A stretch of 53,844 nt of DNA from contig DATHSY010000073.1 of the NCBI GenBank assembly GCA_035463715.1, positions 1 to 53,844 on the forward strand. The letters run 5' to 3'. This DNA comes from Actinomycetota bacterium (GTDB lineage Bacteria; Actinomycetota; UBA4738; HRBIN12). The translations under genes and the position numbers were made by a program. The notes under the pieces were generated by a model that did not search any database, was not told where the DNA came from, and worked only from the letters and a program-made list of their open reading frames with translations. Of this stretch, positions 1 to 53,844 are shown one piece after another. The stretch's first letter is position 1, and each line of letters starts with the position of its first letter.

Positions 1-295
1 GATCAGGTCGGAGCCCGACCAACGGGTGCACGTCTACGGCACGCGCGGTCGGATCTCGCTCGAGATCCCGTTCAACATCCCGCCCGACCTGCCGACCCGC
101 GTGTTCGTGTCCTCCGGCGGGGATCCGCCGGTCCGGCCCGAGACCGAGACGCTGACGCTCGAGCCCGCCGACGAGTACCGGATCCAGGCGGAACGGTTCG
201 CCGCCGCGGTGCTCGACGGCACGCCGGTGCCCACACCGCCGGAGGACGCGGCGGCGAACCTGCGCGTGATCGAGGAGCTGTTCCGCGTCGGCTGA
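1..295 (+). CDS. Gfo/Idh/MocA-family oxidoreductase, C-terminal fragment (5' end outside window)
   Basis: Frame is open from the window edge to TGA at 293-295. The tail ...VYGTRGRISLEIPFNIPPD...AANLRVIEELFRVG resembles the C-terminal domain of Gfo/Idh/MocA dehydrogenases. GC-rich third positions. Confidence 0.55.
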   Translation, partial: IRSEPDQRVHVYGTRGRISLEIPFNIPPDLPTRVFVSSGGDPPVRPETETLTLEPADEYRIQAERFAAAVLDGTPVPTPPEDAAANLRVIEELFRVG

Positions 296-304
296 ACGGG
301 TGGT

Positions 305-1801
305 TCAGGTCTCGTCGGCCAGTGCGTGCATCGTCGGCGCGAGCGCGGGATAGAGCTCCCGGTACCGCGCGTAGGCGGCTGCGTATCGCCCGGCGTCGTC
401 CGACGGATCGATCGCGCCGCTCGTCCGCACGATCGCGGCGCACGCGTCCTGCACGGATCCGAACCATCCCGCGCCGACCGCCGCGAGGATGGCCGCGCCC
501 TGGGCGGCGCCCTCCGCCGTGGCCGTCGTCACGATGCGGGACCCGAGCACGTCGGCGAGGATCTGCCGCCAGAGCGCGCTCTTGACGCCGCCGCCGGTGG
601 CGCGGATCTCGCTCGACGGCGCGAGCCCGACCGCGCGCATCAGCTCGAGCGAATCGCGCAGCCCGAACGCCACCCCCTCGAGGACGGCCCGTGTCAGATC
701 CGGCCGGCCGTGGTTCACGGTGAGGCCGACGAACGCCCCGCGCGCGAGCGGGTCGGGGTGCGGCGTCCGCTCGCCGGTGAGGTACGGCAGGAACAGCAGG
801 CCGCCGCTGCCCGGCGGAACGGCGGCGGCCTCGGACACGAGCTCGTCGAACGCGACCCCCGGCGCGAGCGCGTCCCGGTACCAGCGCAGGCTCCCGGCCG
901 CCGACAGCATCACACCCATCAGGTGCCACCGACCGGGCACGGAGTGACAGAACGCGTGCAGACGCCCCTGCGGTTCGACGGTCGGGCCGTCCGTCGTGGC
1001 GAACACGACGCCAGAGGTCCCGAGCGACAGCGACGAGATGCCGGTTCCGACCGATCCGACGCCGACCGCCGCCGCGGCCTGATCGCCACCGCCCGCGACG
1101 ACGGGCGTCCCCGGCCGGAGCCCCGTGGCCTCCGCGGCCGCGCCGGTCAGCGCGCCGGTGACCTCGGGTCCCTCGAACGTCTCCGGCAGCCAGGCCCCGT
1201 CGATGCCGAGCGCGTCGATGATCTCGCCGGACCAGTCCCGCGCGGCCAGCTCGAACAGGATCGTCCCGGCGCCGTCGGCCCGGTCGACCGCATGGTCCCC
1301 GGTGAGGCGCAGCCGGACGAGGTCCTTCGGGAGCAGCACGTGCGCGAGCGCGGCCCACACGTCGGGCTCGTGGTTGCGTACCCAGAGCAGCTTCGGCGCC
1401 GTGAACCCCGGCAGGGCATCGTTGCCCGTGATCCGGATCAGCCGCTCGCGGCCCACGAGGTCCCGGATCTGGTCGCACTCGGCGCCGGTGCGCTGGTCGT
1501 TCCACAGGATCGCCGGGCGCAGCACCCGGTCCGCCGAGTCGAGCGCAACCAGGCCGTGCATCTGCCCCGTGAGCCCGACGGCCTCGACGGCGTCGCCGTT
1601 CATCCCCGCCGCCCCGAGCGCGGAGCGAACCGCGCCGATCGTGGCCGACCACCACAGCTCCGGATCCTGTTCGCTCCACAGCGGGCGCGGCGTCTCGTAC
1701 GGATACTCGGAGGTGGCGACCGCCGCGACCCCGCCGTCGGCGTCCATCAGCACCGCCTTGGTCGCGGTCGTCGACACGTCGAGGCCGAGGACCAGGCTCA
1801 T
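305..1801 (-). CDS. xylB: xylulokinase (FGGY carbohydrate kinase)
   Basis: Lies within ORF 305..2422. ATG at 1799-1801 gives [20 protein letters not shown]...GLTGQMHGLV..., a typical FGGY/xylulokinase N-terminus (498 aa). The start overlaps the upstream stop as ATGA. Same strand as xylA. Confidence 0.9.
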   Translation of the reverse strand: MSLVLGLDVSTTATKAVLMDADGGVAAVATSEYPYETPRPLWSEQDPELWWSATIGAVRSALGAAGMNGDAVEAVGLTGQMHGLVALDSADRVLRPAILWNDQRTGAECDQIRDLVGRERLIRITGNDALPGFTAPKLLWVRNHEPDVWAALAHVLLPKDLVRLRLTGDHAVDRADGAGTILFELAARDWSGEIIDALGIDGAWLPETFEGPEVTGALTGAAAEATGLRPGTPVVAGGGDQAAAAVGVGSVGTGISSLSLGTSGVVFATTDGPTVEPQGRLHAFCHSVPGRWHLMGVMLSAAGSLRWYRDALAPGVAFDELVSEAAAVPPGSGGLLFLPYLTGERTPHPDPLARGAFVGLTVNHGRPDLTRAVLEGVAFGLRDSLELMRAVGLAPSSEIRATGGGVKSALWRQILADVLGSRIVTTATAEGAAQGAAILAAVGAGWFGSVQDACAAIVRTSGAIDPSDDAGRYAAAYARYRELYPALAPTMHALADET

Positions 1802-2634
1802 CCCGGCGCCTGCCGCAGCGACCAGGTCTCCCGATGCGTCGTCGCCTCCCCGGCGGACAGCGTCACGAGCGGTCCGAGCGTTTCCAGCTCGGCGAAGTCC
1901 TCCTGCGCGAAGACCTGCACGGCCGCGCCCCGGTCCGGGTGCGGGAGGGAAGGCCGCACGTCGACCTGCTTCTCGAAGACCTCGGTCCCGAGCCGGTACG
2001 CGACGCGACCCTGCCCCGGAGCGGCGCCCACCTTCACGGGGCCGTCGCCGCCGGCCGCATGCACCGTCACGCCGTCGCGATCGAAGCCGAGCCGCGGATC
2101 GTCGAGATCGGTGTAGGGCCACAGCACGAGCGACCGGTCGGCCTGCGGCCCCGATCCTCGCTCGCCGAGGGGAACCGTCGCCGTGCCGCCCGGCCGGAGC
2201 TGCGTGATCGCCCAGGCGGCCACGGTCATCGGCTCGGCGGAGCCGTTGCGCAGCTCGTGGCCGACGACCCACCGCTCCCCCACGCTGCGAACCTCCACCG
2301 CCTTGACGAGCCCAGCGCCGTCGCTCGGCGCCTCGACGCGGATACCGTCCGCGAGCTCGGTCACCGAGCACGGCCCCTCGTCGGGCTCGTACGTGACCAC
2401 CGGCACCTCGGGCGCCGCCCACAGCCGGTGACCGCCCAGCAACCGGAACGGCGGGCCGTTCGGGCGTTCGAGCGTCGCATCGGGAAGCACGGCCATGACG
2501 TTGTCGGCGTCGCGGTCCGCACCGAACAGCCCGAGGATCCTGGGTCCGACCGACACGGTGACGAACAGCGACGAGCCCTCACCCTCGAGCCGGATGCAGG
2601 TATGGCCCTCGAACGTCGTCGTCTCGGGCGTCAC
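1798..2634 (-). CDS. conserved hypothetical protein between xylA and xylB, possibly mutarotase/aldose-epimerase-like (product uncertain)
   Basis: C-terminal 278 aa of ORF 1798..3750. GTG at 2632-2634 overlaps the xylA stop (GTGA) and its stop overlaps the xylB ATG (ATGA). The protein [18 protein letters not shown]...[10 protein letters not shown]... looks all-beta. Function is guessed from context only. Confidence 0.65.
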
Positions 2635-3794
2635 CGAGCGCCGAGCAGCAGGTCGACGGTGAGCTGGTCCAGCCGCTCGTACGGCTGGCCACGGGCCGCA
2701 ACGGCACGCCGGTCCAGGTCGAGTCCCTTCAGCGCCTGCACCTTCGCGGACGAGTAGGGACCCAGGTGCGCCGATACCGACCCGTCGTCGGCGTTGATCT
2801 CGGCCACGAGCGCCTGGATCTCGGGGTCCGCGTTCCACCGCTCCGCCTTCTCCTTCAAGATCAGGTAGGTCCGCATGCATCCGCGCGCGAACGCCTTCAC
2901 GTCCTCGTAGTCCGACGTGCGGTACGCGTGCGCGTCGAAATGACGGCTCCCCTGATACCCCACGTCCTCGAGGAACTTCACCAGGAAGAACGCCGCCTTC
3001 GGGTTGGCCGAGCCGAACCGCAGGTCCTGGTCGTAGCGTCCCGGGATCTGGTCGTTCAGGTCGATGTGGAACAGCTTGCCCATCGCCCACGCCTGCGCGA
3101 CGTGGTGGGTGAAGTTCAACCCCGCCATGTGTTCGTGCGCGACCTCTGGGTTGACCCCGACCATCTCGGAGTGGTCCAGCGTCTGGATGAACGCGAGCAT
3201 CGCGCCCGTCGTGGACAGGTAGATGTCTCCGCGCGGCTCGTTCGGCTTGGACTCGAGCGCGAAGCGCAGGTCGTAGCCCTGATCCTTCACGTACGAGCAG
3301 AGGAAGTCCATCGACTCGCGGTAGCGCTCGAGCGCGAGCAACGGATCCTTCGAGGAATCGGTCTCGACGCCCTCGCGCCCGCCCCAGAACACGTACGTCG
3401 TCGCGCCGAGCTCCACGCCGAGGTCGATCGCCCGCATCGTCTTCTGCAGCGCGAAGGCGCGGACCCGCGGGTCGTTCGCCGTGAAGGCGCCGTCGCGGAA
3501 GATCGGGTCGCGGAACAGGTTCGTCGTGGCCATCGGCACGACGAGCCCGGTCGCGTCGAGCGCCTTGCGGAAGTCCGACACGATCTGGTCGCGCTCGTGC
3601 TCGCTCGCGTCGATCGGCACCAGATCGTTGTCGTGCAGGTTGACCCCCCACGCGCCGACCTCGGCGAGCAGCTCCACGAGCTGCACGGGCGACAGCGCCT
3701 CGCGCACCGGCTCGCCGAACGGGTCGATGCCGATGTTCCCGACGGTCCACAGGCCGAACGAGAACCGGTTCTCTGCCTTGGGTTCGTACGACAT
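2631..3794 (-). CDS. xylA: xylose isomerase (class I, actinobacterial type)
   Basis: [20 protein letters not shown]...FHDNDL-like...[15 protein letters not shown]...HIDLNDQ are canonical XylA motifs. ATG at 3792-3794 is preceded by GGAGGTGA on the minus strand. Confidence 0.95.
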
Positions 3795-3868
3795 CCGGAT
3801 CACCTCCATCATTCGGATCGCTTCGTCACGTCACCGCTCCTGTTCGTCGGCCCTCGCCACCTCCCTCC

Positions 3869-5245
3869 TCAACCGAGCGTCATCGCCCGCCCCGGGTCGA
3901 GCAGGAACGGCGGGAGCCATGCGGGGATGTTCGAGAACGGCAGCACGTCGGGGTGCAGGTCGATCCCGAGCGCGTCGCACATGAAGCGCCGACGCGCCTG
4001 GATCCGCTCCCAGGCCGCCGGGTACTTCGCGGCGAACGCGGCGCGGAGCCCCTCGTCCGCCAGAGCCACGCCGTCCTCGATGTTCGTCGTGAAGTACTCC
4101 GTGCCGGTCGCCGGGATCACGTCGACCTGGAACGCCATCCCCGACCGCAGCTCGATCGTCGACCCCGGTCCCACCGGCGAGTTCACCCACTCGTCGAGCG
4201 AGATCTGGTGACCCGGGTTGAGGAAGATGCCGAAGAACGGGTCGCCGAGACGACGGTGCACGATCTCGTACAGCGCGCCGCCGGTCTGTCCGACGTGCAG
4301 CGCCGCGTACCACTCGGCGATCGCCTCGAAGTACGGGGCGACGAGGCGGTCCACGTAGTCGCGGATCGGTTCGGGGAGCTCGGCCGCGTCCTCGACGACG
4401 AACCCCGCTCGGCAGTTCAGTGCGCCCCAGATGCCGAAGGCGACCGTGAACCGGTCGCCGCGTTCGATCCGCCGGTCGCCGGGGCTGAGCAGTCCGAGCG
4501 AGGCGCGGTCACCGCTCGTGAGCATCAGGTGACACGACAGCGGCGAGCCGTTCCATCCGAGGAGCGCGACCGCCTCGCGCTCGCGCATCCCCGGCCGAAG
4601 GCCGAACAGCAGCCGGCGCACGCCGTCGGACGTCCAGCACGCGGCGTGCTCGAACCACGCGAGGTGCTCGAGCTCGTTGATCACGCGCAGGCCGTCGGCC
4701 GCGCCCGTCAGCAGCACGCCCGCGTTCTCGACGACGCCGGACGGGGTCAGGCGTCTCAGCTCGTCGACCAGGAACGCCGGCGCCTCGATCCGCGCACGGT
4801 CGGCGGACTCCTTCCAGCCGATCACCCCGATGCGGCTCGTGTCCCCGACTCCCTCGTCGGCCATGATCTCGGCGAGCGGCCGGGAACGGTCGCGCGGCTG
4901 GTTCGGCAGGCTGAGCTCCTGGAAGAGATGACGTCGCATCGGCAGCGGCGCCGCCCCGGCCATCCCGTAGCACTCGTTGCCGACCAGGATCGCGGGTTCG
5001 TCGGACGACCCGACGATCAGCATGGCCTCCTCGAAGCGCGGGTCGAACCCCGTGAGCCACGCGATGTTCGCGATGTGCTCTCGGTCGGCGTACACGACCA
5101 CCACGTCGTAGCCCGCGTCCTGCATGCGAGCGCGCAAACGCTCGAGGCGGTCGCGGTACAGGGCCGGTGGGAGCTCGGGTGCCTGCTCCGGCATGCCGAA
5201 GTCCGGGAGCGATACGTCCGCGAGCCGCGCGGTGGCCATCGTCAT
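3869..5245 (-). CDS. M24-family (creatinase/Xaa-Pro peptidase fold) protein, apparently lacking the two Asp metal ligands
   Basis: Lies within ORF 3869..5869. MTMATARLADVSLPDFG... starts at ATG 5243-5245, overlapping the upstream stop as ATGA. It has a creatinase-type N-domain plus a pita-bread domain (NPGHQISLDEW, TNIEDGV). 458 aa. Confidence 0.75.
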   Translation of the reverse strand: MTMATARLADVSLPDFGMPEQAPELPPALYRDRLERLRARMQDAGYDVVVVYADREHIANIAWLTGFDPRFEEAMLIVGSSDEPAILVGNECYGMAGAAPLPMRRHLFQELSLPNQPRDRSRPLAEIMADEGVGDTSRIGVIGWKESADRARIEAPAFLVDELRRLTPSGVVENAGVLLTGAADGLRVINELEHLAWFEHAACWTSDGVRRLLFGLRPGMREREAVALLGWNGSPLSCHLMLTSGDRASLGLLSPGDRRIERGDRFTVAFGIWGALNCRAGFVVEDAAELPEPIRDYVDRLVAPYFEAIAEWYAALHVGQTGGALYEIVHRRLGDPFFGIFLNPGHQISLDEWVNSPVGPGSTIELRSGMAFQVDVIPATGTEYFTTNIEDGVALADEGLRAAFAAKYPAAWERIQARRRFMCDALGIDLHPDVLPFSNIPAWLPPFLLDPGRAMTLG

Positions 5246-6939
5246 GTGTCCCCGTCCGTCGGCCCGGCCGTCGGTGACCACGGCCGCACGGCGTCGGCGC
5301 CCCGGTCCACGATCGCGAACGCGTTGTCCGGAAGCTCGAGCCATGGACCCCGATCGCCGTCGGGCCACTGCACGCGGATCTCCGCTCCGTTCGCATCGCC
5401 GAGCCCAACGTGGATCCATCCGAGCTCGCCGCTCGCGTGGCCGCCGCCGATCGTGATCTCGCGCTCGACCGTCCGCTCGCCGAACCGAACCGTCACCCAC
5501 GATCCGATCGCGTCGACGTTCGGCGCGGCCTGCCGGAGCCGCACCGCGACCCAGTTGCCCATCGGCTCGGGATCGGCGGCGTCGCCCCAGCCGACGTTGC
5601 GGTACAGGCTGACGTTCTCGCGCCGGTTGACCTGGACCAGATCCAGCATCCCGTCGAGGTTGAGGTCGACCAGGGCGGCGCCGCGACCGCGGACGAAACT
5701 CGCGATCCCCGCCGCATCGCCGCGTTCGACGAACGTGCCGTCGGGCCGGCCGAGCAACAGGTTCGACGGATCGCGCTGCGCGTACTCCGGGATCGCTTCG
5801 ACGTTGCCCTTCGAGACGAACAGGTCGACGAACCCGTCGTTGTTGACGTCCTGGAACTCGGGGTGCCACGCCGTCGAGGGCAGCATGTCGCCGCCCGTGT
5901 ACGGACGGTGCGCCGTCACACCGTGCTCGAGCGCGGTCTCCGCATACGTCGGCGTCGAGGAGCCGGCGGCGAGCGTCTGGAGCCGGTTGTCGCCCTGGCT
6001 CGTGAGGTAGACCTCCGGCAGCCCGTCGCCGGTGAGGTCGTATCCGGCGATCCCCATCCCCCAGATGACGAGCCGCTGCCAGCCCTCTTGGTCCGTGTAC
6101 ATCCGCGGCGGCTGGTCCTCCTCGACGTGCCAGAGCTGCTCCTGCCCGTCCGTGTAGTAGTGGCGGTCATTGGTCATCCGCAGGTCGCGGACGCCCGAGC
6201 GGGACCAGTCGCTGAACAGCACCGACAGCGTGCACCACCCCGGCGCGAGCGAGATCGGCTCCCCGTACGTCGTTCCGCCGGGGACGGGTCGAACGAGCTC
6301 GCTGTCGGCGCACTGCGAGCGCTGGTCGAGATCGGTCAGGTCGAGGTAGTTGCCGGTCGCGAGCGTCGGCAGCGCGGCGTCGCCCTCCCACGTCGCGCTG
6401 AAGCCGGCGGTCCACTCCTCGCCGCCGTCGAACCCCCACTCCTCGTTCCCCCGCTCGAACCGGCAGTCGCCGAGGCCACGGAGCAACACGTTCTCGCCGA
6501 CGCGGAGCACCGCGAGGTCGAGGACGCCGTCGCCGTCGATGTCGATCGGGTAGGCGCCGATCACGTCGGTGAGATCGGTGACCGGGTCGGGCTGCCGGAC
6601 GAAGCGGAGCGCGCCGCCGATCGGACTCTGGTTGCGGTAGAGCGATGCGGGGTTGGAGCCGCCAGCGAAGTACAGCTCGGACTTGCCGTCGCCGCTGCAG
6701 TCGAAGGCCGCGACGCCGCCGCCCACGAAGAAGGTGAACTCGCCGTCGTAGACGTGGTCGACGCCGGCCGCCTGCGCCTCCTCGACGAACCGCGGCGCCG
6801 CCATCGCGGCGACGGGGCCGCCGCTCGCGACCGCGTCGAAGGCCCACACGCCCCCGAGCCCGAGGGCCGACCCCGCGACGAGGCCGGCGACGAACAGCGC
6901 CGCGAACCTCGGGGGCCGTCGACCGCGCGGCTCAGCCAT
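5242..6939 (-). CDS. FG-GAP/VCBS repeat protein with C-terminal ASPIC/UnbV domain (CRTAC1-like), N-terminal membrane anchor or signal
   Basis: Repeated calcium-type loops DIDGDGVLDLAV, DLTGDGLPEVYL, DVNNDGFVDLFV, DLNLDGMLDLVQ. C-terminal GGGHASGELGWIHVGLGDA is ASPIC-like. Hydrophobic N-terminus FAALFVAGLVAGSALGLGG. Confidence 0.85.
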   Translation of the reverse strand: MAEPRGRRPPRFAALFVAGLVAGSALGLGGVWAFDAVASGGPVAAMAAPRFVEEAQAAGVDHVYDGEFTFFVGGGVAAFDCSGDGKSELYFAGGSNPASLYRNQSPIGGALRFVRQPDPVTDLTDVIGAYPIDIDGDGVLDLAVLRVGENVLLRGLGDCRFERGNEEWGFDGGEEWTAGFSATWEGDAALPTLATGNYLDLTDLDQRSQCADSELVRPVPGGTTYGEPISLAPGWCTLSVLFSDWSRSGVRDLRMTNDRHYYTDGQEQLWHVEEDQPPRMYTDQEGWQRLVIWGMGIAGYDLTGDGLPEVYLTSQGDNRLQTLAAGSSTPTYAETALEHGVTAHRPYTGGDMLPSTAWHPEFQDVNNDGFVDLFVSKGNVEAIPEYAQRDPSNLLLGRPDGTFVERGDAAGIASFVRGRGAALVDLNLDGMLDLVQVNRRENVSLYRNVGWGDAADPEPMGNWVAVRLRQAAPNVDAIGSWVTVRFGERTVEREITIGGGHASGELGWIHVGLGDANGAEIRVQWPDGDRGPWLELPDNAFAIVDRGADAVRPWSPTAGPTDGDT

Positions 6940-8827
6940 CCACGCCCCCGTCGAAGTACGCCTGGACCCGCTCCCACACCGCCGTGCCGCACGCCGCGCC
7001 GATGCGCCGGCCGGCGAAGTCGTCGGCCGGGATGTGGATCCCCCCGAAGATGCGCGAGACGCCCGCCTGGTCCGCCGCGTCGTAGTAGGTCGCCCACTGC
7101 AGCGTCACGTCCTGGGTCGGCCCAGACTCGACCTCGAGCGATCCGGCGGGGATCGTCCACTCGGACAGTCCGCCCGGGAAGTACTCGCTGCCGGTGATCG
7201 CCGTGAGCACCTCGGCCGCCGCGCGGCTGAACGTGCTGTGGCCGGACACGTAGCCGGCGAACGCGGGCGTCACGAAGGTCGGCTGCTGGTACGGCACCCA
7301 GTCCGTCGCGAGGATCCATCCGATCCCACCTACCTCGTTCTCCGGATCGTCGGGGTTGCCCGTCCACGCGCGGACGGCGATCTCGCCCTCGCGGCCCGCG
7401 AGCGCCCGGTGGCGAGCGCCGGGCGCGGTCGTGCGCGGGGTGATCACCTCGACGAGGCCCCTCACGAGCGGCAGCCCGCGCGGGTCGTACGACGGACCCC
7501 CCGGGTCGCTCGACTGCCCGAGCCCGCCCATATACCGGATCATCGAGATCGGCCTGGCGGTGTCGTAGTAGCCCTTCGTGCCCCACGCCGCGACGGCGGC
7601 ATCGTGCACCGCCGCGTTCAGCGCGAGGTACAGCTTCACGTCCCATTCCAGGCGATCGACCTCGGGCCCCGTCCCGCCGATCCGGAGCTCGAAGCCCGGC
7701 GAATCCGAGACGGTGTTGGCGACGACGTTCCAGTGGCCGGGTGGCGTCTCGGACCTCGGTCCGTCGGCCCAGAACTCGGTGAGGGCTCGCGCGAAGTCGC
7801 CGCGGTTCACGAGGTTCGGCGCGTACGGCTCGCCCGTCACCGGGTCGACGTCGTGGCCGTCGCCGTCATTGGTTCCGAGCGGGTTGTCGCCGAGCGCGCC
7901 CGGCGAGATGTCGATCGTGACGTCGTGCGTCGCGTCGAGCCGCGCGCTCCTGCGGAGCACGTCGATCGCCGCGTCCTTGAAGTCCCGGTCGGTTCCAGGG
8001 TCTCCGAACATCGGCGGCGGCCCCGGGTCCATCGGCAACCCGTGGGGCCCCGCGTCGGGCAGGGCGAAGCCGGCGACATGACCCCAGTGCGGACCGAGGA
8101 AGGTCTGGACCGTGTCGTCGATCGGGATGCCGTTCTGCGAGACGGCCTGCTCGAGCTGGAGGGGCTGCCACCGGTTCGGATCGACCATCCGGTCCGGTCC
8201 TGCTTCGGCGACATCGAGCGGCGCGTTGACCGGCTGGTAGTCGCTGGCGTAGCCGCCGGACTCGTTCGATCCGTCGTGCAACCCGTCCTCGATGACTGCG
8301 GCCGCGATCCGGTTCCCGAGCGCCGCCGGTGAGTCGCCCTCGGTCGTCGTGACGTCGATCGGATAGCAGAGCTCCTGCATGACCTGTCGGAACTCGAGCC
8401 TCGAGTCGGTTGCTCCGACCGCGGTGCGGTACCGATGGTCGAGGACGCGGAAGGCTGCGTAGCTGATCGCCTCCTCACGCGCCGTCGTCACGTCGTCGGC
8501 GGTGTGCGTCTCGTCGACGAAGACCCCGACGGCGTCGCGGTCGTAGGCGGCCCACGCGTCCCACATCGCGGCCGAGACGTGGAACAGGTTCCGCGCGTGC
8601 AGCGTCGGCGCGGGCAACGCCCGCCGGATCGCGTCGAGCGTGGCCTCGTCCCACCGTCGCGCCACCGACCATCCGTGCGGGGCGGCGGCGCGCACGCACC
8701 CGGGCTCATCATCGCTCGCGGCGCGGACGAACGCGGTCCCGCCGAGCGCGAGCGCGAGCCCCATCGCGAGGCCGACCGCGAAGGCCGAGCGTCCTGACGA
8801 CGAGCGCGCCGCGCCGTCGTCGGTCAT
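6932..8827 (-). CDS. PAP2-superfamily / vanadium-dependent haloperoxidase-like secreted protein
   Basis: Lies within ORF 6932..9274. ATG at 8825-8827 gives MTDDGAARSSSGRSAFAVGLAMGLALALGG (anchor or signal). The full tripartite signature is present: K-x6-RP (TKGYYDTARP), SGH (YVSGHSTF) and SR-x5-H-x3-D (SRIFGGIHIPAD). 631 aa. Confidence 0.8.
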   Translation of the reverse strand: MTDDGAARSSSGRSAFAVGLAMGLALALGGTAFVRAASDDEPGCVRAAAPHGWSVARRWDEATLDAIRRALPAPTLHARNLFHVSAAMWDAWAAYDRDAVGVFVDETHTADDVTTAREEAISYAAFRVLDHRYRTAVGATDSRLEFRQVMQELCYPIDVTTTEGDSPAALGNRIAAAVIEDGLHDGSNESGGYASDYQPVNAPLDVAEAGPDRMVDPNRWQPLQLEQAVSQNGIPIDDTVQTFLGPHWGHVAGFALPDAGPHGLPMDPGPPPMFGDPGTDRDFKDAAIDVLRRSARLDATHDVTIDISPGALGDNPLGTNDGDGHDVDPVTGEPYAPNLVNRGDFARALTEFWADGPRSETPPGHWNVVANTVSDSPGFELRIGGTGPEVDRLEWDVKLYLALNAAVHDAAVAAWGTKGYYDTARPISMIRYMGGLGQSSDPGGPSYDPRGLPLVRGLVEVITPRTTAPGARHRALAGREGEIAVRAWTGNPDDPENEVGGIGWILATDWVPYQQPTFVTPAFAGYVSGHSTFSRAAAEVLTAITGSEYFPGGLSEWTIPAGSLEVESGPTQDVTLQWATYYDAADQAGVSRIFGGIHIPADDFAGRRIGAACGTAVWERVQAYFDGGVDG

Positions 8828-10095
8828 CGCGGCGCCCCGCTCGCGACGACCCCGCCACCCGCACCGAACGCCGCCGGGTCCGCGATGACCCGGGACATCA
8901 CGAGCTCGGCCGCCCCGATCAGCGAGGCGTCGGGGCCGAGCGCGCTCCGCTCGATGCTGACCATGGCGCCGGGCGCCGCGAGCATCCGCTCGCGCGCGCC
9001 CTCGACCACGGCGGGCTCGAGCAGACCGAAGAGTTGTTCGTACATCCCCCCCAGGACGACCAGGTCGGGGTTGAACACGTTTACCAGGTCGCCGATCCCG
9101 ACGCCGAGCCACCGGCCGACCTCGCCGAGCGCCGCGAGCGTGGCGCCATCGCCCGCCGCTGCGCGGTCGACCACCTCGGACAGCCGATCGGGCCCCTCCC
9201 CGATGCCGGCGCGTCGTAGCAGGGCGGCCTCGCCGGCCTCCGTCTCCCAACAGCCGGTCGCGCCGCACCGGCATCCGACGCCGGTGGGGTTGACGAGCGT
9301 GTGACCGGCCTCACCCGCATACCCCGCCGACCCGAGCAGGGGTCGGCCGTCCACGATCACGCCGGTGCCGATCCCCGCCTCGCCCGAGACGTAGACGAGG
9401 TTCGCCACGCCGGGCCGGCGTCCACGGCGATGCTCCGCGAGCGCGCCCAGGTCGGCCTCGTTCGCGGCGAGCACCGGCACCCCCACGCCGAGCTCGGCGC
9501 CGAGCATCGGGGCGAGAGCCACATCACGCCAGCCGAGGTTCGGCGCGAGATGGACGAAGCCGTCCGAGCGCCGCGTGATGCCGACGACCCCGACGCCGAC
9601 CCCGACCAGGACGTGATCGCGAGGCAGGGAGTCGACGAGCGGGCCTGCGAGCTTCGCGACGTCTTGCACCGTCTCCTCCGGCGAGAAGCGGCCGCGGGGA
9701 CGGGCGACGCGTACCCGGTTGTAGACGTGCCCTCCGAGCCCGAGCGTCGCGACCGCGATCGAGTCGACAGCCAGCTCGACCGCCAGGGCCGAGGCGCGGT
9801 GCGCAACGAGCTGCACGACCGGCGACGGCCGCCCCGGGCCGGTACCTGGCGAGCCACGCCGCTCCTCGACCAAGCCGAGCGCGGTCAGCTCGGCGAGCAG
9901 ATCCGCGATCGTCGATCGGTTCAGCCCCGTCGTCCTGGCCAGGTCCGAGCGCGACGTCGGTCCACCGAGGTGGAGGCCTTCGACCACGGCACCGAGGTTG
10001 TGCCGGCGGACATCGTCCGCGGCGACGCCCCGGCGCTCTCCGCGCACGGGAGCGATCCCGACCGTCGATTTCGTTGGAGTCTCCGCGGAATCCAA
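8824..10095 (-). CDS. ROK-family transcriptional regulator (XylR-like repressor candidate)
   Basis: N-terminal wHTH region (RSDLARTTGLNRSTIADLLAELTALGLV) and ROK zinc motif GCRCGATGCWETEAG. The stop overlaps the next gene's ATG (ATGA). The start is uncertain: TTG at 10093-10095, or a GTG about 17 codons downstream. Confidence 0.85.
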   Translation of the reverse strand: MDSAETPTKSTVGIAPVRGERRGVAADDVRRHNLGAVVEGLHLGGPTSRSDLARTTGLNRSTIADLLAELTALGLVEERRGSPGTGPGRPSPVVQLVAHRASALAVELAVDSIAVATLGLGGHVYNRVRVARPRGRFSPEETVQDVAKLAGPLVDSLPRDHVLVGVGVGVVGITRRSDGFVHLAPNLGWRDVALAPMLGAELGVGVPVLAANEADLGALAEHRRGRRPGVANLVYVSGEAGIGTGVIVDGRPLLGSAGYAGEAGHTLVNPTGVGCRCGATGCWETEAGEAALLRRAGIGEGPDRLSEVVDRAAAGDGATLAALGEVGRWLGVGIGDLVNVFNPDLVVLGGMYEQLFGLLEPAVVEGARERMLAAPGAMVSIERSALGPDASLIGAAELVMSRVIADPAAFGAGGGVVASGAPR

Positions 10096-10401
10096 CCCGT
10101 GTGGCCTGCCCGCTCGCCCGGCGATCCCGCACGCACCCGGGCCGGCCCCCCTGCGGAGGGTATGCCAGTGCCGACGCGGCAGGCAACCCGGAAGACACGC
10201 CTTTTGTCGGTCGTCCCCACGTTTGCGTCGTTTCGAAGGCTGTGCGATGCTGCGCGTTGCGCCGGCTCCGGGACGGCCTCGGAGTCAGGTGCGCGATCGG
10301 GAGCGGGTCCCCGGCGGAGCCGAAGTCGGTACCTGTCGTCGAGCGGTCCGGGGTGGTTGTGCGCGGCGCGCGAAGCTGCGTTGCGCCGAAGGGGGGAGCA
10401 G

Positions 10402-11493
10402 ATGCGTGGAGCTCGGGTGTGGGCGATCCTCGGCGTGATGATCCTCGTCCTCGCCGCGTGCGGCGACGACGGCGACGGCGGCGACGGCGGCGGTGGTGGC
10501 GGTGGTGGCGGCGGTGGCGAGGACCTCACCATCGGCGTCTCGTGGAACAACTACAACGAGGAGCGCTGGGCGAAGTGGGACGAGCCCGCGATCAAGGAGG
10601 CGCTCGACGCCGCCGGCGCCAAGTACATCTCGTCGGACGCGGGGTCATCGGCCGAGCAGCAGCTCTCCGATGTCGAGAACCTGATCTCGCAGGGGGCGGA
10701 CGCGCTCCTCATCCTGGCCCAGGACACGGAGGCCATCGTGCCGGCGGTCCAGAGCGCGCTCGAGCAGGGCGTCCCCGTCGTCGCGTACGACCGGCTGATC
10801 GAGGACCCGGGAGCGCTGTACGTCACGTTCGACAACGTCGAGGTGGGCCGTCTCCAGGCCCAGGCCGTGTACGAGCAGGTTCCGAAGGGCAACTACGTCT
10901 TCATCAAGGGGAACTCGGCCGACCCCAACGCCGACTTCGTGCACTCAGGGCAGCTCGAGGTCCTCCAGGACGCGATCGACTCGGGTGACATCGTGAACGT
11001 CGGCGAGTCCTACACCGACAACTGGGACCCGGCGGTCGCGCAGACCAACATGGAGCAGTTCCTGACCGAGAACGACAACGATGTCCAGGCCGTCGTCGCG
11101 TCCAACGACGGGATGGCAGGCGGCGTCGTTGCGGCGCTCGAGGCGCAGGGGCTCGCCGGCGAGGTCGCCGTGTCGGGTCAGGACGGCGATCTCGCAGCGC
11201 TCAACCGGGTGGCGCTCGGCACCCAGACGGTGTCGGTCTGGAAGGACGCGCGCCTGCTCGGCAACGCGGCCGGCGAGGCCGCGGTCCTGCTCGCGCAGGG
11301 GACGGCGCTGGAGGAGATCCCCGACACGGTGATCTTCACGACCCCGGTGAACAGCTACGACATGACGTCGATCCTGCTGACGCCGGAGGCGATCACGCAG
11401 GACAACCTCGACGTCGTCGTCGACGCGGGGTGGATCGCGACCGACGAGCTGTGTCAAGGCGTCAAGTCGGGGACGGTGGACGTCTGCGGCTGA
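10402..11493 (+). CDS. xylF: D-xylose/sugar ABC transporter substrate-binding lipoprotein
   Basis: ATG at 10402 follows a purine-rich RBS (aagggggga). MRGARVWAILGVMILVLAACG is a lipobox, followed by a Gly/Asp linker and a type-I periplasmic binding fold (TIGVSWNNYNEERWAKWD...VSGQDGDLAAL). Divergent from the ROK regulator. Confidence 0.85.
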   Translation: MRGARVWAILGVMILVLAACGDDGDGGDGGGGGGGGGGGEDLTIGVSWNNYNEERWAKWDEPAIKEALDAAGAKYISSDAGSSAEQQLSDVENLISQGADALLILAQDTEAIVPAVQSALEQGVPVVAYDRLIEDPGALYVTFDNVEVGRLQAQAVYEQVPKGNYVFIKGNSADPNADFVHSGQLEVLQDAIDSGDIVNVGESYTDNWDPAVAQTNMEQFLTENDNDVQAVVASNDGMAGGVVAALEAQGLAGEVAVSGQDGDLAALNRVALGTQTVSVWKDARLLGNAAGEAAVLLAQGTALEEIPDTVIFTTPVNSYDMTSILLTPEAITQDNLDVVVDAGWIATDELCQGVKSGTVDVCG

Positions 11494-11523
11494 CGGCCGG
11501 ACTGACCGTTCGATGATCGCAGC

Positions 11524-11561
11524 AGGTGCGCCTCGTCCCGGGCAGCGGGCGAGGCGCACCT
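11524..11561 (+). promoter_or_regulatory. intercistronic stem-loop between the binding-protein and permease genes
   Basis: AGGTGCGCCTCG (11524-11535) pairs perfectly with CGAGGCGCACCT (11550-11561). Inner CCCG/CGGG extends the stem. No T-tract follows. Confidence 0.5.
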
Positions 11562-11565
11562 CCGT

Positions 11566-12891
11566 GTGGACATAGGATGCTGGGCGGTGGCGAAGACCGA
11601 CGTCTCGGCGGCCGGACCGCTTCCTGAGACCGCCCCCACCGGGGCCGGGCGGTCGATCGGCGATGTCTTCCGCGCGGCCGAGATCGACGCGCGTCTGGTC
11701 GGGATGATCCTGGCGCTCGCCGCGATCTGGATCGGGTTCCACATCCTGTCGGGCGGCATCTTCCTGACGCCGCGCAACCTCTGGAACCTCTCGGTCCAGA
11801 CGGCCGTGGTCGCGATCATGGCCACCGGGATGGTCCTCGTCATCGTCGAGCGTCACATCGACCTGTCGGTCGGCTCGCTGATGGCGGCGGTCGGGATGGT
11901 GATGGGACTGCTTCAGAGCGATTGGCTTCCGAGCGCGATCGGCTTCGACCACCCAGCGACCTGGGTCATCGCGCTCGTCGCCGGCCTGGTGCTCGGCGCC
12001 GTGATCGGCGGGTTCCAGGGCGTGGTCGTCGCGTACGTCGGCGTGCCGTCGTTCATCGTCACGCTCGGCGGGTTGCTGGTGTGGCGTGGGGTCGCGTGGT
12101 GGCTCGCGAGCGGACAGACGATCGCGCCGATGGACTCGAACTTCCGGCTCCTCGGTGGTGGATCGGAGGGGACGATCGGCGGGACGTGGAGCTGGATCGT
12201 CGGCGTCATCGCCTGCGTCGGCGTCGTGGCGCTCCAGATGCAGCGGCGCCGCGAACGCGCACGGTACGGGTTCCGTCTGCGGCCGATGGGCATCGAGGTG
12301 GGGATCGCGGCGGGCGCCTGCGTGGCGATCCTCGCTGCCATCGCGGTCCTGAACCGCTACTACCTCCCCCCGCTGCTGGCCGAGCGCCGCGGCGCGCCGC
12401 CCGGCGCTCAGATCTCGCTGGGCCTGGCGTACCCCGTCCTCATCACGATCGGTGTGACGATCCTGATGACGGTGCTCGCGACGCGTCGTCGCTTCGGGCG
12501 CTACGTGTATTCGATCGGAGGGAACCCCGAGGCCGCCGAGCTCGGCGGCATCAAGACCAAGCGCACGGTCGTCAAGACGTTCGCGCTGATGGGCACCCTC
12601 GTCGGCCTCGCGGGAGCGGTGCAGATCGCGCGGCTCAACGCGGCCGTCAGCAGCCTGGGGACCGGCATGGAGCTGTCGGTCATCGCCGCCGCGGTGATCG
12701 GCGGGACATCGTTCAGCGGCGGCATCGGGACGATCCCCGGCGCGGTGCTCGGCGCGCTCGTGATGCAGTCTCTGGTGTCGGGCATGGTGCTCATGGGGAT
12801 CGAGGCGCCGTTGCAGGACATCGTGGTGGGGATCGTGCTCGTCTCCGCGGTGGCGATCGACACGACGATCCGACGCCGGACGGCGGTCTGA
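11566..12891 (+). CDS. xylH: sugar (xylose-type) ABC transporter permease
   Basis: Multi-TM protein with CUT2 permease motifs ([41 protein letters not shown]). The GTG start at 11566 is tentative; an in-frame alternative GTG lies at 11587. Confidence 0.85.
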
Positions 12892-13685
12892 TGGCGGTCA
12901 CCGAGACGTCGCAGCGGACGCGGCTCGTCGAGATGCGCAACATCCGGGTCGCGTTCGGCGGCGTCCATGCCGTCGACGGTGTGAGCGTCGATCTGTACCC
13001 GGGCGAGATCGTCGGCCTCGTCGGCGGCAACGGCGCCGGCAAGACGACGCTGATCAGGACGCTGTCGGGCGCCCATCCGGCCGATTCGGGCGAGATCCTG
13101 ATCGACGGGGAGCCGGTCGACATCCAGACGCCTCGCGACGCGAAGCACCTCGGGATCGAAACGATCTACCAGACGCTCGCTCTGGCGGACAACATCGACG
13201 CCCCCGCCAACGTGTTCCTCGGCCGCGAGATCACCACGCGGTTCGGGTTCCTCGACTCGAGCGCGATGGAGGACGCGACCCGCAAGCTGATGCAGCGGCT
13301 CAACCCGAAGTTCCGGAGCTTCGTCGCTCCCGTCAGCTCGCTGTCGGGCGGCCAGCGGCAATCCGTCGCGATCGCGCGAGCCGTCCACTTCAACGCCCGC
13401 ATCCTGATCATGGACGAGCCGACCGCCGCGCTGGGGCCGGCCGAGACCGCGGAGGTGCGGGACCTGATCCGTCAGCTCCGCTCGGAGGGGATCGGCATCT
13501 TCCTGATCAGCCACGACATCCACGATGTGTTCGACCTGTCCGACCGGATCAGCGTGATGCTCCAGGGCAAGCTCGTCGGCACCGTGGACAAGGACGACGT
13601 CAATGTCGACGAGGTCCTCGCCATGATCATCATGGGCAAGAAGCCCGGCGAGGTGACGCAGAAGGACATCGCCGAGCTGCATTGA
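12891..13685 (+). CDS. sugar ABC transporter ATP-binding protein, single nucleotide-binding domain
   Basis: ATG at 12891 overlaps the permease TGA. Walker [10 protein letters not shown], signature LSGGQRQS, Walker [12 protein letters not shown]. 264 aa. Confidence 0.9.
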
Positions 13686-13701
13686 TCCGCACCGCGAAGG
13701 C

Positions 13702-14796
13702 TTACCGTGGGCCGGCGTCCCCGCGATCGGGCAGGCGGACGACCGTCCCCATCCTCGAGCTCTCGCGCGCGGCCTCGAGCACCTCGAGCACCTCGACGGC
13801 ATCCCAGGGATCGACCGGTGCCGGCGAGCCTGTTCGGAGCGCGGCCGCGACCCCCTCGTAGAACCGCAGGTACGCACCGGGCTGGCTCTTCACGGCGCGC
13901 GAGCCGCCGACACCGTCCTCGATCCGGCCCCACGCACCGCTCGGCTCGCGTCCGAACCCCGGATCGCTCGGCCTCGCGCCCGCCGCGAGCGCGCCCTCCT
14001 GTGGGTCGAGCCCGTGCTTGACGAACGCCGCGCGCGTTCCGAGGATCCGGAAACGCGGGCCGAGGCTGGCGGCCACGGCGGTCGCCCACAGGTGCGTGCG
14101 GACGCCTCCCGGATGCGTCAGCGCGACGAACACGTCGTCGTCGGTCACGACACCGGGCCGCCGACGGTCCACCTCGGCGTAGACGTGCGTCGGGCGGCCG
14201 AACAGCTGAACCGCCTGATCGACGAGGTGGCTGCCGAGGTCGAGCAGCAGACCGCCCGCGTCCTGCGGGTCAGCGAGCTCGCGCCACTCGTCGAGGTTCA
14301 CCGACAGCCGCCAGCGTTCGAAGCGCGACTCGAACCGCAGCACCTCGCCGAGCTCGCCGTCGGCGAGCACGCGACGGACCGTCAGGAAGTCGGCGTCCCA
14401 TCGCCGGTTCTGGAACACGCTCACGAACAGTCCGCCTTCGGATGCCGCCGTGACGAGCGCCCGTGCCTCGGTGGCGGAGGGTGCGAGGGGCTTGTCGACG
14501 ACGACGGCCAGGCCGGCGTCGAGCGCCGTCATCGCGATCGGCACGTGGTGCCGGTTCGGTGTGGCGACCACGATCAGGTCGTGTTCGTCGGCCGCCTCCC
14601 AGAGCGCGTCCACGCGCTCGACGACCCGGGCGTCGGGGTACCGCGAACCGGCACGGCGCCGGCGGTCGGGGTCGCTCGTCACGATCGAGACGAGCCGCAT
14701 CGCGGGAACGGCGTGGATCAGCGGCGCGTGGAAGACCTCGCCGCCCAGCCCGTAGCCGACCAGACCAACGCGGACCGGTTCGGCATCGGCGATCAT
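13702..14796 (-). CDS. Gfo/Idh/MocA-family NAD(P)-dependent oxidoreductase
   Basis: N-terminal Rossmann motif [12 protein letters not shown]. Typical ...[28 protein letters not shown]... core. 364 aa. Confidence 0.85.
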
Positions 14797-14817
14797 CGGC
14801 CCAGCCTATCGGCGCGT

Positions 14818-16755
14818 TCATCGAGGAGGACCCTCGCCGCCGATCAGGGCCAGGACCTCGTCACCGTAGCGCTGGAGCTTCGCCGGACCGATACCGGAGA
14901 TCGAGGCGAGGCCGGTCCGGTCCCGCGGCTTCCGATCGGCGATCTCGACGAGCGTCCTGTCCGGGAACACGACGTACGCCGGCACGCCGTCCGACTTGGC
15001 CCGGGACCGTCTCCACTCCCGGAGCCGGTCGAACAGTGGGCCGTCGCTCGCCGCCGCCGCGACCGGTTCGCGCCTCGTGGTCGCCCCCGCCGGCATCGGC
15101 CGGGCCCGCACGCCGAGCTCCTCGAGGTAGGGGCTCGGGCGCGCGCGGCCGTCGGTTGGCCATGTCAGGAACAGGTACCGCCGCGCGCGCGTGAGCGCGA
15201 CGTACAGCAGCCGGCGCTCCTCGGTCGGGTCGGCCTTGGCACGCCCGGAGCGGAACGGGATCTCCCCGTCGAGCAGCCGCGGAAGCAGGACGGCATCGAA
15301 CTCGAGCCCCTTCGCGCGGTGGAACGTGAGCAGGTTCACGCCGCGTCCCGCATGCTCGGTCGAGAAGCGCCGGGTCAGCTCCCGAACGAAGGCGGTCGCA
15401 TCGCCGGCCGGATCCGATGACGCGAACTCGACGGCCAGCGCCCGCAGACGAGCAAGGTCGGATTGACGCGTCAGCTCGTCGTCAGACTCCGGTTCGATGT
15501 CCGGTCGGTACCCGAGCTCGTCCGTCACGCCTTCGACGAGCTCCACGAGAGAACGGGGCGCCGCGCGGCGCAGCCGCTGGAGGACCGCCCGCGGACCGGG
15601 ACGGCGGAGGAAGGCGCCGTCGCGGACCTGGTACGGGATCCCCGCCGCGGCGAACGCCTCCTCGAACGGCTCCGACCGCGCGTTGATGCGGTAGAGCACC
15701 GCGATCTCCTCGAGCGCCACGCCTTCGTCGTCGCGGAGCCCACGCACCGCGCGAACGACCGCCGCCACCTCGGCCGCCTCATCCGAGATGGCCCGGGCGA
15801 CGGGCTCGGGCCCCGCCGGGCGTGTCGGGCGAAGCGTCTTGGCGAACCCCCCGAGCCGCGGCGCCAGCCGGTTCGCGAGACCCAGGATCTGCGGCGACGA
15901 ACGGTAGTTCTCCTCGAGACGCACGACCGTCGCGCCGGGGAAGCGATCCGGGAACGAAAGCAGGTGCTCCGGCGACGCTCCCGTGAACGTGTAGATCGTC
16001 TGGTAGTCGTCGCCCACCACGCAGATGTCCCCGCGCCCGCCGAGCCATCGGTCGAGCAGCGCCGCTTGGAGCGGGTTGACGTCCTGGAACTCGTCGACGG
16101 TGAACGCGGCGAACCGGCGCCGGACCTCCTCGACCGCCGCCGGGCGCTCGTCGAAGAGCCTCACGGCGAGCCCGAGCATGTCCTCGAAGTCCAGCTGCCC
16201 GGTCGCGCGCTTGCGGCGCTCGTACCCCTCGTAGACCCGGTGCATCAGCGGAGCCGGGATGGGCGGCTCGTGGTCGCCGAGCTCGTCGAGGTACCGCCCC
16301 GAGGGGATCATCCGGTTCTTGGCCCACTCGATCTCGTTCGCGAGCTCACGGCGCGGCAGGAACCGGTGCGGCGGCGGGAGCGCGCCCGCGAGCGACGCGA
16401 TCAGCGGCGCCTTGTGGTCGAGCACCTCGGGCACCGCCTGCCCGGTGTGCGCCGGCATCAGGCGGGACAGCTGCGAGAGCGCGGCCGAGTGGAACGTTCG
16501 GGCCTCGACGCCGTCCACGCCGAGCCTCGCGAGGCGGGCCTTCAGCTCACCGGCCGCCTTGTCCGTGAACGTGACCGCCAGGATCTGCGAAGGGCGGAAC
16601 GCGCCGGTCGCGACCTGGCACGCGACCCGGTGCGTGATCGTCGTCGTCTTGCCCGTCCCAGCACCGGCGAGGATCACGACCGGGCCACGGACCGCGAGCG
16701 CCGCCTGACGCTGGGCGTCGTTCAGCCCGGCGACGATCTCCTCCAGTGGCCGCAC
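14818..16755 (-). CDS. UvrD/PcrA/Rep-family ATP-dependent DNA helicase with C-terminal HRDC domain (UvrD2-like)
   Basis: Walker A AGAGTGKTT, DEFQD box (TVDEFQDVNP), and an HRDC-like tail FDRLREWRRSRAKSDGVPAYVVFPDRTLVEIA...ISGIGPAKLQRYGDEVL. GTG start at 16753-16755. Confidence 0.85.
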   Translation of the reverse strand: MRPLEEIVAGLNDAQRQAALAVRGPVVILAGAGTGKTTTITHRVACQVATGAFRPSQILAVTFTDKAAGELKARLARLGVDGVEARTFHSAALSQLSRLMPAHTGQAVPEVLDHKAPLIASLAGALPPPHRFLPRRELANEIEWAKNRMIPSGRYLDELGDHEPPIPAPLMHRVYEGYERRKRATGQLDFEDMLGLAVRLFDERPAAVEEVRRRFAAFTVDEFQDVNPLQAALLDRWLGGRGDICVVGDDYQTIYTFTGASPEHLLSFPDRFPGATVVRLEENYRSSPQILGLANRLAPRLGGFAKTLRPTRPAGPEPVARAISDEAAEVAAVVRAVRGLRDDEGVALEEIAVLYRINARSEPFEEAFAAAGIPYQVRDGAFLRRPGPRAVLQRLRRAAPRSLVELVEGVTDELGYRPDIEPESDDELTRQSDLARLRALAVEFASSDPAGDATAFVRELTRRFSTEHAGRGVNLLTFHRAKGLEFDAVLLPRLLDGEIPFRSGRAKADPTEERRLLYVALTRARRYLFLTWPTDGRARPSPYLEELGVRARPMPAGATTRREPVAAAASDGPLFDRLREWRRSRAKSDGVPAYVVFPDRTLVEIADRKPRDRTGLASISGIGPAKLQRYGDEVLALIGGEGPPR

Positions 16756-16791
16756 CCGCGGACGGTAGCACCGCCCGCGGACACGGCTATG

Positions 16792-16821
16792 CCTAGCGTC
16801 GCTGCGCGCAGCGACGCTAGG
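16792..16821. terminator. perfect 30-nt palindrome overlapping the stop of the BNR gene (hairpin or bidirectional site)
   Basis: CCTAGCGTCGCTGCG|CGCAGCGACGCTAGG, with the TAG stop (16817-16819) inside one arm. No U-tract. Shares the 11-mer TAGCGTCGCTG with the 27.7 kb operator-like region. Confidence 0.4.
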
Positions 16822-18613
16822 TGATCAGGATCGAGTTGCCGTAGATGTTCTGGTCGAGTCCTCCGGCGTTCGCACAGGTGTCCGGGCCGAACGTCCCGTC
16901 GGTCTCGGTCCGGCATTGCTTCACGTCGAACCCGTCCTGCGAGTCCTCACGCGGATCGGTGCCCTCGACTACGTCGCGGTTGTCGGTCCACGTGAAGTAC
17001 CCGAAGACGCTGCCGTCGGCGCGTTCGGCGAGCGAGATCCAGTTGTAGTCGCCCTGGAACGGGATGTGGCGGTTACCGAACATCTCGTATTCGGGCTGAT
17101 GCGCCACGTCGGACGCGGGGTCGGCCACGGGCGTGAACGCGACGCCGTCGCTCGAGGTCGCGACGAACGTGTGCACGATGTCGGTCCCGCACGACGTGGC
17201 ATCGGTCGTGTTGCCCATCGGCAGCTGGACGCTGTAGCACGGATCCGACCGGGAGTCCTGCCACACGACGGCGAGCGCACCCGAGAGCGCGTCGACGTCG
17301 GGGAAGAACTGGTGCCCCTCCGGCTGCGGATCCACCGGCGTCGGGGCGCTCCAGGTCGCTCCGTCGTCCGTGGTGGAGACGACGTACACGAGCGACTGGC
17401 CCACGCTTCCGCCGCCGGCCGACGAGTATGACGTCTCGCTCGTTTCGATGCTGTCGGGTCGGATCTCGTTGTAGGCCAGGTACACGCCGTCCAGCTCGCC
17501 GGTCTGGTCGGCCGTCACGCGCGGCTCGAGCGGGATCCGTGCGAACACGTACCCCGTCGGGCACTCGAAGACACCGTCGCCGCAGTCGCGGGTACCGTCG
17601 TTGGGGGCGTACGGCGTGATCGCGCGGATCAGCCGGGCCCGGGAGAACGACGCGCCGCCGTCGGTCGAGCGGGCGAACGCGAGCGCGGTCGGGTTCCTCC
17701 CCGCGGCGAAGGTCCTGAAGGTGACGAACACGTCGCCATCGGCCTCGACGGCGATATCGCAGCCCTGCACCGAGATGATCTCCTTCGTGCGCGAGATCGG
17801 CATCGGCCGCGAGAACGTCTCCCCCATGTCCGTCGAGCGACTGAAATACAGCTTGTTCTGCCCGAAGCCCGTGAACCGCGACCAGCACACGTACACGTTG
17901 CCGTCGTGCTCGCCGCCCGTGCGATCGACCTCGAGCATCGGCTTGTCCTGGAACACGCCCTGGAAGTTCCTCGACGGCGTGCCCACGCCGACGACCCGCG
18001 TGCGGAGGTAGTCGACCGGGTAGCCGTTCGGCTGGTCCTGCGCGCCGTAGGTTGCCACGTACACGTCGCCGTTGATCGCGCCGGCGCGGTTGAACGAGAT
18101 CCCGCCGACGAACAGGTTCCCGTTCGAGTCGAACGCAGCGATCGGGTCACCGGCTTCGGTGTGACGGCCAAAGAGCGGTGAGGCCATCCCCTCCGTCGAC
18201 GTGTCCTGCGGGTAACCCGGGACGAACGAGTTCGTCCACGTCTCGCCCGCGTCGTTCGAGAACCCGAACCCCTGCCATCCCGCGCCGAGGTCGGTGAGGC
18301 AGTAGTCGTTCCACCCGGATACGACGACGTCCGGATCGGTCGGGTCGACCACCGAGAACGGCTCGTTGTTCTGCCGTCGGCTGCCGCCGTCGTTCGAGTC
18401 GATGTCGCCGTCGTCCGGATCGTCGTCGGACGCGGGATCCGTCGACTCGTCGTTGCAGTGCTGGATCGCCGCATCGCTTCCGCCGTCGTGACGGACCCAC
18501 GTCTGTCCCGTGACGAGGTCGTCGTCGGCGTCGACGGTCGTCGCCGCGGCCGCCGGCATGGCGGGGAGCAGCCCGAGAGCGGCCGCGGAGATGCTGACGA
18601 GGAGACGTCGCAT
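16817..18613 (-). CDS. secreted BNR/Asp-box repeat (sialidase-fold) protein
   Basis: ATG at 18611-18613 follows GGAGGAGGG on the minus strand. Signal peptide MRRLLVSISAAALGLLPAMPAAAA. Asp-boxes SNDAGETW, STDMGETF, STDGGASF, TTDDGATW. 598 aa. Confidence 0.8.
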   Translation of the reverse strand: MRRLLVSISAAALGLLPAMPAAAATTVDADDDLVTGQTWVRHDGGSDAAIQHCNDESTDPASDDDPDDGDIDSNDGGSRRQNNEPFSVVDPTDPDVVVSGWNDYCLTDLGAGWQGFGFSNDAGETWTNSFVPGYPQDTSTEGMASPLFGRHTEAGDPIAAFDSNGNLFVGGISFNRAGAINGDVYVATYGAQDQPNGYPVDYLRTRVVGVGTPSRNFQGVFQDKPMLEVDRTGGEHDGNVYVCWSRFTGFGQNKLYFSRSTDMGETFSRPMPISRTKEIISVQGCDIAVEADGDVFVTFRTFAAGRNPTALAFARSTDGGASFSRARLIRAITPYAPNDGTRDCGDGVFECPTGYVFARIPLEPRVTADQTGELDGVYLAYNEIRPDSIETSETSYSSAGGGSVGQSLVYVVSTTDDGATWSAPTPVDPQPEGHQFFPDVDALSGALAVVWQDSRSDPCYSVQLPMGNTTDATSCGTDIVHTFVATSSDGVAFTPVADPASDVAHQPEYEMFGNRHIPFQGDYNWISLAERADGSVFGYFTWTDNRDVVEGTDPREDSQDGFDVKQCRTETDGTFGPDTCANAGGLDQNIYGNSILIT

Positions 18614-18722
18614 GACACATCCCTCCTCCCGGAGGCGATCGGGTTCGGCCTCCGACCGAACCACCCTCCCACCGCGTCGGAACGTCGCGCAACTGTGGTC
18701 GACGGGTTCAGCCAGCGTGCGC

Positions 18723-19121
18723 TCAGGGACCGGCGTGCTCTGCCTGCTCGGCGTCGCGCTTGGTCCGGTGGATCGTCCCCTCGGGGTGCTCCGGCGGCGA
18801 GTACAGCGAGTACAGCCGAAGATCCCCATCGCCCGTGTTCACGACGTTGTGCCACACGCCCGCCGGGACGATGAACGCCCAGTCCTCGCCGACGTCGTGC
18901 GCCTCGTCGACGGAGTCCTCCGCCGTTCCGAGCTCCAGCCGCCCGCGTCCCTGTTCGATCCGCAAGAACTGGTCGAGGTGCGGATGGACCTCGCGCCCGA
19001 TGTCCTCGCCGGGCGCCAACCGCATCACCGTGAGCTGCGTGTGCGAACCCGTGAACAGGACGCGCCGGAAGTCGCCGTTGCCCCGCGTGACCGCTTCGAT
19101 GTCGTCGACCCACCCGAGCAT
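18723..19121 (-). CDS. cupin-domain protein
   Basis: ATG at 19119-19121 follows GAGGAGG. Cupin motifs GREVHPHLDQFLRIEQG and PAGVWHNVVN. 132 aa. Confidence 0.8.
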   Translation of the reverse strand: MLGWVDDIEAVTRGNGDFRRVLFTGSHTQLTVMRLAPGEDIGREVHPHLDQFLRIEQGRGRLELGTAEDSVDEAHDVGEDWAFIVPAGVWHNVVNTGDGDLRLYSLYSPPEHPEGTIHRTKRDAEQAEHAGP

Positions 19122-19147
19122 GCTGGCCTCCTCTCGCCGCTCCGACC

Positions 19148-19753
19148 CTACTCCCGCCGGGCGGGACGCCATGAACGGAGCGCGGCGTCGAGCAGGTCGA
19201 CCATCCGCTCGAAGGACCGGTCGACGTCCTGCGGGATGCCGAACCCGCCAGCCGCCTCGAGCGACACGAACCCGTGGAGCGCCGAACGCACCGCTCGCGT
19301 CGCGTCGATCGCGTCGGTCCCTTCGAGCCCGTAACCGGCCATGACGCGGGCGACCGTCTCGAGCACCTCGGCGCTCGCGGCGAGCGCCTCCTCGTCATCC
19401 GGATCGGGGGCGCGCACGGTGGACGCGTACCGTCCCGGATGGGCACGCGCGTACCCGCGGAACGCATAGGCCATCGCGCGGAACGCCTCCCGCTTCGTCG
19501 CGCCCGCGATCGCGGTCGCGAGCGCGTCGCCGAACTCACGCACGGACGAGGCCGCCACCTCTCGCCGCAGCGCGTCTAGGCCGTCGATGTGCTTGTACAG
19601 GCTCGGCACCGCGACGCCGAACCGATCGGCGAGGCCGGCCAGCGTCAAGCGGTCCCAACCGACGTCGTCGGCGAGACGAGCGGCCTCGCCGACGACGGTG
19701 GCGGGCGTGAGGCCGGCCCTAGCCACGGGCGTCCCGTGGGACCCGGATGCCAT
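19148..19753 (-). CDS. TetR/AcrR-family transcriptional regulator
   Basis: HTH segment TLAGLADRFGVAVPSLYKHI and a C-terminal ligand domain ending ...ALHGFVSLEAAGGF. An alternative GTG start at 19726 would leave an 8-nt overlap with the upstream hydrolase gene. Confidence 0.85.
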   Translation of the reverse strand: MASGSHGTPVARAGLTPATVVGEAARLADDVGWDRLTLAGLADRFGVAVPSLYKHIDGLDALRREVAASSVREFGDALATAIAGATKREAFRAMAYAFRGYARAHPGRYASTVRAPDPDDEEALAASAEVLETVARVMAGYGLEGTDAIDATRAVRSALHGFVSLEAAGGFGIPQDVDRSFERMVDLLDAALRSWRPARRE

Positions 19754-20546
19754 CGAGGAACCGCAGGATCGCCGGGCTCACGATCTCGGGGAACTCCGCG
19801 TGCGGGTAGTGACCCGAGCCGGGGACGGTCAGCACCTCGCCCCCGAGCCGGCCCGAGACGAACCGCGCCTCCGCGACGGGATCCTTGAAGTCGGGATCCT
19901 TCTCGCCCATCACCACGAGCGTCGGCGCCGTCACATCGTCGAGCCGTGCCTCGGCCGGCGCGTGCGACGAATGCGTCGTCGCCACGAACGCGCGCCAGTG
20001 GCCGGGGCGCCTCAGGCTCTCGCGGATCCGCCTCCGGTGCTCCGCGAGGTCCGCAGGCGCACGCCCCGGGTACAGCCTCGCGTACCACGCGTTCCACGCC
20101 GCCGGGCCCCACGGCTTGAGCAGGGCAAGGCGGAACGCGAGCGTCGCTCCGAACCCCGCCGGCGCGTTCCGCACGAACGGGCCGATCAGCACGAGCGCGG
20201 ACACCAGGTCCGGTCGCTCGGCGGCCGCCCACACGGCGGCGCCGGCCCCCATCGAGTTCCCGACCAGAACCGCCGGTCCCCCGAGGTGCTCGACCAGCGC
20301 GAGGAGGTCCGTCCCGGCCGCCACGTCGTCGTACGCGTCGAACGTGGCATCGCTCTCGCCGTGACCGCGGAGGTCCATCGTCGCCACCCGGTATCCGGCC
20401 GCCACGAGCTCGGGGACGAGCGCCCGGTACGCCGAGCGCAGATCGCCCATCCCGGGCACGGCCACCACGAGCGGCCCGTCGCCCCGGACGTCGTACGCGA
20501 TCCGTCCGCCCGGGCGGTCCAGGAACAACGTCGTCGTTTGGGTCAT
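19719..20546 (-). CDS. alpha/beta-fold hydrolase
   Basis: Nucleophile elbow GNSMGAG and HG oxyanion region DLRGHGES. ATG at 20544-20546 follows GGAGGAG. An upstream ATG at 20561 is also in frame. Confidence 0.8.
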   Translation of the reverse strand: MTQTTTLFLDRPGGRIAYDVRGDGPLVVAVPGMGDLRSAYRALVPELVAAGYRVATMDLRGHGESDATFDAYDDVAAGTDLLALVEHLGGPAVLVGNSMGAGAAVWAAAERPDLVSALVLIGPFVRNAPAGFGATLAFRLALLKPWGPAAWNAWYARLYPGRAPADLAEHRRRIRESLRRPGHWRAFVATTHSSHAPAEARLDDVTAPTLVVMGEKDPDFKDPVAEARFVSGRLGGEVLTVPGSGHYPHAEFPEIVSPAILRFLDGIRVPRDARG

Positions 20547-20587
20547 CGGCTCCTCCACCATCTCCGCTCGCCTCCCTTGACGTTCTG

Positions 20588-20602
20588 GCTAATGGACTTA
20601 GC
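20588..20602. promoter_or_regulatory. inverted repeat GCTAA-N5-TTAGC, candidate TetR operator half of a pair
   Basis: Lies in the only clearly AT-richer stretch of the 20562-20714 divergent intergenic region. Related to the neighbouring 17-bp palindrome. Confidence 0.4.
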
Positions 20603-20618
20603 TTTCGAGCGGCACTAT

Positions 20619-20635
20619 AGCTAATGTCATTAGCT
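20619..20635. promoter_or_regulatory. perfect palindrome AGCTAATG-T-CATTAGCT, candidate TetR operator
   Basis: 8-bp arms with a 1-nt centre, upstream of the hydrolase-TetR operon and of the divergent small ORF. Confidence 0.5.
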
Positions 20636-20714
20636 TGTGTCGATCCGGCGTGGCCCGGCCGGGCACGGCGTGCGCCGCTTCAGTTCCAAGCCGCCGTTGC
20701 CGACGTCTTCCTCC

Positions 20715-21041
20715 ATGTCGCACGAGGGTCACGACTCGTTCGGCGGCCGGCGGTCGACCACGACCGAAGCGCTGCTCCGCGACGCTTGCGCCGCGGCCAG
20801 GGAGGAGTTCGAGCTTCACGAGCTGCTCGTCGGAAGCGACTGGCAGGACGAGGTCGCGCGCGAGATGCGCGACCGGGTCGCCCCGGAGTTCATCGCGCGT
20901 CGCCAGCAGACGGACGTCGGGGTCGTCCGGCAGGCGACCGATGCCGCCGAGCAGCGGGCCGCCCGGCAGGGAGCCGGCTGGGTCGACCTCCGCGCGTACC
21001 AGCTCCTGCTCGATCTGGTGCGGACGGGCGCACGGGCCTAG
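20715..21041 (+). CDS. hypothetical protein (108 aa)
   Basis: ATG at 20715 within ORF 20637..21041. GC-rich third positions throughout. MSHEGHDSFGGRRSTTTEALLRD...; no motif recognised. The 3' end overlaps the rdgB stop by 4 nt (convergent). Confidence 0.5.
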   Translation: MSHEGHDSFGGRRSTTTEALLRDACAAAREEFELHELLVGSDWQDEVAREMRDRVAPEFIARRQQTDVGVVRQATDAAEQRAARQGAGWVDLRAYQLLLDLVRTGARA

Positions 21042-21646
21042 CCTGACGGCTCGGCCAGGGCCGCGCGGAGCGCCCGGAACGCGCGCCCGCGGTGGCTGAT
21101 CCGGTCCTTCTCCTCGGGAGCGAGCTCGGCCATCGTCCGGTCCCATCCCTCGGGGACGAAGATCGGGTCGTAGCCGAACCCCCCGCTCCCCCTCGGCGTC
21201 CCGATCAGCGTGCCCTCGCAGATGCCCTCGGCAGAGTGCAGTTCGCCTTTCGGGGTGGCGAACGCCGCCACGCACCGGTAGCGCGCGGTCCGGCCGGACC
21301 CCGGGATGCCGGCCAGCGCGCGGATCAGCGTCCGAAAGTTCTCCTGGTCGGTCGCGTCCTCGCCCGCGTAGCGGGCGGACCGCGGACCCGGCGCGCCGCC
21401 GAGCGCGTCGACCTCGATCCCCGAGTCATCGGCGAGCGCCGGGACTCCGGTGGCTGCGGCGACCGCACGCGCCTTGATCGCGGCATTCTCAAGGTACGTC
21501 TGCCCCGTCTCCTCGACGTCATTCCACGCGTCGGGCTCGTCGGCCGCCGTGAGCCACTCGACCGGCCAGTCGGCGCAGATCGCAAGGATCTCGCGGATCT
21601 TGCCGGGGTTGCGCGACGCGATGGCCAGCCGCGCGGGGAACGTCAC
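21038..21646 (-). CDS. rdgB: non-canonical purine NTP pyrophosphatase (RdgB/HAM1 family)
   Basis: ASRNPGKIREI..., DDSGIEVDALGGAPGPRSARYAG, GGFGYDPIF, ISHRGRA. The GTG start overlaps the rph stop (GTGA). Confidence 0.9.
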   Translation of the reverse strand: MTFPARLAIASRNPGKIREILAICADWPVEWLTAADEPDAWNDVEETGQTYLENAAIKARAVAAATGVPALADDSGIEVDALGGAPGPRSARYAGEDATDQENFRTLIRALAGIPGSGRTARYRCVAAFATPKGELHSAEGICEGTLIGTPRGSGGFGYDPIFVPEGWDRTMAELAPEEKDRISHRGRAFRALRAALAEPSG

Positions 21647-22380
21647 CCGCCGAGCACCTGCCGTTGGAAATCCGTCAGCTTCGCGATGCCGGCCTCGGCG
21701 AGGTCGACGAGCGCGGTGAGCTCGTCACGCGAGAACGCCTCCCCCTCTGCGGTCCCCTGGATCTCGACCAGACGCCCGACGCCCGTCATCACGACGTTGA
21801 AGTCGACGTCGGCGTTCGCGTCCTCCTCGTAGGACAGGTCGAGCACCGGCTCGCCACCGACGAGGCCGGCGCTCACCGCGGCGACGCTGTCGGTCAGGAC
21901 GTCGCCGCCGACGAGGCCGCGGTCGTGCAGGGCACGCACGGCGAGCGCGAGAGCGAGGTAGCCGGCCGTGATCGATGCGGTCCGCGTTCCCGCGTCCGCC
22001 TGCAGGACGTCGCAGTCGACCCAGATCGTGCACTCACCGAGCTTCTCCAGATCCGTCACCGCGCGCAGCGAGCGGCCGATCAGCCGTTGGATCTCCTGCG
22101 AGCGGCCCGACGGCCGCCCCTTGGAGACCTCGCGTGCCGTTCGCTCGGCGGTCGAGCGCGGCAGCATCGAGTACTCGGCGGTCACCCACCCGCGGCCCGT
22201 CCCGGAAAGGAACCGCGGCGCGCGGTCCTCGTACGACGCGGCGACCAGGACCTTGGTGCGGCCCATCTCGAGCAACACCGAACCCTCGGCCCACTCCTGG
22301 AACCCGAGCTCGACCTTGACCGGCCGGAGGTCCGCCGGCCCGCGGCCGTCGGGGCGCTCGCTCAACGGGAAACCTCGCAC
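21643..22380 (-). CDS. rph: ribonuclease PH
   Basis: RPDGRGPADLRPV..., GWVTAEYSMLPRST..., DCDVLQADAGTRTASITG-like. Start is either GTG at 22380 or TTG at 22365; the latter overlaps the upstream stop as TTGA. Confidence 0.9.
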   Translation of the reverse strand: MRGFPLSERPDGRGPADLRPVKVELGFQEWAEGSVLLEMGRTKVLVAASYEDRAPRFLSGTGRGWVTAEYSMLPRSTAERTAREVSKGRPSGRSQEIQRLIGRSLRAVTDLEKLGECTIWVDCDVLQADAGTRTASITAGYLALALAVRALHDRGLVGGDVLTDSVAAVSAGLVGGEPVLDLSYEEDANADVDFNVVMTGVGRLVEIQGTAEGEAFSRDELTALVDLAEAGIAKLTDFQRQVLGG

Positions 22381-23114
22381 CGCATGCCGTCGACCGCGAC
22401 GAGCACCGGCCCGTCGAACACCTCGGCCGCCTGCGCGCGCGAGACCTCACGGTCGCGGCCGGGGAGGATGTGCGTGAGCATCAACGAACCGACAGCGGCG
22501 GCCTTCGCGATCTCGCCCGCCTGACGAGCGGACAGGTGGAACCCGTGCAGGTCGTCGTCGTCCTGCCACGTCGCCTCGCACAGGAACAGGTCGGTGTCGC
22601 GTGCGAGGTCGTTCACCCCGTCCGCGGGACCGGTGTCACCCGTGTACGCGAGCGTGCTGCCGTTCGACTCGATCCGGAACCCGATCGCCGGCAGTCCGAG
22701 ATGCGCCATCTCGTACGTCGACACGCGGAGCGGACCGACATCGAACTCCTCCTCGGCGTCGACCTCGTGCACATCGAACGCGTCGGCGAACGCCGCGGCG
22801 CTCTCGATCGATAGGAGCCCGAGCAACCGGCTGCCGAACCCGCGCGGGATGTACAGCGGGAGCCCGTCCGCGCCGAGCCCCCCGTAGTGCCGCGCGTAGA
22901 ACAGCGGATACACGTCGACCATGTGGTCGGCGTGCTCGTGCGTAAGGAACATCGCGTGCACGTCGCCGATCTCGATGTGCTGCTGCAGGTTGGCCATCGT
23001 GCCGGAGCCGGCGTCCATCCACAGGTTGAAGCCCTGCTCGCGGATCAGGTAGCCGCTGAGCGCGGTCCCCTCGTCGGGCCACGAGCCGCTCGCGCCGAGA
23101 ACCGTCAGTTCCAC
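22362..23114 (-). CDS. MBL-fold metallo-hydrolase (positional equivalent of mycobacterial Rv1339)
   Basis: HEHADH metal motif (FLTHEHADHMVD), GDTG and THILP motifs. GTG start at 23112-23114. Confidence 0.85.
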   Translation of the reverse strand: MELTVLGASGSWPDEGTALSGYLIREQGFNLWMDAGSGTMANLQQHIEIGDVHAMFLTHEHADHMVDVYPLFYARHYGGLGADGLPLYIPRGFGSRLLGLLSIESAAAFADAFDVHEVDAEEEFDVGPLRVSTYEMAHLGLPAIGFRIESNGSTLAYTGDTGPADGVNDLARDTDLFLCEATWQDDDDLHGFHLSARQAGEIAKAAAVGSLMLTHILPGRDREVSRAQAAEVFDGPVLVAVDGMRCEVSR

Positions 23115-23932
23115 GAGGCCTCCTTCACGACGTCGACGTGGATGGCGCCGACGCCCTCGACGTCGGGACCGAGGAAGTGGTGCGCGAGCGCGCGGAACGA
23201 CCCCGGGTCGCCCGTTGACAGGAACTCGTGGGACGGCTCGCCCGTGGCCGCCCGGAACAGGTCGAGGCGCATCAGCGTCGCGTAGACGTCCTTCGCGGTC
23301 TCCTCCGCGGAGGACACCAGCACGACGTCATCGCCCATCACGTACTGGATCAGCCCCGACAGCATGGGGTAGTGGGTGCATCCCAGGATCAGCGTGTCGA
23401 CCCCCTCGTCGAGCAGCGGCTCAAGATACCCTCGCGCGAGCCCCAGGAGCTCGTCGCTCGAGGTGTCACCTCGCTCGACGTGCTCGACGAAGGTCGGGCA
23501 CGCCCTCGAGGACAGCACCACGTCGGCACCGGTGGCGGCAACCGCGCGGTCGTACGCGCCGCTGAGGACGGTCGCCTGTGTGCCGATCAACCCCACCTTG
23601 CCGTTGCGCGTCGCGTGGACGGCGGCGCGGACCCCGGGATCGATCACGCCGACGACCGGTAGCGCGCCCGCGTCGGCGACGTCGCGGATCGCGGCCACCT
23701 CGATCGAGTTGCACGCCACCACGAGCATCTTCACGCCGCGTGATGCGAGGTGCGCGGCGATCTCCATGGCGAACGTCCGGATCTCCTCGAGCGGGCGTGG
23801 ACCGTACGGGAACCGCGCCTGGTCGCCGACGTAGATCACCGGCTCGTGCGGAAGCAGGTCGAGCATCGCGCGGACGACCGTCAGCCCGCCGACGCCGGAG
23901 TCGAACACGCCGATCGGCCGGTCATCCGGCAC
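23105..23932 (-). CDS. murI: glutamate racemase
   Basis: IGVFDSGVGGLTV, VVACNSIE, LGCTHYP catalytic Cys motifs. GTG start at 23930-23932. Confidence 0.92.
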   Translation of the reverse strand: MPDDRPIGVFDSGVGGLTVVRAMLDLLPHEPVIYVGDQARFPYGPRPLEEIRTFAMEIAAHLASRGVKMLVVACNSIEVAAIRDVADAGALPVVGVIDPGVRAAVHATRNGKVGLIGTQATVLSGAYDRAVAATGADVVLSSRACPTFVEHVERGDTSSDELLGLARGYLEPLLDEGVDTLILGCTHYPMLSGLIQYVMGDDVVLVSSAEETAKDVYATLMRLDLFRAATGEPSHEFLSTGDPGSFRALAHHFLGPDVEGVGAIHVDVVKEASWN

Positions 23933-23935
23933 GCG

Positions 23936-24868
23936 CTACCACCACAGGGTCTCCGAGACGCGTTTCTCCGCGCGCTCGAGCTCGGCCGCCCACGCCTCGG
24001 TGGACAGGTACTTCCAACCACCGTCGGCGAGCAGGCACACGATGTCGCCGCCGTCGATCCGCTCGGCGATCCGCTGTGCGACGTGCACGACCGCACCCGA
24101 CGAGATCCCCGCGAAGATCCCCTCGCGTTCGGTCAGCTCGCGCGTCGAGCGCACCGAGTCCGACGAGCTCACGAGGAACTTCGCGTCGAGGACGTTCTCG
24201 TCGAGGATCGGCGGGACGAACCCCTCGTCGAGCGAACGCAGCCCGTAGACGAGGTCGCCCAGCTCGGGCTCGGCGGCGACGATCTGCACGTCGGCGTTGT
24301 GCTCGTGGAGGCGACGCCCGACGCCGGTGAGCGATCCACCGGTCCCGAGCCCGGCGACGAAGTGCGTCACCTCGGGAAGGTCCGCGACGATCTCGGCGCC
24401 GGTCCCCTCGTAGTGCGCGTTCGGGTTCGCGGGGTTGCCGTACTGGAACGGCATGAAGTACCGGTCGTCGCGCGCGAGCGCCCGGGCCACCTCGATCGAG
24501 CCGTTGGTCCCCTTCTCGCCCGGCGAGTACACGATCTCCGCCCCGAACAGCTCGAGCAGGCGGATCCGTTCCTCACTCGCGTTGTCTGGGATCACGACGG
24601 TGAGCCGGTAACCCTTGCGCCGGGCGACCATCGCGAGCGCGATCCCGGTGTTGCCCGACGTCGGCTCGAGGATCACCCTGCCGGGCCGGAGCTCGCCCGA
24701 CGCCTCCGCCGCCTCGATCATCGCCTTCGCGATCCGGTCCTTCGTCGAGCCCGTCGGGTTCTGCCCTTCGAGCTTGGCCCACAGCCTCACGCCCGGCCTC
24801 GGCGACATCGAAGGCATGCCGACGAGCGGCGTGTTCCCGATCGCCTCGAGCACGTCGTGGTAACGCAT
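23936..24868 (-). CDS. cysM: PLP-dependent cysteine synthase (CysM/CysK family; CysO-dependent type inferred from synteny)
   Basis: NPTGSTKDRIA (PLP lysine), SGNTGIALA, GLGTGGSLTG motifs. ATG at 24866-24868. Confidence 0.88.
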   Translation of the reverse strand: MRYHDVLEAIGNTPLVGMPSMSPRPGVRLWAKLEGQNPTGSTKDRIAKAMIEAAEASGELRPGRVILEPTSGNTGIALAMVARRKGYRLTVVIPDNASEERIRLLELFGAEIVYSPGEKGTNGSIEVARALARDDRYFMPFQYGNPANPNAHYEGTGAEIVADLPEVTHFVAGLGTGGSLTGVGRRLHEHNADVQIVAAEPELGDLVYGLRSLDEGFVPPILDENVLDAKFLVSSSDSVRSTRELTEREGIFAGISSGAVVHVAQRIAERIDGGDIVCLLADGGWKYLSTEAWAAELERAEKRVSETLWW

Positions 24869-24937
24869 GGACCTGCGATTATCCCAGCGCGGGACGCGGC
24901 GACGGGCCTCAGCCCTGCCGGCGCGGCTGGTTGGCGC

Positions 24938-26239
24938 TCAGGTCGCGAGGAAGCGGGCGAGCGCGAACCGGCCGTCGATGTTGATGTCGCTCGTGGTCCC
25001 GACGACCACGATCGCGCCGTCGGGTTGGACGGTGAGGCCGTACCCGACGCTGTCGAACCCCGGGAACGGAGCCGACGCGGTTCCCCCATCCCCGAATCGA
25101 CGAACGCGTCTACCGTCCGCGTCGAACCGGACGGTGTCGAAGCTCCACGGTTCGTACCTGAATGGTCCCGTGACGACGATCCCGCCGTCGGCGAGTATCC
25201 CGACCCCGGACGCCGACGCAGGGGTCTCGACGATGCCGTCGTCCGAGAACGATCCGTCCAGGACGCCGTCCGGCCGGAACCGCATGAGCAGCCTCCCGGC
25301 GCCCACGACGATCGCGCCGTCGGACGCCACCGCCATGTCGACACGCGAGTGGTCCCGCACCGGGACGAGCACGGAACCGGCAGAGCCAAACGCAGCGTCA
25401 GCGGTGCCGTCGGAGAGGAACCTCGCCACGACGAGGTTGCACGCCGAGGCGTCGCACGCCACCCCGGCGACGAGGATGCGTCCGCGGCGAAGGATATGGA
25501 TCGCCGACGCGGATGATTCGACGGTCCGGTCCAGGAAGTGCGCGCGGACCTTGCCTTCTGAGCCGAACGTCGGATCGAGGACGCCGTCGATCCCGTAGCG
25601 AGCCATCGCGAACGCCCGACCCGCCAAGCCGGCCGCGACGACCTTGCCGTCGTCCTGCACGGCGACCGCGTAGGCGGCCGCCCTCGCCTGCCCGAAGCTC
25701 GTCCGCACCCTCCCGTTCCCGGTGAACGTGCGATCGAGGTCGCCGTCTTCTGAGTACCGCGCAAGCGCGAACGACGCGCCCGGATCCGTGTCCCTCGATC
25801 CCCCCGGCCCCTTGGCGGACGAGCCGGCGGCGACGACCGAGCCGTCGGCGTCGAACGCCATCGCGAACGCAGCCGACGGATGCGCGAACCTCGTCAGCAC
25901 CCGACCCACCCGGCCGAACGACGTATCCGATGCGCCGCTCGCGAACTGCCTGACGACGGCGAACGTGGTGTGGGCGCGTTGACGTGCGCCGACCGCGACG
26001 ATTCGTCCGTCGGAACGCACCTCGACGTCGTACAGGCGGCCCGCATACCCACCGAGACACCCGAAGGACTCGTCTTCCCAGACCGAGCAGCCCGCGATCA
26101 CCATCCCGCCCTCGCCGAATGCGGGATCGAGATCGCCGGAAGCGGCCCAGGCCGGAACGGGACGGGCCGAAACGGACAGCAGCGTCGACGTCAGGGCGGC
26201 CGCGATCCAGATCGCTCGACGCGTTCGTCGGATCGCCAT
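24938..26239 (-). CDS. secreted repeat protein (delta-60-type repeats, beta-propeller-like)
   Basis: ATG at 26237-26239. Signal MAIRRTRRAIWIAAALTSTLLSVSARPVPAWA. Reiterated ...ARY..DG.LD..FG..G... units (ALARYSEDGDLDRTFTGNG, AMARYGIDGVLDPTFGSEG, VVARFLSDGTADAAFGSAG, LMRFRPDGVLDGSFSDDG, ALARF). 433 aa. Confidence 0.75.
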   Translation of the reverse strand: MAIRRTRRAIWIAAALTSTLLSVSARPVPAWAASGDLDPAFGEGGMVIAGCSVWEDESFGCLGGYAGRLYDVEVRSDGRIVAVGARQRAHTTFAVVRQFASGASDTSFGRVGRVLTRFAHPSAAFAMAFDADGSVVAAGSSAKGPGGSRDTDPGASFALARYSEDGDLDRTFTGNGRVRTSFGQARAAAYAVAVQDDGKVVAAGLAGRAFAMARYGIDGVLDPTFGSEGKVRAHFLDRTVESSASAIHILRRGRILVAGVACDASACNLVVARFLSDGTADAAFGSAGSVLVPVRDHSRVDMAVASDGAIVVGAGRLLMRFRPDGVLDGSFSDDGIVETPASASGVGILADGGIVVTGPFRYEPWSFDTVRFDADGRRVRRFGDGGTASAPFPGFDSVGYGLTVQPDGAIVVVGTTSDINIDGRFALARFLAT

Positions 26240-26327
26240 CGGCCGTACCCCTGCGGCGTGTCCACGCGACGATACGCGCCGTCGCGGCCGAGTCACACTC
26301 GGATGACGTCGTTCCGCGACGTTACGT

Positions 26328-26348
26328 GGCGGCCGCCCGGCGGCCGCC
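26328..26348 (-). terminator. GC-rich palindrome immediately downstream of the XRE-cupin regulator stop
   Basis: GGCGGCCGCC-C-GGCGGCCGCC, 10-bp arms, beginning 8 nt past the stop at 26356. No clear U-tract. Confidence 0.35.
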
Positions 26349-26355
26349 GGCAACC

Positions 26356-26979
26356 TCAGTGGTCCTGCCGTCCGACCACGAACCAGATCGCGTGGACGGG
26401 GGCGTCGCCCTTGTTGAACAGCCGGTGCGGGATCGTCGAATCGAACGCGATCGAGTCGCCCGGGTTGAGCTCGTGCTCGTCGAACCCGATCTGGATCCCG
26501 AGCGTGCCGCTGATCACGTAGCCGTACTCGCGACCGTGGTGGCGCATCAACGACCGGTCGGGCGTCGACGCGCCTCCGACGCCGTAGGTCGCGAGCAGGA
26601 AGTCGATCCCGTCCTCGCGCTCGGCGGTCAGCTCCTCCCAACGGACGCCGGAGTCGAGGTCGATCGCCGCCCTGGTGTCCGGGTGCACCACGGGTGAGCC
26701 GTCGGAGCCCGTGTCCGATGCCGACGCGAGGGGTTCATCGTCGTCGCCACCCCTGATCACCCGGTCGATCGACACGCCGAGCTCGGTGACGATCGAGTAC
26801 AACGTGCCGACGGACGGCCTGGATTGACCGCTCTCGAGCTGCGAGATCAGGCTCGCGGACAGCCCGATCCGGCGCGCGAGCTCCCTCTGGCTGATGCCGG
26901 ACCGGACACGCTCCTCGCGCAGGCGCGCGCCGATCCCGTCGAGCGCCTCCGGGTCGCCCTGCGCCGACTCGCGTCTCAC
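26356..26979 (-). CDS. XRE-family HTH regulator with C-terminal cupin sensor domain (PuuR-like architecture)
   Basis: HTH_3 segment LREERVRSGISQRELARRIGLSASLISQLESGQSRPS and a C-terminal cupin (HHGREYGYVISG...PHRLFN). The GTG start overlaps the SDR stop (GTGA). Confidence 0.85.
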   Translation of the reverse strand: MRRESAQGDPEALDGIGARLREERVRSGISQRELARRIGLSASLISQLESGQSRPSVGTLYSIVTELGVSIDRVIRGGDDDEPLASASDTGSDGSPVVHPDTRAAIDLDSGVRWEELTAEREDGIDFLLATYGVGGASTPDRSLMRHHGREYGYVISGTLGIQIGFDEHELNPGDSIAFDSTIPHRLFNKGDAPVHAIWFVVGRQDH

Positions 26980-27668
26980 ACCAGGATCCAGCCGCCGTCG
27001 ACGTACAGGTTCACGCCGTTCACGGCGCGGTTCTCGAGGAGGAACACCGTCGCGTCGACGACGTCGGCCATCGTCGTGAGGCGCCCTGTCGGCGTCCGTG
27101 CGATCACCGCGTCCAGCGGCTTGCCGGACCAGAACGGGCTGTCGCCGACGATGCCGGGATGGATCGCGTTGACCCGGATCGGCGCGAGCTCGATCGCGAG
27201 CGTCCGGATGAGGCTGCTGACGCCGCCGTTGACCGTGGTCACCGTCGTCGATCCGGGATACGGGCGATCCTTCGCGCGACCGCCGTAGAGCACCACCGAC
27301 GACTCCTCGGACAGCCGGTCGAGCAAGGCATGGATCGTCGCCGGGTAGCCGACGAGCTTCATCGTGGTCAGGGCGACGGCCTTGTCGACGTCGTACTCGC
27401 GAACCGAGTTGTTGTCCCGGGCGATCGCCGCGAGGACGAGGCGCGACACCGGTCCGACGTCGGTGAGCGCGTCGGCGATCGTCTCCGGCCGGCCCAGGTC
27501 GAAGCCCAGACCGACGACGTCCCGACCGATCTCGGCCGCGACGGCGGTCGCTCGGTCGTGGTCGCGGCCCGTCACGATCACCTGCGCGCCGAGCTTGTCG
27601 TAGTGGACCGCGAGCTCACGCCCGATCCCGGCCGTGCCTCCGACGATCAGGACCGACCCCTCAGGCAT
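26976..27668 (-). CDS. short-chain dehydrogenase/reductase (SDR)
   Basis: Lies within ORF 26976..28433. ATG at 27666-27668. Cofactor motif VGGTAGIGRE. ...NAIHPGIV... 230 aa. Confidence 0.8.
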   Translation of the reverse strand: MPEGSVLIVGGTAGIGRELAVHYDKLGAQVIVTGRDHDRATAVAAEIGRDVVGLGFDLGRPETIADALTDVGPVSRLVLAAIARDNNSVREYDVDKAVALTTMKLVGYPATIHALLDRLSEESSVVLYGGRAKDRPYPGSTTVTTVNGGVSSLIRTLAIELAPIRVNAIHPGIVGDSPFWSGKPLDAVIARTPTGRLTTMADVVDATVFLLENRAVNGVNLYVDGGWILV

Positions 27669-27695
27669 CAGCGACCCAACCCCCTCGCTCGGCGA

Positions 27696-27814
27696 CCGCA
27701 GCGACACTACTCGACGAGGGCCGCGGTGTATAGCGTCGCTGAGCGGCCAGACGCTCGCCCGGAACGGCCGGTGTCTAGCCAAGGTCCCGGCATCTGTGTA
27801 GTGTCGCTGAACGG
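27696..27814. promoter_or_regulatory. divergent control region with three copies of a TAG(T/C)GTCGCTG motif
   Basis: CAGCGACACTAC (27699-27710) is the exact reverse complement of GTAGTGTCGCTG (27798-27809). A third copy, TAGCGTCGCTG, lies at 27731-27741. Each copy contains a TANNNT -10-like hexamer. Confidence 0.5.
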
Positions 27815-28710
27815 TGTTGGAGGGGACGCCTACCACGGTTGCCGTCGTCGGCACCGGCCGCATGGGCAGCGCGATGGCCGGGACGATCGGCCGAGCCGGC
27901 TTCGGGCTGGTGCTCTGGAACCGCGAGCCCTCGAAGTCGGAGCGCCTCGCCGCCGACCTGGGCGCGAGCATCGCGGCCTCGCCCGCCGAGGCCGCGTCGA
28001 AGGCCGACATGGTCCTGTCGAGCCTCGCCGACGACGCTGCCGTCGAGCACGTGTACATGGGCCCCGACGGCGTCGTGGAGGGCATCCCGCCGGGTGTCGT
28101 CGCCGTCGACACCAGCACCATCGATCCCCGCACGGTCGAGTCGGTCGGCGGTGCGGTCGAGGCAGCCGGCGCGAGCTTCCTCGACTGCCCCGTCTCGGGC
28201 AGCGTGAGCGTCGTCGAGGCGGGCGCGCTCACGATCATGGCGGGCGGCGAGGCGAGCGTGATCGATCGCGTTCGTCCCGTGCTGGACGCGATGGCATCGC
28301 GCGTCGTGCACATCGGCGGCCGCGGCGCGGGGTCGGCGATGAAGCTCGCCGTGAACAACCTCGTGCATGGGCTCAACGTCGCCCTCTCGGAGGCGATCGT
28401 CCTGGCCGAACGCGCCGGCGTCCCACGGACCACGGCGTACGAGGTCTTCGCTAACGGTGCCGGTGGCGCGCCGTTCGTGAACTACAAACGCGAGTCGTTC
28501 GAGCATCCCGAGACGGCGCCCGTGGCCTTCAGCCTGGACCTGGTCGCGAAGGACTACGAGCTGATCCTCGGGCTCGGCGGGCGGGTCGGGGTGCCGATGG
28601 AGCAGGCGGCCGCGTCGCAGGAGATCGTCCGCCGCGCGATCGCGAACGGCTACGGCGACCGCGACCTGAGCGCGATCGCCGTGTTCCTGCGGGGAGGCGA
28701 CGTCGGATGA
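27814..28710 (+). CDS. NAD(P)-dependent 3-hydroxyisobutyrate/tartronate-semialdehyde reductase-family oxidoreductase
   Basis: Rossmann VAVVGTGRMGSAMA and the family core ...DCPVSGSV..., ...GRGAGSAMKLAVN... The GTG at 27814 (or TTG at 27817) has no RBS, so the transcript may be leaderless. Confidence 0.8.
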   Translation: MLEGTPTTVAVVGTGRMGSAMAGTIGRAGFGLVLWNREPSKSERLAADLGASIAASPAEAASKADMVLSSLADDAAVEHVYMGPDGVVEGIPPGVVAVDTSTIDPRTVESVGGAVEAAGASFLDCPVSGSVSVVEAGALTIMAGGEASVIDRVRPVLDAMASRVVHIGGRGAGSAMKLAVNNLVHGLNVALSEAIVLAERAGVPRTTAYEVFANGAGGAPFVNYKRESFEHPETAPVAFSLDLVAKDYELILGLGGRVGVPMEQAAASQEIVRRAIANGYGDRDLSAIAVFLRGGDVG

Positions 28711-29645
28711 CGCACATCGTGAAGCTGCACGCCGACCTCGACCTGCGGACGCCGCCCGAGTTCGAGGGTCGGTCCCGGGGATACGCGGGGGACGCGGTCG
28801 TCGACGAGGGCGGCGGGTCGGTCCAGATGGGGTTCCGGATCGCCCGGCTCGAGCCGGGCGGGCGGGTCGACGCCCACGTGCACTCGTTCGAGGAGTCGAT
28901 CTACGTGATCGACGGCAGCCTGACGGTGGACACGACGGAGGGGTCGTTCGAACTGACGGCCGGCGACTACGGGCTGCTGCCGGTCGGCATGACGCACGCG
29001 TTCCGCAACCCGTCGGACGAAGTCGTGGGGCTTGCCGAGATGAGGGCGCCGCTGCCGCGGGAGCGGTTCGGCTTCGACACGCAGTTCCCCGGACCGCTCG
29101 AGACGGGGGCGGTCGCCCGCCGGATCGACGTCCGCGATCCACGGAACCGGAATTTCGGGCACATCGACGCCGGGTCGATGGATCCCGCGCTGCAGACGCA
29201 GGACCGGCTCGCCGTCAGCGCCAGCATGCGGACCGCGCTCCTCGTCTACAGCGGGATCACCGTGAAGATGATGGTCGACTCGGATCTCGGCGCCGACCTG
29301 TCGACGATGTTCATGGTCCAGTACGAGCCGGGCGGGTTCGCCGGACCGCACGATCATCCGCTCGAGGAGACCTATCTGATCCTCGACGGTGAGGTCGAGG
29401 GGGTGTTCGACGGCAGGACCTACCCCCTGGGACCCGGCGACGTCGCGTGGGCGGGCGTGGGCTGCGTCCACGAGTTCCGCAACGAGGCCCCCGGGCGAGT
29501 GCGGTGGCTCGAGACGCAGGCGCCCCAGCCGCCGCCTCGGCATTCGTACCGCTTCGCACGTGACTGGAGCTACCTCGAGCAGGCGCTGGGACGAGAGGCG
29601 CAGGGGACGTTGGCCCCGGACGGACAAGGAGCACGCCATGGATGA
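28707..29645 (+). CDS. bicupin protein with two intact His/Glu metal motifs (dioxygenase, decarboxylase or aminohydrolase type unknown)
   Basis: ATGA overlap with the upstream gene. Cupin 1: AHVHSFEESIYVIDG...PVGMTHAFRN. Cupin 2: GPHDHPLEETYLILDG...GVGCVHEFRN. Confidence 0.8.
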   Translation: MTHIVKLHADLDLRTPPEFEGRSRGYAGDAVVDEGGGSVQMGFRIARLEPGGRVDAHVHSFEESIYVIDGSLTVDTTEGSFELTAGDYGLLPVGMTHAFRNPSDEVVGLAEMRAPLPRERFGFDTQFPGPLETGAVARRIDVRDPRNRNFGHIDAGSMDPALQTQDRLAVSASMRTALLVYSGITVKMMVDSDLGADLSTMFMVQYEPGGFAGPHDHPLEETYLILDGEVEGVFDGRTYPLGPGDVAWAGVGCVHEFRNEAPGRVRWLETQAPQPPPRHSYRFARDWSYLEQALGREAQGTLAPDGQGARHG

Positions 29646-30891
29646 GTTCCCGGTAGCGACGAGCCCGGCCCCCGGGGTCATGGGCGTCGACTGGGAGAAC
29701 CGGGTCGACTTCGAGCGGCTGCGTCAGTACCGGCTCGGCCGCGTGCGCAGGATGCTGGCCGAGTTCGACCTCGGCGCCGTGCTGTTATTCGAGACGTCGA
29801 ACATCCGGTACGCGACCGCGACGCAGATCGGCTACTGGGCGTTCAACAAGGGGGAACGCTGGGCGCTGATCACGCGGGAGGGACGGCCGCGCGTCTGGGA
29901 CTTCGGGTCGGCCGCGAAGGCGCACCGGCTCCAGCTGCCGCACCTGTACGACACGCGGAACTCGATCGGCGGCAACACCGGGCTGCAGGGCGCCATCTCA
30001 CCCGAGACGGGCCTGCACGCGCGCGCCGTGCGCGAGATCCAGGCCGCGCTCGAGGAGGACGGCGTCGGCGGGGAACGGCTGGGCGTCGACCTCGCCGAGA
30101 CGGCGGTGTTCCTCGCGCTGCAAGAGGCGGGCGTCACCGTGGTCGACGGCCAACAGGCGATGATGCGCGCGAGAGAGATCAAGAGCCCAGACGAGATCGT
30201 CCTGTTGACGCAGGCGTGTGCGATGGTCGACGGCGTCTACCAGGACATCTTCGAGATGCTGAAGCCCGGAGTCCGCGAGTCGGACGTGGTCGGAATGGCG
30301 CATGCGCGCCTGTTCGGGATGGGATCGGAGTTCGTCGAGGCGATCAACTCGATCGCCGGCGAGCGCTGCAGCCCGCATCCGCACGTCTTCAGCGACCGGA
30401 TCATCCGGCCGGGCGACCAGGCCTACTTCGACATCATCCACGTCTTCAACGGCTACCGAACGTGCTACTACCGCACGTTCGTCGTCGGGCGCGCGACGCA
30501 GGCGCAGCGCGACGCGTTCAAGCAGTCACGCGAGTGGATGGACGCCGCGATCGACGTCGTCCGCCCAGGCGCGACGACCGACCAGATCGCGAAGGTCTGG
30601 CCGAGGGCAGAGGAGTTCGGCTTCCAGGACGAGATGGACGCGTTCGGGCTGCAGTTCGGCCACGGCGTCGGCGTCGGCCTGCACGAGCGGCCGATCGTCA
30701 GCCGGCTGAACTCGCTCGAGACGCCCGTAGAGATCCAGGAGGGGATGCTGTTCGCCCTCGAGACGTACGCGCCTGCCGCGGACGGACGGTCGGCCGCCCG
30801 GATCGAGGAAGAGGTGGTCGTCACGGCCTACGGCTGCAAGGTCATCACGCTGTTCCCGTGCGAGGAGCTGATGGTGGCCAATGCCTACTGA
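29638..30891 (+). CDS. M24-family hydrolase (creatinase / Xaa-Pro / DoeA-DddP-like pita-bread fold)
   Basis: ATG at 29638 follows AAGGAG, with an 8-nt overlap on the upstream gene. FGHGVGVGLHERP, FALETYA and ARIEEEVVVT are M24 motifs. 417 aa. Confidence 0.8.
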   Translation: MDEFPVATSPAPGVMGVDWENRVDFERLRQYRLGRVRRMLAEFDLGAVLLFETSNIRYATATQIGYWAFNKGERWALITREGRPRVWDFGSAAKAHRLQLPHLYDTRNSIGGNTGLQGAISPETGLHARAVREIQAALEEDGVGGERLGVDLAETAVFLALQEAGVTVVDGQQAMMRAREIKSPDEIVLLTQACAMVDGVYQDIFEMLKPGVRESDVVGMAHARLFGMGSEFVEAINSIAGERCSPHPHVFSDRIIRPGDQAYFDIIHVFNGYRTCYYRTFVVGRATQAQRDAFKQSREWMDAAIDVVRPGATTDQIAKVWPRAEEFGFQDEMDAFGLQFGHGVGVGLHERPIVSRLNSLETPVEIQEGMLFALETYAPAADGRSAARIEEEVVVTAYGCKVITLFPCEELMVANAY

Positions 30892-31942
30892 CCCACGGTA
30901 CGACTACGCGCTCCGCGAACCGCGGCTGCCGCCGCCCGTCGACCACTCGCTCGCGGAGGCACCGATCGACCTCGACGTCCGGATCGAGATGTACCGGACA
31001 CTGACCCGGATCCGCGCGTTCGGCAAGCGGGCGCACGACCTGTTCCTGCAGAACCTCGTCAAGGGAACCACGCACCTCTCGCTCGGGATGGAGGCCGTCG
31101 CGGCCGGCTTCGGCGCGGCGATGCAGCCGCACGACTACTCGTTCGCGACCTACCGCGGGCACGGGCACTCGCTCGCGCGAGGGATGGACCCGGGCGCCGC
31201 GATGGCCGAGCTGCTCGGCCGGGAGAACGGGATCCTCGGCGGCAAGGGCGGGTCGATGCACCTGACCGACACGGGCAAGGGGATGATGGGGTCGTACGCC
31301 ATCATCGGCGCGCACCTGTGCATCGCCAACGGAGCCGCGTGGTCGGCGCAGATGCGCGGGACCGATCAGGTGGCGGTCGCGTTCTTCGGCGACGGAACGA
31401 CAAACATCGGCGCGTTCCACGAGGCGCTCAACTTCGCGGTCGTCTGGAACCTGCCGGTCGTCTTCGTCGGCGAGAACAACCTATACATGGAGTACACGCC
31501 GATCGACGTCGTGACCTCGATCGACCCGCCGGTGGCCGGTCGCGCCCCGGCGTACGGGCTGCCGCAGATCCTGGTCGACGGCAACGATCCCGACGCCGTG
31601 TACCTCGTGGCGCGCGAGGCGCTGGACAAGGCGCGCTCGGGCGGCGGACCGTCGCTGATCGAGGCGGTGACGTACCGCTCCGGAGGGCACTCGCGTGCCG
31701 ACCCCGGCAAGTACCGGCCCGCCGAGGAGGTCGGCGCGTGGGCCGAGCGTGACCCCGTACCGATGTACCGCGCACGCCTGATCTCGATCGGGGTCGATGA
31801 GCAGCGTCTGGAAGCGATCCAGGACGAGCTCGACGAGTCGATCGACTCGGCCACCCACGTCGCGATGATGGGCGCCGAGCCGGGCGAGGACGCACTCCTG
31901 TCGCAGGTCTACGCGGACGGAGGTTCCCGGTGGCGGAACTGA
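30881..31942 (+). CDS. thiamine-diphosphate-dependent 2-oxoacid/acetoin dehydrogenase E1 alpha subunit
   Basis: TPP motif region FFGDGTTNIGAFHEALNFAVVWNLPVVFVGENNLY, plus YRGHGHS. ATG at 30881, with an 11-nt overlap. Confidence 0.88.
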   Translation: MPTDPRYDYALREPRLPPPVDHSLAEAPIDLDVRIEMYRTLTRIRAFGKRAHDLFLQNLVKGTTHLSLGMEAVAAGFGAAMQPHDYSFATYRGHGHSLARGMDPGAAMAELLGRENGILGGKGGSMHLTDTGKGMMGSYAIIGAHLCIANGAAWSAQMRGTDQVAVAFFGDGTTNIGAFHEALNFAVVWNLPVVFVGENNLYMEYTPIDVVTSIDPPVAGRAPAYGLPQILVDGNDPDAVYLVAREALDKARSGGGPSLIEAVTYRSGGHSRADPGKYRPAEEVGAWAERDPVPMYRARLISIGVDEQRLEAIQDELDESIDSATHVAMMGAEPGEDALLSQVYADGGSRWRN

Positions 31943-32919
31943 CCTACCGCGACGCGATCGCGTACGGGATCGCGCAGGAGATGCGGCGGGAGCCGAGCCT
32001 GGTGATGCTCGGCGAGGACATCGGACCGGCGGGCGGCGTGTTCAAGACCACCGTCGGCCTGATCGACGAGTTCGGGCCCGAACGGGTCCGGGACACCCCG
32101 ATCTCGGAGCAGGCGATCCTCGGCGCCGCGATGGGCGCGGCGATGACGGGGATCCCGGTGATCGCCGAGGTCATGTTCTCCGACTTCCTCGCGGTCTGTT
32201 GGGACATCGTCGCGAACCAGATCGCGAAGAGCCGCTACATGACGAACGGGCAGGTGAGCTTCCCACTCGTGATCCGGACCGCGAACGGCGGCGGCGTCCG
32301 GTTCGGCGCGCAGCACAGCCAGAGCGTCGAGAACTGGGCGATGATGATCCCGGGCCTCAAGGTCGTCGCCCCCTCGACGCCCGCGGACGTGGTCGGCCTG
32401 ATGGCGGCGGCGATCCGCGATCCCGATCCCGTCGTCTTCTTCGAGCACAAGGGCCTGATGGGGACCAAGGGCGAGATCCCCGACGGCGAGATCGTCGACG
32501 AGCTCGGCACCGCTAAGGTCGTTCGCGAGGGCACCGACGTCACGATCGCGGCCCTCGCACTGATGGTGCCGCGAGCGCTCGAGGCGGCGACGCGGCTCGA
32601 GCGCGACGGGGTCTCCGCCGAGGTGATCGACGTCCGCTCGCTCGTGCCGCTCGACACCCGCGCGCTGCTCGCCTCGGTGGAGAAGACGGGCCGATTCTGC
32701 ACGGTCGAGGAGAACCCGCGGCTGTGCGGATGGGGCGCCGAGCTCGTGTCGATCTTGTCCGAGGAGGCTTTCTGGAACCTCGACGGACCGAGCATCCGGA
32801 TCACGACGCCGCACATCCCGTTGCCGGCGGCGGCGTCGCTCGAGGACCTCGCGATGCCCTCGGCCGACCGGATCTACGAGACGGTGCACAAGTCGCTCGA
32901 CGCCGGGAGCCGCGCGTGA
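31930..32919 (+). CDS. 2-oxoacid/acetoin dehydrogenase E1 beta subunit (transketolase-like)
   Basis: LTYRDAIAYGIAQEMRR...GEDIG..GGVFKTT.GL...FGPERV.DTPISE is the canonical E1-beta N-terminus. GTG at 31930, with a 13-nt overlap. Confidence 0.88.
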   Translation: MAELTYRDAIAYGIAQEMRREPSLVMLGEDIGPAGGVFKTTVGLIDEFGPERVRDTPISEQAILGAAMGAAMTGIPVIAEVMFSDFLAVCWDIVANQIAKSRYMTNGQVSFPLVIRTANGGGVRFGAQHSQSVENWAMMIPGLKVVAPSTPADVVGLMAAAIRDPDPVVFFEHKGLMGTKGEIPDGEIVDELGTAKVVREGTDVTIAALALMVPRALEAATRLERDGVSAEVIDVRSLVPLDTRALLASVEKTGRFCTVEENPRLCGWGAELVSILSEEAFWNLDGPSIRITTPHIPLPAAASLEDLAMPSADRIYETVHKSLDAGSRA

Positions 32920-34187
32920 CGACCGGGACCCTGCTCCGCGGCGGGTGCATCCTCACCCTCGGGACGAAGACCCAGAACCTCAAGCGGGGTGACGTCCTGA
33001 TCGAGGACGGCCGGATCGCCGAGGTCGGGACGTCGGTCCGCGGCCGCGACGCCGAGGTCGTGGACGCGACGGACGCGATCGTGATGCCGGGGTTCGTGGA
33101 CACGCACCGTCACGCGTGGACGTCGTTGTTCCGCAACGCCGGCGACATCGCCGAGGTGTCGCCCGAGGTGCTCGGCGAGCACTACCGGCCAGGGGACGTC
33201 TACGCGGCCACGCTGATCGGGCTCCTTGGCGCGATCGAAGCCGGCATCACGACCGTCGTGGACGTTCTCGATCTCCCGCTCCGCGACGGCTTCGCGGAGG
33301 CGGCGCTGCAGGCGCACGCCGATTCCGGCGTCCGGACCGTGTTCGCGTTCGCGGCCCGAGAGGCAGCCGGCGACATGGTCGATCGCTTGTCCGGCGCGGC
33401 CGGGCCGGGGACGACCTTCGCGCTGGTCTCGGACGGTTTCGGCGACGGATGGACCGGCGCACGCGATCGCGGGCTGAGGGTCTTCGTGCACGCGCGGCCG
33501 ACCTTGTCGGTCCGCGGCGATGTTGCGCGGGCGGCATCGGAGGGCCTGCTCTCGGGCGAGGTCACGCTCGTTCATCACACCGCCCTCGACGATTCGGACC
33601 TCGATGCGATCGCGGGGTCGGGCGCCTGTGTCTCCCTGACGCCGTCGAGCGAGATGGCCACGGGGTTCGGCTCGCCACCGATCCAGGAGCTGATCGACCG
33701 AGGGATCAAACCGGGGCTCGGGATCGATCGGGAAGGGATGGCGCCAGGCGACATGTTCGCCCAGATGCGCCAGACGATCTCGCTCCAGCACGCGACCGTG
33801 TTCGACCGCAAGCTTGCGGGCAAGGCGGGGCTCCCCCGGCTGATGACGACCCGCGACGTGATCCGGTTCGCGACCTCTGAGGGGGCACGCGTCGCAGGGG
33901 TGCGGGAGGTGACCGGATCGCTCGAGCCCGGGCTGCAGGCAGACATCATCGTGCTCCGGACAGACCGCCCGAACGTATGGCCGATCAACGACCCGATCGG
34001 TGCCGTCGTCTGGGGGATGGACACGTCGAACATCGACCACGTCTTCGTCGGCGGCCGCCCGGTGATGCGCAGCGGCGTGCTCGCGGCCGACGTTGCCCGC
34101 GCGCGCTCGCTGGCGACGGGCGCACGCGGACACGTGACGGCCGCGGCGGGGATCGTCGCCCGAGCCGTCACGGGAGCCACGAGGTGA
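32916..34187 (+). CDS. amidohydrolase-superfamily enzyme A (TIM-barrel metallohydrolase/deaminase type)
   Basis: The GTG at 32916 overlaps the E1-beta stop (GTGA). HxH motif in IVMPGFVDTHRHAW, and a late Asp in GLGIDREGMAPGD. Paralog of the C-terminal domain of 38182..40635. Confidence 0.8.
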   Translation: MTTGTLLRGGCILTLGTKTQNLKRGDVLIEDGRIAEVGTSVRGRDAEVVDATDAIVMPGFVDTHRHAWTSLFRNAGDIAEVSPEVLGEHYRPGDVYAATLIGLLGAIEAGITTVVDVLDLPLRDGFAEAALQAHADSGVRTVFAFAAREAAGDMVDRLSGAAGPGTTFALVSDGFGDGWTGARDRGLRVFVHARPTLSVRGDVARAASEGLLSGEVTLVHHTALDDSDLDAIAGSGACVSLTPSSEMATGFGSPPIQELIDRGIKPGLGIDREGMAPGDMFAQMRQTISLQHATVFDRKLAGKAGLPRLMTTRDVIRFATSEGARVAGVREVTGSLEPGLQADIIVLRTDRPNVWPINDPIGAVVWGMDTSNIDHVFVGGRPVMRSGVLAADVARARSLATGARGHVTAAAGIVARAVTGATR

Positions 34188-35248
34188 ACTCCCCTCGGCC
34201 TGCGTCGTCCGCGCTCACGGCCTTCGTCGTCGCCTCGCGCTACATGCCCGTCTACATCGCCCTCGTGCTGCTCGTCGTCGTCGCGTCGATCTGGGCGCCC
34301 GCGACGCTGCGAGGGCCGTCCTTGCGGGCGATCGCCCCCGTGGGAACGCTCCTCGCGATCGCGGCCCTCGGTCAGATGCTCGTCGTGATGACGGGCGGCA
34401 TCGATCTCAGCGTCCCCGGAAGCCTGACCCTCGCGGCCGTGATCACGGTCGGCGTGGGACACGGGGCCGACGATCGCGTCGGTCCCGCGATCGTCGTCGC
34501 GCTCGCGGCGGTGGCGCTCGTCGGCCTCGTGAACGGCATCCTGATCGGTGGCATCGGCCTGAACCCCTTGATCGTGACACTCGCCGTCGGACAGATCGCG
34601 AGCGGCATCGCGTTCCGCTACTACACGAGCGTCGCGATCCAGACGCCCGTGCCGAAGGGGCTCTCCGGATGGACCTCGACCCGTCTGCTCGGCGTCCCGC
34701 GCACGTTCTGGCTGGGCGTCGCGGTCACGGTGGTGCTGATCGTCCTGTTCCGCTTCACGACGGTCGGGCGCCGGTTCCAGGTCGTCGGCGCCAACCCGAC
34801 GGCGTCGTGGATCGCCGGGCTCCGGGTCAACCTCAATCGCGTCTCCGCCTACGTCGTCGCGGCCATGCTGTACGGCGGCACCGGCATCCTGATCGCCTCG
34901 TACCTGCGCACGATCAGCATCACGATCGGCGCGCCGTACCTCCTCGGCCCGATCGCCGCGGTGGTGATCGGGGGGGCCTCGCTGACCGGCGGACTCGCGA
35001 GCCCGCTGTCGACGTGGGCCGCGGCCTTCTTCCTGGCCGGCCTCAACCAGATGATGCGCGTCCTCGGTCTGCCGACCGCGCTGCAGTTCGTCGTGTTCGG
35101 CGTGGTGATCGTCGGGGGGATGTTGATCTCGGGAGACCGGATCATCAGGGCGGTCGAGCACGTGCTTCGGGAAGGCAAGCGACCGGAACCACGAGCCGGC
35201 CCCGTGGTCGCCGGCATCGGACCCGGTGAGGACGGGGGGGTGATCTAA
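34184..35248 (+). CDS. CUT2-type ABC transporter permease A
   Basis: The GTG at 34184 overlaps the upstream stop (GTGA). Multi-TM protein with TGGIDLSVPGSLTLAAV and VIGGASLTGGLASP motifs. 354 aa. Confidence 0.85.
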   Translation: MNSPRPASSALTAFVVASRYMPVYIALVLLVVVASIWAPATLRGPSLRAIAPVGTLLAIAALGQMLVVMTGGIDLSVPGSLTLAAVITVGVGHGADDRVGPAIVVALAAVALVGLVNGILIGGIGLNPLIVTLAVGQIASGIAFRYYTSVAIQTPVPKGLSGWTSTRLLGVPRTFWLGVAVTVVLIVLFRFTTVGRRFQVVGANPTASWIAGLRVNLNRVSAYVVAAMLYGGTGILIASYLRTISITIGAPYLLGPIAAVVIGGASLTGGLASPLSTWAAAFFLAGLNQMMRVLGLPTALQFVVFGVVIVGGMLISGDRIIRAVEHVLREGKRPEPRAGPVVAGIGPGEDGGVI

Positions 35249-35309
35249 CGGGCTTCGAGGGATCGGCGAGCGATCTGCACGGATGACGGTCGACGTAGGG
35301 GAGGGGACG

Positions 35310-36593
35310 ATGCACCGGATCAGGTTCGTGGTCATCTTCGCGGTGTTCGCCTTGGTGGCGGCAGCGTGCGGTGGGGACGATGGCGACACCGGCGGGAACG
35401 GCGGTACGGACGGCGGGAACGCGACGACCGGGTCCGGGCCTCTCGCGGAGTACGGCGAGAGCACGGACGCGGATCCGGCGCTGATCGAGAAGGCGATGGG
35501 GCCGGTCGGGGAGGTTCCCGACATCGTGCTGGCCGCGATCGCTCGCGCGGATCAGGATCTCGACCAGGCCACGGTCGACAAGGCCCTGGAGTGCTGGGCG
35601 GCCACGCAGTGCGATACGGGCACCGGCGGCGACATCGTCATGGGGTACGCGGACGGCGGCGGCCTGAACGTCTGGCGTCAGGTGACGAGGATGGAGGCGA
35701 TCCTGCAGGCGCTCACGTATCCCGAGATCGGCAAGATGATGTTCCGCGACGCCAAGTGGGACCCCGATCCGGCGGTCGCCGCAGCCGACATCCGGTTCCT
35801 GATCCAGGCGGGTGTCGACTTCATCATCGGCTACCCGGACCAGGGCACGAACATCGCCGATGCGATCCTCGAGGTCCAGGCGGCCGGCATCCCCTACTCC
35901 ACGTACTCGGCCGGCTGGGTCGGCTTGCCAGGACAGGAGGGCGCGCTGGTTCCCGGCGAGGATTACCTGACCGTCGTCGGCGAGGACCTCTGCGCGCTGG
36001 GCGATAGCTTCGCCGATGTGATCAACGACGGCGTCCGATCGGGCAGCGTCGGCGTGATGGGCGGCACACCGGGCAACGCGTTGTCGCTCGGTTGGCAGCA
36101 GTGCTTCATGGACGCGGTGGACGACTCGGTCGACACACTCGGTCCCGCGGACACGTACTGGTCGAACGACGTCGCCCTCGAGGTCGTGAACGGGTGGCTC
36201 TCGACGAACCCGGACATCAAGGGGTACGCGTACGAGTACGCGGACGGCCTCAACACGGCGTTGCAGGCCTACGACGAGCTCGGCGTGCCGGTGCGCGATC
36301 TGACGGTCGCCCTGCGCACGGACGAGCAGACGCTGTTCTGCGACTGGGCCGAACGGGACGCGCCGAACTACGACATCTGGTACTCGGCCGGCGGCAACTT
36401 CCAGTCGCGTGTGGCGGTGACCGCTTCGATGATGTACTTGAAGGATGCCGACATCTCGGGTGAGATCGTCGTCCCGCACGTGATGCGTCAGGTCACGGAG
36501 GACGACTGCAACCCCGACCGCGTGACGCCGACGGTGTCGGGGACGTCGCTCGTGCCGGACGAGGTGCTGGCGCTGATGTATCCGAGCGGATGA
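35310..36593 (+). CDS. ABC transporter substrate-binding lipoprotein (unknown ligand)
   Basis: ATG at 35310 follows GGGGAGGGG. MHRIRFVVIFAVFALVAAACGG is a lipobox, followed by a Gly/Asp/Thr linker. 427 aa, unusually long for a CUT2 binding protein. Confidence 0.8.
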   Translation: MHRIRFVVIFAVFALVAAACGGDDGDTGGNGGTDGGNATTGSGPLAEYGESTDADPALIEKAMGPVGEVPDIVLAAIARADQDLDQATVDKALECWAATQCDTGTGGDIVMGYADGGGLNVWRQVTRMEAILQALTYPEIGKMMFRDAKWDPDPAVAAADIRFLIQAGVDFIIGYPDQGTNIADAILEVQAAGIPYSTYSAGWVGLPGQEGALVPGEDYLTVVGEDLCALGDSFADVINDGVRSGSVGVMGGTPGNALSLGWQQCFMDAVDDSVDTLGPADTYWSNDVALEVVNGWLSTNPDIKGYAYEYADGLNTALQAYDELGVPVRDLTVALRTDEQTLFCDWAERDAPNYDIWYSAGGNFQSRVAVTASMMYLKDADISGEIVVPHVMRQVTEDDCNPDRVTPTVSGTSLVPDEVLALMYPSG

Positions 36594-38185
36594 GCAGGAG
36601 CGACCCCGAGGAAGGGTCGGTAGGCGGAGAGGTCGTCCTCGAGCTGACCGGGGTGTCCCGTCAGTTCGGCGCGGTGCGCGCGCTGACCGACGTCAGCTTC
36701 GACTGCCGCGCCGGCGAGGTCCACGCCATCGTCGGCGAGAACGGCTCGGGCAAATCGACCCTCCTCGGGATCGCGAGCGGCTTCGTCGACCCCGATCGCG
36801 GCACGGTCACGATCGGCGGCAGGCGATTACGCCGGGATTCCCCGGCCGAGGCCAGGAAGCTGGGCCTGGCGATGGCGTACCAGGACACCTCGTTGATCCT
36901 GGCGCAGCCGGTGAAGAACAACCTCTACCTCGCCGCCCCGCCGGAGGAGCGACCGCCGTTCTGGCGCCGGAAGAAGTGGGCGCGGCGCGTCCTCGCCGGG
37001 TTCGACCTCGACATCGAGCTCTTCCCCGACATGCCGGCGGGGGCGTTGACGCTCGCGGACCGTCAGCTGTTCGAGGTCGCCAAGGCGCTGGTCACGGAAC
37101 CGCGCGTGCTCCTCCTCGACGAGCCGACCACCGCGCTCGGCCCGCACGAGGTCGAAGCGCTCCACCGCACGCTGTCAGCATGCCGCGATCGTGGCGTCGG
37201 CGTTGTGTACGTGAGCCACCGGCTCCCGGAGGTGCTCGAGGTCGCGGATCGCATCACGGTCCTGCGCGACGGCCGGAGCCAGGGGACGTTCGACGCGCGC
37301 GACGTCACGGAGCATCAGCTCGTCGACCTGATCGTCGGGCGCGCGTTCGAGGCGGCGTTCCCGCCTCCCGCGCCGGGTGAGGGCGAGCGACGCGACCGGC
37401 TCGTCGTGGACGGGCTCCAGGGGCAGGCGTTCGGACCCGTGACCTTCACGCTCGTGAGCGGCGAGATCGTCGGCGTCGCGGGTGCCGAGGGCAACGGCCA
37501 GCCGCAGCTGTTCGACTGCCTCGCCGGACGACAGCCGCCGCGCGCGGGGCGCGTCGCATGCGACGGCAGGGAGCTGATGCTGATCTCCACGCACGAGGCC
37601 GTCCGTGCCGGGATCATGCTCTTGCCCGGGGACCGGAGGCAGGAAGCGCTGATGCCCGTGCTCGGCGTGCGGGTCAACTCGACGATCCAGTCGCTCCGAC
37701 GGTTCGCGACGATGGGGTTCCTGCGGCGGAGGAGGGAGCGCCGGCGGGTGCGAGAGCTCGTCGAACGGCTCGAGATCAAGACTCCGTCGCTCGAGCAGCC
37801 CGTGGGGTTCCTGTCCGGCGGCAACCAGCAGAAGGTCGCGGTCTCCCGCACGTTCCTGCGCGAACCGGCGGTGATCCTCGCGTACGAGCCGACGCAAGGC
37901 GTCGACGTCGGTTCCCGGTTCGATATCTACGCCGCGCTCCGCTCGCGGACCGACACCGGGACGGCCATGCTCGTCAAGTCGAGCGATCCCCTCGAGCTGG
38001 CCGGTCTGTGCGACCGGGTCCTCGTGATGTCGCGGGGTCAGATCGTCGAGGAGATCCCGGGCGACGAGCTCGACGAGTTCCGGATCGTCGAGGCGATCGT
38101 GCGAGGCCCCGGGATGTCACGGGCGGGCCGCTCCCCACTCGGCGTCGCGATGCCGAAGGCTCCCACCCAGCGGAGGGACGTGTGA
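36590..38185 (+). CDS. ABC transporter ATP-binding protein, duplicated nucleotide-binding domains
   Basis: ATGA overlap with the upstream gene. NBD1 has GENGSGKST and LLLDEPTTAL. NBD2 has GAEGNGQPQL (degenerate Walker A), LSGGNQQK and ILAYEPTQGVD. Confidence 0.88.
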   Translation: MSRSDPEEGSVGGEVVLELTGVSRQFGAVRALTDVSFDCRAGEVHAIVGENGSGKSTLLGIASGFVDPDRGTVTIGGRRLRRDSPAEARKLGLAMAYQDTSLILAQPVKNNLYLAAPPEERPPFWRRKKWARRVLAGFDLDIELFPDMPAGALTLADRQLFEVAKALVTEPRVLLLDEPTTALGPHEVEALHRTLSACRDRGVGVVYVSHRLPEVLEVADRITVLRDGRSQGTFDARDVTEHQLVDLIVGRAFEAAFPPPAPGEGERRDRLVVDGLQGQAFGPVTFTLVSGEIVGVAGAEGNGQPQLFDCLAGRQPPRAGRVACDGRELMLISTHEAVRAGIMLLPGDRRQEALMPVLGVRVNSTIQSLRRFATMGFLRRRRERRRVRELVERLEIKTPSLEQPVGFLSGGNQQKVAVSRTFLREPAVILAYEPTQGVDVGSRFDIYAALRSRTDTGTAMLVKSSDPLELAGLCDRVLVMSRGQIVEEIPGDELDEFRIVEAIVRGPGMSRAGRSPLGVAMPKAPTQRRDV

Positions 38186-40635
38186 GCACGCGCGTCGACA
38201 CCGCACGGATCGCGGTCCGCAAGGTCCTCCGCGATGCGCGCGACAAGAACAAGTGGCGGAAGATCGTGCGGTTCCGGCTCTGGATGCCGGTCGTCCTCCA
38301 ACTGCTCCTGATCGTCGGGGTCGCGTGGTACACGACGACGCGCTTCCCCGGCTTCGTCAACACCGCGAACGTCACGAACACGCTGATCCTGGCGGCACCG
38401 CTCGCGATGGTCGCGATCGGTCAGACCCATGCGCTGCTGATCGGAGGCCTCGACCTGTCGGTCGGTGCGATGGTGACGTTCGGCGTCGTCGTCGCCTCGT
38501 TCCTGATCGGGCCGGAGTCGACGTCGTCGCACGTCCTGTTGGGTGTGGGCGCGATCCTCGGGTGCGGCGTGGCGCTCGGCCTGGTCAACGCCGGCCTCGT
38601 CGTCGGCCTCAAGATCCCGTCGATCATCGCAACGCTCGCGACGCTCAGCATCCTGAACGGCATCTCGCTCACGCTCCGCGGGACGCCCGGCGGGATCATC
38701 GACCGCGACTTCACGTCGTTGCTCCGGACGAGCATCGGGCCGGTGCCCGTGATCTTCATCGTCGTCCTGCTCGCCGCCGGCGCGCTCGACTACTGGCTGC
38801 ATGCGACGGGCTCCGGCCTGCAGCTGCGGTCGACCGGGTTCGACGAGCAGTCGGCGAAGCGGAGCGGCGTTCGGACCAAGTGGGTCCGCGCGCGCGCCTT
38901 CGTGCTCTCCTCGGTGTTCGCCGCCGTCGGCGCGTTCTTCGTGATGACGCGCTCGGGCATCGGCAACGCGCAGATCGGCGACGCGTACGCGCTCAGCAGC
39001 ATCACGGCGGCGGTGCTGGGCGGTGCCGCCCTGTCGGGCGGGCGGGCGACGTTCCTCGGGGCGCTCGTCGCATCGGTCCTTCTCGCGCTCATCATCAGCG
39101 CACTGCCGTTCCTCGGGCTGGGCGCCGAGCACGGGCTCATCATCATCGGCATCCTCGTCCTCCTCGGGATCGTGCTGTTCCAGGTCGGGGACCTGAAGGA
39201 GCTGGTCAAGAGGAACTACAAGCGGGCGCGGCGGGTCGTGATCGGGAGCCGGCCGCCGAAGACGGCCACGATCCCGGATCTGTATCCGGAGGAGCCGAAC
39301 TTCGGTGTGGCACCCACCGGCAGGACGCTGATCAAGGGCGGAACGATCCTCAGCCTGGATCCGAGGGTGGGTAACTTCCTGACCGGAGATGTCCTGATCG
39401 ACGGCGACCGGATCATCGACGTTCGCCCGGGGCTGCAGGTCGACGGCGCGGATGTGATCGACGCTGGCGGGATGATCGTGATGCCGGGGTTCGTCGACAC
39501 GCACCGGCACATCTGGGAGGGCCTGCTTCGGAACATCGGGACGGACGTGCCGCTCGAGGGCCGCTCCAGCTACATCTCATACGTCCTTCACAAGCTCGCG
39601 CCGGCGTACCGGCCCGAGGACGCGTACCTCGGCAACCTGATCTCGGCGCTGGGCGCCATCGACGCCGGCATCACGACGCTGCTCGACTGGTCCCACATCC
39701 AGGGGTCTCCCGCACACACGGACGCCGTGATCCAGGCCCTGGAAGACTCGGGTCTGCGGGCGGTCTTCGCGTACGGGTTCCCATGGTGGGGCAAGTGGGA
39801 GGAGCGCCAGCCAAGCTGGTTCGTCCGGGCGGCGAGCGAGCATTTCTCGACGAGGGACCAGAAGCTGACGCTCGCGCTGGCCGCTCCCGGTCCGGAGTTC
39901 ACCGATTTCGAGGTCTCGCGCGACCACTGGAAGCTCGCGCGCGAGACCGGCGCGCGGATCACGACCCACGTCGGCGTCGGGACCTACGGCAAGGACGGCA
40001 AGGTCCAGGAGATGGGCGAGGCGGGACTGCTCGGGGCCGACACGACGTACATCCACTGCACGACGCTGAACGACACGGAGATCCAGATGATCGTCGACAC
40101 CGGCGGCACGGTGTCCCTCGCCTCGCCGGTCGAGATGATGATGGGTCACGGCATGCCGCCGATCCAGAAGTTCCTGGACCGGGGGCTGCGTCCGAGCCTG
40201 AGCGTCGACGTCGAGACGAACGTGCCGGGCGACATGTTCAATCAGATGCGCTCGGTGCTCGCGCTCCAGCGGGCGAACGCGACCGCGGAGGGCAAGGCTC
40301 CGCTGACGGCGTCGGAGGTCCTGGCCTGCGCGACGATCGACGGTGCGAAGGCGAACGGGCTCGAGGCGACGATCGGAACGCTGACGCCGGGCAAGCAGGC
40401 CGACGTCATCGTGCTGCGTACGGACCGCATCAACGTCACGCCGCTCAACGACCCCTCCACGGCGGTCGTCACCGGGATGGACACCGGCAACGTCGATACG
40501 GTCCTGATCGCCGGACGGGTGATGAAGCGTCACGGCGAGCTGCTCCACGTCGACTGGCCGGCCGTGAAGCGGATGGTCGCCGAGTCACGCGATCACGTGC
40601 TCGCCAGATCCGGCTTCAAGCCCCCATCGATCTGA
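38182..40635 (+). CDS. in-frame fusion of CUT2 ABC permease B (N-terminal ~340 aa) with amidohydrolase B (C-terminal ~440 aa)
   Basis: The GTG at 38182 overlaps the ATPase stop (GTGA), and the frame stays open for 817 aa. Permease motifs are LIGGLDLSVGAMVTF and VLGGAALSGGRATF. A linker ...KRNYKRARRVVIGSRPPKTATIPDLYPEEPNFG follows. The amidohydrolase part has IVMPGFVDTHRHIW, ITTHVGVG, TYIHCTTL and SLSVDVETNVPGD. Confidence 0.8.
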   Translation: MSTRVDTARIAVRKVLRDARDKNKWRKIVRFRLWMPVVLQLLLIVGVAWYTTTRFPGFVNTANVTNTLILAAPLAMVAIGQTHALLIGGLDLSVGAMVTFGVVVASFLIGPESTSSHVLLGVGAILGCGVALGLVNAGLVVGLKIPSIIATLATLSILNGISLTLRGTPGGIIDRDFTSLLRTSIGPVPVIFIVVLLAAGALDYWLHATGSGLQLRSTGFDEQSAKRSGVRTKWVRARAFVLSSVFAAVGAFFVMTRSGIGNAQIGDAYALSSITAAVLGGAALSGGRATFLGALVASVLLALIISALPFLGLGAEHGLIIIGILVLLGIVLFQVGDLKELVKRNYKRARRVVIGSRPPKTATIPDLYPEEPNFGVAPTGRTLIKGGTILSLDPRVGNFLTGDVLIDGDRIIDVRPGLQVDGADVIDAGGMIVMPGFVDTHRHIWEGLLRNIGTDVPLEGRSSYISYVLHKLAPAYRPEDAYLGNLISALGAIDAGITTLLDWSHIQGSPAHTDAVIQALEDSGLRAVFAYGFPWWGKWEERQPSWFVRAASEHFSTRDQKLTLALAAPGPEFTDFEVSRDHWKLARETGARITTHVGVGTYGKDGKVQEMGEAGLLGADTTYIHCTTLNDTEIQMIVDTGGTVSLASPVEMMMGHGMPPIQKFLDRGLRPSLSVDVETNVPGDMFNQMRSVLALQRANATAEGKAPLTASEVLACATIDGAKANGLEATIGTLTPGKQADVIVLRTDRINVTPLNDPSTAVVTGMDTGNVDTVLIAGRVMKRHGELLHVDWPAVKRMVAESRDHVLARSGFKPPSI

Positions 40636-40912
40636 TCGAACCACCTGCGACGGCCGGCAGCAGCGACACCGTGTCGCCCTCCTTGACCGGCGTCTCGAGC
40701 GAGCCGAGGTAGCGCACGTCCTCGTCGTTCACGTAGACGTTGATGAACCGGTGCAGCGCGCCCTCATCGGAGACGACGTTCTTCGTGATGCCCGGGTAGC
40801 GGGACTCGAGGTCCTTCAGGAGCTCGCGAAGCGTGGACCCGTCGGCGTCGACGACGGGCTCGCCGCCGGCATGCTTGCGCAGGATCTGGGGCAGCTTGAC
40901 CTTGACGGACAT
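40616..40912 (-). CDS. cysO: MoaD/ThiS-family sulfur carrier protein (CysO-like) with a 7-aa extension beyond the GG terminus
   Basis: ATG at 40910-40912 follows AAGGAGAG. MSVKVKLPQILRKHAGG...HRFINVYVNDEDVRYLG...GDTVSLLPAVAGG closely resembles mycobacterial CysO and is then followed by SIRSMGA-stop. The last 20 nt overlap the convergent fusion gene. Confidence 0.8.
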   Translation of the reverse strand: MSVKVKLPQILRKHAGGEPVVDADGSTLRELLKDLESRYPGITKNVVSDEGALHRFINVYVNDEDVRYLGSLETPVKEGDTVSLLPAVAGGSIRSMGA

Positions 40913-40929
40913 CTCGGCTCGTCTCTCCT

Positions 40930-41751
40930 TCAGTTCGTCGTCGGCGTGATGCCGCAGAACGCGTCGTAGTCGATCAGCTCGGTTACGGTCGGCTCCTTGC
41001 CGCACACGGGGCAGTCGGCGTCCCACCGCACCTTCACGGTCGTGAAGTCCATCTCGAGGGCGTCGAAGATCAGCAGGCGCCCGATCAGCGGCTCGCCCAT
41101 CCCGGTGATCAGCTTGATCGCCTCGGTGGCCTGGATCGACCCGACGATCCCCGGCAGGACGCCGAACACGCCGCCCTCCGCGCACGAAGGAACCGTCCCG
41201 GGCGGCGGCGGCTGCGGGAACAGGCATCGGTAGCACGGCGCTTCCTGGCCCGGCATGAACACCGTGGCCTGCCCGTCGAACTGGTAGATCGAGCCGTACA
41301 CGAGGGGCTTGCCGAGGAACTGCGTCGCGTCGTTCACCAGGTAGCGCACGGGGAAGTTGTCGGTGCCGTCGACGATCACGTCCCACGGCTCCATGATCTC
41401 GAACGCGTTCTGCGAGGACAGGATCGTGTCGTACGGCACGACCTCGATCGTCGGGTTGAGCGCGCGCAGGTGATCGGCGGCGCTCTCGACCTTCGGGCGG
41501 CCGACGTCCGCGGTCGAATGGAGGATCTGGCGTTGCAGGTTGGATTCATCCACCGTGTCGAAGTCGAGGATCCCCAGCGTCCCGACGCCCGCCGCCGCGA
41601 GGTACATGGAGACCGGTGAGCCGAGGCCGCCGGCGCCGATCACGAGCACCTTGGAGTCGAGGAGCCTGCGCTGCCCCTGCCCGCCGATCCCGGGCAGGAT
41701 GATGTGGCGCGCGTAGCGCCGAACCTGCTCCTCGGTGAACGCGAAGCTCAC
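40930..41751 (-). CDS. MoeB/ThiF-type adenylyltransferase (E1-like), no rhodanese domain
   Basis: The GTG at 41749-41751 overlaps the mec stop (GTGA). YARHIILPGIGGQGQRRL, VIGAGGLGSP, two CxxC pairs (CYRC, CPVC) and SCAEGGV. 273 aa. Confidence 0.88.
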   Translation of the reverse strand: MSFAFTEEQVRRYARHIILPGIGGQGQRRLLDSKVLVIGAGGLGSPVSMYLAAAGVGTLGILDFDTVDESNLQRQILHSTADVGRPKVESAADHLRALNPTIEVVPYDTILSSQNAFEIMEPWDVIVDGTDNFPVRYLVNDATQFLGKPLVYGSIYQFDGQATVFMPGQEAPCYRCLFPQPPPPGTVPSCAEGGVFGVLPGIVGSIQATEAIKLITGMGEPLIGRLLIFDALEMDFTTVKVRWDADCPVCGKEPTVTELIDYDAFCGITPTTN

Positions 41752-42194
41752 GAGATCCTCAGCTCCTCCTCGGCGACCTCGCCGTCGACGATCCGGAACG
41801 CGCGCAGCACCGGGTGCTCGCGCTCCTCGAGCGACAGCAACAGGTACCGGATGTCGGGGTAGAACGGCTGCACCCACCCCGCCTGGCGCCGGTCGGTCTC
41901 GGACGGGTACGCCTCCGAGTGGGTGTGGGAGTGGTAGATCGCCCACAGCTCCAGACCCTCGTCCTCGATCCGCTGCGTGACGTCGAGCTGCTCCTTGGGG
42001 TCCAGCCGGTATGAGACGGGGCTCGCGTCGGCGTTCCGCATCACGAACACGCGCACGGGACGGCCCTGGTGCGCGGCGATCAGGCCGCAGCACTCGTTCG
42101 GGAACTCGCCCAGGCCGTGCCGTACGACCTCCTCGAACAGGGCGGCGTCGAACGCCACCGGGTCGATCGTCGATTCGGCCACGGGTTCAGGCAT
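41748..42194 (-). CDS. mec: Mec-type JAMM/MPN+ metalloprotease
   Basis: JAMM motif HSHTHSEAYPSETD plus the upstream ECCG glutamate. ATG at 42192-42194; a TTG at 42206 is also in frame. Confidence 0.85.
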   Translation of the reverse strand: MPEPVAESTIDPVAFDAALFEEVVRHGLGEFPNECCGLIAAHQGRPVRVFVMRNADASPVSYRLDPKEQLDVTQRIEDEGLELWAIYHSHTHSEAYPSETDRRQAGWVQPFYPDIRYLLLSLEEREHPVLRAFRIVDGEVAEEELRIS

Positions 42195-42211
42195 ATGCAG
42201 GTGCAAAACTC

Positions 42212-42227
42212 TACCAGCGCGCTGGTA
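42212..42227 (-). promoter_or_regulatory. perfect 16-bp palindrome TACCAGCGCGCTGGTA between selD and mec (operator or terminator-like hairpin)
   Basis: On the minus strand it is followed by GAGTTTTGC (short T-tract). It lies 18 nt upstream of the mec ATG. Confidence 0.4.
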
Positions 42228-42229
42228 TT

Positions 42230-42249
42230 CCCTGAACCGCCGTTCAGGG
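42230..42249 (-). other. 8-bp stem hairpin spanning the selD stop codon
   Basis: CCCTGAAC-cgcc-GTTCAGGG; the selD TGA (42244-42246) lies in the 3' arm. Confidence 0.35.
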
Positions 42250-43320
42250 ACCCGTGGGCCCGTCCGCGAGTCCGTCCGGCAGGCGGCCGCGGACCCGGAT
42301 CAGGCCGGGCTCACCGGCCACGGTCCGTCCCAGCCGGACCGCCCTCACCCCCCGCCCGGCGAGCGCCTGGGCCAGCCTGTCCCCGTCCGTCGCGACGATC
42401 AGCAGCCCGCCCGAGGTCTGCGCGTCGGCGAGCACCAGCTGCTCGGGATGCGTGAGGTCGCCGAAGTCGGTGTGGGGCGCTACGTACGCATGGTTCCGCT
42501 TGGTGCCCCCCGCGACGACGTCGGACCGCGCGAGGTCGAGCACGCCGGGCAGCAGCGGGATGGCGGCCGCGTCGAGGTCGGCCGCCACGCCGGACGCAAA
42601 GAGCATCCGGTGCAGATGGCCGAGCAGCCCGAACCCCGTGACGTCGGTCGCGGCCCCGACGCCGGCCTCGAGCATCGCAGCGGCCGCGGTGTCGTTCAGC
42701 GTCGTCATGACGTCCACGGCGACGGCGAGCTGCTCGTCGGTCGCAACGCCGCGTTTGACGGCGGTGGAGATCATCCCGAGCCCGATCGGCTTCGTGAGAT
42801 ACAGGTCCCTGTCCGGTGGAGCCGTCGAGTTGCGAACGACGCGGCCGGCTTCGGCGAGCCCGAGCGCCACCATCCCGTATTTCGGCTCGGGATCGGTGAT
42901 CGAATGTCCGCCCGCGACGGCAACGCCGGCCTTCGCCGCGACGTCGATCCCTCCCTGGAGCACCTGCCCGAGGAGCTCGATCGGCAGGTCGTCGACCGGC
43001 CAGTTCACGACGTTGAGCGCGAGGAACGGCGTCCCGCCCATCGCGTAGACGTCCGACAGCGCGTTCGTCGCCGCGATCCGCCCCCAGTCGTACGCGTCGT
43101 CGACGATCGGCGTGAAGAAGTCGAGGGTCGCGATCAGCGCACGACCGTCGGGCAGGGCGTACACGGCCGCGTCGTCGCCCGTATCGTTGCCCACGAGCAG
43201 GTCGCGGCTCGCCTGGGGCAGCGACAGCGTGCCGAGCAACTCCGTGAGTTGCTCGGGGCCGAGCTTGCAGCCACACCCGGCGCCGTGGCTGAAGCTGGTG
43301 AGTCGCCGCTCTTCCCCCAC
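42244..43320 (-). CDS. selD: selenide, water dikinase (selenophosphate synthetase), Cys-type
   Basis: N-terminus RLTSFSHGAGCGCKLGPEQL matches the SelD catalytic Cys/Lys loop. PurM-like fold motifs GNDTGDDAAV and AGGHSI. GTG start at 43318-43320. Confidence 0.88.
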   Translation of the reverse strand: MGEERRLTSFSHGAGCGCKLGPEQLTELLGTLSLPQASRDLLVGNDTGDDAAVYALPDGRALIATLDFFTPIVDDAYDWGRIAATNALSDVYAMGGTPFLALNVVNWPVDDLPIELLGQVLQGGIDVAAKAGVAVAGGHSITDPEPKYGMVALGLAEAGRVVRNSTAPPDRDLYLTKPIGLGMISTAVKRGVATDEQLAVAVDVMTTLNDTAAAAMLEAGVGAATDVTGFGLLGHLHRMLFASGVAADLDAAAIPLLPGVLDLARSDVVAGGTKRNHAYVAPHTDFGDLTHPEQLVLADAQTSGGLLIVATDGDRLAQALAGRGVRAVRLGRTVAGEPGLIRVRGRLPDGLADGPTGP

Positions 43321-43342
43321 CGTCCGAGGATACGCTTCGCCG

Positions 43343-44188
43343 ATGCGAACGGCGGTGGTGGGTCACACCGAGTGGATCGAGTTCGCGATCGTCGAGCACG
43401 TGCCGGTCGCGGGCGAGATCGTGCACTCGACCGACTGGTGGGAGGAACCGGCCGGCGGGGGAGCCGTCGCGGCCGTGCAGCTGCACAAGCTCTCGGGCGA
43501 CTGCCTGTTCTTCACGGCACTCGGGCGCGACGCCGTCGGCAAGCGCGCCCACCTCGAGCTCGAGACGCTCGGGCCCCGCGTCGAGGCCGCCCTCCGCCGC
43601 GAGCCGAGCCGGCGCGGCGTCACGTTCATCGACGCGAACGGCGAGCGCACGATCACGACGCTCGGCGAGCGCCTGCACCCGAGGATCGAGGACCCCCTGC
43701 CATGGGACGAGCTCACCGACATCGACGCGGTGTACGTCACGGCGGGCGACGGGGACGCCATCCGCGCGGCCCGCCGCGCGCGGGTCGTCGTGGCGACGAT
43801 CCGGATCATGGATCTGCTCGCGCGCGCGGATGTGCGGCTGGACGCCGTCGTTGGCAGCGGACGCGATCCGTCCGAACGCTTCGACCCCGCGGCGTTCTCG
43901 CACCCGCCGGGCCTCGTGGTGCTGACGGACGGCGCTCGGGGCGGCGTCTTCGCCACGCCGGACGGACGCAAGGGTCGCTTCGAGGCCGCCCCCCTGCCGG
44001 GCCCCCTCGTCGACACCTACGGCGGCGGCGACAGCTTCGCGGCCGGCTTGACGTTCGCGCTCGCCGGGGGGCTCGACGCTCCCGACGCCCTCGACCTCGC
44101 CGCCCGGTGTGGCGCCGCCTGCGTGGCCGGCCGCGGACCGTACTCGGGCCAGCTCACGGCCGACGGGCTCCGCCGTTCGACGGACTAA
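43343..44188 (+). CDS. PfkB-family carbohydrate/nucleoside kinase
   Basis: ATG at 43343 within ORF 43112..44188. The C-terminal DTYGGGDSFAAG motif is the PfkB signature. 281 aa. Only 22 nt separate it from the divergent selD. Confidence 0.8.
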   Translation: MRTAVVGHTEWIEFAIVEHVPVAGEIVHSTDWWEEPAGGGAVAAVQLHKLSGDCLFFTALGRDAVGKRAHLELETLGPRVEAALRREPSRRGVTFIDANGERTITTLGERLHPRIEDPLPWDELTDIDAVYVTAGDGDAIRAARRARVVVATIRIMDLLARADVRLDAVVGSGRDPSERFDPAAFSHPPGLVVLTDGARGGVFATPDGRKGRFEAAPLPGPLVDTYGGGDSFAAGLTFALAGGLDAPDALDLAARCGAACVAGRGPYSGQLTADGLRRSTD

Positions 44189-44239
44189 CGTCCCCGCCTC
44201 CCAGAGCCGATACCACCAGGACGCCCGAAGGAGGCTGCG

Positions 44240-45034
44240 TTGGAGGCGAACGCCTGCCGCTGGTGCGGCACCGAGATCGTGGACGGCGCCCAGAAGTGCT
44301 CCTCGTGCGGGGCGCGCGTCGCGCCTCTTGCCGGGGCGTCCGAAAACGACGCGACGGTGGAGCCGGCTCAGAGCTGGGCACCGCCGGTGGTCGTGGGAGC
44401 CCCCTCGGCACAGACCGCCGCCAGGGCCGCGCCGATCGTCTCCGAGGTCCCGCAACCGCCTCCCGGGCTGACGGCCGCGCCGACCTGGACCCCACCGCCG
44501 ACCGCAGCGCGAGCGGGCACGCACCCGCTCGTCTGGGTGATGATCGCGCTGGTCGCCGCGGTCGCGGCGTTCGCCACGACTCGGATGATGGGCGGCGGCC
44601 CCCTGACGTTCCCGGACAGCGTCCTCGGCCAGCCGAAGATGACCGGCCCGGAGATCGACGCGATCGTCGACACGTTCGAGGACACGCGGATCGGCGGTCA
44701 GACCTTCCGCGCCGCGTTCTACGGCTCGGGCACCCCGACGCTGATGATCGTCGTGGCCGACTCCTCCTCGCTGTCGAACCCCGAGGAGTCGTGGAGCGGC
44801 TTCGGCGGCGGGTTCGCATCGACGAGCGGCACCTCGGTCCAGCTCCAGGGCCAGGAGACCGCGACCATCGACGGCGTGAACTACATCTGCGCCCCGGTCA
44901 CCGACATGGCGTCGACCGTCTGCCAGTGGACCGACGACCGCACCACCGGATACGTCCTGGACTACACGGTCGGCGATGCGAAGGCAGGCATCTCGCGCGC
45001 ACAGAGCGTGTACGAGGTCGTCGTCACCGGGTAA
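44240..45034 (+). CDS. zinc-ribbon membrane protein, function unknown
   Basis: TTG at 44240 lies about 6 nt after GAAGGAGG. N-terminal CRWCG...CSSCG zinc ribbon, Pro/Ala linker, one TM (LVWVMIALVAAVAAFA), extracytoplasmic domain. Confidence 0.7.
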   Translation: MEANACRWCGTEIVDGAQKCSSCGARVAPLAGASENDATVEPAQSWAPPVVVGAPSAQTAARAAPIVSEVPQPPPGLTAAPTWTPPPTAARAGTHPLVWVMIALVAAVAAFATTRMMGGGPLTFPDSVLGQPKMTGPEIDAIVDTFEDTRIGGQTFRAAFYGSGTPTLMIVVADSSSLSNPEESWSGFGGGFASTSGTSVQLQGQETATIDGVNYICAPVTDMASTVCQWTDDRTTGYVLDYTVGDAKAGISRAQSVYEVVVTG

Positions 45035-45075
45035 ACGACCGCCGCCGGGACCGCGCGCAGCGTAGGCTCCGGCCG

Positions 45076-46914
45076 ATGGACGTCGCGACGTTCCTGCGTG
45101 GGTACGCACCGTTCGACTCGCTCGACGACGTGCGGTTGGCCAAGGTCGCCGGCAACGTCGAGATCGAGCACTTCGCGCCGGGCCAGACGCTCCTGCGCGA
45201 GGCCGGCGAGCCGGCGCGGTACCTGTACGTCGTCCGCAAGGGCTCGGTCGAGATCCTCGACGACGGGCGCCTGATCGACCTGATGGGCGAGGGCGAGGTG
45301 TTCGGAGCGTGGTCGCTGCTCGGGCGCTTCAGCCCGACCGCGACGGTGCGCGCGCACGAGGACACGCTGTGCTACCTGATCCCGGAGTCGGTCGCGACGG
45401 AGATCCTGGGCACGTCGGCCGGCATCGCGTTCGTGATGCGCAGCCTCCGGCGGCGGATCGTCCGGATCGACGAGGTGTGGCAGGCGGAACGGCCGACCGA
45501 GACCTATCGCGAGGTCGGGTCGCTCGTGCGACGCCCGCCGGTCTTCACGCCCACGACGAGCTCCGTGTCTGAGGCCGCCGCGCGGATGACACAGGAGCGC
45601 GTCTCGAGCCTGCTGATCCACACGCGCGAGGGGCTCGGCATCATCACCGACCGCGACCTGCGCTCGCGCGTCGTGGCCGCCGGCCGGGACGCGTCGACCA
45701 CGCGCGTGGACGAGGTGATGTCGCACCCCGTGTCGACGGTCGCGTCCGATGTGCCGACCGGCGAGGTGCTGCTGCGGATGCTCGAGGGCGGCTTCCACCA
45801 CCTCCCGGTCGTGGACGGTACCGGGCGCGTGACCGGCGTCGTGACCGACACGGACCTGATGGGGCTCGGCCGGCACACGCCGTTCGCGGTGAAGAGCACG
45901 ATCGAACGTGCGCGCACGGTCGACGACGTCGTCGCGGCGGCGCGCGACCTACCGGAGGTCCTCGCGGCGCTCGTCGCGTCGGGCACGGACCCGGTCGACG
46001 CCGGCCACGTCGTCTCGCTCGCGATCGACACGCTGACCCGTAGGCTCCTCGAGCTCGCCGTCGACGAACTGGGCACACCGCCCGTCGCGTGGGCGTGGAT
46101 CGCGCTCGGCAGCGCCGCCCGTCACGAGCAGGCGATCCTCACGGATCAGGACCATGCCCTCGCGTACGAGCCCGGCGGGCGACGGACCGACGAGGTCGAC
46201 CCCTACTTCTCAGCGCTCAGCTCCCGCGTCGTGGACGGCCTGGAGCGAGCCGGGATCCCCCGATGCCTCGGCGACGCGATGGCGACGAACCCCGCGCTCC
46301 GCCGTTCGGTCGAAGGTTGGACGGGGCAGTTCGACGCGTGGATGACCGACCCCGGCCCGGGGAGCATCTTCCTGTCGATCGTGTTCGATTACCGTCGCGT
46401 CGCCGGCCCGCTCGACATCGAGACGCCGCTCGATGCGGTGGTCCGCGCGGCTCGGGGTCGCCCGGCCTTCGTAGGCCAGCTCGCCCGCCGCGCGCTCGAC
46501 GATCGCCCGCCGACCGGGTTCTTCCGCGACCTCGTGGTCGAGGCGCACGGCGACCACGCCGGCCGCGTCGACGTGAAGCGGGGCGGCATCACCATCGTGA
46601 CGAACCTCGCGCGCGCGTACGCGATCTCGCGCGGCGACACCGAACGACGGACGATCGCGCGGCTCCGGGGCGCGGCCGCGGCCGGCACCGTCGACCTCGA
46701 GACGTCCGAGGGGCTCGAGGAGGCGTTCCGGTTCCTATGGGGGGTGCGCCTTCGACACCACGCCGAACGCTGGCGCGCGGGCGAGCCGGTCGACGACCAC
46801 ATCAACCCGGGCGATCTCGGGCCCGTTGCGCGGCACGGCCTGAAGGAGGCCTTCCGCGTGATCGGCCGCGCGCAGCGGCAGCTCGCGACCGACCTGGGCG
46901 TCGCCCTGCGCTGA
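45076..46914 (+). CDS. cyclic-nucleotide-binding + CBS pair + DUF294-type nucleotidyltransferase signalling protein
   Basis: This is the genuine C-terminal 612 aa of the 1645-aa ORF 41977..46914, starting at ATG 45076. It has a cNMP-binding-like beta-barrel (GEPARYLYVVRKGSVEI...GEGEVFG), CBS domains and WIALGSAARHEQAILTDQDHAL. Confidence 0.8.
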   Translation: MDVATFLRGYAPFDSLDDVRLAKVAGNVEIEHFAPGQTLLREAGEPARYLYVVRKGSVEILDDGRLIDLMGEGEVFGAWSLLGRFSPTATVRAHEDTLCYLIPESVATEILGTSAGIAFVMRSLRRRIVRIDEVWQAERPTETYREVGSLVRRPPVFTPTTSSVSEAAARMTQERVSSLLIHTREGLGIITDRDLRSRVVAAGRDASTTRVDEVMSHPVSTVASDVPTGEVLLRMLEGGFHHLPVVDGTGRVTGVVTDTDLMGLGRHTPFAVKSTIERARTVDDVVAAARDLPEVLAALVASGTDPVDAGHVVSLAIDTLTRRLLELAVDELGTPPVAWAWIALGSAARHEQAILTDQDHALAYEPGGRRTDEVDPYFSALSSRVVDGLERAGIPRCLGDAMATNPALRRSVEGWTGQFDAWMTDPGPGSIFLSIVFDYRRVAGPLDIETPLDAVVRAARGRPAFVGQLARRALDDRPPTGFFRDLVVEAHGDHAGRVDVKRGGITIVTNLARAYAISRGDTERRTIARLRGAAAAGTVDLETSEGLEEAFRFLWGVRLRHHAERWRAGEPVDDHINPGDLGPVARHGLKEAFRVIGRAQRQLATDLGVALR

Positions 46915-46916
46915 CC

Positions 46917-47708
46917 TCAGTCGGCCGGCGGGGCTGGCGAGGCCGCGCCGATCGCGTGGTACCCGCCGTCGACGTGGACGATCTCCCCGGTGATGCCCGA
47001 GGCCCAGTCGGAGAGAAGGAACGCGACCGCCCGCGCCACCGGTGCAGGGTCGCCGGTGTCCCAGCCGAGCGGGGCACGCGCGTTCCATCCGTCCGCGATC
47101 TCGGAGAACCCGGGGATCCCCTTCGCCGCGATCGTGCGGAGGGGACCCGCGGACACGCAGTTCACACGGACCCCGTGCGGACCGAGGTCTCGCGCGAGGT
47201 ACCGGGTCACCGCCTCCAGACCCGCCTTGGCGACGCCCATCCAGTCGTACGCAGGCCATGCGACCTGGGCGTCGAAGTCCATCGCCACGATCGCGCCGCC
47301 GCGATCCCTCATCAACGCAAGCAGCTCGACGGCGATCGCCTTCAGCGAGTAGGCGCTCGTCTGGAACGCGACCTGCGCGCTCTCCCACGGCGTCTGCAGG
47401 AAGTTGCCGCCGAGCGCGTCCTGCGGCGCGAACGCGATCGCGTGCAAGAAGCCGTCGATGCTGCCCCATCTCCCTTCGAGATCCTCGCGGACGGCGCTCA
47501 CCTGCGCGGGGTCGTTCGCGTCCATCTCGAGGACGTCGACCGGCTCCGGTAGGCGTTTCGCGCTCTTCTCGGTGAGGCTCATCCCCCGGCCGAACGAGGT
47601 GAGGACGATCTCGGCGCCCTGCTGCTGCACGGTCTCGGCTACCGCGTACGCGATGCTGTCGCGCGTCAGCACGCCGGTGATCAGGAGCCTCTTGCCCTCC
47701 AGCAGCAT
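46917..47708 (-). CDS. fabI: enoyl-[acyl-carrier-protein] reductase (NADH), FabI/InhA type
   Basis: MLLEGKRLLITGV..DSIAY..., ...Y.WMGVAKA.LE... (Tyr/Lys active site), VNCVSAGP.RT. ATG at 47706-47708. Confidence 0.85.
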   Translation of the reverse strand: MLLEGKRLLITGVLTRDSIAYAVAETVQQQGAEIVLTSFGRGMSLTEKSAKRLPEPVDVLEMDANDPAQVSAVREDLEGRWGSIDGFLHAIAFAPQDALGGNFLQTPWESAQVAFQTSAYSLKAIAVELLALMRDRGGAIVAMDFDAQVAWPAYDWMGVAKAGLEAVTRYLARDLGPHGVRVNCVSAGPLRTIAAKGIPGFSEIADGWNARAPLGWDTGDPAPVARAVAFLLSDWASGITGEIVHVDGGYHAIGAASPAPPAD

Positions 47709-47781
47709 CCGCGTTCCCCTTCGGTCGCGCCCGATGCTAACGGCCCGGCGCGGCGGGCGCCTGCGGCGTAGGATTCGACGG

Positions 47782-48051
47782 GTGAAGGGCGACCGCGTCG
47801 AGATCGTCGTCGACACCGGCAACGGCGTACAGGTCTACGAGATCGCCGCCACGAAGGCCGGCCGCCGCGTGGATGTCGCGACGTCGCGCGGCGTCGTGGA
47901 AGTCGCCGAGGTCACCCGCAGCGGCACCGCCGTGCGCACCGGGCGCTTCATGACCTCGCGCGTGATCGCGCTCGTGGAGCACCCCGCCGAGGAGCCGCCC
48001 GGGCGGCGGGGCCGGTCTCGCGCGATGCGCGACCAGGGTTCGCTCATGTAG
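47782..48051 (+). CDS. hypothetical small protein (89 aa)
   Basis: GTG at 47782 within ORF 47404..48051. Strong GC3 bias. No recognisable motif. Confidence 0.4.
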   Translation: MKGDRVEIVVDTGNGVQVYEIAATKAGRRVDVATSRGVVEVAEVTRSGTAVRTGRFMTSRVIALVEHPAEEPPGRRGRSRAMRDQGSLM

Positions 48052-48167
48052 GCGACGCAACGGTTCCGGCTGGGCCCGGCGGGCGTCCGGGCCTGGGCAC
48101 GCGGGCCGTTCGACCCTGATGGCAGCCCCGTGCCGCTGCCACGCTCGGCCCGGACAAGGAGGCCCGC

Positions 48168-48782
48168 GTGCCCAAGCTCGACCTCAAGCGCGCGATGCGA
48201 CGGCTCTATTTCCCCCCCACCGACCAACCGGTGCTGGTGGACGTTCCCGAGATGGCGTTCCTGATGATCGACGGTCGCGGAGGTCCAGGCGAGCCGGCGT
48301 TCGCGCACGCGATGGAAGCGCTCATGTCCGTGTCGTTCTCCGTGAAGTTCGCCGTGAAGCGGCTCGACGCGACGGACGACTTCACGGTGATGCCGGTCGA
48401 GGCGCTCTGGTGGGCGCCGAGGATGCGCGATGACTGGTTCCCGGAGGACCGGTCGCAGTGGCGCTGGACCGCGATGGTCGCGCAGCCGCCGGCCGTGACC
48501 GGCGAGCTCACGCACAAGGCGATCGCCGACGCCGTTGCCAAGCGTGGCCTCCGGGCCGCGAAGAAGCTACGGTTCGAGCCGTTCCGCGAGGGGCTCGCCG
48601 CGCAGGTCATGCACGTCGGGCCGTACGCCGACGAGCGGCCGACGATCGAGAAGCTGCACGCGTTCATCGCGGAGCACGACTACCCCCTCCGGGGCAAGCA
48701 TCATGAGATCTACCTCTCGGATCCGAGGCGCTGCGCGCCGAGCCGGATGAAGACCGTGATCAGGCAGCCCGTGGGTCTGTAG
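48168..48782 (+). CDS. GyrI-like small-molecule-binding domain protein
   Basis: GTG start. ...FLMIDGRGGPGEPAF... and ...MHVGPYADE...HHEIYLSDPRR... are typical of GyrI-like/SOUL-type effector-binding domains. Confidence 0.65.
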   Translation: MPKLDLKRAMRRLYFPPTDQPVLVDVPEMAFLMIDGRGGPGEPAFAHAMEALMSVSFSVKFAVKRLDATDDFTVMPVEALWWAPRMRDDWFPEDRSQWRWTAMVAQPPAVTGELTHKAIADAVAKRGLRAAKKLRFEPFREGLAAQVMHVGPYADERPTIEKLHAFIAEHDYPLRGKHHEIYLSDPRRCAPSRMKTVIRQPVGL

Positions 48783-50184
48783 CGGCGACGGTCGATCTCG
48801 AGCGGCCGGGTCGCACCAGGCGCACAGCCCGCACACCCCACGTGGACCAATCGGGGTCCTGCCCCAGCGCGACGAATGAGATGTAGTTGACGCCCTTCGG
48901 ATGCAACACCCGCCTGGGGATCGCGACCGTACGAGGGTCGCCCCAGTCATGTCCGAGCGTCGGCTCCGCGACGCCGACCCTCGTCCAGTTCACGAGGATC
49001 GAGACCTCGCCTGTTTCCAGGTCGAATGCCTCGTACGACACGCGGTATCGGCCGCGGCGACCGTCCACCCGGAACACGACCTCCTTGGGATGGGTCGTCT
49101 CCTCGTCCGGCACGTTGCCGAGCGGCCCGTCGAACGGCAGCGGCACCGGCAGCGCCGGCCGCTGCACCGGGTTGGGACGGACCAAGCGCAGCGCCTCCCA
49201 CGACTCGCGCGGCGTCAGCGGGAACGTGTAGAACGACGCGCCGATGATCCCGCGCTCGCGGACCGCACGGACGAACCCCGCGGTCTCCTCACGGTTCGCG
49301 CCGATACCTCCGATCACGTGGATCGGCACCGACCGATCGCCCGTCTCGCGGCGGATGATGTCGATGTTCCCCGTTGTGTAGGCGTGTGCGCCATCGCCGC
49401 CGTTCACCCGGAACGTGAAGTACGTCATCGGCAGGATCACGTCGTACAGGCGCGCGAGCCCGCGGTACGGGAACCGGGGCCAGTAGCGGGGGTCGACCTC
49501 CATCCGCAGCGGCGACGGGATGATCGCGCCGAGCGGGTAATGCTCGCCGACGATCCGGCGCAGCCTCTCGGACAGCCGCATCGTGCGGTCGGTCCGCGCC
49601 GACACGCGCACGACCTCCGGCGACTCGATGTCCATCGCGAACGAGTCGAACACGTTGCCGGCCGGCGTGCGGAACCGCACCGCCGCGAGCGACCGCTTGA
49701 GGTCGAGTTCGATGTCGCGGAACCCCGGGAGGTACCACGCCACCGTGCGGATCCCGTGGCGCTCGGCGGCATCGAGGAAGGCGGCCGCCCCCTCCGGGTG
49801 TACGAACGGCCGGCCGCGCGAGTGGTTCGACGTCTGCAGGTACAGCGTCCGGATCCCCCGCGCCGCCATCTTCCGGACGTACGCGCCTGGGTGCTCCCAT
49901 GCGACGTCGTAGATGTCGATCCACGTCCCCAGCCCGCGGTAGACGTCGGTCGTGTCGAGGATCTCTCCGCGGGTGCTTTCCTCGCGGGACGGGGCGTGGA
50001 CGGGGTCGGCGGCGGGTCCAAGCGGATCGCCGCGGGCGCGCGCGGGCCGGCGAGGACGGTCGCCGTCAGGGCGCGCGAACGCGGTCAACGCGATCGCGAT
50101 CAGGGTGATGGCCGCGAGCAGCGCGGCGGCGGCGCGGAAGCTGGTTCGGGACAACGTGGCTCCGAAGGCTACGCCTGCTGTCAA
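48760..50184 (-). CDS. membrane-anchored putative glycoside-hydrolase-like (TIM-barrel) protein with C-terminal beta domain
   Basis: N-terminal TM AAALLAAITLIAIALTAF. The core GLGTWIDIYD...IRTLYLQTS...VAWYLPGF...DSFAMDIE resembles DUF4015-type hydrolase-like proteins. Product assignment is weak. Confidence 0.6.
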   Translation of the reverse strand: MTAGVAFGATLSRTSFRAAAALLAAITLIAIALTAFARPDGDRPRRPARARGDPLGPAADPVHAPSREESTRGEILDTTDVYRGLGTWIDIYDVAWEHPGAYVRKMAARGIRTLYLQTSNHSRGRPFVHPEGAAAFLDAAERHGIRTVAWYLPGFRDIELDLKRSLAAVRFRTPAGNVFDSFAMDIESPEVVRVSARTDRTMRLSERLRRIVGEHYPLGAIIPSPLRMEVDPRYWPRFPYRGLARLYDVILPMTYFTFRVNGGDGAHAYTTGNIDIIRRETGDRSVPIHVIGGIGANREETAGFVRAVRERGIIGASFYTFPLTPRESWEALRLVRPNPVQRPALPVPLPFDGPLGNVPDEETTHPKEVVFRVDGRRGRYRVSYEAFDLETGEVSILVNWTRVGVAEPTLGHDWGDPRTVAIPRRVLHPKGVNYISFVALGQDPDWSTWGVRAVRLVRPGRSRSTVAATDPRAA

Positions 50185-50260
50185 CCCGATCGGGGGACGT
50201 TGGCCCTGCCTCGTTACGGTCCATCGCTCACGACTAGGATGTGTCGGCCGTCAGACAGGG

Positions 50261-51928
50261 GTGCTCGGAGTGAGTGAAGCCGCGGGTGCAGCGCGAGACC
50301 TCGTCGATCGCTACTGGGAAGGGCTGCTCCAGACCGACCCGCTCCTCGGCACGCAGATCGGCGACGAGCGGTTCGACGATACCCTCCCCGACCCAAGCGA
50401 GAAGGGCCTCGCCGCGCGAGAAGTCTTGCACCGCAGCGCGCTCGAGGAGCTCGCGCTCCTGGACCGCCGCCTCGACGACCTGGCGCTCCGGACCTCGCTC
50501 GACATGCTCGAGACGATCGCCAGCCGGGGCCTCGCCGAGATCGAGCACCGGGTGGACCGGCTCCAGGCCGTCAGCCATTTCTGGGGGCCGGCCCAGCTGC
50601 TCGGTGACCTCGGGTCGATCCAGCGCGCTGACACGCCCGAGCGGCTCGAGCGGTACCTCGCGCGCCTGCGGGCCACACCGGCGTTCTACCAGGCGACCTC
50701 AGAGGTGGCGCGGGACGGCCTGGCGGCCGGCGTGGTGGCGCCGAAGGTCGTGGTCGAGCGGACGGCCGCGCAGGTCGAGCGGCTCCTCGCCACCCCCGTG
50801 CACGAGTTCCCCTCACTGATGGCGGTGCCCGAGGAGGACACCGACGGCCGCGGCCGCGTGATCGAGGTGCTCCGCGAGCGCGCGCTGCCCGCCCTCGAAG
50901 GCTACCTCGGGGTGCTACGCGAGTACGTGCCGCACGCCAGCGACACGATCGGCCTGTACGCGCTGCCGGGCGGCGAGGCGATGTACGAGGCGGAGATCCT
51001 GTCGTGGACGACGATGACGCTCGCCGCCCAGCAGGTGCACGACATGGGCGTCGAGGACCTCGAGCAGATCCAGGAGGAGCGCCACCAGGCCGCGAACGCG
51101 CTCGGCGCGGACGACGCGGAGCATGCGGTCGCTCGGCTGAACGAGACCGGCCGCAACACGATCGCGTCGAAGGACGATCTGAAGTCCCTCGCGGAAGATC
51201 AGGTGCGCCGCGGGTGGGAGGTGGCGCCCCGGTTCTTCGGGCACCTGCCGAACCGCAACTGCGAGGTCCGCCTCGTCGAGGAGTACCGCGAGGCCGACAT
51301 GGCGTTCGCCTTCTACCAGCCCGCCTCGGAGGACGAGTCGCGACCCGGCGTCTATTACGTGAACGGCTACGAGCTGTCGAGCCGGCCGCGCCACCACCTG
51401 GCGACGACCACCTACCACGAGGCCAACCCCGGCCACCACTTCCAGATCGCGATCGAGCAGGAGATGGGCGACCGGCCGAACCTTCGCCGGTTCGGAGGGC
51501 TGATGGCCGGCAGCGCGTTCGCCGAGGGATGGGGCCTGTACAGCGAGCGGCTCGCCGACGAGATGGGGCTGTTCGTGGACCAGGCCGAGCGCCTCGGGAT
51601 GCTCGACGCGCAGGCCCACCGCGCGGCCCGGCTGATCGTTGACACGGGGATCCACGCGTTCGGCTGGGACCGCGACCGCGCGATCGCCACGCTCGAAGAG
51701 GCCGGCGTCCCGCACGTCGACGCCCTGATCGAGACCGACCGCTACATCACGCTGCCGGGCCAGGCATTGTCCTACAAGATCGGCCAGTTCGAGATCGAAC
51801 GCGAGCGGGCCGAGGCCGCCAAACGCGACGGCGACGCGTTCTCGCTGTCCGACTTCCACGACCGGCTGCTCGCCCTGGGATCGCTCCCCCTGCCGGCGCT
51901 CCGCCGGGAGCTCGGCACCGCCGACTGA
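50261..51928 (+). CDS. DUF885-family protein (putative metallopeptidase-like)
   Basis: Lies within ORF 49952..51928. Start is GTG at 50261 or 50270. HEANPGHHFQ and FAEGWGLYSE motifs are typical of DUF885. Confidence 0.75.
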   Translation: MLGVSEAAGAARDLVDRYWEGLLQTDPLLGTQIGDERFDDTLPDPSEKGLAAREVLHRSALEELALLDRRLDDLALRTSLDMLETIASRGLAEIEHRVDRLQAVSHFWGPAQLLGDLGSIQRADTPERLERYLARLRATPAFYQATSEVARDGLAAGVVAPKVVVERTAAQVERLLATPVHEFPSLMAVPEEDTDGRGRVIEVLRERALPALEGYLGVLREYVPHASDTIGLYALPGGEAMYEAEILSWTTMTLAAQQVHDMGVEDLEQIQEERHQAANALGADDAEHAVARLNETGRNTIASKDDLKSLAEDQVRRGWEVAPRFFGHLPNRNCEVRLVEEYREADMAFAFYQPASEDESRPGVYYVNGYELSSRPRHHLATTTYHEANPGHHFQIAIEQEMGDRPNLRRFGGLMAGSAFAEGWGLYSERLADEMGLFVDQAERLGMLDAQAHRAARLIVDTGIHAFGWDRDRAIATLEEAGVPHVDALIETDRYITLPGQALSYKIGQFEIERERAEAAKRDGDAFSLSDFHDRLLALGSLPLPALRRELGTAD

Positions 51929-52094
51929 GGGCGACCGGACCACCCGCTCCGGAACTCACGTTCATAGGGGCCCGAACGTCCCCGCCGCCGCGGGCCGCAC
52001 GCCACCCCCGTCCGCGCCTCGCCCGTGCGAATGTGAGCGTGCCCGCCGGGCGCTCGTCCGCGCGCGTGCGGGTTCACCGAGGAGGTGGCGACCG

Positions 52095-53837
52095 ATGACC
52101 ATCACGGATGAGCGGGCCCGCTCCATCGATCACGCGTGGATCCGGGCGTTGGAACGCGGCCAGCCGGCGGCGATCCCCTACCGCGGGGCGGAGCTGCTCG
52201 AGAGCCCGCTGCTCAACAAGGACACCGCGTTCACCGACCACGAGCGCGACGTGTTCGGGCTCCATGGGCTTCTGCCGATGCGCCCGACTTCGATCGAGGA
52301 GCAGGCGACGCTCGAGCTCGAGAAGATCCGACGCAAGGCAGACCAGCTGGAGCAGTTCATCGGGCTGGCCGCTCTCCAGGACCGCAACGAGACCCTGTTC
52401 TACCGGGTGCTGATCGAGAACCTGGAGGAGTTCCTGCCGATCGTGTACACACCGGTCGTCGGCCGCGCATGCCAGGAGTACAGCCACATCCTGCGCCGCC
52501 CCCGCGGGCTCTGGCTGACGCCCGACGACATCGACCGTATCCCCGAGCTGCTGCGCAACGCGCGACACGAGGACGTCCGGCTGATCGTCGTGACGGACAA
52601 CGAGCGGATCCTCGGGCTCGGCGACCAGGGTGCCGGCGGGATGGGCATCCCGGTCGGCAAGCTCGCCCTGTACACGGCCGGGGCGGGGATCTACCCGGCG
52701 CTGACGCTGCCGATCTCGCTCGACGTCGGCACAGACAACCAGGCGCTGCTCGACGATCCCTTCTACCTTGGCTACCGGCAGCCACGCCTACGCGGACAGC
52801 GCTACGACGAGTTCGTCGAGGCGTTCGTCGAGGGCGTGCTCGAAGTGTTCCCGCACGCGGTGCTCCAGTGGGAGGACTTCAAGCAGCACAACGCGATCCG
52901 GCTGCTCGACCGGTACCGCCACCGGATCACGAGCTTCAACGATGACATCCAGGGCACCGCGGCCGTCGTACTGGCCGGGATCTTCGCGGCGCTGCGTGTG
53001 CTGAACGAGCCGATGTCGGCGCAGCGGTTCGTCTTCCTCGGCGCCGGCGCGGCCGGGATCGGGATAGCACGGCTCGTGCGCGCGCACATGAAGCGCGAGG
53101 GCGCGTCGGAGGAGGACGTCCGCCGGGCGATCGTGATGCTCGACTCGAACGGGCTCACGTTCATCGGTCGTGAGCCGCTCGACGACGACAAGGTCGAGTT
53201 CGCATTGGCGCCCGACGTGATGCAGCACTTCCGGTTCGAGGGCGCCGATCGGTACCCGCTCGAGACGGTGATCGAGCGCGTCCGACCGACCATGCTGATC
53301 GGGACCAGCGGCACGCCGGGCGCCTTCACGGAGGGCGCGATCCGCGAGATGGCCAAGCACGTGAAGACGCCGATCGTCTTCCCCCTTTCGAACCCGACGT
53401 CGAAGACCGAGGCGCCGCCGGCCGACATCATCGCGTGGACCGGAGGACGTGCGATCGTCGCAACCGGCAGCCCGTTCGAGCCCGTGACCTTCGATGGCCG
53501 GACCCACGTGATCGGGCAGGCGAACAACGCCTTCTGCTTCCCCGGGATCGGGCTCGGCGTGATCGTCGCCGAGGCACGAGAGATCGTCGACGAGATGTTC
53601 CTGGCGGCGGCCGAGGCGTGCGCCAACAGCGTGAGCGCGGACCGCCTGGAGCGGGGCTCGCTGTACCCGCACCAGTCGGAGCTGAGGGTCGTCTCTCGTC
53701 AGATCGCGGAGCGCGTCGTGGCGGTGGCTCGTGACGGCGGCGTCGGTCGCGTGATCGCCGACGACGACATCCCGGGCGCCGTCGACTCGATGATGTGGTA
53801 CCCGGCCTACGCCCCGTACCGCCCCGTCGAGCTCTAG
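52095..53837 (+). CDS. maeA: NAD(P)-dependent malic enzyme (large, eukaryote-like type)
   Basis: ATG follows GAGGAGG. LLNKDTAFT, VYTPVVG.AC, VVTDNERILGLGDQG, FNDDIQGTAAV, GAGAAGIGIA and FPLSNPTS motifs. 580 aa. Confidence 0.92.
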   Translation: MTITDERARSIDHAWIRALERGQPAAIPYRGAELLESPLLNKDTAFTDHERDVFGLHGLLPMRPTSIEEQATLELEKIRRKADQLEQFIGLAALQDRNETLFYRVLIENLEEFLPIVYTPVVGRACQEYSHILRRPRGLWLTPDDIDRIPELLRNARHEDVRLIVVTDNERILGLGDQGAGGMGIPVGKLALYTAGAGIYPALTLPISLDVGTDNQALLDDPFYLGYRQPRLRGQRYDEFVEAFVEGVLEVFPHAVLQWEDFKQHNAIRLLDRYRHRITSFNDDIQGTAAVVLAGIFAALRVLNEPMSAQRFVFLGAGAAGIGIARLVRAHMKREGASEEDVRRAIVMLDSNGLTFIGREPLDDDKVEFALAPDVMQHFRFEGADRYPLETVIERVRPTMLIGTSGTPGAFTEGAIREMAKHVKTPIVFPLSNPTSKTEAPPADIIAWTGGRAIVATGSPFEPVTFDGRTHVIGQANNAFCFPGIGLGVIVAEAREIVDEMFLAAAEACANSVSADRLERGSLYPHQSELRVVSRQIAERVVAVARDGGVGRVIADDDIPGAVDSMMWYPAYAPYRPVEL

Positions 53838-53844
53838 AGGGAGA

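Follow-up and report, generated by a model that had tools for sequence, protein, structure and literature searches.

A family-wide hotspot of accessory genes between cysO and cysM in uncultured soil Actinomycetota

Results

Genetic organisation of the locus

The window, i.e., the whole stretch of 53,844 nucleotides that was analysed, comes from an uncultured soil actinobacterium whose metagenome-assembled genome (MAG; G000) is 65% complete, with 209 contigs and an assembly of 1.55 Mb. All the genomes compared here are MAGs. Genes were placed by GC3 frame plot together with Pfam and NCBIfam scans. A stretch of 15.7 kb lies between two sets of minus-strand genes, selD-mec-E1(ThiF)-cysO (43320-40616) and cysM-murI-MBL-rph-rdgB (24868-21038). 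The features are as follows (supporting evidence in brackets):

21038-21646, minus: rdgB (Pfam; also in the string of the same-genus genome G001)
21643-22380, minus: rph (Pfam; also in the G001 string)
22362-23114, minus: MBL, Rv1339-like (Pfam)
23105-23932, minus: murI (Pfam)
23936-24868, minus: cysM, CysO-dependent O-phosphoserine sulfhydrylase type (PALP domain; best PDB match M. tuberculosis CysM)
24869-24890, minus: predicted cysM core promoter (sequence and conservation)
24909-24937, minus: relic of an OmdA/DUF8412-family gene, of which the 3' end with the stop codon is left (intact gene in the conspecific contig L159)
24938-26239, minus: secreted DUF5122 beta-propeller repeat protein (Pfam DUF5122; signal-peptide-like N-terminus)
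26356-26979, minus: XRE-cupin regulator, left end of a 14.3 kb module (Pfam)
26976-27668, minus: SDR oxidoreductase, left end of the same module (Pfam)
27814-40635, plus: ten-gene operon (Pfam, NCBIfam, frame plot), made up of the next ten entries
27814-28710, plus: HIBADH-like reductase
28707-29645, plus: bicupin
29638-30891, plus: M24 hydrolase
30881-31942, plus: E1 alpha
31930-32919, plus: E1 beta
32916-34187, plus: amidohydrolase
34184-35248, plus: CUT2 permease
35283-36593, plus: binding protein
36590-38185, plus: double ABC ATPase
38182-40635, plus: permease::amidohydrolase fusion
40616-40912, minus: cysO (ThiS domain)
40930-41751, minus: ThiF-type E1 without rhodanese domain (Pfam, NCBIfam)
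41748-42194, minus: mec, JAMM protease (Pfam, NCBIfam)
42244-43320, minus: selD (Pfam, NCBIfam)

This map agrees with an earlier note on the DNA, which had placed a 15.7 kb accessory block between cysO and cysM, named the flanking minus-strand genes (mec, E1 and cysO on one side, cysM-murI-MBL-rph-rdgB on the other), and listed a secreted repeat protein, an XRE-cupin/SDR pair and a ten-gene operon within the block. The rhomboid gene that it reported missing is indeed absent from the cysO/cysM string; the sole one found lies on another contig (C105). The best PDB match of CysM is the M. tuberculosis enzyme (3DWG/3DKI; 362 bits, E 3e-107, against 243 bits for the next), and orthologues 74-93% identical are present in 40 of 40 relatives. 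Judged by this similarity, CysM is of the CysO-dependent type, and the CysO-independent synthase considered in the earlier note did not materialise.

Support for an insertion into the ancestral gene order

The order cysM-murI-MBL is retained in all 29 relatives examined by tblastn, and mec-E1-cysO in every relative where it is visible. In G001, the only genome of the same genus that was searched (CysM 93% identical), the entire string is contiguous, with a cysO-cysM spacer of 120 nt. The ten-gene operon was not found in this 93% complete MAG, and at cysO|cysM it was absent from every other genome searched (>150). Relatives bearing the operon hold it elsewhere, their own spacer being either empty or filled with other cargo, and empty spacers are present across eight families of the order. 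Given the contiguous string of G001 and the lack of any other genome with the operon at the site, a block shared by all relatives is ruled out. The results support an insertion relative to the lineage's own order, beyond the mycobacterial comparison from which the idea of an insertion or rearrangement had come. It is very improbable that the arrangement of the window is ancestral and that relatives with adjacent cysO and cysM have deleted the block. Deletions do happen at this site, where conspecific haplotypes carry relics of the DUF5122 and OmdA-like genes, but the distribution of the operon and of the empty spacers argues against this reading, and a deletion in G001 would have had to remove 15.7 kb and yet leave the relic of a different gene.

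The incompleteness and fragmentation of the draft genome could suggest that the junctions are artefacts of metagenome assembly or binning. Yet both are internal to the 53.8 kb contig, and the cysO/fusion junction is found again in assemblies from ENA and JGI that are independent of this one. Both junctions are also present on one independent contig of 36.7 kb (ERZ27272645 k141_71919), and a 27.3 kb contig has cysO, the operon and cysM but lacks the DUF5122 gene. The identical CysO of 98 aa, tail included, is encoded by 49 blocks of a public collection and, among the matches listed, the convergent 817-aa fusion gene overlaps CysO by 20 nt in 8 of 8 places. The artefact is thus effectively refuted.

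The two limits of the insert

The insert begins directly after the Gly-Gly codons of cysO (40640-40645), and the homology of cysO to G001 ends at the last Gly codon. CysO continues with a tail of seven residues, SIRSMGA, and a stop codon (40616-40639) that overlap the final codons of the fusion gene in antisense, leaving no intergenic DNA at all at this junction. The fusion protein retains its native end (...KPPSI*), and the junction is at most 4 nt from the stop codon of its gene. The CysO tails of relatives have 0-9 residues, with one of 48.

At the other side, the insert ends at the CTGGGATAATC element. The GATAAT box pointed out in the earlier note is present at 24878-24883 (minus strand), and 9 nt separate it from the ATG of cysM; TGG lies directly upstream (the TG at 24885-24886), and the 9-nt spacer contains no Shine-Dalgarno sequence. 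The motif [G/C]CTGNGATAATC occurs within 60 nt of the cysM start in 29 of 30 genomes, the CTGGGATAATC element lies 6-11 nt before an in-frame cysM start in 27 of 30 (13 genomes with empty spacers included), and TGGGATAAT has a single occurrence in the 1.55 Mb assembly. Start-site maps of M. smegmatis and M. tuberculosis show that leaderless actinobacterial genes have a TANNNT -10 element and no -35; the spacing of the cysM box to the start matches the -10 position of mycobacteria, in which ATG or GTG is enough for leaderless initiation (PMC6448022). The cysM mRNA is therefore predicted to be leaderless, or nearly so, and likely transcribed from its own extended -10, a possibility already raised in the earlier note and now strongly backed by conservation. 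The conserved 11-mer could additionally, or instead, be the site of a regulator. Since the motif is also found in relatives with empty spacers, the promoter is likely ancestral and not a product of the insertion. Its presence where cysO and cysM are adjacent indicates that the insertion would not have caused their transcriptional uncoupling.

A composite block with recent turnover

The largest part of the block is a module of 14.3 kb, the XRE-cupin/SDR pair plus the ten-gene catabolic/ABC operon, which other genera carry at other sites. A collinear module in G017 matches positions 26369-40638 of the window with 79% nucleotide identity, but lies there on another contig. The flanking core genes have 75-79% identity, and this equal divergence means that relocation within the genome and transfer from an unsampled relative cannot be separated. 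The full-length permease::amidohydrolase fusion is found in 384 loci of soil Actinomycetota MAGs, and the genomic context of the module varies among genomes.

It is highly doubtful that the operon was selected here for a role in the CysO/CysM pathway, e.g., to liberate sulfur or a precursor of cysteine from some imported compound. The operon is physically adjacent, the species population is fixed for its junction with cysO (seen in 7 of 7 contigs that have the identical E1), and the best NCBIfam match of the M24 gene is the DMSP lyase DddP, though its 111 bits fall short of the cut-off of 600. However, no operon member reached the cut-off of a curated sulfur enzyme in NCBIfam, and the module adjoins neither cysO nor cysM in 80 other loci, nor in G017, G094 and G061. 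The operon runs towards cysO and away from cysM, precluding co-transcription, and 78 genomes of the family carry unrelated cargo at the site.

The slot adjoining cysM has changed more recently, being in three states among three haplotypes with identical CysM. The DUF5122 gene is absent from the conspecific contigs L157 and L158, and L159 has omdA in its place: the letters of the relic at 24909-24937 are there the final codons of an OmdA-like gene of 195 aa. Haplotypes devoid of the DUF5122 gene or of the OmdA-like gene retain relics of them, and a diverged copy of the OmdA-like relic is present in the G001 spacer. Homology among the three haplotypes resumes exactly at the cysM core promoter (24869-24890). 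Elsewhere in the family, only partial paralogues of the DUF5122 protein were found (35-52%), none of them in a cysO-cysM spacer. By these comparisons, the DUF5122 gene is a strain-specific sub-insert, and the block is a composite assembled in at least two steps.

A family-wide hotspot

Hotspot status was read from the occupancy of the cysO|cysM interval itself among genomes of the family. Among the 119 with E1 and cysM on one contig, the spacer is empty in 41 and occupied in 78. Occupied spacers span 0.05-21 kb, with differing cargo, and the window has the third-largest insert. Both states, empty and occupied, occur together in 14 of the 18 genera with at least two genomes. In contrast, the mec|E1, E1|cysO, cysM|murI and murI|MBL junctions are tight in every relative where they are visible. 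The cargo varies with the lineage: InhA-like and subtilisin peptidases, hemerythrin, phosphoesterase, multicopper oxidase, a two-component system, and Glu-DH/GcvT/amine oxidases. Rather than the scene of a single event, the site is a hotspot throughout the family.

The hallmarks of mobility are absent, as the earlier note had remarked. Domain scans (Pfam/NCBIfam) found no recombinase domain in any ORF of the block, nor in 30 cargo ORFs scanned from other inserts; the window has no tRNA, and no direct or inverted repeats were found flanking the block. The tetranucleotide composition of the block, which the earlier note had judged flank-like by eye, is native (25th-92nd percentile of the genome's own 5-kb chunks). 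These observations make it unlikely that the block is the remnant of a mobile element (integrative element, transposon or prophage) that has lost its integrase, attachment sites and foreign composition by decay. Such a remnant would fit a large, accessory and patchy block (the M24 gene of the module is found in 10 of the 24 other genera of the family) whose module has variable contexts. But the homology with the G017 module stops at gene ends, without conserved non-coding termini, and module divergence equals that of the core genes.

Discussion

We consider it probable that cysO|cysM is a permissive hotspot of gene capture, gain and loss in this family, served by housekeeping recombination and no dedicated integrase. 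The site would be the only transcription-unit boundary in the selD-mec-E1-cysO/cysM-murI-MBL-rph-rdgB string. Upstream, the mec-E1-cysO unit would end at the Gly-Gly codons, read-through tails of CysO being plausibly trimmed by the co-encoded JAMM protease Mec. Downstream, the extended -10 (TGnGATAAT) would drive a leaderless cysM mRNA, with no need of a conserved -35 or leader. With two such self-contained limits, the DNA between them could be inserted, swapped or deleted without harm to either unit; it is the pre-existing transcriptional uncoupling that would make the site permissive. In the window, the spacer probably held a small OmdA-like gene, as the relics suggest. The family-resident catabolic/ABC-import module, from XRE-cupin to permease::amidohydrolase, would then have been placed between cysO and this gene, which was presumably later swapped for the secreted DUF5122 gene (window) or deleted (sister haplotypes). 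Entry was most likely by illegitimate or flank-homology recombination, as has been put forward for hotspots without mobile elements.

This kind of site is already known. Many hotspots of horizontal gene transfer are free of mobile elements and show recombination at the core genes that flank them, whose elevated recombination is part of the model (Oliveira, Touchon, Cury and Rocha 2017, PMC5635113). With other DNA at the site in about two-thirds of related genomes and a cysM that probably has its own promoter, cysO|cysM is an example of them. As in those hotspots, accessory genes are concentrated between two conserved core genes, turnover is fast, even within genera and within one species population, integrases and transposases are absent, and composition is native. 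Here, however, the limits can be given with single-nucleotide precision (the Gly-Gly codons and an extended -10 of about 12 nt), and the hosts are an uncultured soil actinobacterial family rather than cultured species.

In M. tuberculosis, mec, cysO and cysM are reportedly consecutive (Rv1334-Rv1336; Burns et al. 2005). By RT-PCR, the eleven genes Rv1331-Rv1341 are a single operon, which has an auxiliary promoter upstream of mec (PMC8280819). The likeness extends to the JAMM Mec, the ThiS-like CysO, the CysM closest to that of M. tuberculosis and the murI-MBL-rph-rdgB genes downstream. The differences are that cysM has here a conserved -10 element of its own and often lies physically apart from cysO, that mec is preceded by selD and separated from cysO by a rhodanese-less ThiF-type E1, and that there is no rhomboid gene between cysM and murI.

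JAMM trimming of carrier tails has been proposed for QbsE/QbsD and CxnE/CxnF (PMC5925218). Like these carriers, CysO has residues after the Gly-Gly (7 here, 2 in QbsE, 10 in CxnE) and a JAMM protease beside it. Its tail, in contrast, appears to be an accident of the insertion junction, antisense to the neighbouring gene, its trimming is conjectural, and the tails of close relatives range from 0 to 9 residues, with one of 48.

Finally, cysM resembles the leaderless genes of M. smegmatis and M. tuberculosis (PMC6448022) in having a -10-like hexamer that ends 6-9 nt before ATG or GTG, in lacking a Shine-Dalgarno sequence, and in its role in amino-acid biosynthesis, a class of genes over-represented among leaderless transcripts in those species. 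It differs from the mycobacterial TANNNT in its -10-like hexamer, GATAAT with an invariant TG extension, and the conservation of its 11-mer across an order goes far beyond the needs of a generic -10.

Organisation of the locus

The window has a G+C content of ~70% and is contig C73 of a metagenome-assembled genome (MAG) that is 65% complete. Genes were called from a third-position GC frame plot together with Pfam and NCBIfam scans, which give the following layout.

Genes flanking, and encoded between, cysM and cysO
21038-24868, minus strand: rdgB, rph, Rv1339-like MBL hydrolase, murI and cysM (frame plot, Pfam/NCBIfam)
between cysM and cysO, minus strand: secreted DUF5122 propeller protein, XRE-cupin regulator and SDR (Pfam/NCBIfam)
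between the SDR and cysO, plus strand: operon of ten tightly packed genes, i.e., HIBADH-like reductase, bicupin, M24 hydrolase, E1 alpha and E1 beta of a 2-oxoacid dehydrogenase, amidohydrolase, CUT2-type ABC importer and permease::amidohydrolase fusion (Pfam/NCBIfam)
38182-40635, plus strand: the fusion gene, last of the operon, a CUT2 ABC permease in frame with a PRK08204-type amidohydrolase (817 aa)
40616-40912, minus strand: cysO (ThiS domain)
after cysO, to 43320, minus strand: ThiF-type E1 (273 aa), JAMM protease mec and selD (Pfam/NCBIfam)

There is no rhomboid gene in the string of core genes, as the earlier note had said; the sole rhomboid found is on another contig. For the MBL gene (22362-23114, minus strand), public gene tables give a match to Anti-Pycsar Apyc1 (PF23023) besides Lactamase_B, which probably reflects shared cyclic-nucleotide phosphodiesterase ancestry only.

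The block is an insertion

That the genes between cysO and cysM were inserted there had been claimed from the window, and the synteny of relatives bears this out. In the one same-genus genome compared (G001, CysM 93% identical), the string selD-mec-E1-cysO-cysM-murI-MBL-rph-rdgB is contiguous, with a cysO-cysM spacer of 120 nt, and the operon was not found in this genome, which is 93% complete. The two genes are likewise contiguous in 13 of the 29 4-kb loci of relatives. The block is an insertion, and it is not an assembly artefact. The exact 98-aa CysO, including its C-terminal tail, is recorded in 49 blocks of a public collection, and in all eight of the places listed for those 49 (ENA and JGI samples) it faces a convergent 817-aa fusion gene with a 20-nt overlap. 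The same cysO/fusion junction occurs in 7/7 contigs with an identical E1, and both junctions of the block are found on one independent 36.7 kb contig.

On the right side, the homology with G001 extends no further than the final Gly codon of cysO. The C-terminus of CysO reads ...AVAGG-A in G001 versus ...AVAGG-SIRSMGA in the window, whose seven tail codons run antisense to the final codons of the fusion gene. The fusion gene itself still has the native ...KPPSI* end seen in 24 other loci. Together with the antisense tail, this means that the inserted module (the XRE-cupin and SDR genes plus the operon) ends at most 4 nt from its last stop and directly abuts the GG codons. The operon and cysO are convergent, overlapping by 20 nt (40616-40635), and since no terminator-like hairpin was found on either strand at this overlap, transcription should collide or yield antisense RNA across both 3' ends. 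On the left side, the 29 nt directly after the stop codon of the DUF5122 gene correspond to the 3'-terminal codons of omdA, a gene of the OmdA/DUF8412 family, in a conspecific contig.

CysO has a ThiS domain and a ...LPAVAGG motif, but 7 residues follow the motif and would have to be removed to expose the GG end. Tails of 0-9 residues are found in relatives, with one of 48 (L042, in genome G029), and tails of 1-9 are common in the order. JAMM proteases encoded beside carrier genes have been proposed to trim tails in QbsE/QbsD and CxnE/CxnF (PMC5925218). Mec has a Prok-JAB domain (E 8e-21) and adjoins the carrier gene region, and by analogy it may trim the CysO tail here.

The block is composite

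Four contigs share the exact CysM of the window, and one of them repeats its arrangement. In two such contigs (L157 and L158), the XRE-cupin gene is 81 nt from cysM, the DUF5122 gene is missing, and the spacer retains a short stretch resembling the 5' end of an OmdA-like gene. In another (L159), the order is XRE-cupin, an intact 195-aa OmdA-like gene, and cysM. Homology resumes at GCTGGGATAAT in all contigs with the identical CysM. The cysO/fusion junction is also present on L157, which indicates that the operon-cysO junction is fixed in the population while the slot on the cysM side is polymorphic, with three haplotypes. The G001 spacer contains the OmdA-like 3' end in diverged form.

The simplest scenario suggested by these relics would start from the order cysO-omdA-cysM. 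The module would then have been placed between cysO and omdA, and omdA would subsequently have been replaced by the DUF5122 gene, as in the window, or deleted. In the family, the only relatives of the DUF5122 protein are partial paralogues (35-52%), and none of these is at the cysO-cysM site.

Origin of the module

The permease::amidohydrolase fusion is a real and widespread architecture, since 384 loci of soil Actinomycetota MAGs carry it at full length (recorded as Actinomycetes, Actinomycetota or Acidimicrobiia). Three or more gene orders of the operon are seen in 80 of these loci, in none of which it adjoins cysO or cysM. The three orders involve the same dozen genes, with the catabolic genes before the transporter (as in the window), after it, or divergent from it (L058-L137; G014 C1:953350-969483). 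Two genera hold the order of the window plus another, and multiple orders within genera point to frequent shuffling of sub-modules. The neighbours of the module differ among genomes, except in two genomes with matching flanks that look closely related, and no ancestral home locus is definable from the contexts compared. The M24 gene was found in 10 of the 24 other genera of the family.

The module of G017, a relative that carries it elsewhere, and that of the window are collinear between the stop codons of the XRE-cupin and fusion genes (window 26369-40638), with a nucleotide identity of 79%; in G017, module and cysM are on different contigs, and identity in the flanking core genes is 75-79%. 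When two further such relatives (G094 and G061) are included, nucleotide identity ranges over 74-81% for the module and 74-79% for the flanking core genes. A recent transfer might be read from the M24 gene, which is 92-95% identical to copies in distant genomes. This reading was rejected, because M24 evolves slowly in all copies with the gene order of the window and the whole module is no more similar than the core genes that flank the site. Hence, no recent donor can be named. Judged by its sequence, the module dates from the divergence of these genera, and its composition is not foreign. It may have arrived by relocation within the lineage or by transfer from an unsampled relative.

The cysO-cysM spacer as a hotspot

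The earlier note had seen neither integrase, transposase, tRNA nor flanking direct repeats, and had judged the composition of the block similar to that of its flanks. All of this holds: recombinase domains are absent from all block ORFs (Pfam), the window has no tRNA, a search for flanking repeats and inverted repeats gave chance-level matches only, and the tetranucleotides of the block are native. A classical genomic island, integrative element or prophage was rejected on these grounds, as there is no site-specific recombinase, tRNA, attachment repeat or deviant composition; a foreign origin inferred from composition was rejected too, the block being indistinguishable from the genome.

We computed E1-to-cysM distances for 150 additional genomes from this family. 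E1/cysO and cysM share a contig, and invariably a strand, in 119 of the 140 family cysM loci (the remaining 21 have no E1 match on the contig of cysM), and no inversion between them was seen among the 119. The distance is 312-426 nt, leaving room for cysO only, in 41 of these 119 genomes. The spacer is occupied in the other 78, with cargo of 0.05-21 kb that varies by lineage; the distance in the window (16,065 nt) is the third largest of the set. Empty and occupied spacers coexist within 14 of the 18 genera having at least two genomes, and in a wider sample covering eight families of the order 18/37 spacers are occupied. The sole internal control for this turnover is given by other junctions of the string: mec-E1, E1-cysO, cysM-murI and murI-MBL are tight, without insert, in every relative where they are visible.

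Elsewhere, the cargo includes InhA-like and subtilisin-type secreted peptidases, a hemerythrin, a phosphoesterase, a multicopper oxidase, a malectin/DUF5122 protein and a two-component system. Three loci of one family (L045, L047 and L048, in G040, G036 and G030) share a set made of a Glu/Leu dehydrogenase, a GcvT-like aminomethyltransferase and two to three amine oxidases, which looks like an older insert kept across genera. A Pfam scan of 30 cargo ORFs, taken from 13 other genomes, found no recombinase domain, and no homologues of the DUF5122 or OmdA-like proteins of this locus were found in other spacers.

On the best-supported reading, the cysO-cysM spacer is a recombinase-free, permissive hotspot such as Oliveira et al. 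describe (PMC5635113): the site has the same two bounding core genes, high accessory content and turnover, and no mobility genes. In that study, one half of the hotspots gave no indication of mobile elements, 27% contained no mobility protein, and the authors proposed double recombination at flanking core genes. Inserts may have entered the present site by a recombination route that needs no dedicated recombinase. Our literature search found no published account of cysO/cysM in Acidimicrobiia or of a cysO-cysM hotspot.

CysM and its predicted promoter

The earlier note had weighed its reading against the alternative of a CysO-independent cysteine synthase. The best solved relatives of CysM are the structures of the M. 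tuberculosis enzyme (3DWG/3DKI, 362 bits, versus 243 bits for enterobacterial CysM), and by this sequence similarity it is predicted to be of the O-phosphoserine/CysO-thiocarboxylate type. Unlike the MoeZ-type sulfur-donor E1 with its rhodanese domain, the 273-aa E1 has no such domain, only ThiF. A Cys-type selD (selenide, water dikinase; 42244-43320, minus strand; 379 bits against a cut-off of 125) is directly upstream of mec-E1-cysO in every relative locus reaching that far (L032, L033, L035, L036, L042, L044, L046 and L049). Given an E1 without rhodanese domain, SelD could be linked to carrier loading.

The GATAAT box reported upstream of cysM is at 24878-24883 and is preceded by TGG, making it an extended -10 element. 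An 11-mer, [G/C]CTGNGATAATC, is found at most 60 nt upstream of cysM in 29/30 genomes and is cut by the edge of the examined 60-nt stretch in the thirtieth. In the 1.55 Mb assembly, TGGGATAAT occurs once and GATAAT only seven times. The DNA upstream of the motif is unconserved among genera, even among conspecific haplotypes, so the promoter appears self-contained. Scans at both junctions of the block found no two-hexamer sigma-70 promoter and no intrinsic terminator, and the case for a promoter is therefore that of the extended -10 element.

The hexamer ends 6-11 nt from an in-frame ATG/GTG in 27/30 genomes (6-7 nt in 20/30), which leaves no room for a Shine-Dalgarno sequence. Start-site maps of mycobacteria put the -10 motif 6-13 nt before the start; roughly one in four transcripts is leaderless there, and initiation needs no more than ATG or GTG (PMC6448022). 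The region upstream of cysM fits these leaderless criteria in its hexamer spacing, start codon and lack of a Shine-Dalgarno sequence, and the cysM transcript is probably leaderless. At two loci (L011 and L019, in G014 and G019), the GATAAT element precedes the aligned CysM start by at least 32 nt rather than 6-11 nt; these genes have a leader, or else their start codon is further upstream.

The proposal that the insertion uncoupled cysM and left it with its own, possibly leaderless promoter stands only in its second part. All 13 relatives with empty spacers also carry the 11-mer; the insertion thus probably did not uncouple cysM, and the distribution of the motif marks the predicted promoter as ancestral. 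This pre-existing uncoupling may be what makes the spacer permissive.

Implications

We tentatively suggest, while thinking it rather doubtful, that the spacer is a self-insulated landing pad, in which a JAMM-proofed carrier C-terminus and a 12-nt upstream-independent promoter, with no recombinase, would explain the family-wide capture and exchange of genes at this very spot. If true, further hotspots would be predicted in compact Actinomycetota genomes where a tolerant or protease-trimmed 3' end faces a leaderless gene, and the same rule would point to neutral integration sites for engineering. The locus offers a hotspot free of mobile elements, with limits defined to the nucleotide and recent steps preserved as relics and coexisting haplotypes, which makes the permissive-site explanation directly testable in one place. 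It is also where the strain-specific adaptive genes of abundant uncultured soil bacteria, often secreted enzymes or uptake and catabolic modules, may be sought.

These findings leave the current understanding of how hotspots work unchanged. The wiring of cysM also differs: in M. tuberculosis, Rv1331-Rv1341 form one operon by RT-PCR (PMC8280819), whereas in this order cysM is predicted to be a separate, probably leaderless unit, which bears on how sulfur-carrier cysteine pathways are read in MAGs.

Follow-up and report, generated by a model that had tools for sequence, protein, structure and literature searches.

We consider it reasonably likely that the window, a 53,844-nt stretch of Actinomycetota DNA, carries a widely conserved, uncharacterised locus for catabolism or nitrogen scavenging that belongs to uncultured Actinomycetota of soil and is organised around a transporter-tethered hydrolase. 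One membrane subunit of the sugar-type ABC importer forms a permanent fusion with a metal-dependent hydrolase, so the imported compound is probably cut on entry. The original prediction had already read the cluster as catabolic, and this general reading stands, but it left out the permease::amidohydrolase fusion, which is the most unusual feature of the cluster.

The ORF at 38182-40635 is a single 817-aa frame that encodes a second permease, a linker of ~40 aa, and a second amidohydrolase (residues 381-811). The transmembrane domain, PERM2, occupies 38182-39190 (residues 1 to ~336-340, with BPD_transp_2 at residues 64-328), the cytoplasmic linker (39191-39321; KRNYKRARR..GSRPPK..IPDLYPEEPNFG) contains no stop codon, and the amidohydrolase domain, AH2 (39322-40635; residues 381-817), is a member of the PRK08204 subfamily. 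At 90% identity, full-length fusions make up more than 120 protein clusters, each of ~817 aa and with both Pfam domains, and the fusion forms one cluster at 50% identity in a search among 1.84 billion representatives. Residues 1-817 are spanned in each of the best 80 of 384 relatives among species-level genome matches (80/80), and the carriers are at least 80 species-level MAGs of Actinomycetota, mostly Acidimicrobiia, from soil. An assembly or sequencing artefact, or the recent loss of a stop codon between a normal permease and a separate amidohydrolase, might be suspected from a Shine-Dalgarno-like GGAGGAG with, 12 nt downstream, an in-frame GTG (39307) at which a separate amidohydrolase would begin. 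However, this GGAGGAG/GTG pair inside the linker is peculiar to the window and is not kept in 83 related loci, the linker peptide is itself conserved, and the open frame recurs in independent protein clusters and loci from many studies and assemblers. The artefact reading is scarcely credible, and we regard it as effectively refuted by the uninterrupted frame in >120 clusters and 83 loci. Because the linker is continuous and conserved in 83/83 related loci and the internal GGAGGAG/GTG is not, the ORF represents a true fusion rather than a pair of coupled genes; judged by these comparisons, the fusion is real.

The N-terminus of PERM2 is basic, with 11 K/R among the first 30 residues, and the segment beyond the last transmembrane helix is likewise basic; therefore, an N-in, C-in topology is predicted, and the positive-inside analysis implies that AH2 is placed in the cytoplasm. 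In the literature we found no described case of an ABC importer transmembrane domain with a cytoplasmic catalytic domain. The ABC importers OpuA and GlnPQ have substrate-binding domains fused to the transmembrane domain. They resemble the present fusion in the covalent attachment of a pathway module to the importer, whereas their module is an extracytoplasmic receptor and the module here is a catalytic domain that follows the last transmembrane helix on the cytoplasmic side. In the PTS and in vectorial acylation of the FadL/FadD type, a solute is chemically modified in spatial coupling with its entry, and back-flux is prevented. The concept of a modification tied in space to entry is the same, although homology is absent, and in the present case the modification would be a hydrolysis performed by a domain attached to a primary, ATP-driven transporter.

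The other importer components are PERM1, a CUT2-type ABC permease of 354 aa with a BPD_transp_2 domain (34184-35248), a substrate-binding lipoprotein of 427 aa (35310-36593), and a tandem-NBD CUT2 ATPase of 531 aa with two ABC_tran domains (36590-38185). PERM1 matches AraH-, RbsC-, and LsrC-like NCBIfam models, all below their cut-offs, and the ATPase scores 346-391 bits against the AraG, XylG, and RbsA models, each under the cut-off. The binding protein carries the lipobox VAAAC, a disordered Gly/Asp/Thr linker, an extra helical segment at the N-terminus, and a core like that of ribose-binding protein, with Peripla_BP_4 matching at residues 151-337 only. An NCBIfam search with this protein gave no match and its best PDB sequence match had E = 0.005. 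Its AF2 model (pLDDT 78) resembles RbsB-type binding proteins (TM ~0.8, 15-19% identity); as modelled, this sugar-type fold is uninformative on the specific ligand. Together, the lipoprotein receptor, the two different CUT2 permeases, and the tandem ATPase would form an ABC importer. CUT2 importers, including those with two permeases (LsrACDB and YtfQRT-YjfF) as well as RbsABC and AraFGH, share with it BPD_transp_2 permeases, a class-I receptor of the ribose-binding-protein fold, and a tandem-NBD ATPase of ~500-530 aa. In contrast to these systems, the components here are below every equivalog cut-off, the receptor is <20% identical to any solved binding protein and has the additional N-terminal segment, and one permease bears a 440-aa enzyme domain that is absent from all four.

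AH1 is a free amidohydrolase of 423 aa (32916-34187; Pfam Amidohydro_1) and a paralogue of the fused AH2 domain, with 43% identity in pairwise alignment. AH2 scores 512 bits against NF006056, above the cut-off of 391, and AH1 scores 336 bits against PRK08204, below the cut-off of 391; this subfamily is an uncharacterised ATZ/TRZ-like branch named 'hypothetical protein' by NCBI. The best PDB and NCBIfam matches of both proteins are ATZ/TRZ-like and COG0402 enzymes (TrzN, AtzA, AtzB, 8-oxoguanine, isoxanthopterin, and guanine deaminases, and MTA/SAH deaminase), the closest solved structures being triazine hydrolases, atrazine chlorohydrolase, and 8-oxoguanine/pterin-type deaminases. The (beta/alpha)8 signature of HxH, His at beta-5, His at beta-6, and Asp at beta-8 is shared with these enzymes, although the likeness is low (best PDB matches of 67-94 bits). 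In AH2, the HRH, HVGVG, IHCTT, and DVETN motifs are invariant in 83 orthologues, and the metal ligands are thus kept. The metal ligands of AH1 are intact in this window, and its catalytic residues are eroded in about a quarter of the orthologues (n = 56), with substitutions of the beta-8 Asp (13 orthologues), the beta-6 His (5), and the beta-5 His (3). This erosion has occurred repeatedly, and AH1 is found at the head of the core in every case.

The catalytic HxxE Glu that defines the COG0402 deaminases, and that is present in every characterised one, is replaced in both proteins. Alignment to 3HPA and 7WW2 shows that it is missing from AH2; the position reads HVGV in AH2 and HARP in AH1, and a D-x-E motif occurs at beta-8. 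Free-standing relatives of these amidohydrolases (42-56% identity) adjoin genes for intradiol, extradiol, or VOC dioxygenases, maleylacetate reductase, and FAH-family proteins; those beside ring-cleavage dioxygenases come from Cupriavidus, Rhodococcus, Sinorhizobium, and one metagenomic contig, which also encodes a CUT2 binding protein. Therefore, the neighbours of the free-standing relatives indicate aromatic chemistry and not obviously nitrogen release. The original prediction of an imported, probably nitrogen-containing compound, amide or heterocyclic, catabolised by no pathway that could be named, holds in its general form, but its nitrogen inference is weaker than it appeared because AH1 and AH2 are without the HxxE Glu and have their nearest free-standing relatives in aromatic ring-cleavage clusters. 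The amidohydrolase superfamily also holds lactonases, isomerases, decarboxylases, and dehalogenases, and the reaction of AH1 and AH2 could be another hydrolytic substitution or a ring opening. P0128, a free homologue with 48% identity, is extended by ~55 aa at its N-terminus, and a clear Tat-type signal (SRRRLL...ASA) is seen in its relative P0130; this fits the amidohydrolase step as the first reaction on an environmental substrate.

The compound is probably imported through the lipoprotein receptor, PERM1, PERM2, and the ATPase, and AH2 would hydrolyse it as it leaves the translocation path, whereby it would be trapped or channelled. The group freed in this step would most likely be ammonia, an amine, or some other leaving group. 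AH1 may act as the partner of AH2, possibly as a catalyst in this window and merely as a structural subunit where its active site has decayed; we infer the pairing and the channelling from the architecture only. The product would then pass to the two accessory modules, which are freely rearranged around the core.

The + strand carries all ten ORFs between 27814 and 40635, with the coordinates first listed and with junctions as originally described, namely overlaps of 4, 8, 11, 13, 4, and 4 nt, a sole intergenic gap of 61 nt at 35249-35309 upstream of the binding-protein gene, and overlaps of 4 and 4 nt. Searches of Pfam and NCBIfam upheld the family calls for the HIBADH/tartronate-semialdehyde-reductase-like enzyme, the bicupin, the M24 enzyme with Creatinase_N, E1 alpha, E1 beta, the amidohydrolase, the Peripla_BP_4 lipoprotein, and the CUT2-type tandem ATPase. 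Two entries of the list were revised: the ORF at 34184-35248 is a BPD_transp_2 permease and not an enzyme such as an amidohydrolase, and the last ORF is the permease::amidohydrolase. Ten ORFs therefore encode eleven functional modules, because 38182-40635 holds a permease and an amidohydrolase in one frame. Translational overlap is by itself weak evidence of unity, as it is frequent in 70%-GC genomes; judged from the genomes compared, the stronger evidence for one functional unit is that the gene set is kept through at least four rearrangements.

The gene-neighbourhood comparison covered 83 related loci, 41 of which had adequate flanks for counting accessory modules, and the co-occurring set was conserved across their rearrangements. 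An invariant core, AH1-PERM1-SBP-ATP-PERM2::AH2, of which AH1 is the first gene, is present in every locus with enough sequence. Around it are shuffled a module of M24-E1alpha-E1beta, at times with a third amidohydrolase (AH3), and a module of bicupin-SDR-reductase. M24-E1ab adjoins the core in 31/41 well-sampled loci, in four arrangements, and the accessory modules are missing from the flanks in the other 10/41, so the lower pathway may be dispensable or encoded elsewhere. Thus, the idea of a single ten-gene pathway survives as regards conservation of the gene set and fails as regards indivisibility, the cluster being an invariant core with two mobile accessory modules. Across hundreds of soil MAGs from unpolluted surveys, its chromosomal context is conserved.

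The M24 pita-bread enzyme (29638-30891; 417 aa; Pfam Peptidase_M24 and Creatinase_N) has a DddP-like architecture and is the best-conserved protein of the cluster (74-94% identity). Alignment against 1PV9 and 4S01 gives a metal ligand set of D-C-H-E-E, which bears out the Cys proposed for the second Asp ligand within GYRTCYYRTF; it is invariant in 43/43 homologues, among them proteins from Streptomyces and Phaeobacter with 59% identity. The creatinase-type N-terminal and pita-bread domains are those of DddP, ectoine hydrolase DoeA/EutD, prolidases, and creatinase, and the alignment to DddP structures extends over the full length. Unlike these enzymes, the present one bears the invariant Cys, scores 111 bits against the DddP model (cut-off 600) and 76 bits against that of DoeA (cut-off 613), and is in all cases linked to E1 alpha/beta, a linkage not known for them. 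The Cys-bearing enzyme may perform a further C-N cleavage. The ThDP-dependent E1 alpha subunit (30881-31942; 353 aa; Pfam E1_dh) scores 310 bits against TIGR03182, under the cut-off of 394, and its GDG..NN ThDP motif and YRSGGHSRADP loop are present and conserved. The E1 beta subunit (31930-32919; 329 aa; Pfam Transket_pyr and Transketolase_C) scores 343 bits for subfamily NF006667, above the cut-off of 321. This heterodimeric E1, with its GDG..NN motif and YRxxGHSxxDP loop, is like that of the acetoin and pyruvate dehydrogenases (AcoABCL and PdhABCD), whereas its alpha subunit falls under the PDH equivalog cut-off and the E2, lipoyl carrier, and E3 are absent. As predicted, no E2 or E3 was found in the window, and neither these nor a lipoyl protein or aldehyde dehydrogenase occurred there or in the 83 related loci. 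The role of E1 is conjecture because E2 and E3 are missing in all 83; it may decarboxylate a 2-oxo acid or cleave an acyloin, either with housekeeping E2/E3 or as a lyase. M24(Cys), E1ab, and a HIBADH-like enzyme are also linked in Streptomyces and on Roseobacter plasmids, where the clusters carry E2, E3, an aldehyde dehydrogenase, and an acetoin-reductase-like SDR. The Phaeobacter relative adjoins a CUT2 sugar transporter, a ThuA protein, and an acetoin-reductase-like SDR, and the E1 of the clusters in cultured organisms (Phaeobacter and Streptomyces) is 37-42% identical to the present one.

The second module includes an NAD(P) oxidoreductase of the HIBADH/tartronate-semialdehyde-reductase family (27814-28710; 298 aa; Pfam NAD_binding_2 and NAD_binding_11). 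It scores best against tartronate-semialdehyde, L-threonate, and sulfolactaldehyde reductases, and its top NCBIfam scores of 153-173 bits all fall below the equivalog cut-offs (292-397). The bicupin (28707-29645; 312 aa; two Cupin_2 stretches) has two 3-His-1-Glu metal sites. Both HxH..E..H..N sites are intact, as had been claimed, and H57, H59, E63, and H97 and H215, H217, E221, and H255 do not vary across 30 orthologues that share at least 74% identity. Its AF2 model (pLDDT 77) gave only generic bicupin matches (TM ~0.6-0.78), among them YxaG quercetinase, OxdC, YlbA/ureidoglycine aminohydrolase, and salicylate dioxygenase; there was no Pfam match to KduI/IolB, and KduI was not among the best 50 structural matches. 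The SDR (26976-27668, - strand; 230 aa; divergent-type, start ATG at 27668; Pfam adh_short_C2 and adh_short) shows no evident canonical S-Y-K spacing on inspection, and its orthologues (57-77% identity) accompany the bicupin and reductase in other loci. With the regulator, this module recurs beside P0128, the 48%-identical amidohydrolase homologue, in a transporter-less locus. The bicupin metalloenzyme, SDR, and HIBADH-type reductase may carry out a ring cleavage or isomerisation followed by reduction of a semialdehyde.

The original prediction had named placement in a characterised pathway as the finding that would count against it, and profile and structure searches placed the cluster in none. 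None of the enzymes reached an NCBIfam equivalog cut-off, the PDB relatives of the cluster proteins are distant, and our literature search found no relevant paper or matching pathway, in agreement with the earlier view that the substrate cannot be inferred from sequence. The substrate most likely belongs to a class common in soil, either small polar heterocycles bearing amino or amido groups or polyol-like compounds. In a more specific version of this explanation, which we put forward tentatively, a substituted aromatic or heteroaromatic compound is funnelled hydrolytically towards ring cleavage. AH2, AH1, and AH3 if present would swap amino or halogen substituents for hydroxyl, as triazine hydrolases do; the bicupin would be a ring-cleaving dioxygenase, M24 would hydrolyse an amide of the ring-fission product, and E1 and the reductases would remove the resulting 2-oxo acid and semialdehyde. 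The closest solved amidohydrolase structures and the dioxygenase neighbours of the free-standing homologues favour this version, as do the intact metal sites of the bicupin with quercetinase and salicylate 1,2-dioxygenase among its matches, and up to three amidohydrolase paralogues per locus would suit a poly-substituted ring. However, oxygenases, hydroxylases, and electron-transfer components are absent, non-oxygenase bicupin matches (OxdC, YlbA/ureidoglycine aminohydrolase, and BacB) are equally good, the erosion of AH1 in many lineages speaks against obligatory sequential deaminations, and aromatic ligands are unusual for a sugar-type binding protein.

It is rather unlikely that the locus is a carbohydrate or sugar-acid utilisation operon without nitrogen chemistry, in which the CUT2 system imports a sugar, cyclitol, or uronate, the amidohydrolases are lactonases or isomerases, the bicupin, SDR, and reductase correspond to KduI/IolB, KduD, and GarR, and E1 handles pyruvate or an acyloin. 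The sugar-type transporter components and binding-protein fold, the best-scoring reductase models, the missing deaminase Glu in AH1 and AH2, and the neighbours of the Phaeobacter relative would all fit. However, no kinase, aldolase, dehydratase, or sugar isomerase recurs across the 83 loci, and the bicupin gave no KduI/IolB match in Pfam and no KduI among its best 50 structural matches. Moreover, AH2 falls fully within an ATZ/TRZ-like subfamily, and the characterised enzymes neighbouring that subfamily all displace N or Cl substituents; the bonds cleaved by M24 enzymes are C-N or, in DddP, C-S. E1 alpha/beta pairs without E2 also occur in secondary-metabolite clusters, and xenobiotic hydrolases are found among the ATZ/TRZ-like enzymes; nevertheless, a biosynthetic cluster, or one for antibiotic or herbicide detoxification, is very improbable, as the invariant core is a binding-protein-dependent importer, no locus holds a synthase, carrier protein, or exporter, and the chromosomal context is conserved in the soil MAGs of unpolluted surveys.

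The transcriptional regulator (26356-26979, - strand; 207 aa; XRE-HTH and cupin, Pfam HTH_3 and Cupin_2) is co-oriented with the SDR, and the divergent encoding of both genes was borne out. It is PuuR-like by architecture only (NCBIfam PuuR, 60.7 bits against a cut-off of 211), and its homologues adjoin the cluster in most related loci, at variable positions. The divergent promoter/operator region (27669-27813) has four copies of GTAGYGTCGCTGA, at 27668-27680 (-), 27699-27710 (-), 27730-27742 (+), and 27798-27810 (+). The same motif precedes the leading gene of the operon, irrespective of its identity, in 46/83 related loci, and 49 of the 62 motif matches lie no more than 250 bp from the start of a cluster gene. 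Both accessory modules may be co-regulated by the XRE-cupin protein acting on conserved GTAGTGTCnCTGA sites. No Shine-Dalgarno sequence was found before the GTG start at 27814; the last motif copy includes TAGTGT and ends 3 nt short of this start codon.

Between 27814 and 40635 all ten plus-strand ORFs lie where the original prediction placed them, and the coupled layout claimed for them is borne out at each junction: successive genes overlap by 4, 8, 11, 13, 4 and 4 nt, a 61-nt gap (35249-35309) precedes the binding-protein gene, and the last two junctions are overlaps of 4 nt each. GGAG-type Shine-Dalgarno (SD) sequences stand before most starts of the operon, with none before the first gene (GTG at 27814). 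The window has a G+C content of about 70%, and a scan for sigma-70 promoters and terminators was uninformative in this GC-rich genome; no RNA structure was found in the 61-nt gap (z = +0.95). Upstream of the operon, an SDR (26976-27668) and an XRE-HTH/cupin regulator (26356-26979) are encoded on the minus strand. Pfam and NCBIfam searches upheld the proposed protein families overall and revised two of them. The ORF at 34184-35248 is a BPD_transp_2 permease (PERM1), and the ORF at 38182-40635 is one 817-aa frame in which a BPD_transp_2 permease (residues 64-328, PERM2) is joined, with no intervening stop codon, to an amidohydrolase (residues 381-811, AH2).

The fusion of PERM2 and AH2 is restricted to one tight clade yet stable over hundreds of species. 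Among 5.8 billion proteins searched, over 120 clusters match it at 79-100% identity, with JGI, ENA, NCBI and Logan assemblies as their sources. Their lengths are almost all 811-841 aa (two are shorter and partial), both Pfam domains are present throughout, and those with a taxon label are Actinomycetota or Acidimicrobiia MAGs. Scanning one genome per GTDB species gave 384 relatives, and the best 80 of the 384 all cover residues 1-817 and are all from MAGs, mostly of soil surveys. When 1.84 billion representatives clustered at 50% identity were searched exhaustively, a single full-length fused representative was found, the remaining matches being fragments or free amidohydrolases of about 450 aa (37-56% identity). 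An artefactual fusion is rejected, as the fused frame recurs in the clusters, in the best 80 relatives and in 83 related loci, and the linker (KRNYKRARR..GSRPPK..LP.LYP.G.DF) is unbroken and conserved in every one of the 83. Internal initiation of AH2, at an in-frame GTG (39307) with an SD-like GGAGGAG in the window, is rejected as a feature of the family because neither element is conserved among these loci. The permease domain is strongly basic at its two ends, and on this ground the amidohydrolase domain is predicted to be cytoplasmic. The N-terminal cytoplasmic segment (38182-38280) is very basic and contains DKNKWRKI, a peptide among the most conserved of the 817-aa protein and one that was automatically picked as a search pattern. 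The cluster is also carried by four MAGs labelled Acidobacteriota (L041, L044, L045 and L080) at 75% identity to the Actinomycetota versions, which could reflect mis-binning or horizontal transfer. To our knowledge, no binding-protein-dependent ABC importer has been described whose membrane subunit carries a fused enzyme domain, and full-text literature searches returned nothing relevant on PRK08204, on this enzyme combination or on an ABC importer with a fused amidohydrolase.

The importer itself has the composition of a CUT2 system, namely a single ATPase with two ABC_tran stretches (531 aa, aligned end to end by the AraG, XylG and RbsA models), two BPD_transp_2 permeases (PERM1 and PERM2 both match PF02653) and a Peripla_BP_4-type receptor (PF13407). 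No equivalog match to a CUT2 system of known substrate was obtained, all scores falling far short of the cut-offs; for the binding protein, NCBIfam gave no match at all. In this lipoprotein a ribose-binding-protein-like core is accompanied by a disordered linker and an extra helical segment; the protein is less than 20% identical to any solved structure, and its model superposes on RbsB-type proteins (TM about 0.8), a predicted fold that offers no clue to the ligand.

AH2 and the free amidohydrolase AH1 (32916-34187) are paralogues. AH2 scores 511.8 bits against NCBIfam NF006056 (PRK08204; cut-off 391), a subfamily named 'hypothetical protein', and AH1 scores 336.3 bits, under that cut-off. 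The best solved relatives (3HPA, 7WW2, AtzA, TrzN and MTA/SAH deaminase) reach only 67-94 bits. Both window proteins have the metal ligands common to COG0402 and ATZ-TRZ-like enzymes, that is, HxH on beta-1, His on beta-5, His on beta-6 and Asp on beta-8, the last within a D-x-E. The HxxE Glu of those enzymes (HLAE in 3HPA and 7WW2) is replaced, the motif reading HVGV in AH2 and HARP in AH1, and HxxE is likewise absent from the free and Tat-signal homologues (HVGVG, HAGLG, HIGVG). The metal ligands of AH2 are invariant in its 83 orthologues. Among 56 orthologues of AH1, the beta-8 Asp is replaced in 13 (about seven of these have an Asp one residue later, making the call uncertain, and at least five losses are unambiguous), the beta-6 His in five and the beta-5 His in three, with the changes scattered across all arrangement classes of the locus. 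The catalytic beta-8 Asp and/or a metal-binding His has been lost in about a quarter of the AH1 orthologues and in several independent lineages (L002, L010, L017, L023, L031, L035, L041, L044, L049, L067, L069, L076 and others). The retention of AH1 where it can hardly be catalytic suggests that it is a structural partner of AH2, and AH1 may be turning into a pseudoenzyme.

Comparison of thirteen window modules with the 83 loci by tblastn showed that the core order (AH1, PERM1, binding protein, ATPase and the PERM2-AH2 fusion) is invariant wherever the sequence suffices. The surroundings of the core vary. Of the 41 loci whose flanks extend over at least 4 kb upstream and at least 8 kb downstream, 12 have the window order with the bicupin, M24 and E1 alpha/beta accessory genes upstream; in 11, M24 and E1 alpha/beta (with a third amidohydrolase, AH3, in some) and then the bicupin, SDR and reductase lie downstream; in five, M24, E1 alpha/beta and AH3 diverge from the core; three have the modules split, one on each side; and the core stands alone in ten. 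Because the gene set is rearranged around an invariant core, the locus is modular, and that the set is conserved despite being rearranged argues more strongly for a functional link than translational coupling does. The module of SDR, bicupin, reductase and regulator also occurs in a locus without the transporter (L094, 8001-13292), where its proteins are 44-58% identical to those of the window and adjoin a 48%-identical amidohydrolase, P0128. This protein and the related P0130 are 512-aa homologues of AH2 at about 50% identity, extended at the N-terminus by about 55-60 aa (about 55 in P0128); the extension of P0130 is a clear Tat-type signal (SRRRLL...ASA), that of P0128 a less clear one. Other lineages may therefore carry out this first reaction outside the cytoplasm.

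The M24 protein is the most conserved of the cluster (74-94% identity). Its metal ligands are D, C, H, E and E, so that four of the clan set (D, D, H, E, E) are kept whereas the second Asp is Cys in all 43 homologues; against the DddP model (NF043017) it scores 111.3 bits, compared with an equivalog cut-off of 600. Proteins 59% identical to it, encoded by a Streptomyces plasmid and by plasmids of Phaeobacter, Tritonibacter and Marinovum, also have the Cys, and there the gene adjoins E1 alpha/beta genes (products 37-42% identical to those of the window) and has as neighbours an HIBADH-like oxidoreductase, E2, LpdA, a succinate-semialdehyde-type aldehyde dehydrogenase and an acetoin-reductase-like SDR. 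The plasmid of Streptomyces sp. YIM 121038 (L084, 11003-18452) carries the 59%-identical Cys-type M24, E1 alpha/beta, E2, the succinate-semialdehyde-type dehydrogenase and the HIBADH-like oxidoreductase, and pGal_E78 of Phaeobacter gallaeciensis (L085, 9341-20309) carries the same set plus LpdA; a CUT2 transporter is also present in the Phaeobacter neighbourhood. The adjacency of M24 and E1 in Streptomyces and in Roseobacter plasmids indicates that their linkage crosses phyla. Full-text searches for M24 with acetoin dehydrogenase in Phaeobacter, or for the PGA1_78p locus tags, returned nothing relevant.

The E1 subunits match Pfam E1_dh, Transket_pyr and Transketolase_C, and E1 alpha keeps the ThDP motif GDG-X26-NN and the YRxxGHSxxDP loop. 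In this they resemble the E1 of 2-oxo acid and acetoin dehydrogenase complexes, but the cognate E2 and E3 are missing from the window and the 83 loci. The claim that the window encodes no E2 or E3 holds, a lipoyl protein and an aldehyde dehydrogenase being likewise undetected there, and tblastn with E2, lipoyl-protein and LpdA queries from Phaeobacter and Streptomyces found no match in the window or the 83 loci. The E1 could still work with a lipoyl E2 whose gene lies elsewhere. In the bicupin both 3-His-1-Glu sites are intact. Compared with the (S)-ureidoglycine aminohydrolase, quercetinase and gentisate-type dioxygenase bicupins, it scores 36 bits against TIGR03214 (cut-off 200); Foldseek placed YxaG, OxdC, YlbA/UGlyAH and a salicylate dioxygenase at similar scores, all generic neighbours. 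A bicupin homologue lies on pR1CP1 of Rhodococcus opacus 1CP, in a region broken by IS elements with E1 alpha/beta-E2, SSADH and LpdA nearby. The reductase has the architecture of its superfamily and falls below both equivalog cut-offs (173 bits against 341 for tartronate-semialdehyde reductase, and 165 against 292 for 3-hydroxyisobutyrate dehydrogenase). For the SDR, the best NCBIfam match is PRK07041 (134 bits, cut-off 257); the canonical Ser...YxxxK spacing is not seen in the protein or its orthologues, in which GG.AK.RPYPGS.T.T..N.G is conserved instead.

A cis motif is shared among the loci. Four copies of GTAGYGTCGCTGA, lying between 27668 and 27810, are found in the 145-bp divergent intergenic region, and the motif, allowing up to two mismatches, is present in 46 of the 83 loci (L006, L027, L039, L054, L069 and some 40 more). 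In 1.45 Mb in total, 62 matches were found where about 25 are expected by chance, and 49 of them fall in the 250 bp preceding the leading gene of a core or accessory operon, whichever gene stands first. The 13-nt GTAGTGTCnCTGA may be an operator for the XRE-cupin regulator, a -10 element of a leaderless transcript, or both. The last copy in the window holds TAGTGT, which resembles an actinobacterial -10 hexamer, and stops 3 nt before the GTG start that has no SD, making a leaderless transcript plausible for the first gene. Against the PuuR model (NF007408) the regulator scores 60.7 bits (cut-off 211), only the HTH and cupin architecture being common to the two. An inverted pair of CTAGCGTCGCTGCGCGC lies at 16794-16819, at the junction of a UvrD-like helicase ORF and a BNR-repeat ORF, and has the core AGCGTCGCTG in common with the operator-like motif, possibly by coincidence.

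The superfamilies to which the parts of this cluster belong are all known, and there is nothing unusual in a catabolic operon that brings its own ABC importer. What is not ordinary is a catalytic domain within the permease of an ABC importer, a pair of PRK08204 amidohydrolases without the deaminase Glu and with one member decaying, a subfamily of M24 with a Cys ligand whose link to E1 alpha/beta spans phyla, and E1 alpha/beta consistently without E2 or E3. In the best-supported model, the ATP-driven importer would hand its solute straight to the tethered hydrolase AH2, and the downstream modules would then finish the breakdown with release of nitrogen. What the analysis shows is the gene content, the fusion with its conservation and predicted orientation, the modular synteny, the cis motif and the unusual active sites; that transport is coupled to hydrolysis, that AH1 pairs with AH2, the sequence of the reactions, the part played by an E1 without E2 and the kind of substrate are inferred. 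A bolder reading, to which we give somewhat less than an even chance, is that the locus encodes a new kind of ABC importer whose first catabolic enzyme is an integral cytoplasmic domain of a transmembrane subunit, partnered by a free paralogue, AH1, on its way to becoming a pseudoenzyme. Its hydrolytic uptake, akin to group translocation, would feed a new pathway of Cys-type M24, E2-less E1 and bicupin for an abundant soil compound, in lineages without a cultured representative.

A narrower version of the same model, in which the amidohydrolases would hydrolytically replace substituents of a (hetero)aromatic ring that the bicupin would then cleave, fits the neighbourhoods of free homologues. 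Those of 42-56% identity adjoin genes for intradiol, extradiol or VOC dioxygenases, maleylacetate reductase, YciI and FAH-family proteins in Cupriavidus, Rhodococcus, Sinorhizobium and one metagenomic contig, the last of which also encodes a CUT2 binding protein. A purely carbohydrate reading is less likely. Clustering of all ORFs of the 83 loci revealed no other recurrent genes, and E2, E3, aldehyde dehydrogenase, kinase and aldolase genes were among those looked for and not found. No test supported allantoin or other ureides, pterins, triazines, creatinine, ectoine, pantothenate, guanidino acids, streptidine-type aminocyclitols or alkylpyrazines as the substrate.

The cluster is among the better conserved accessory loci of abundant uncultured soil Acidimicrobiia and related Actinomycetota, and finding its substrate would assign a niche function to these lineages and a first function to PRK08204 amidohydrolases without the deaminase Glu, to the Cys-ligand M24 and to the linked E1 alpha/beta. 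A fusion conserved over hundreds of species would also lend itself to testing whether a primary transporter can channel its substrate and trap it metabolically, and the Cys-type M24-E1 module is open to genetics in cultivable Streptomyces and Phaeobacter.

Downstream of the operon and unrelated to it, ThiS-like, ThiF/MoeB-like and JAB (Mec-type) genes (40616-42206, minus strand) converge on its end, the ThiS ORF overlapping the 3' end of the fusion gene by 20 nt; together with a CysM-like PLP enzyme upstream (23936-24868, minus strand), they resemble a set for sulfur-carrier cysteine biosynthesis. The region 9220-12891, with 2631-3830 and 13702-14805, holds a second, unrelated CUT2-type sugar transporter that has a permease and a receptor domain of the standard Peripla_BP_4 kind. 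Genes for a xylose-isomerase-like TIM barrel and a GFO/IDH/MocA oxidoreductase are found near it, and the region is probably an inositol or sugar utilisation locus.

Follow-up and report, generated by a model that had tools for sequence, protein, structure and literature searches.

A CUT2-type ABC importer permease carried in one reading frame with an amidohydrolase in uncultured soil actinobacteria

Can a membrane subunit of an ABC importer be joined in one polypeptide to a hydrolase, and if so, is the joined gene an accident of one assembly or a stable subunit with a function of its own? This question is raised by a reading frame in a 53,844-nucleotide contig of an Actinomycetota bacterium (DATHSY010000073.1, assembly GCA_035463715.1), the whole of which is referred to here as the window. 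The frame, identified from the open reading frame list, its translation and Pfam, was divided as follows.

38182..40635 (+): fusion gene, permease-amidohydrolase, 817 aa
38182..38271 (+): basic N-terminal cytoplasmic tail, aa 1-30, with 12 K+R within aa 1-33
38272..39192 (+): permease domain, aa 31-337, BPD_transp_2, ten predicted transmembrane (TM) helices
39193..39258 (+): linker A, aa 338-359, LKELVKRNYKRARRVVIGSRPP, conserved and basic
39259..39321 (+): linker B, aa 360-380, of fixed length though its sequence varies, pN/pS 0.48
39322..40632 (+): amidohydrolase domain, aa 381-817, PRK08204/NF006056 subfamily (Pfam, NCBIfam)

The frame was open throughout, with no stop codon at the junction. 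Its GTG start overlaps the stop codon of the preceding ATPase gene (GTGA), and GGAGG lies 5 nt upstream. Using Pfam, BPD_transp_2 (PF02653) was matched at residues 64-328 (89 bits against a cut-off of 26.8, E 3.7e-25) and Amidohydro_1 at residues 432-780 (E 1.6e-32), the latter covering profile positions 1-344 of 345. The NCBIfam model NF006056/PRK08204 was matched at residues 381-811 with 511.8 bits (cut-off 391), over model positions 4-445 of 449. Given that GC3 in the fusion frame was high and continuous over the junction (0.86-1.0 in all 150-nt blocks spanning it), no hidden frameshift is present. A reading of this DNA from its letters alone (the sequence-only reading) had proposed a permease fused in frame to a complete amidohydrolase domain. 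The open frame, the two complete domains and the continuous GC3 establish the fusion as real, and the near-full coverage of both enzyme profiles bears out the completeness of that domain. The motifs quoted at the time (LIGGLDLSVG, GGAALSGG, HRH, THVGVG, YIHCT and SVDVETN) were all found, and most are invariant among relatives.

The same reading had taken the fusion for a recent loss of a stop codon and had named a sequencing error as the alternative to be excluded. An accidental joining of two adjacent genes, by stop-codon loss or by an assembly or sequencing indel, would fit the fact that the enzyme domain begins exactly at the start point of its free-standing relatives, and a few short, permease-only database entries (P0123, P0133 and P0269) could be read in its favor. 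However, both halves were found in a single uninterrupted frame in 81 of 81 related loci (80 species-representative genomes included), where the fusion orthologues share 72-85% amino-acid identity. The same or a ≥ 90%-identical protein was represented by 13 member sequences from independent JGI, ENA and NCBI assemblies, one of them GenBank HSL15232.1; with JGI, ENA, NCBI and Logan assemblies of differing technologies involved, a shared artefact is implausible. Of 82 sequences, 81 have a linker of exactly 44 residues, and linker A, the first half of it, is under purifying selection as judged by pN/pS (0.22, compared with 0.20 in the enzyme domain and 0.39 in the membrane part). The short entries were rejected as ancestral split genes: their tails look out-of-frame (for P0123, at best 13 of 29 residues were identical to the +1-frame translation of orthologue linkers), and in all three the fusion has probably been broken by a frameshift. 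A search for orthologous loci with two separate genes turned up no true split orthologue. Taken with the continuous GC3, these results leave accidental joining extremely improbable, and the ideas of a recent event and of a sequencing indel were both abandoned.

A database search for permease-amidohydrolase fusions yielded at least 120 protein clusters (90% level) with the ~817-aa architecture. Both domains were present in all of the best 120 matches, each a separate 90%-identity cluster, and nearly all of the matches listed were 811-841 aa long. Among 1.84 billion representative proteins, the architecture occurred in only one 50%-identity cluster. Judged from these comparisons, the fusion is old and has stayed unbroken in no fewer than 80 species of uncultured soil actinobacteria. 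The closest free amidohydrolases share 52-56% identity with the fused domain. For the nearest (56%), the locus reads GntR-amidohydrolase-glyoxalase-binding protein-ATPase, and the contig ends before any permease; since the binding protein beside it is of the Peripla_BP_4 type and the ATPase is an ABC ATPase, the linkage of enzyme and transporter predates the fusion. The remaining nearest free amidohydrolases examined had no adjacent transporter genes.

An intact frame could still give rise to two products, by an internal start near codon 376 or by proteolysis in linker B, in which case the fused frame would provide co-expression only. Two elements within linker B bear on this.

39288..39294 (+): GGAGGAG, encoding Pro-Glu-Glu, specific to this window and not conserved among orthologues
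39307..39309 (+): in-frame GTG, Val376 (codon 376), at the point where free-standing relatives start

The sequence-only reading had regarded the pair as a relic ribosome binding site and start. Both elements are indeed present, 12 nt apart, and the GTG does align with the start of AH1, the free-standing paralogue in the same operon (AH1 residue 5 pairs with residue 7 after the GTG). The genes of the operon use GGAGG-like Shine-Dalgarno (SD) sequences at spacings of 5-13 nt, and the variable linker B is probably flexible. Across orthologues, though, the position holds a start-capable codon (GTG or ATG) in only 42 of 82, the others having GTC, GTT, GAG, GCx, ACG, ATC, ATT or AGC. Such variation fits ordinary drift of a Val codon, for which synonymous exchange of GTG with GTC or GTT is expected. 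A start plus SD-like motif fell exactly at this position in 3 of 82 orthologues; anywhere in frame within aligned residues 350-385 the count was 12 of 82, against a background mean of 13.6 for same-size windows, and about three such sites per orthologue arise by chance. The GGAGGAG is, on this comparison, probably a chance SD-like string, and the interpretation of the pair as a relic was dropped. If the halves were made separately, a stop codon between them would be tolerated, yet none of the 81 loci has one, and the fixed linker length favors a structural tether. Comparison thus lends no support to separate production of the enzyme in this genome, and we consider separate polypeptides unlikely.

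For a single tethered product, the location of the enzyme depends on topology, and a cytoplasmic C-terminus was supported by prediction: the ten predicted helices, with 28 K+R on the inside loops and 4 on the outside, place both termini, and hence the enzyme, in the cytoplasm. A basic cytoplasmic loop (aa 209-234) lies between predicted helices 6 and 7, and the N-terminal tail carries a nearly invariant DKNKWRKI motif. In an AlphaFold2 model built from a 48-sequence alignment of the fusion clade (pLDDT 50, pTM 0.40; usable solely for counting membrane helices), linker A was modelled with low confidence as a continuation of TM10. No relative of the permease half with a solved structure was found, and its best NCBIfam permease matches (AraH, LsrC, YjfF and RbsC) were all below cut-offs.

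The fusion gene belongs to an operon whose other members, and the linked catabolic module (27814..32919), are listed below.

27814..28710 (+): HIBADH-like reductase, catabolic module
28707..29645 (+): bicupin, catabolic module
29389..30891 (+): open reading frame of an M24/creatinase-like hydrolase, start uncertain, catabolic module
30881..31942 (+): TPP-dependent E1 alpha, catabolic module
31930..32919 (+): E1 beta, catabolic module
32916..34187 (+): AH1, free-standing amidohydrolase paralogue, 423 aa, 40% identical to the fused domain
34184..35248 (+): second permease, unfused, BPD_transp_2, 27% identical to the fused permease
35283..36593 (+): substrate-binding protein, Peripla_BP_4 (PF13407, 57.9 bits against a cut-off of 35.1)
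36590..38185 (+): RbsA/AraG-like ABC ATPase, 531 aa, with a fused pair of nucleotide-binding domains (NBDs) (Pfam, NCBIfam)

The second permease likely starts at the GTG at 34184, overlapping the AH1 stop. The binding protein has a lipoprotein-type signal (…FALVAAAC), on account of which its true start may be the ATG at 35310; no relative of solved structure was found for it. The ATPase contains two ABC_tran stretches and aligns end to end with AraG, XylG and RbsA. With BPD_transp_2 permeases, a two-NBD ATPase and a Peripla_BP_4 (cluster B) binding protein, the system belongs with the CUT2 importers. Given that no permease or binding-protein equivalog model reached its cut-off, its substrate is not expected to be among the known sugars. 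The order AH1-permease-binding protein-ATPase-fusion was invariant in relatives wherever the flanking sequence allowed; the catabolic module invariably lay close to the transporter, although its position and orientation differed. Two routes were considered for the module, a ureide/purine-type catabolism (from the bicupin, the tartronate-semialdehyde-reductase-like gene and the amidohydrolases) and a creatinine/creatine-type catabolism (from the M24 creatinase-like enzyme), and since in each case no equivalog model reached its cut-off, neither route is favored. An Rfam scan of the whole window returned no riboswitch or other RNA hinting at the substrate, and a promoter and terminator scan returned nothing above expectation.

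The fused domain is, by its sequence features, a mononuclear, subtype III-like member of the amidohydrolase superfamily. Full-length profile coverage indicates the (beta/alpha)8 barrel with flanking beta-sandwich, and the ligands follow the pattern of HxH on strand 1, His on strand 5, His on strand 6 and Asp on strand 8 (H441, H443, H596, H625 and D676). The same ligands are kept in AH1 and in the free relatives (128 compared); each was conserved in 110-130 of 130 aligned sequences, H596 being lowest at 110, and all are invariant within the fusion clade. The HxxE glutamate after the strand-5 His is absent (HVGV, where 3hpa has HLAE). The best solved relatives were 3hpa_A, 7ww2_A and 4v1x_A (E 1e-24 to 1e-26), and all deaminase equivalog models scored far below their cut-offs. 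We know of no characterised member of the NF006056/PRK08204 subfamily, whose model is titled "hypothetical protein". In databases, the fusion proteins are labelled only "amidohydrolase family protein" or bear names such as MTA/SAH deaminase; under such labels the transporter half goes unseen, and the name given to the enzyme is probably wrong.

An intact fold could nevertheless serve as a ligand-sensing regulatory module, gating the transporter by the cytoplasmic level of substrate or product, much as the C-terminal regulatory domains of MalK, MetN and ModC do. Extra cytoplasmic domains of ABC importers have so far been mainly regulatory (PMC3971661), AH1 could supply catalysis from the same operon, and the subfamily lacks the HxxE glutamate of related deaminases. 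That position, however, is variable and non-acidic across most of NF006056, and the absence of the Glu is a trait of the whole subfamily and not of the fused copy. All five metal/catalytic ligands are strictly kept in the fused domain, as in free relatives. The fused domain is the most conserved protein part of the operon, with 78-87% identity among relatives against 48-68% for AH1 orthologues, and known regulatory domains sit on the ATPase, not the permease. A purely regulatory role is therefore regarded as a minor possibility.

We favor, with moderate confidence and from sequence comparison, a stable bifunctional CUT2-type importer subunit whose tethered cytoplasmic enzyme most likely acts on the imported compound. 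The predicted complex would comprise the lipoprotein binding protein, the tandem-NBD ATPase and two different 10-helix permeases, one of which bears the complete mononuclear-metal PRK08204 amidohydrolase at its cytoplasmic C-terminus via the fixed 44-residue linker. Each complex would thereby keep a single copy of the enzyme at its inner face, where this enzyme most likely carries out an early hydrolysis of an imported, probably nitrogen-containing compound. Both its action on the transported substrate and the kinetic relevance of tethering are inferred. Tethering would bring metabolic trapping and a fixed stoichiometry, and possibly channelling over short distances; other steps of the pathway would fall to free AH1 and to the products of the linked genes (M24, bicupin, reductase and E1). 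A stronger version, in which the active site docks at the exit of the permease dimer, perhaps with AH1, and the substrate is handed over directly in an ATP-driven "import-and-hydrolyse" cycle, is quite unlikely. If true, it would constitute hydrolytic group translocation in the ABC superfamily, with the substrate never free in the cytoplasm, and might have evolved for a toxic or leak-prone compound.

A search of the open-access literature for permease-amidohydrolase fusions, PRK08204 or ABC importer metabolons returned nothing relevant, in keeping with the sequence-only reading, in which the architecture was not recognised as one described for CUT2 systems. To our knowledge, no ABC importer permease fused to a hydrolase has been described. 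The question whether a transporter and the first enzymes of a pathway act as units ("transport metabolons") has been debated largely on the basis of weak, non-covalent interactions. In the present fusion, a 1:1 covalent tether of permease and hydrolase, with a linker of fixed length, has become established in evolution and been retained in at least 80 species: by nature, an enzyme is bound to the importer from which it probably receives its substrate. The fusion is a defined construct with which cryo-EM and kinetics could show whether the tether brings about channelling or trapping. It also connects the PRK08204 subfamily with one particular importer and its surrounding genes, so that the substrate can be sought among fewer candidates.

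Compared with known CUT2 importers (RbsABC, AraFGH, LsrACDB and YtfQRT-YjfF), the system has the same Peripla_BP_4 binding protein, the same single ~500-aa ATPase with two fused NBDs, and the one or two ~10-helix BPD_transp_2 permeases; its heterodimeric permease pair resembles LsrCD and YtfT/YjfF. It differs in that one permease has the C-terminal linker and a 437-residue enzyme, as well as a conserved basic 30-residue N-terminal tail. COG0402-like amidohydrolases (8-oxoguanine deaminase 3HPA/7WW2, the triazine hydrolases AtzA/TrzN, and MTA/SAH deaminase) have the same HxH, His, His and Asp ligands; the COG0402-type deaminases of guanine, 8-oxoguanine, cytosine and MTA/SAH retain the HxxE glutamate that the fused domain lacks, and, unlike these enzymes, the fused amidohydrolase is covalently membrane-anchored. 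Couplings of transporters to enzymes include PTS group translocation, FATP/FadD vectorial acylation, PnuC-NadR trapping, SulP-carbonic anhydrase fusions and LplT-Aas. These share the concept of a first metabolic step tied physically or kinetically to uptake, but they involve secondary carriers or the PTS and not ABC importers; group translocation, moreover, is obligatory conversion during transport, whereas covalent tethering alone is seen here from the sequence. Within ABC importers, extra domains comprise substrate-binding domains fused to the transmembrane domain (OpuA, GlnPQ) and C-terminal regulatory domains on the NBD (MalK, MetN, ModC) (PMC3971661). As here, a soluble domain has been added covalently to a core subunit of the importer. 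Those domains bind substrate for delivery or trans-inhibition, whereas the domain added here has a complete metalloenzyme fold and is carried on the cytoplasmic end of the permease.

The gene at 38182..40635 on the forward strand is a single open frame in the ORF list, with a translation of 817 residues. Pfam places a BPD_transp_2 permease domain at residues 64–328 and Amidohydro_1 at residues 432–780 (profile positions 1–344 of 345), as the sequence-only reading had described it; all elements of that observation hold. In NCBIfam, residues 381–811 match NF006056 (PRK08204, "hypothetical protein"), an uncharacterised subfamily, at 511.8 bits against a cut-off of 391. The N-terminal half is matched by the AraH, LsrC, YjfF and RbsC permease models, all below their cut-offs. 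Third-position GC in the fusion frame was 0.86–1.0 in each 150-nt block of 38182–40581, junction included, and no frameshift was seen by this measure. The cluster holding this fusion protein has 13 members, drawn from JGI, ENA and NCBI, and together with the continuous GC this leaves no sign of the sequencing indel that had been a concern.

The fusion gene is the last of a tightly packed operon on the forward strand (27814–40635).

Genes of the operon
27814–28710 (+), HIBADH-like reductase
28707–29645 (+), bicupin
29389–30891 (+), ORF of an M24/creatinase-like hydrolase
30881–31942 (+), E1 alpha
31930–32919 (+), E1 beta
32916–34187 (+), AH1, a free-standing amidohydrolase paralogue
34184–35248 (+), permease 1, unfused, with a GTGA overlap with AH1 (34184–34187)
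35283–36593 (+), lipoprotein binding protein
36590–38185 (+), tandem-NBD ATPase
38182–40635 (+), fusion gene, with a GTGA overlap with the ATPase (38182–38185)

The two GTGA start/stop overlaps suggest translational coupling along the transporter core. This five-gene core (AH1, permease, binding protein, ATPase and fusion) is collinear in each relative whose flank is long enough. The M24/E1/bicupin module is never far from it, lying downstream or, in either orientation, upstream. Upstream of the operon lies a 567-aa ORF with DUF5122 beta-propeller repeats (24938–26641, −), adjoined by a PLP-dependent enzyme (23936–24868) and an Asp/Glu/hydantoin racemase (23105–23932). Convergent with the fusion gene, at 40616–42299 (−), are a putative ThiS/MoaD-like small protein with Gly-Gly followed by seven further residues (…AVAGGSIRSMGA), a ThiF-family E1-like enzyme (Pfam) and a putative JAMM/MPN-like ORF, which together resemble a sulfur-carrier set of the CysO/SAMP type in which the tail can be cleaved.

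Among 5.8 billion clustered proteins, a search found at least 120 separate clusters at the 90%-identity level whose proteins are 79–85% identical to the fusion, nearly all of 811–841 residues and each carrying PF02653 with PF01979/PF07969. Across GTDB species, each represented by one genome, 384 stretches encode a relative. The best 80 of these 384 loci match essentially the whole query (from residues 1–11 to residues 806–817) at 72–85% identity, and were compared together with the contig of P0121, the most divergent fused protein; permease and amidohydrolase share one uninterrupted frame in 81 of these 81 loci. Using HMMER exhaustively against 1.84 billion 50%-identity representatives, P0121 (822 aa, 73% identity) was the sole full-length fused representative among the best 150 matches, the remainder being fragments or free amidohydrolases of 420–540 aa at ≤ 56% identity. 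One fused representative at this level and one frame in every locus point to a fusion that arose once, marks a single clade and stayed intact in at least 80 species.

The best 80 loci are from soil MAGs. Most carry the label Acidimicrobiia, Actinomycetes or Actinomycetota, one (L005) Gaiellales and four (L041, L044, L045 and L080) Acidobacteriota; the odd labels may stem from wrongly labelled bins or from horizontal operon transfer. One related MAG locus (L063:7795-13425) holds two fusion gene copies in tandem. The downstream copy is intact and the upstream one is split over several frames, as are most genes of that locus, probably through long-read assembly errors.

The linker falls into two halves in 118 fused proteins: residues 341–360 are strongly conserved, with consensus KRNYKRARRLVIGSRPPK and a mean identity of 0.88, and residues 361–380 are variable, with a mean identity of 0.55. 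Of 82 genomic sequences, 81 have the same distance of 44 residues between the conserved anchors R344 and G387. Uncorrected pN/pS, computed against the window sequence, was 0.39 for the membrane domain, 0.22 for linker A (residues 338–359), 0.48 for linker B (residues 360–380) and 0.20 for the enzyme domain. The fixed spacing and these ratios indicate that the linker is a constrained element and no decaying intergenic remnant. With a constrained linker and one frame kept in 81 of 81 loci and at least 80 species, the recent stop-codon loss proposed earlier is not borne out, and an accidental or recent joining of the two genes can be given almost no credence.

The proposed relic ribosome-binding site and start lie in linker B. 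GGAGGAG (39288–39294) and the in-frame GTG (39307–39309, codon 376) are both present, and AH1, 40% identical to the enzyme half, starts two residues past the GTG position. Because residues 2–12 of free relatives align to fusion residues 378–383, the GTG sits where an ancestral enzyme gene would begin, and this part of the relic interpretation stands. The rest does not, since the GGAGGAG is particular to the window, and start codons with SD-like motifs occur in the junction at background frequency. The codon aligned to the GTG is GTG in 40 sequences, GTC in 25, GTT in 4, ATG in 2, GAG in 3, GCC/GCG in 4, and ACG, ATC, ATT and AGC in 1 each. Only 42 of 82 sequences have a start-capable codon here, and the GTG versus GTC/GTT alternation is what would be expected from synonymous drift of a valine codon. 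A start codon with an upstream SD-like motif occurs at this position in 3 of 82 (window counted). Any in-frame start with such a motif within aligned residues 350–385 was found in 12 of 82, against a background mean of 13.6 from equal-size windows along the gene. Of the 44 in-frame start codons within the fusion ORF, two have an SD-like motif, and orthologues average 3.2 such sites. These counts indicate that the apparent relic is a chance feature, and the account of a recent event with a relic start is wrong. Synthesis of separate products, through internal initiation or cleavage, is an unlikely alternative: operon genes use GGAGG-like SD sequences, which makes internal initiation physically possible in this genome, but the orthologues lend it no comparative support at the junction.

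No true split orthologue, with separate permease and amidohydrolase genes as the sequence-only reading had suggested looking for, was found among the relatives compared. Three short "permease-only" representatives (P0123, P0133 and P0269) were rejected as an ancestral two-gene state. Their C-terminal tails are rich in Arg, Ala and Ser and look out of frame. The P0123 tail (…STRAARTSAWLLRARR) is similar to what the linker DNA of orthologues encodes in the +1 frame (…STRRARTSAS…, …PTSAW…), with a best ungapped match of 13 of 29 residues. All three are probably frameshifted fusion copies, either assembly errors or pseudogenes.

An AlphaFold2 model of the fusion from a shallow alignment was poor (pLDDT 50, pTM 0.40); its membrane part scored ~55–88 over most of its length and has ten long helices, the last of which runs on into linker A to residue 353. 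On this ten-helix model, 28 Lys+Arg fall in loops assigned inside versus 4 outside; of the 28, the N-terminal tail accounts for 12, the C-terminal linker for 9 and the loop joining helices 6 and 7 for 5. The coupling helices through which Type II importers contact their ATPase lie between helices 6 and 7 (PMC3971661). With four more helices after this loop, the C-terminus ends up on that side too. Charge bias and loop position together predict a cytoplasmic enzyme domain, as had been anticipated. The N-terminal cytoplasmic tail carries a nearly invariant basic motif, DKNKWRKI (aa 21–28, 38242–38265), within a stretch of mean identity 0.96 (aa 21–40); through it the tail could contact the ATPase or the tethered enzyme.

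The best solved relatives of the enzyme domain (E 1e-24 to 1e-26) are 3hpa_A, 7ww2_A (8-oxoguanine deaminase/AtzB-like) and 4v1x_A (atrazine chlorohydrolase). The ligands H441, H443, H596, H625 and D676 are conserved across the fused domain, AH1 and 128 free relatives. The fused domain, AH1 and most of these 128 lack the HxxE glutamate that is typical of COG0402 deaminases (HVGV in the fusion, aa 596–599, 39967–39978, versus HLAE in 3hpa). No protein of the cluster is better conserved than this domain, whose identity is 78–87% versus 63–83% for the permease half and 48–68% for AH1 orthologues. It looks like an active metalloenzyme, though no canonical COG0402 deaminase, and a regulatory, non-catalytic sensor is an improbable reading of a domain with these ligands. 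Given that PRK08204/NF006056 proteins mostly lack the glutamate, the labels "MTA/SAH deaminase" and "cytosine/adenosine deaminase-related" given to them in databases are probably not accurate in detail.

For the substrate, no NCBIfam equivalog model reaches its cut-off, no solved-structure relative of the binding protein was found, and no riboswitch was found in the window. P0124, at 56% identity the nearest free amidohydrolase, is encoded in a GntR-amidohydrolase-glyoxalase-Peripla_BP_4-ATPase locus, which makes linkage of the enzyme to a CUT2 system older than the fusion. A second (P0128, 52% identity; L085:8001-11778) has as neighbours a bicupin and an HIBADH-like reductase, the two kinds of gene with which the operon begins in the window (27814–29645), and no transporter nearby; amidohydrolase, reductase and bicupin may form a conserved pathway core.

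We favour, as a probable reading, a CUT2 importer in which two different permeases would pair, one of them tethering a catalytically competent amidohydrolase that would sit at the cytoplasmic face and act on the imported compound. A stronger reading, in which the substrate would pass straight to the enzyme in what amounts to hydrolytic group translocation, perhaps with a pairing of AH1 and the tethered domain, is compatible with the data but has only a slim chance of being correct. The fusion is conserved, is confined to a single 50%-identity cluster and is relevant to the coupling of uptake and catabolism.

Public databases already contain fusion proteins, but their names obscure the architecture; GenBank HSL15232.1, from the window's own cluster, is annotated "amidohydrolase family protein". 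No published description of a covalent ABC permease-amidohydrolase combination was found in the open-access literature searched, consistent with the earlier suggestion of an undescribed CUT2 architecture. Enzyme-transporter fusions are known for secondary carriers. Among additions to ABC importers, a general review gives only ATPase regulatory domains, permease-fused binding domains and extra membrane domains (PMC3971661). The components joined here are themselves ordinary members of the CUT2 importer family and the amidohydrolase superfamily.
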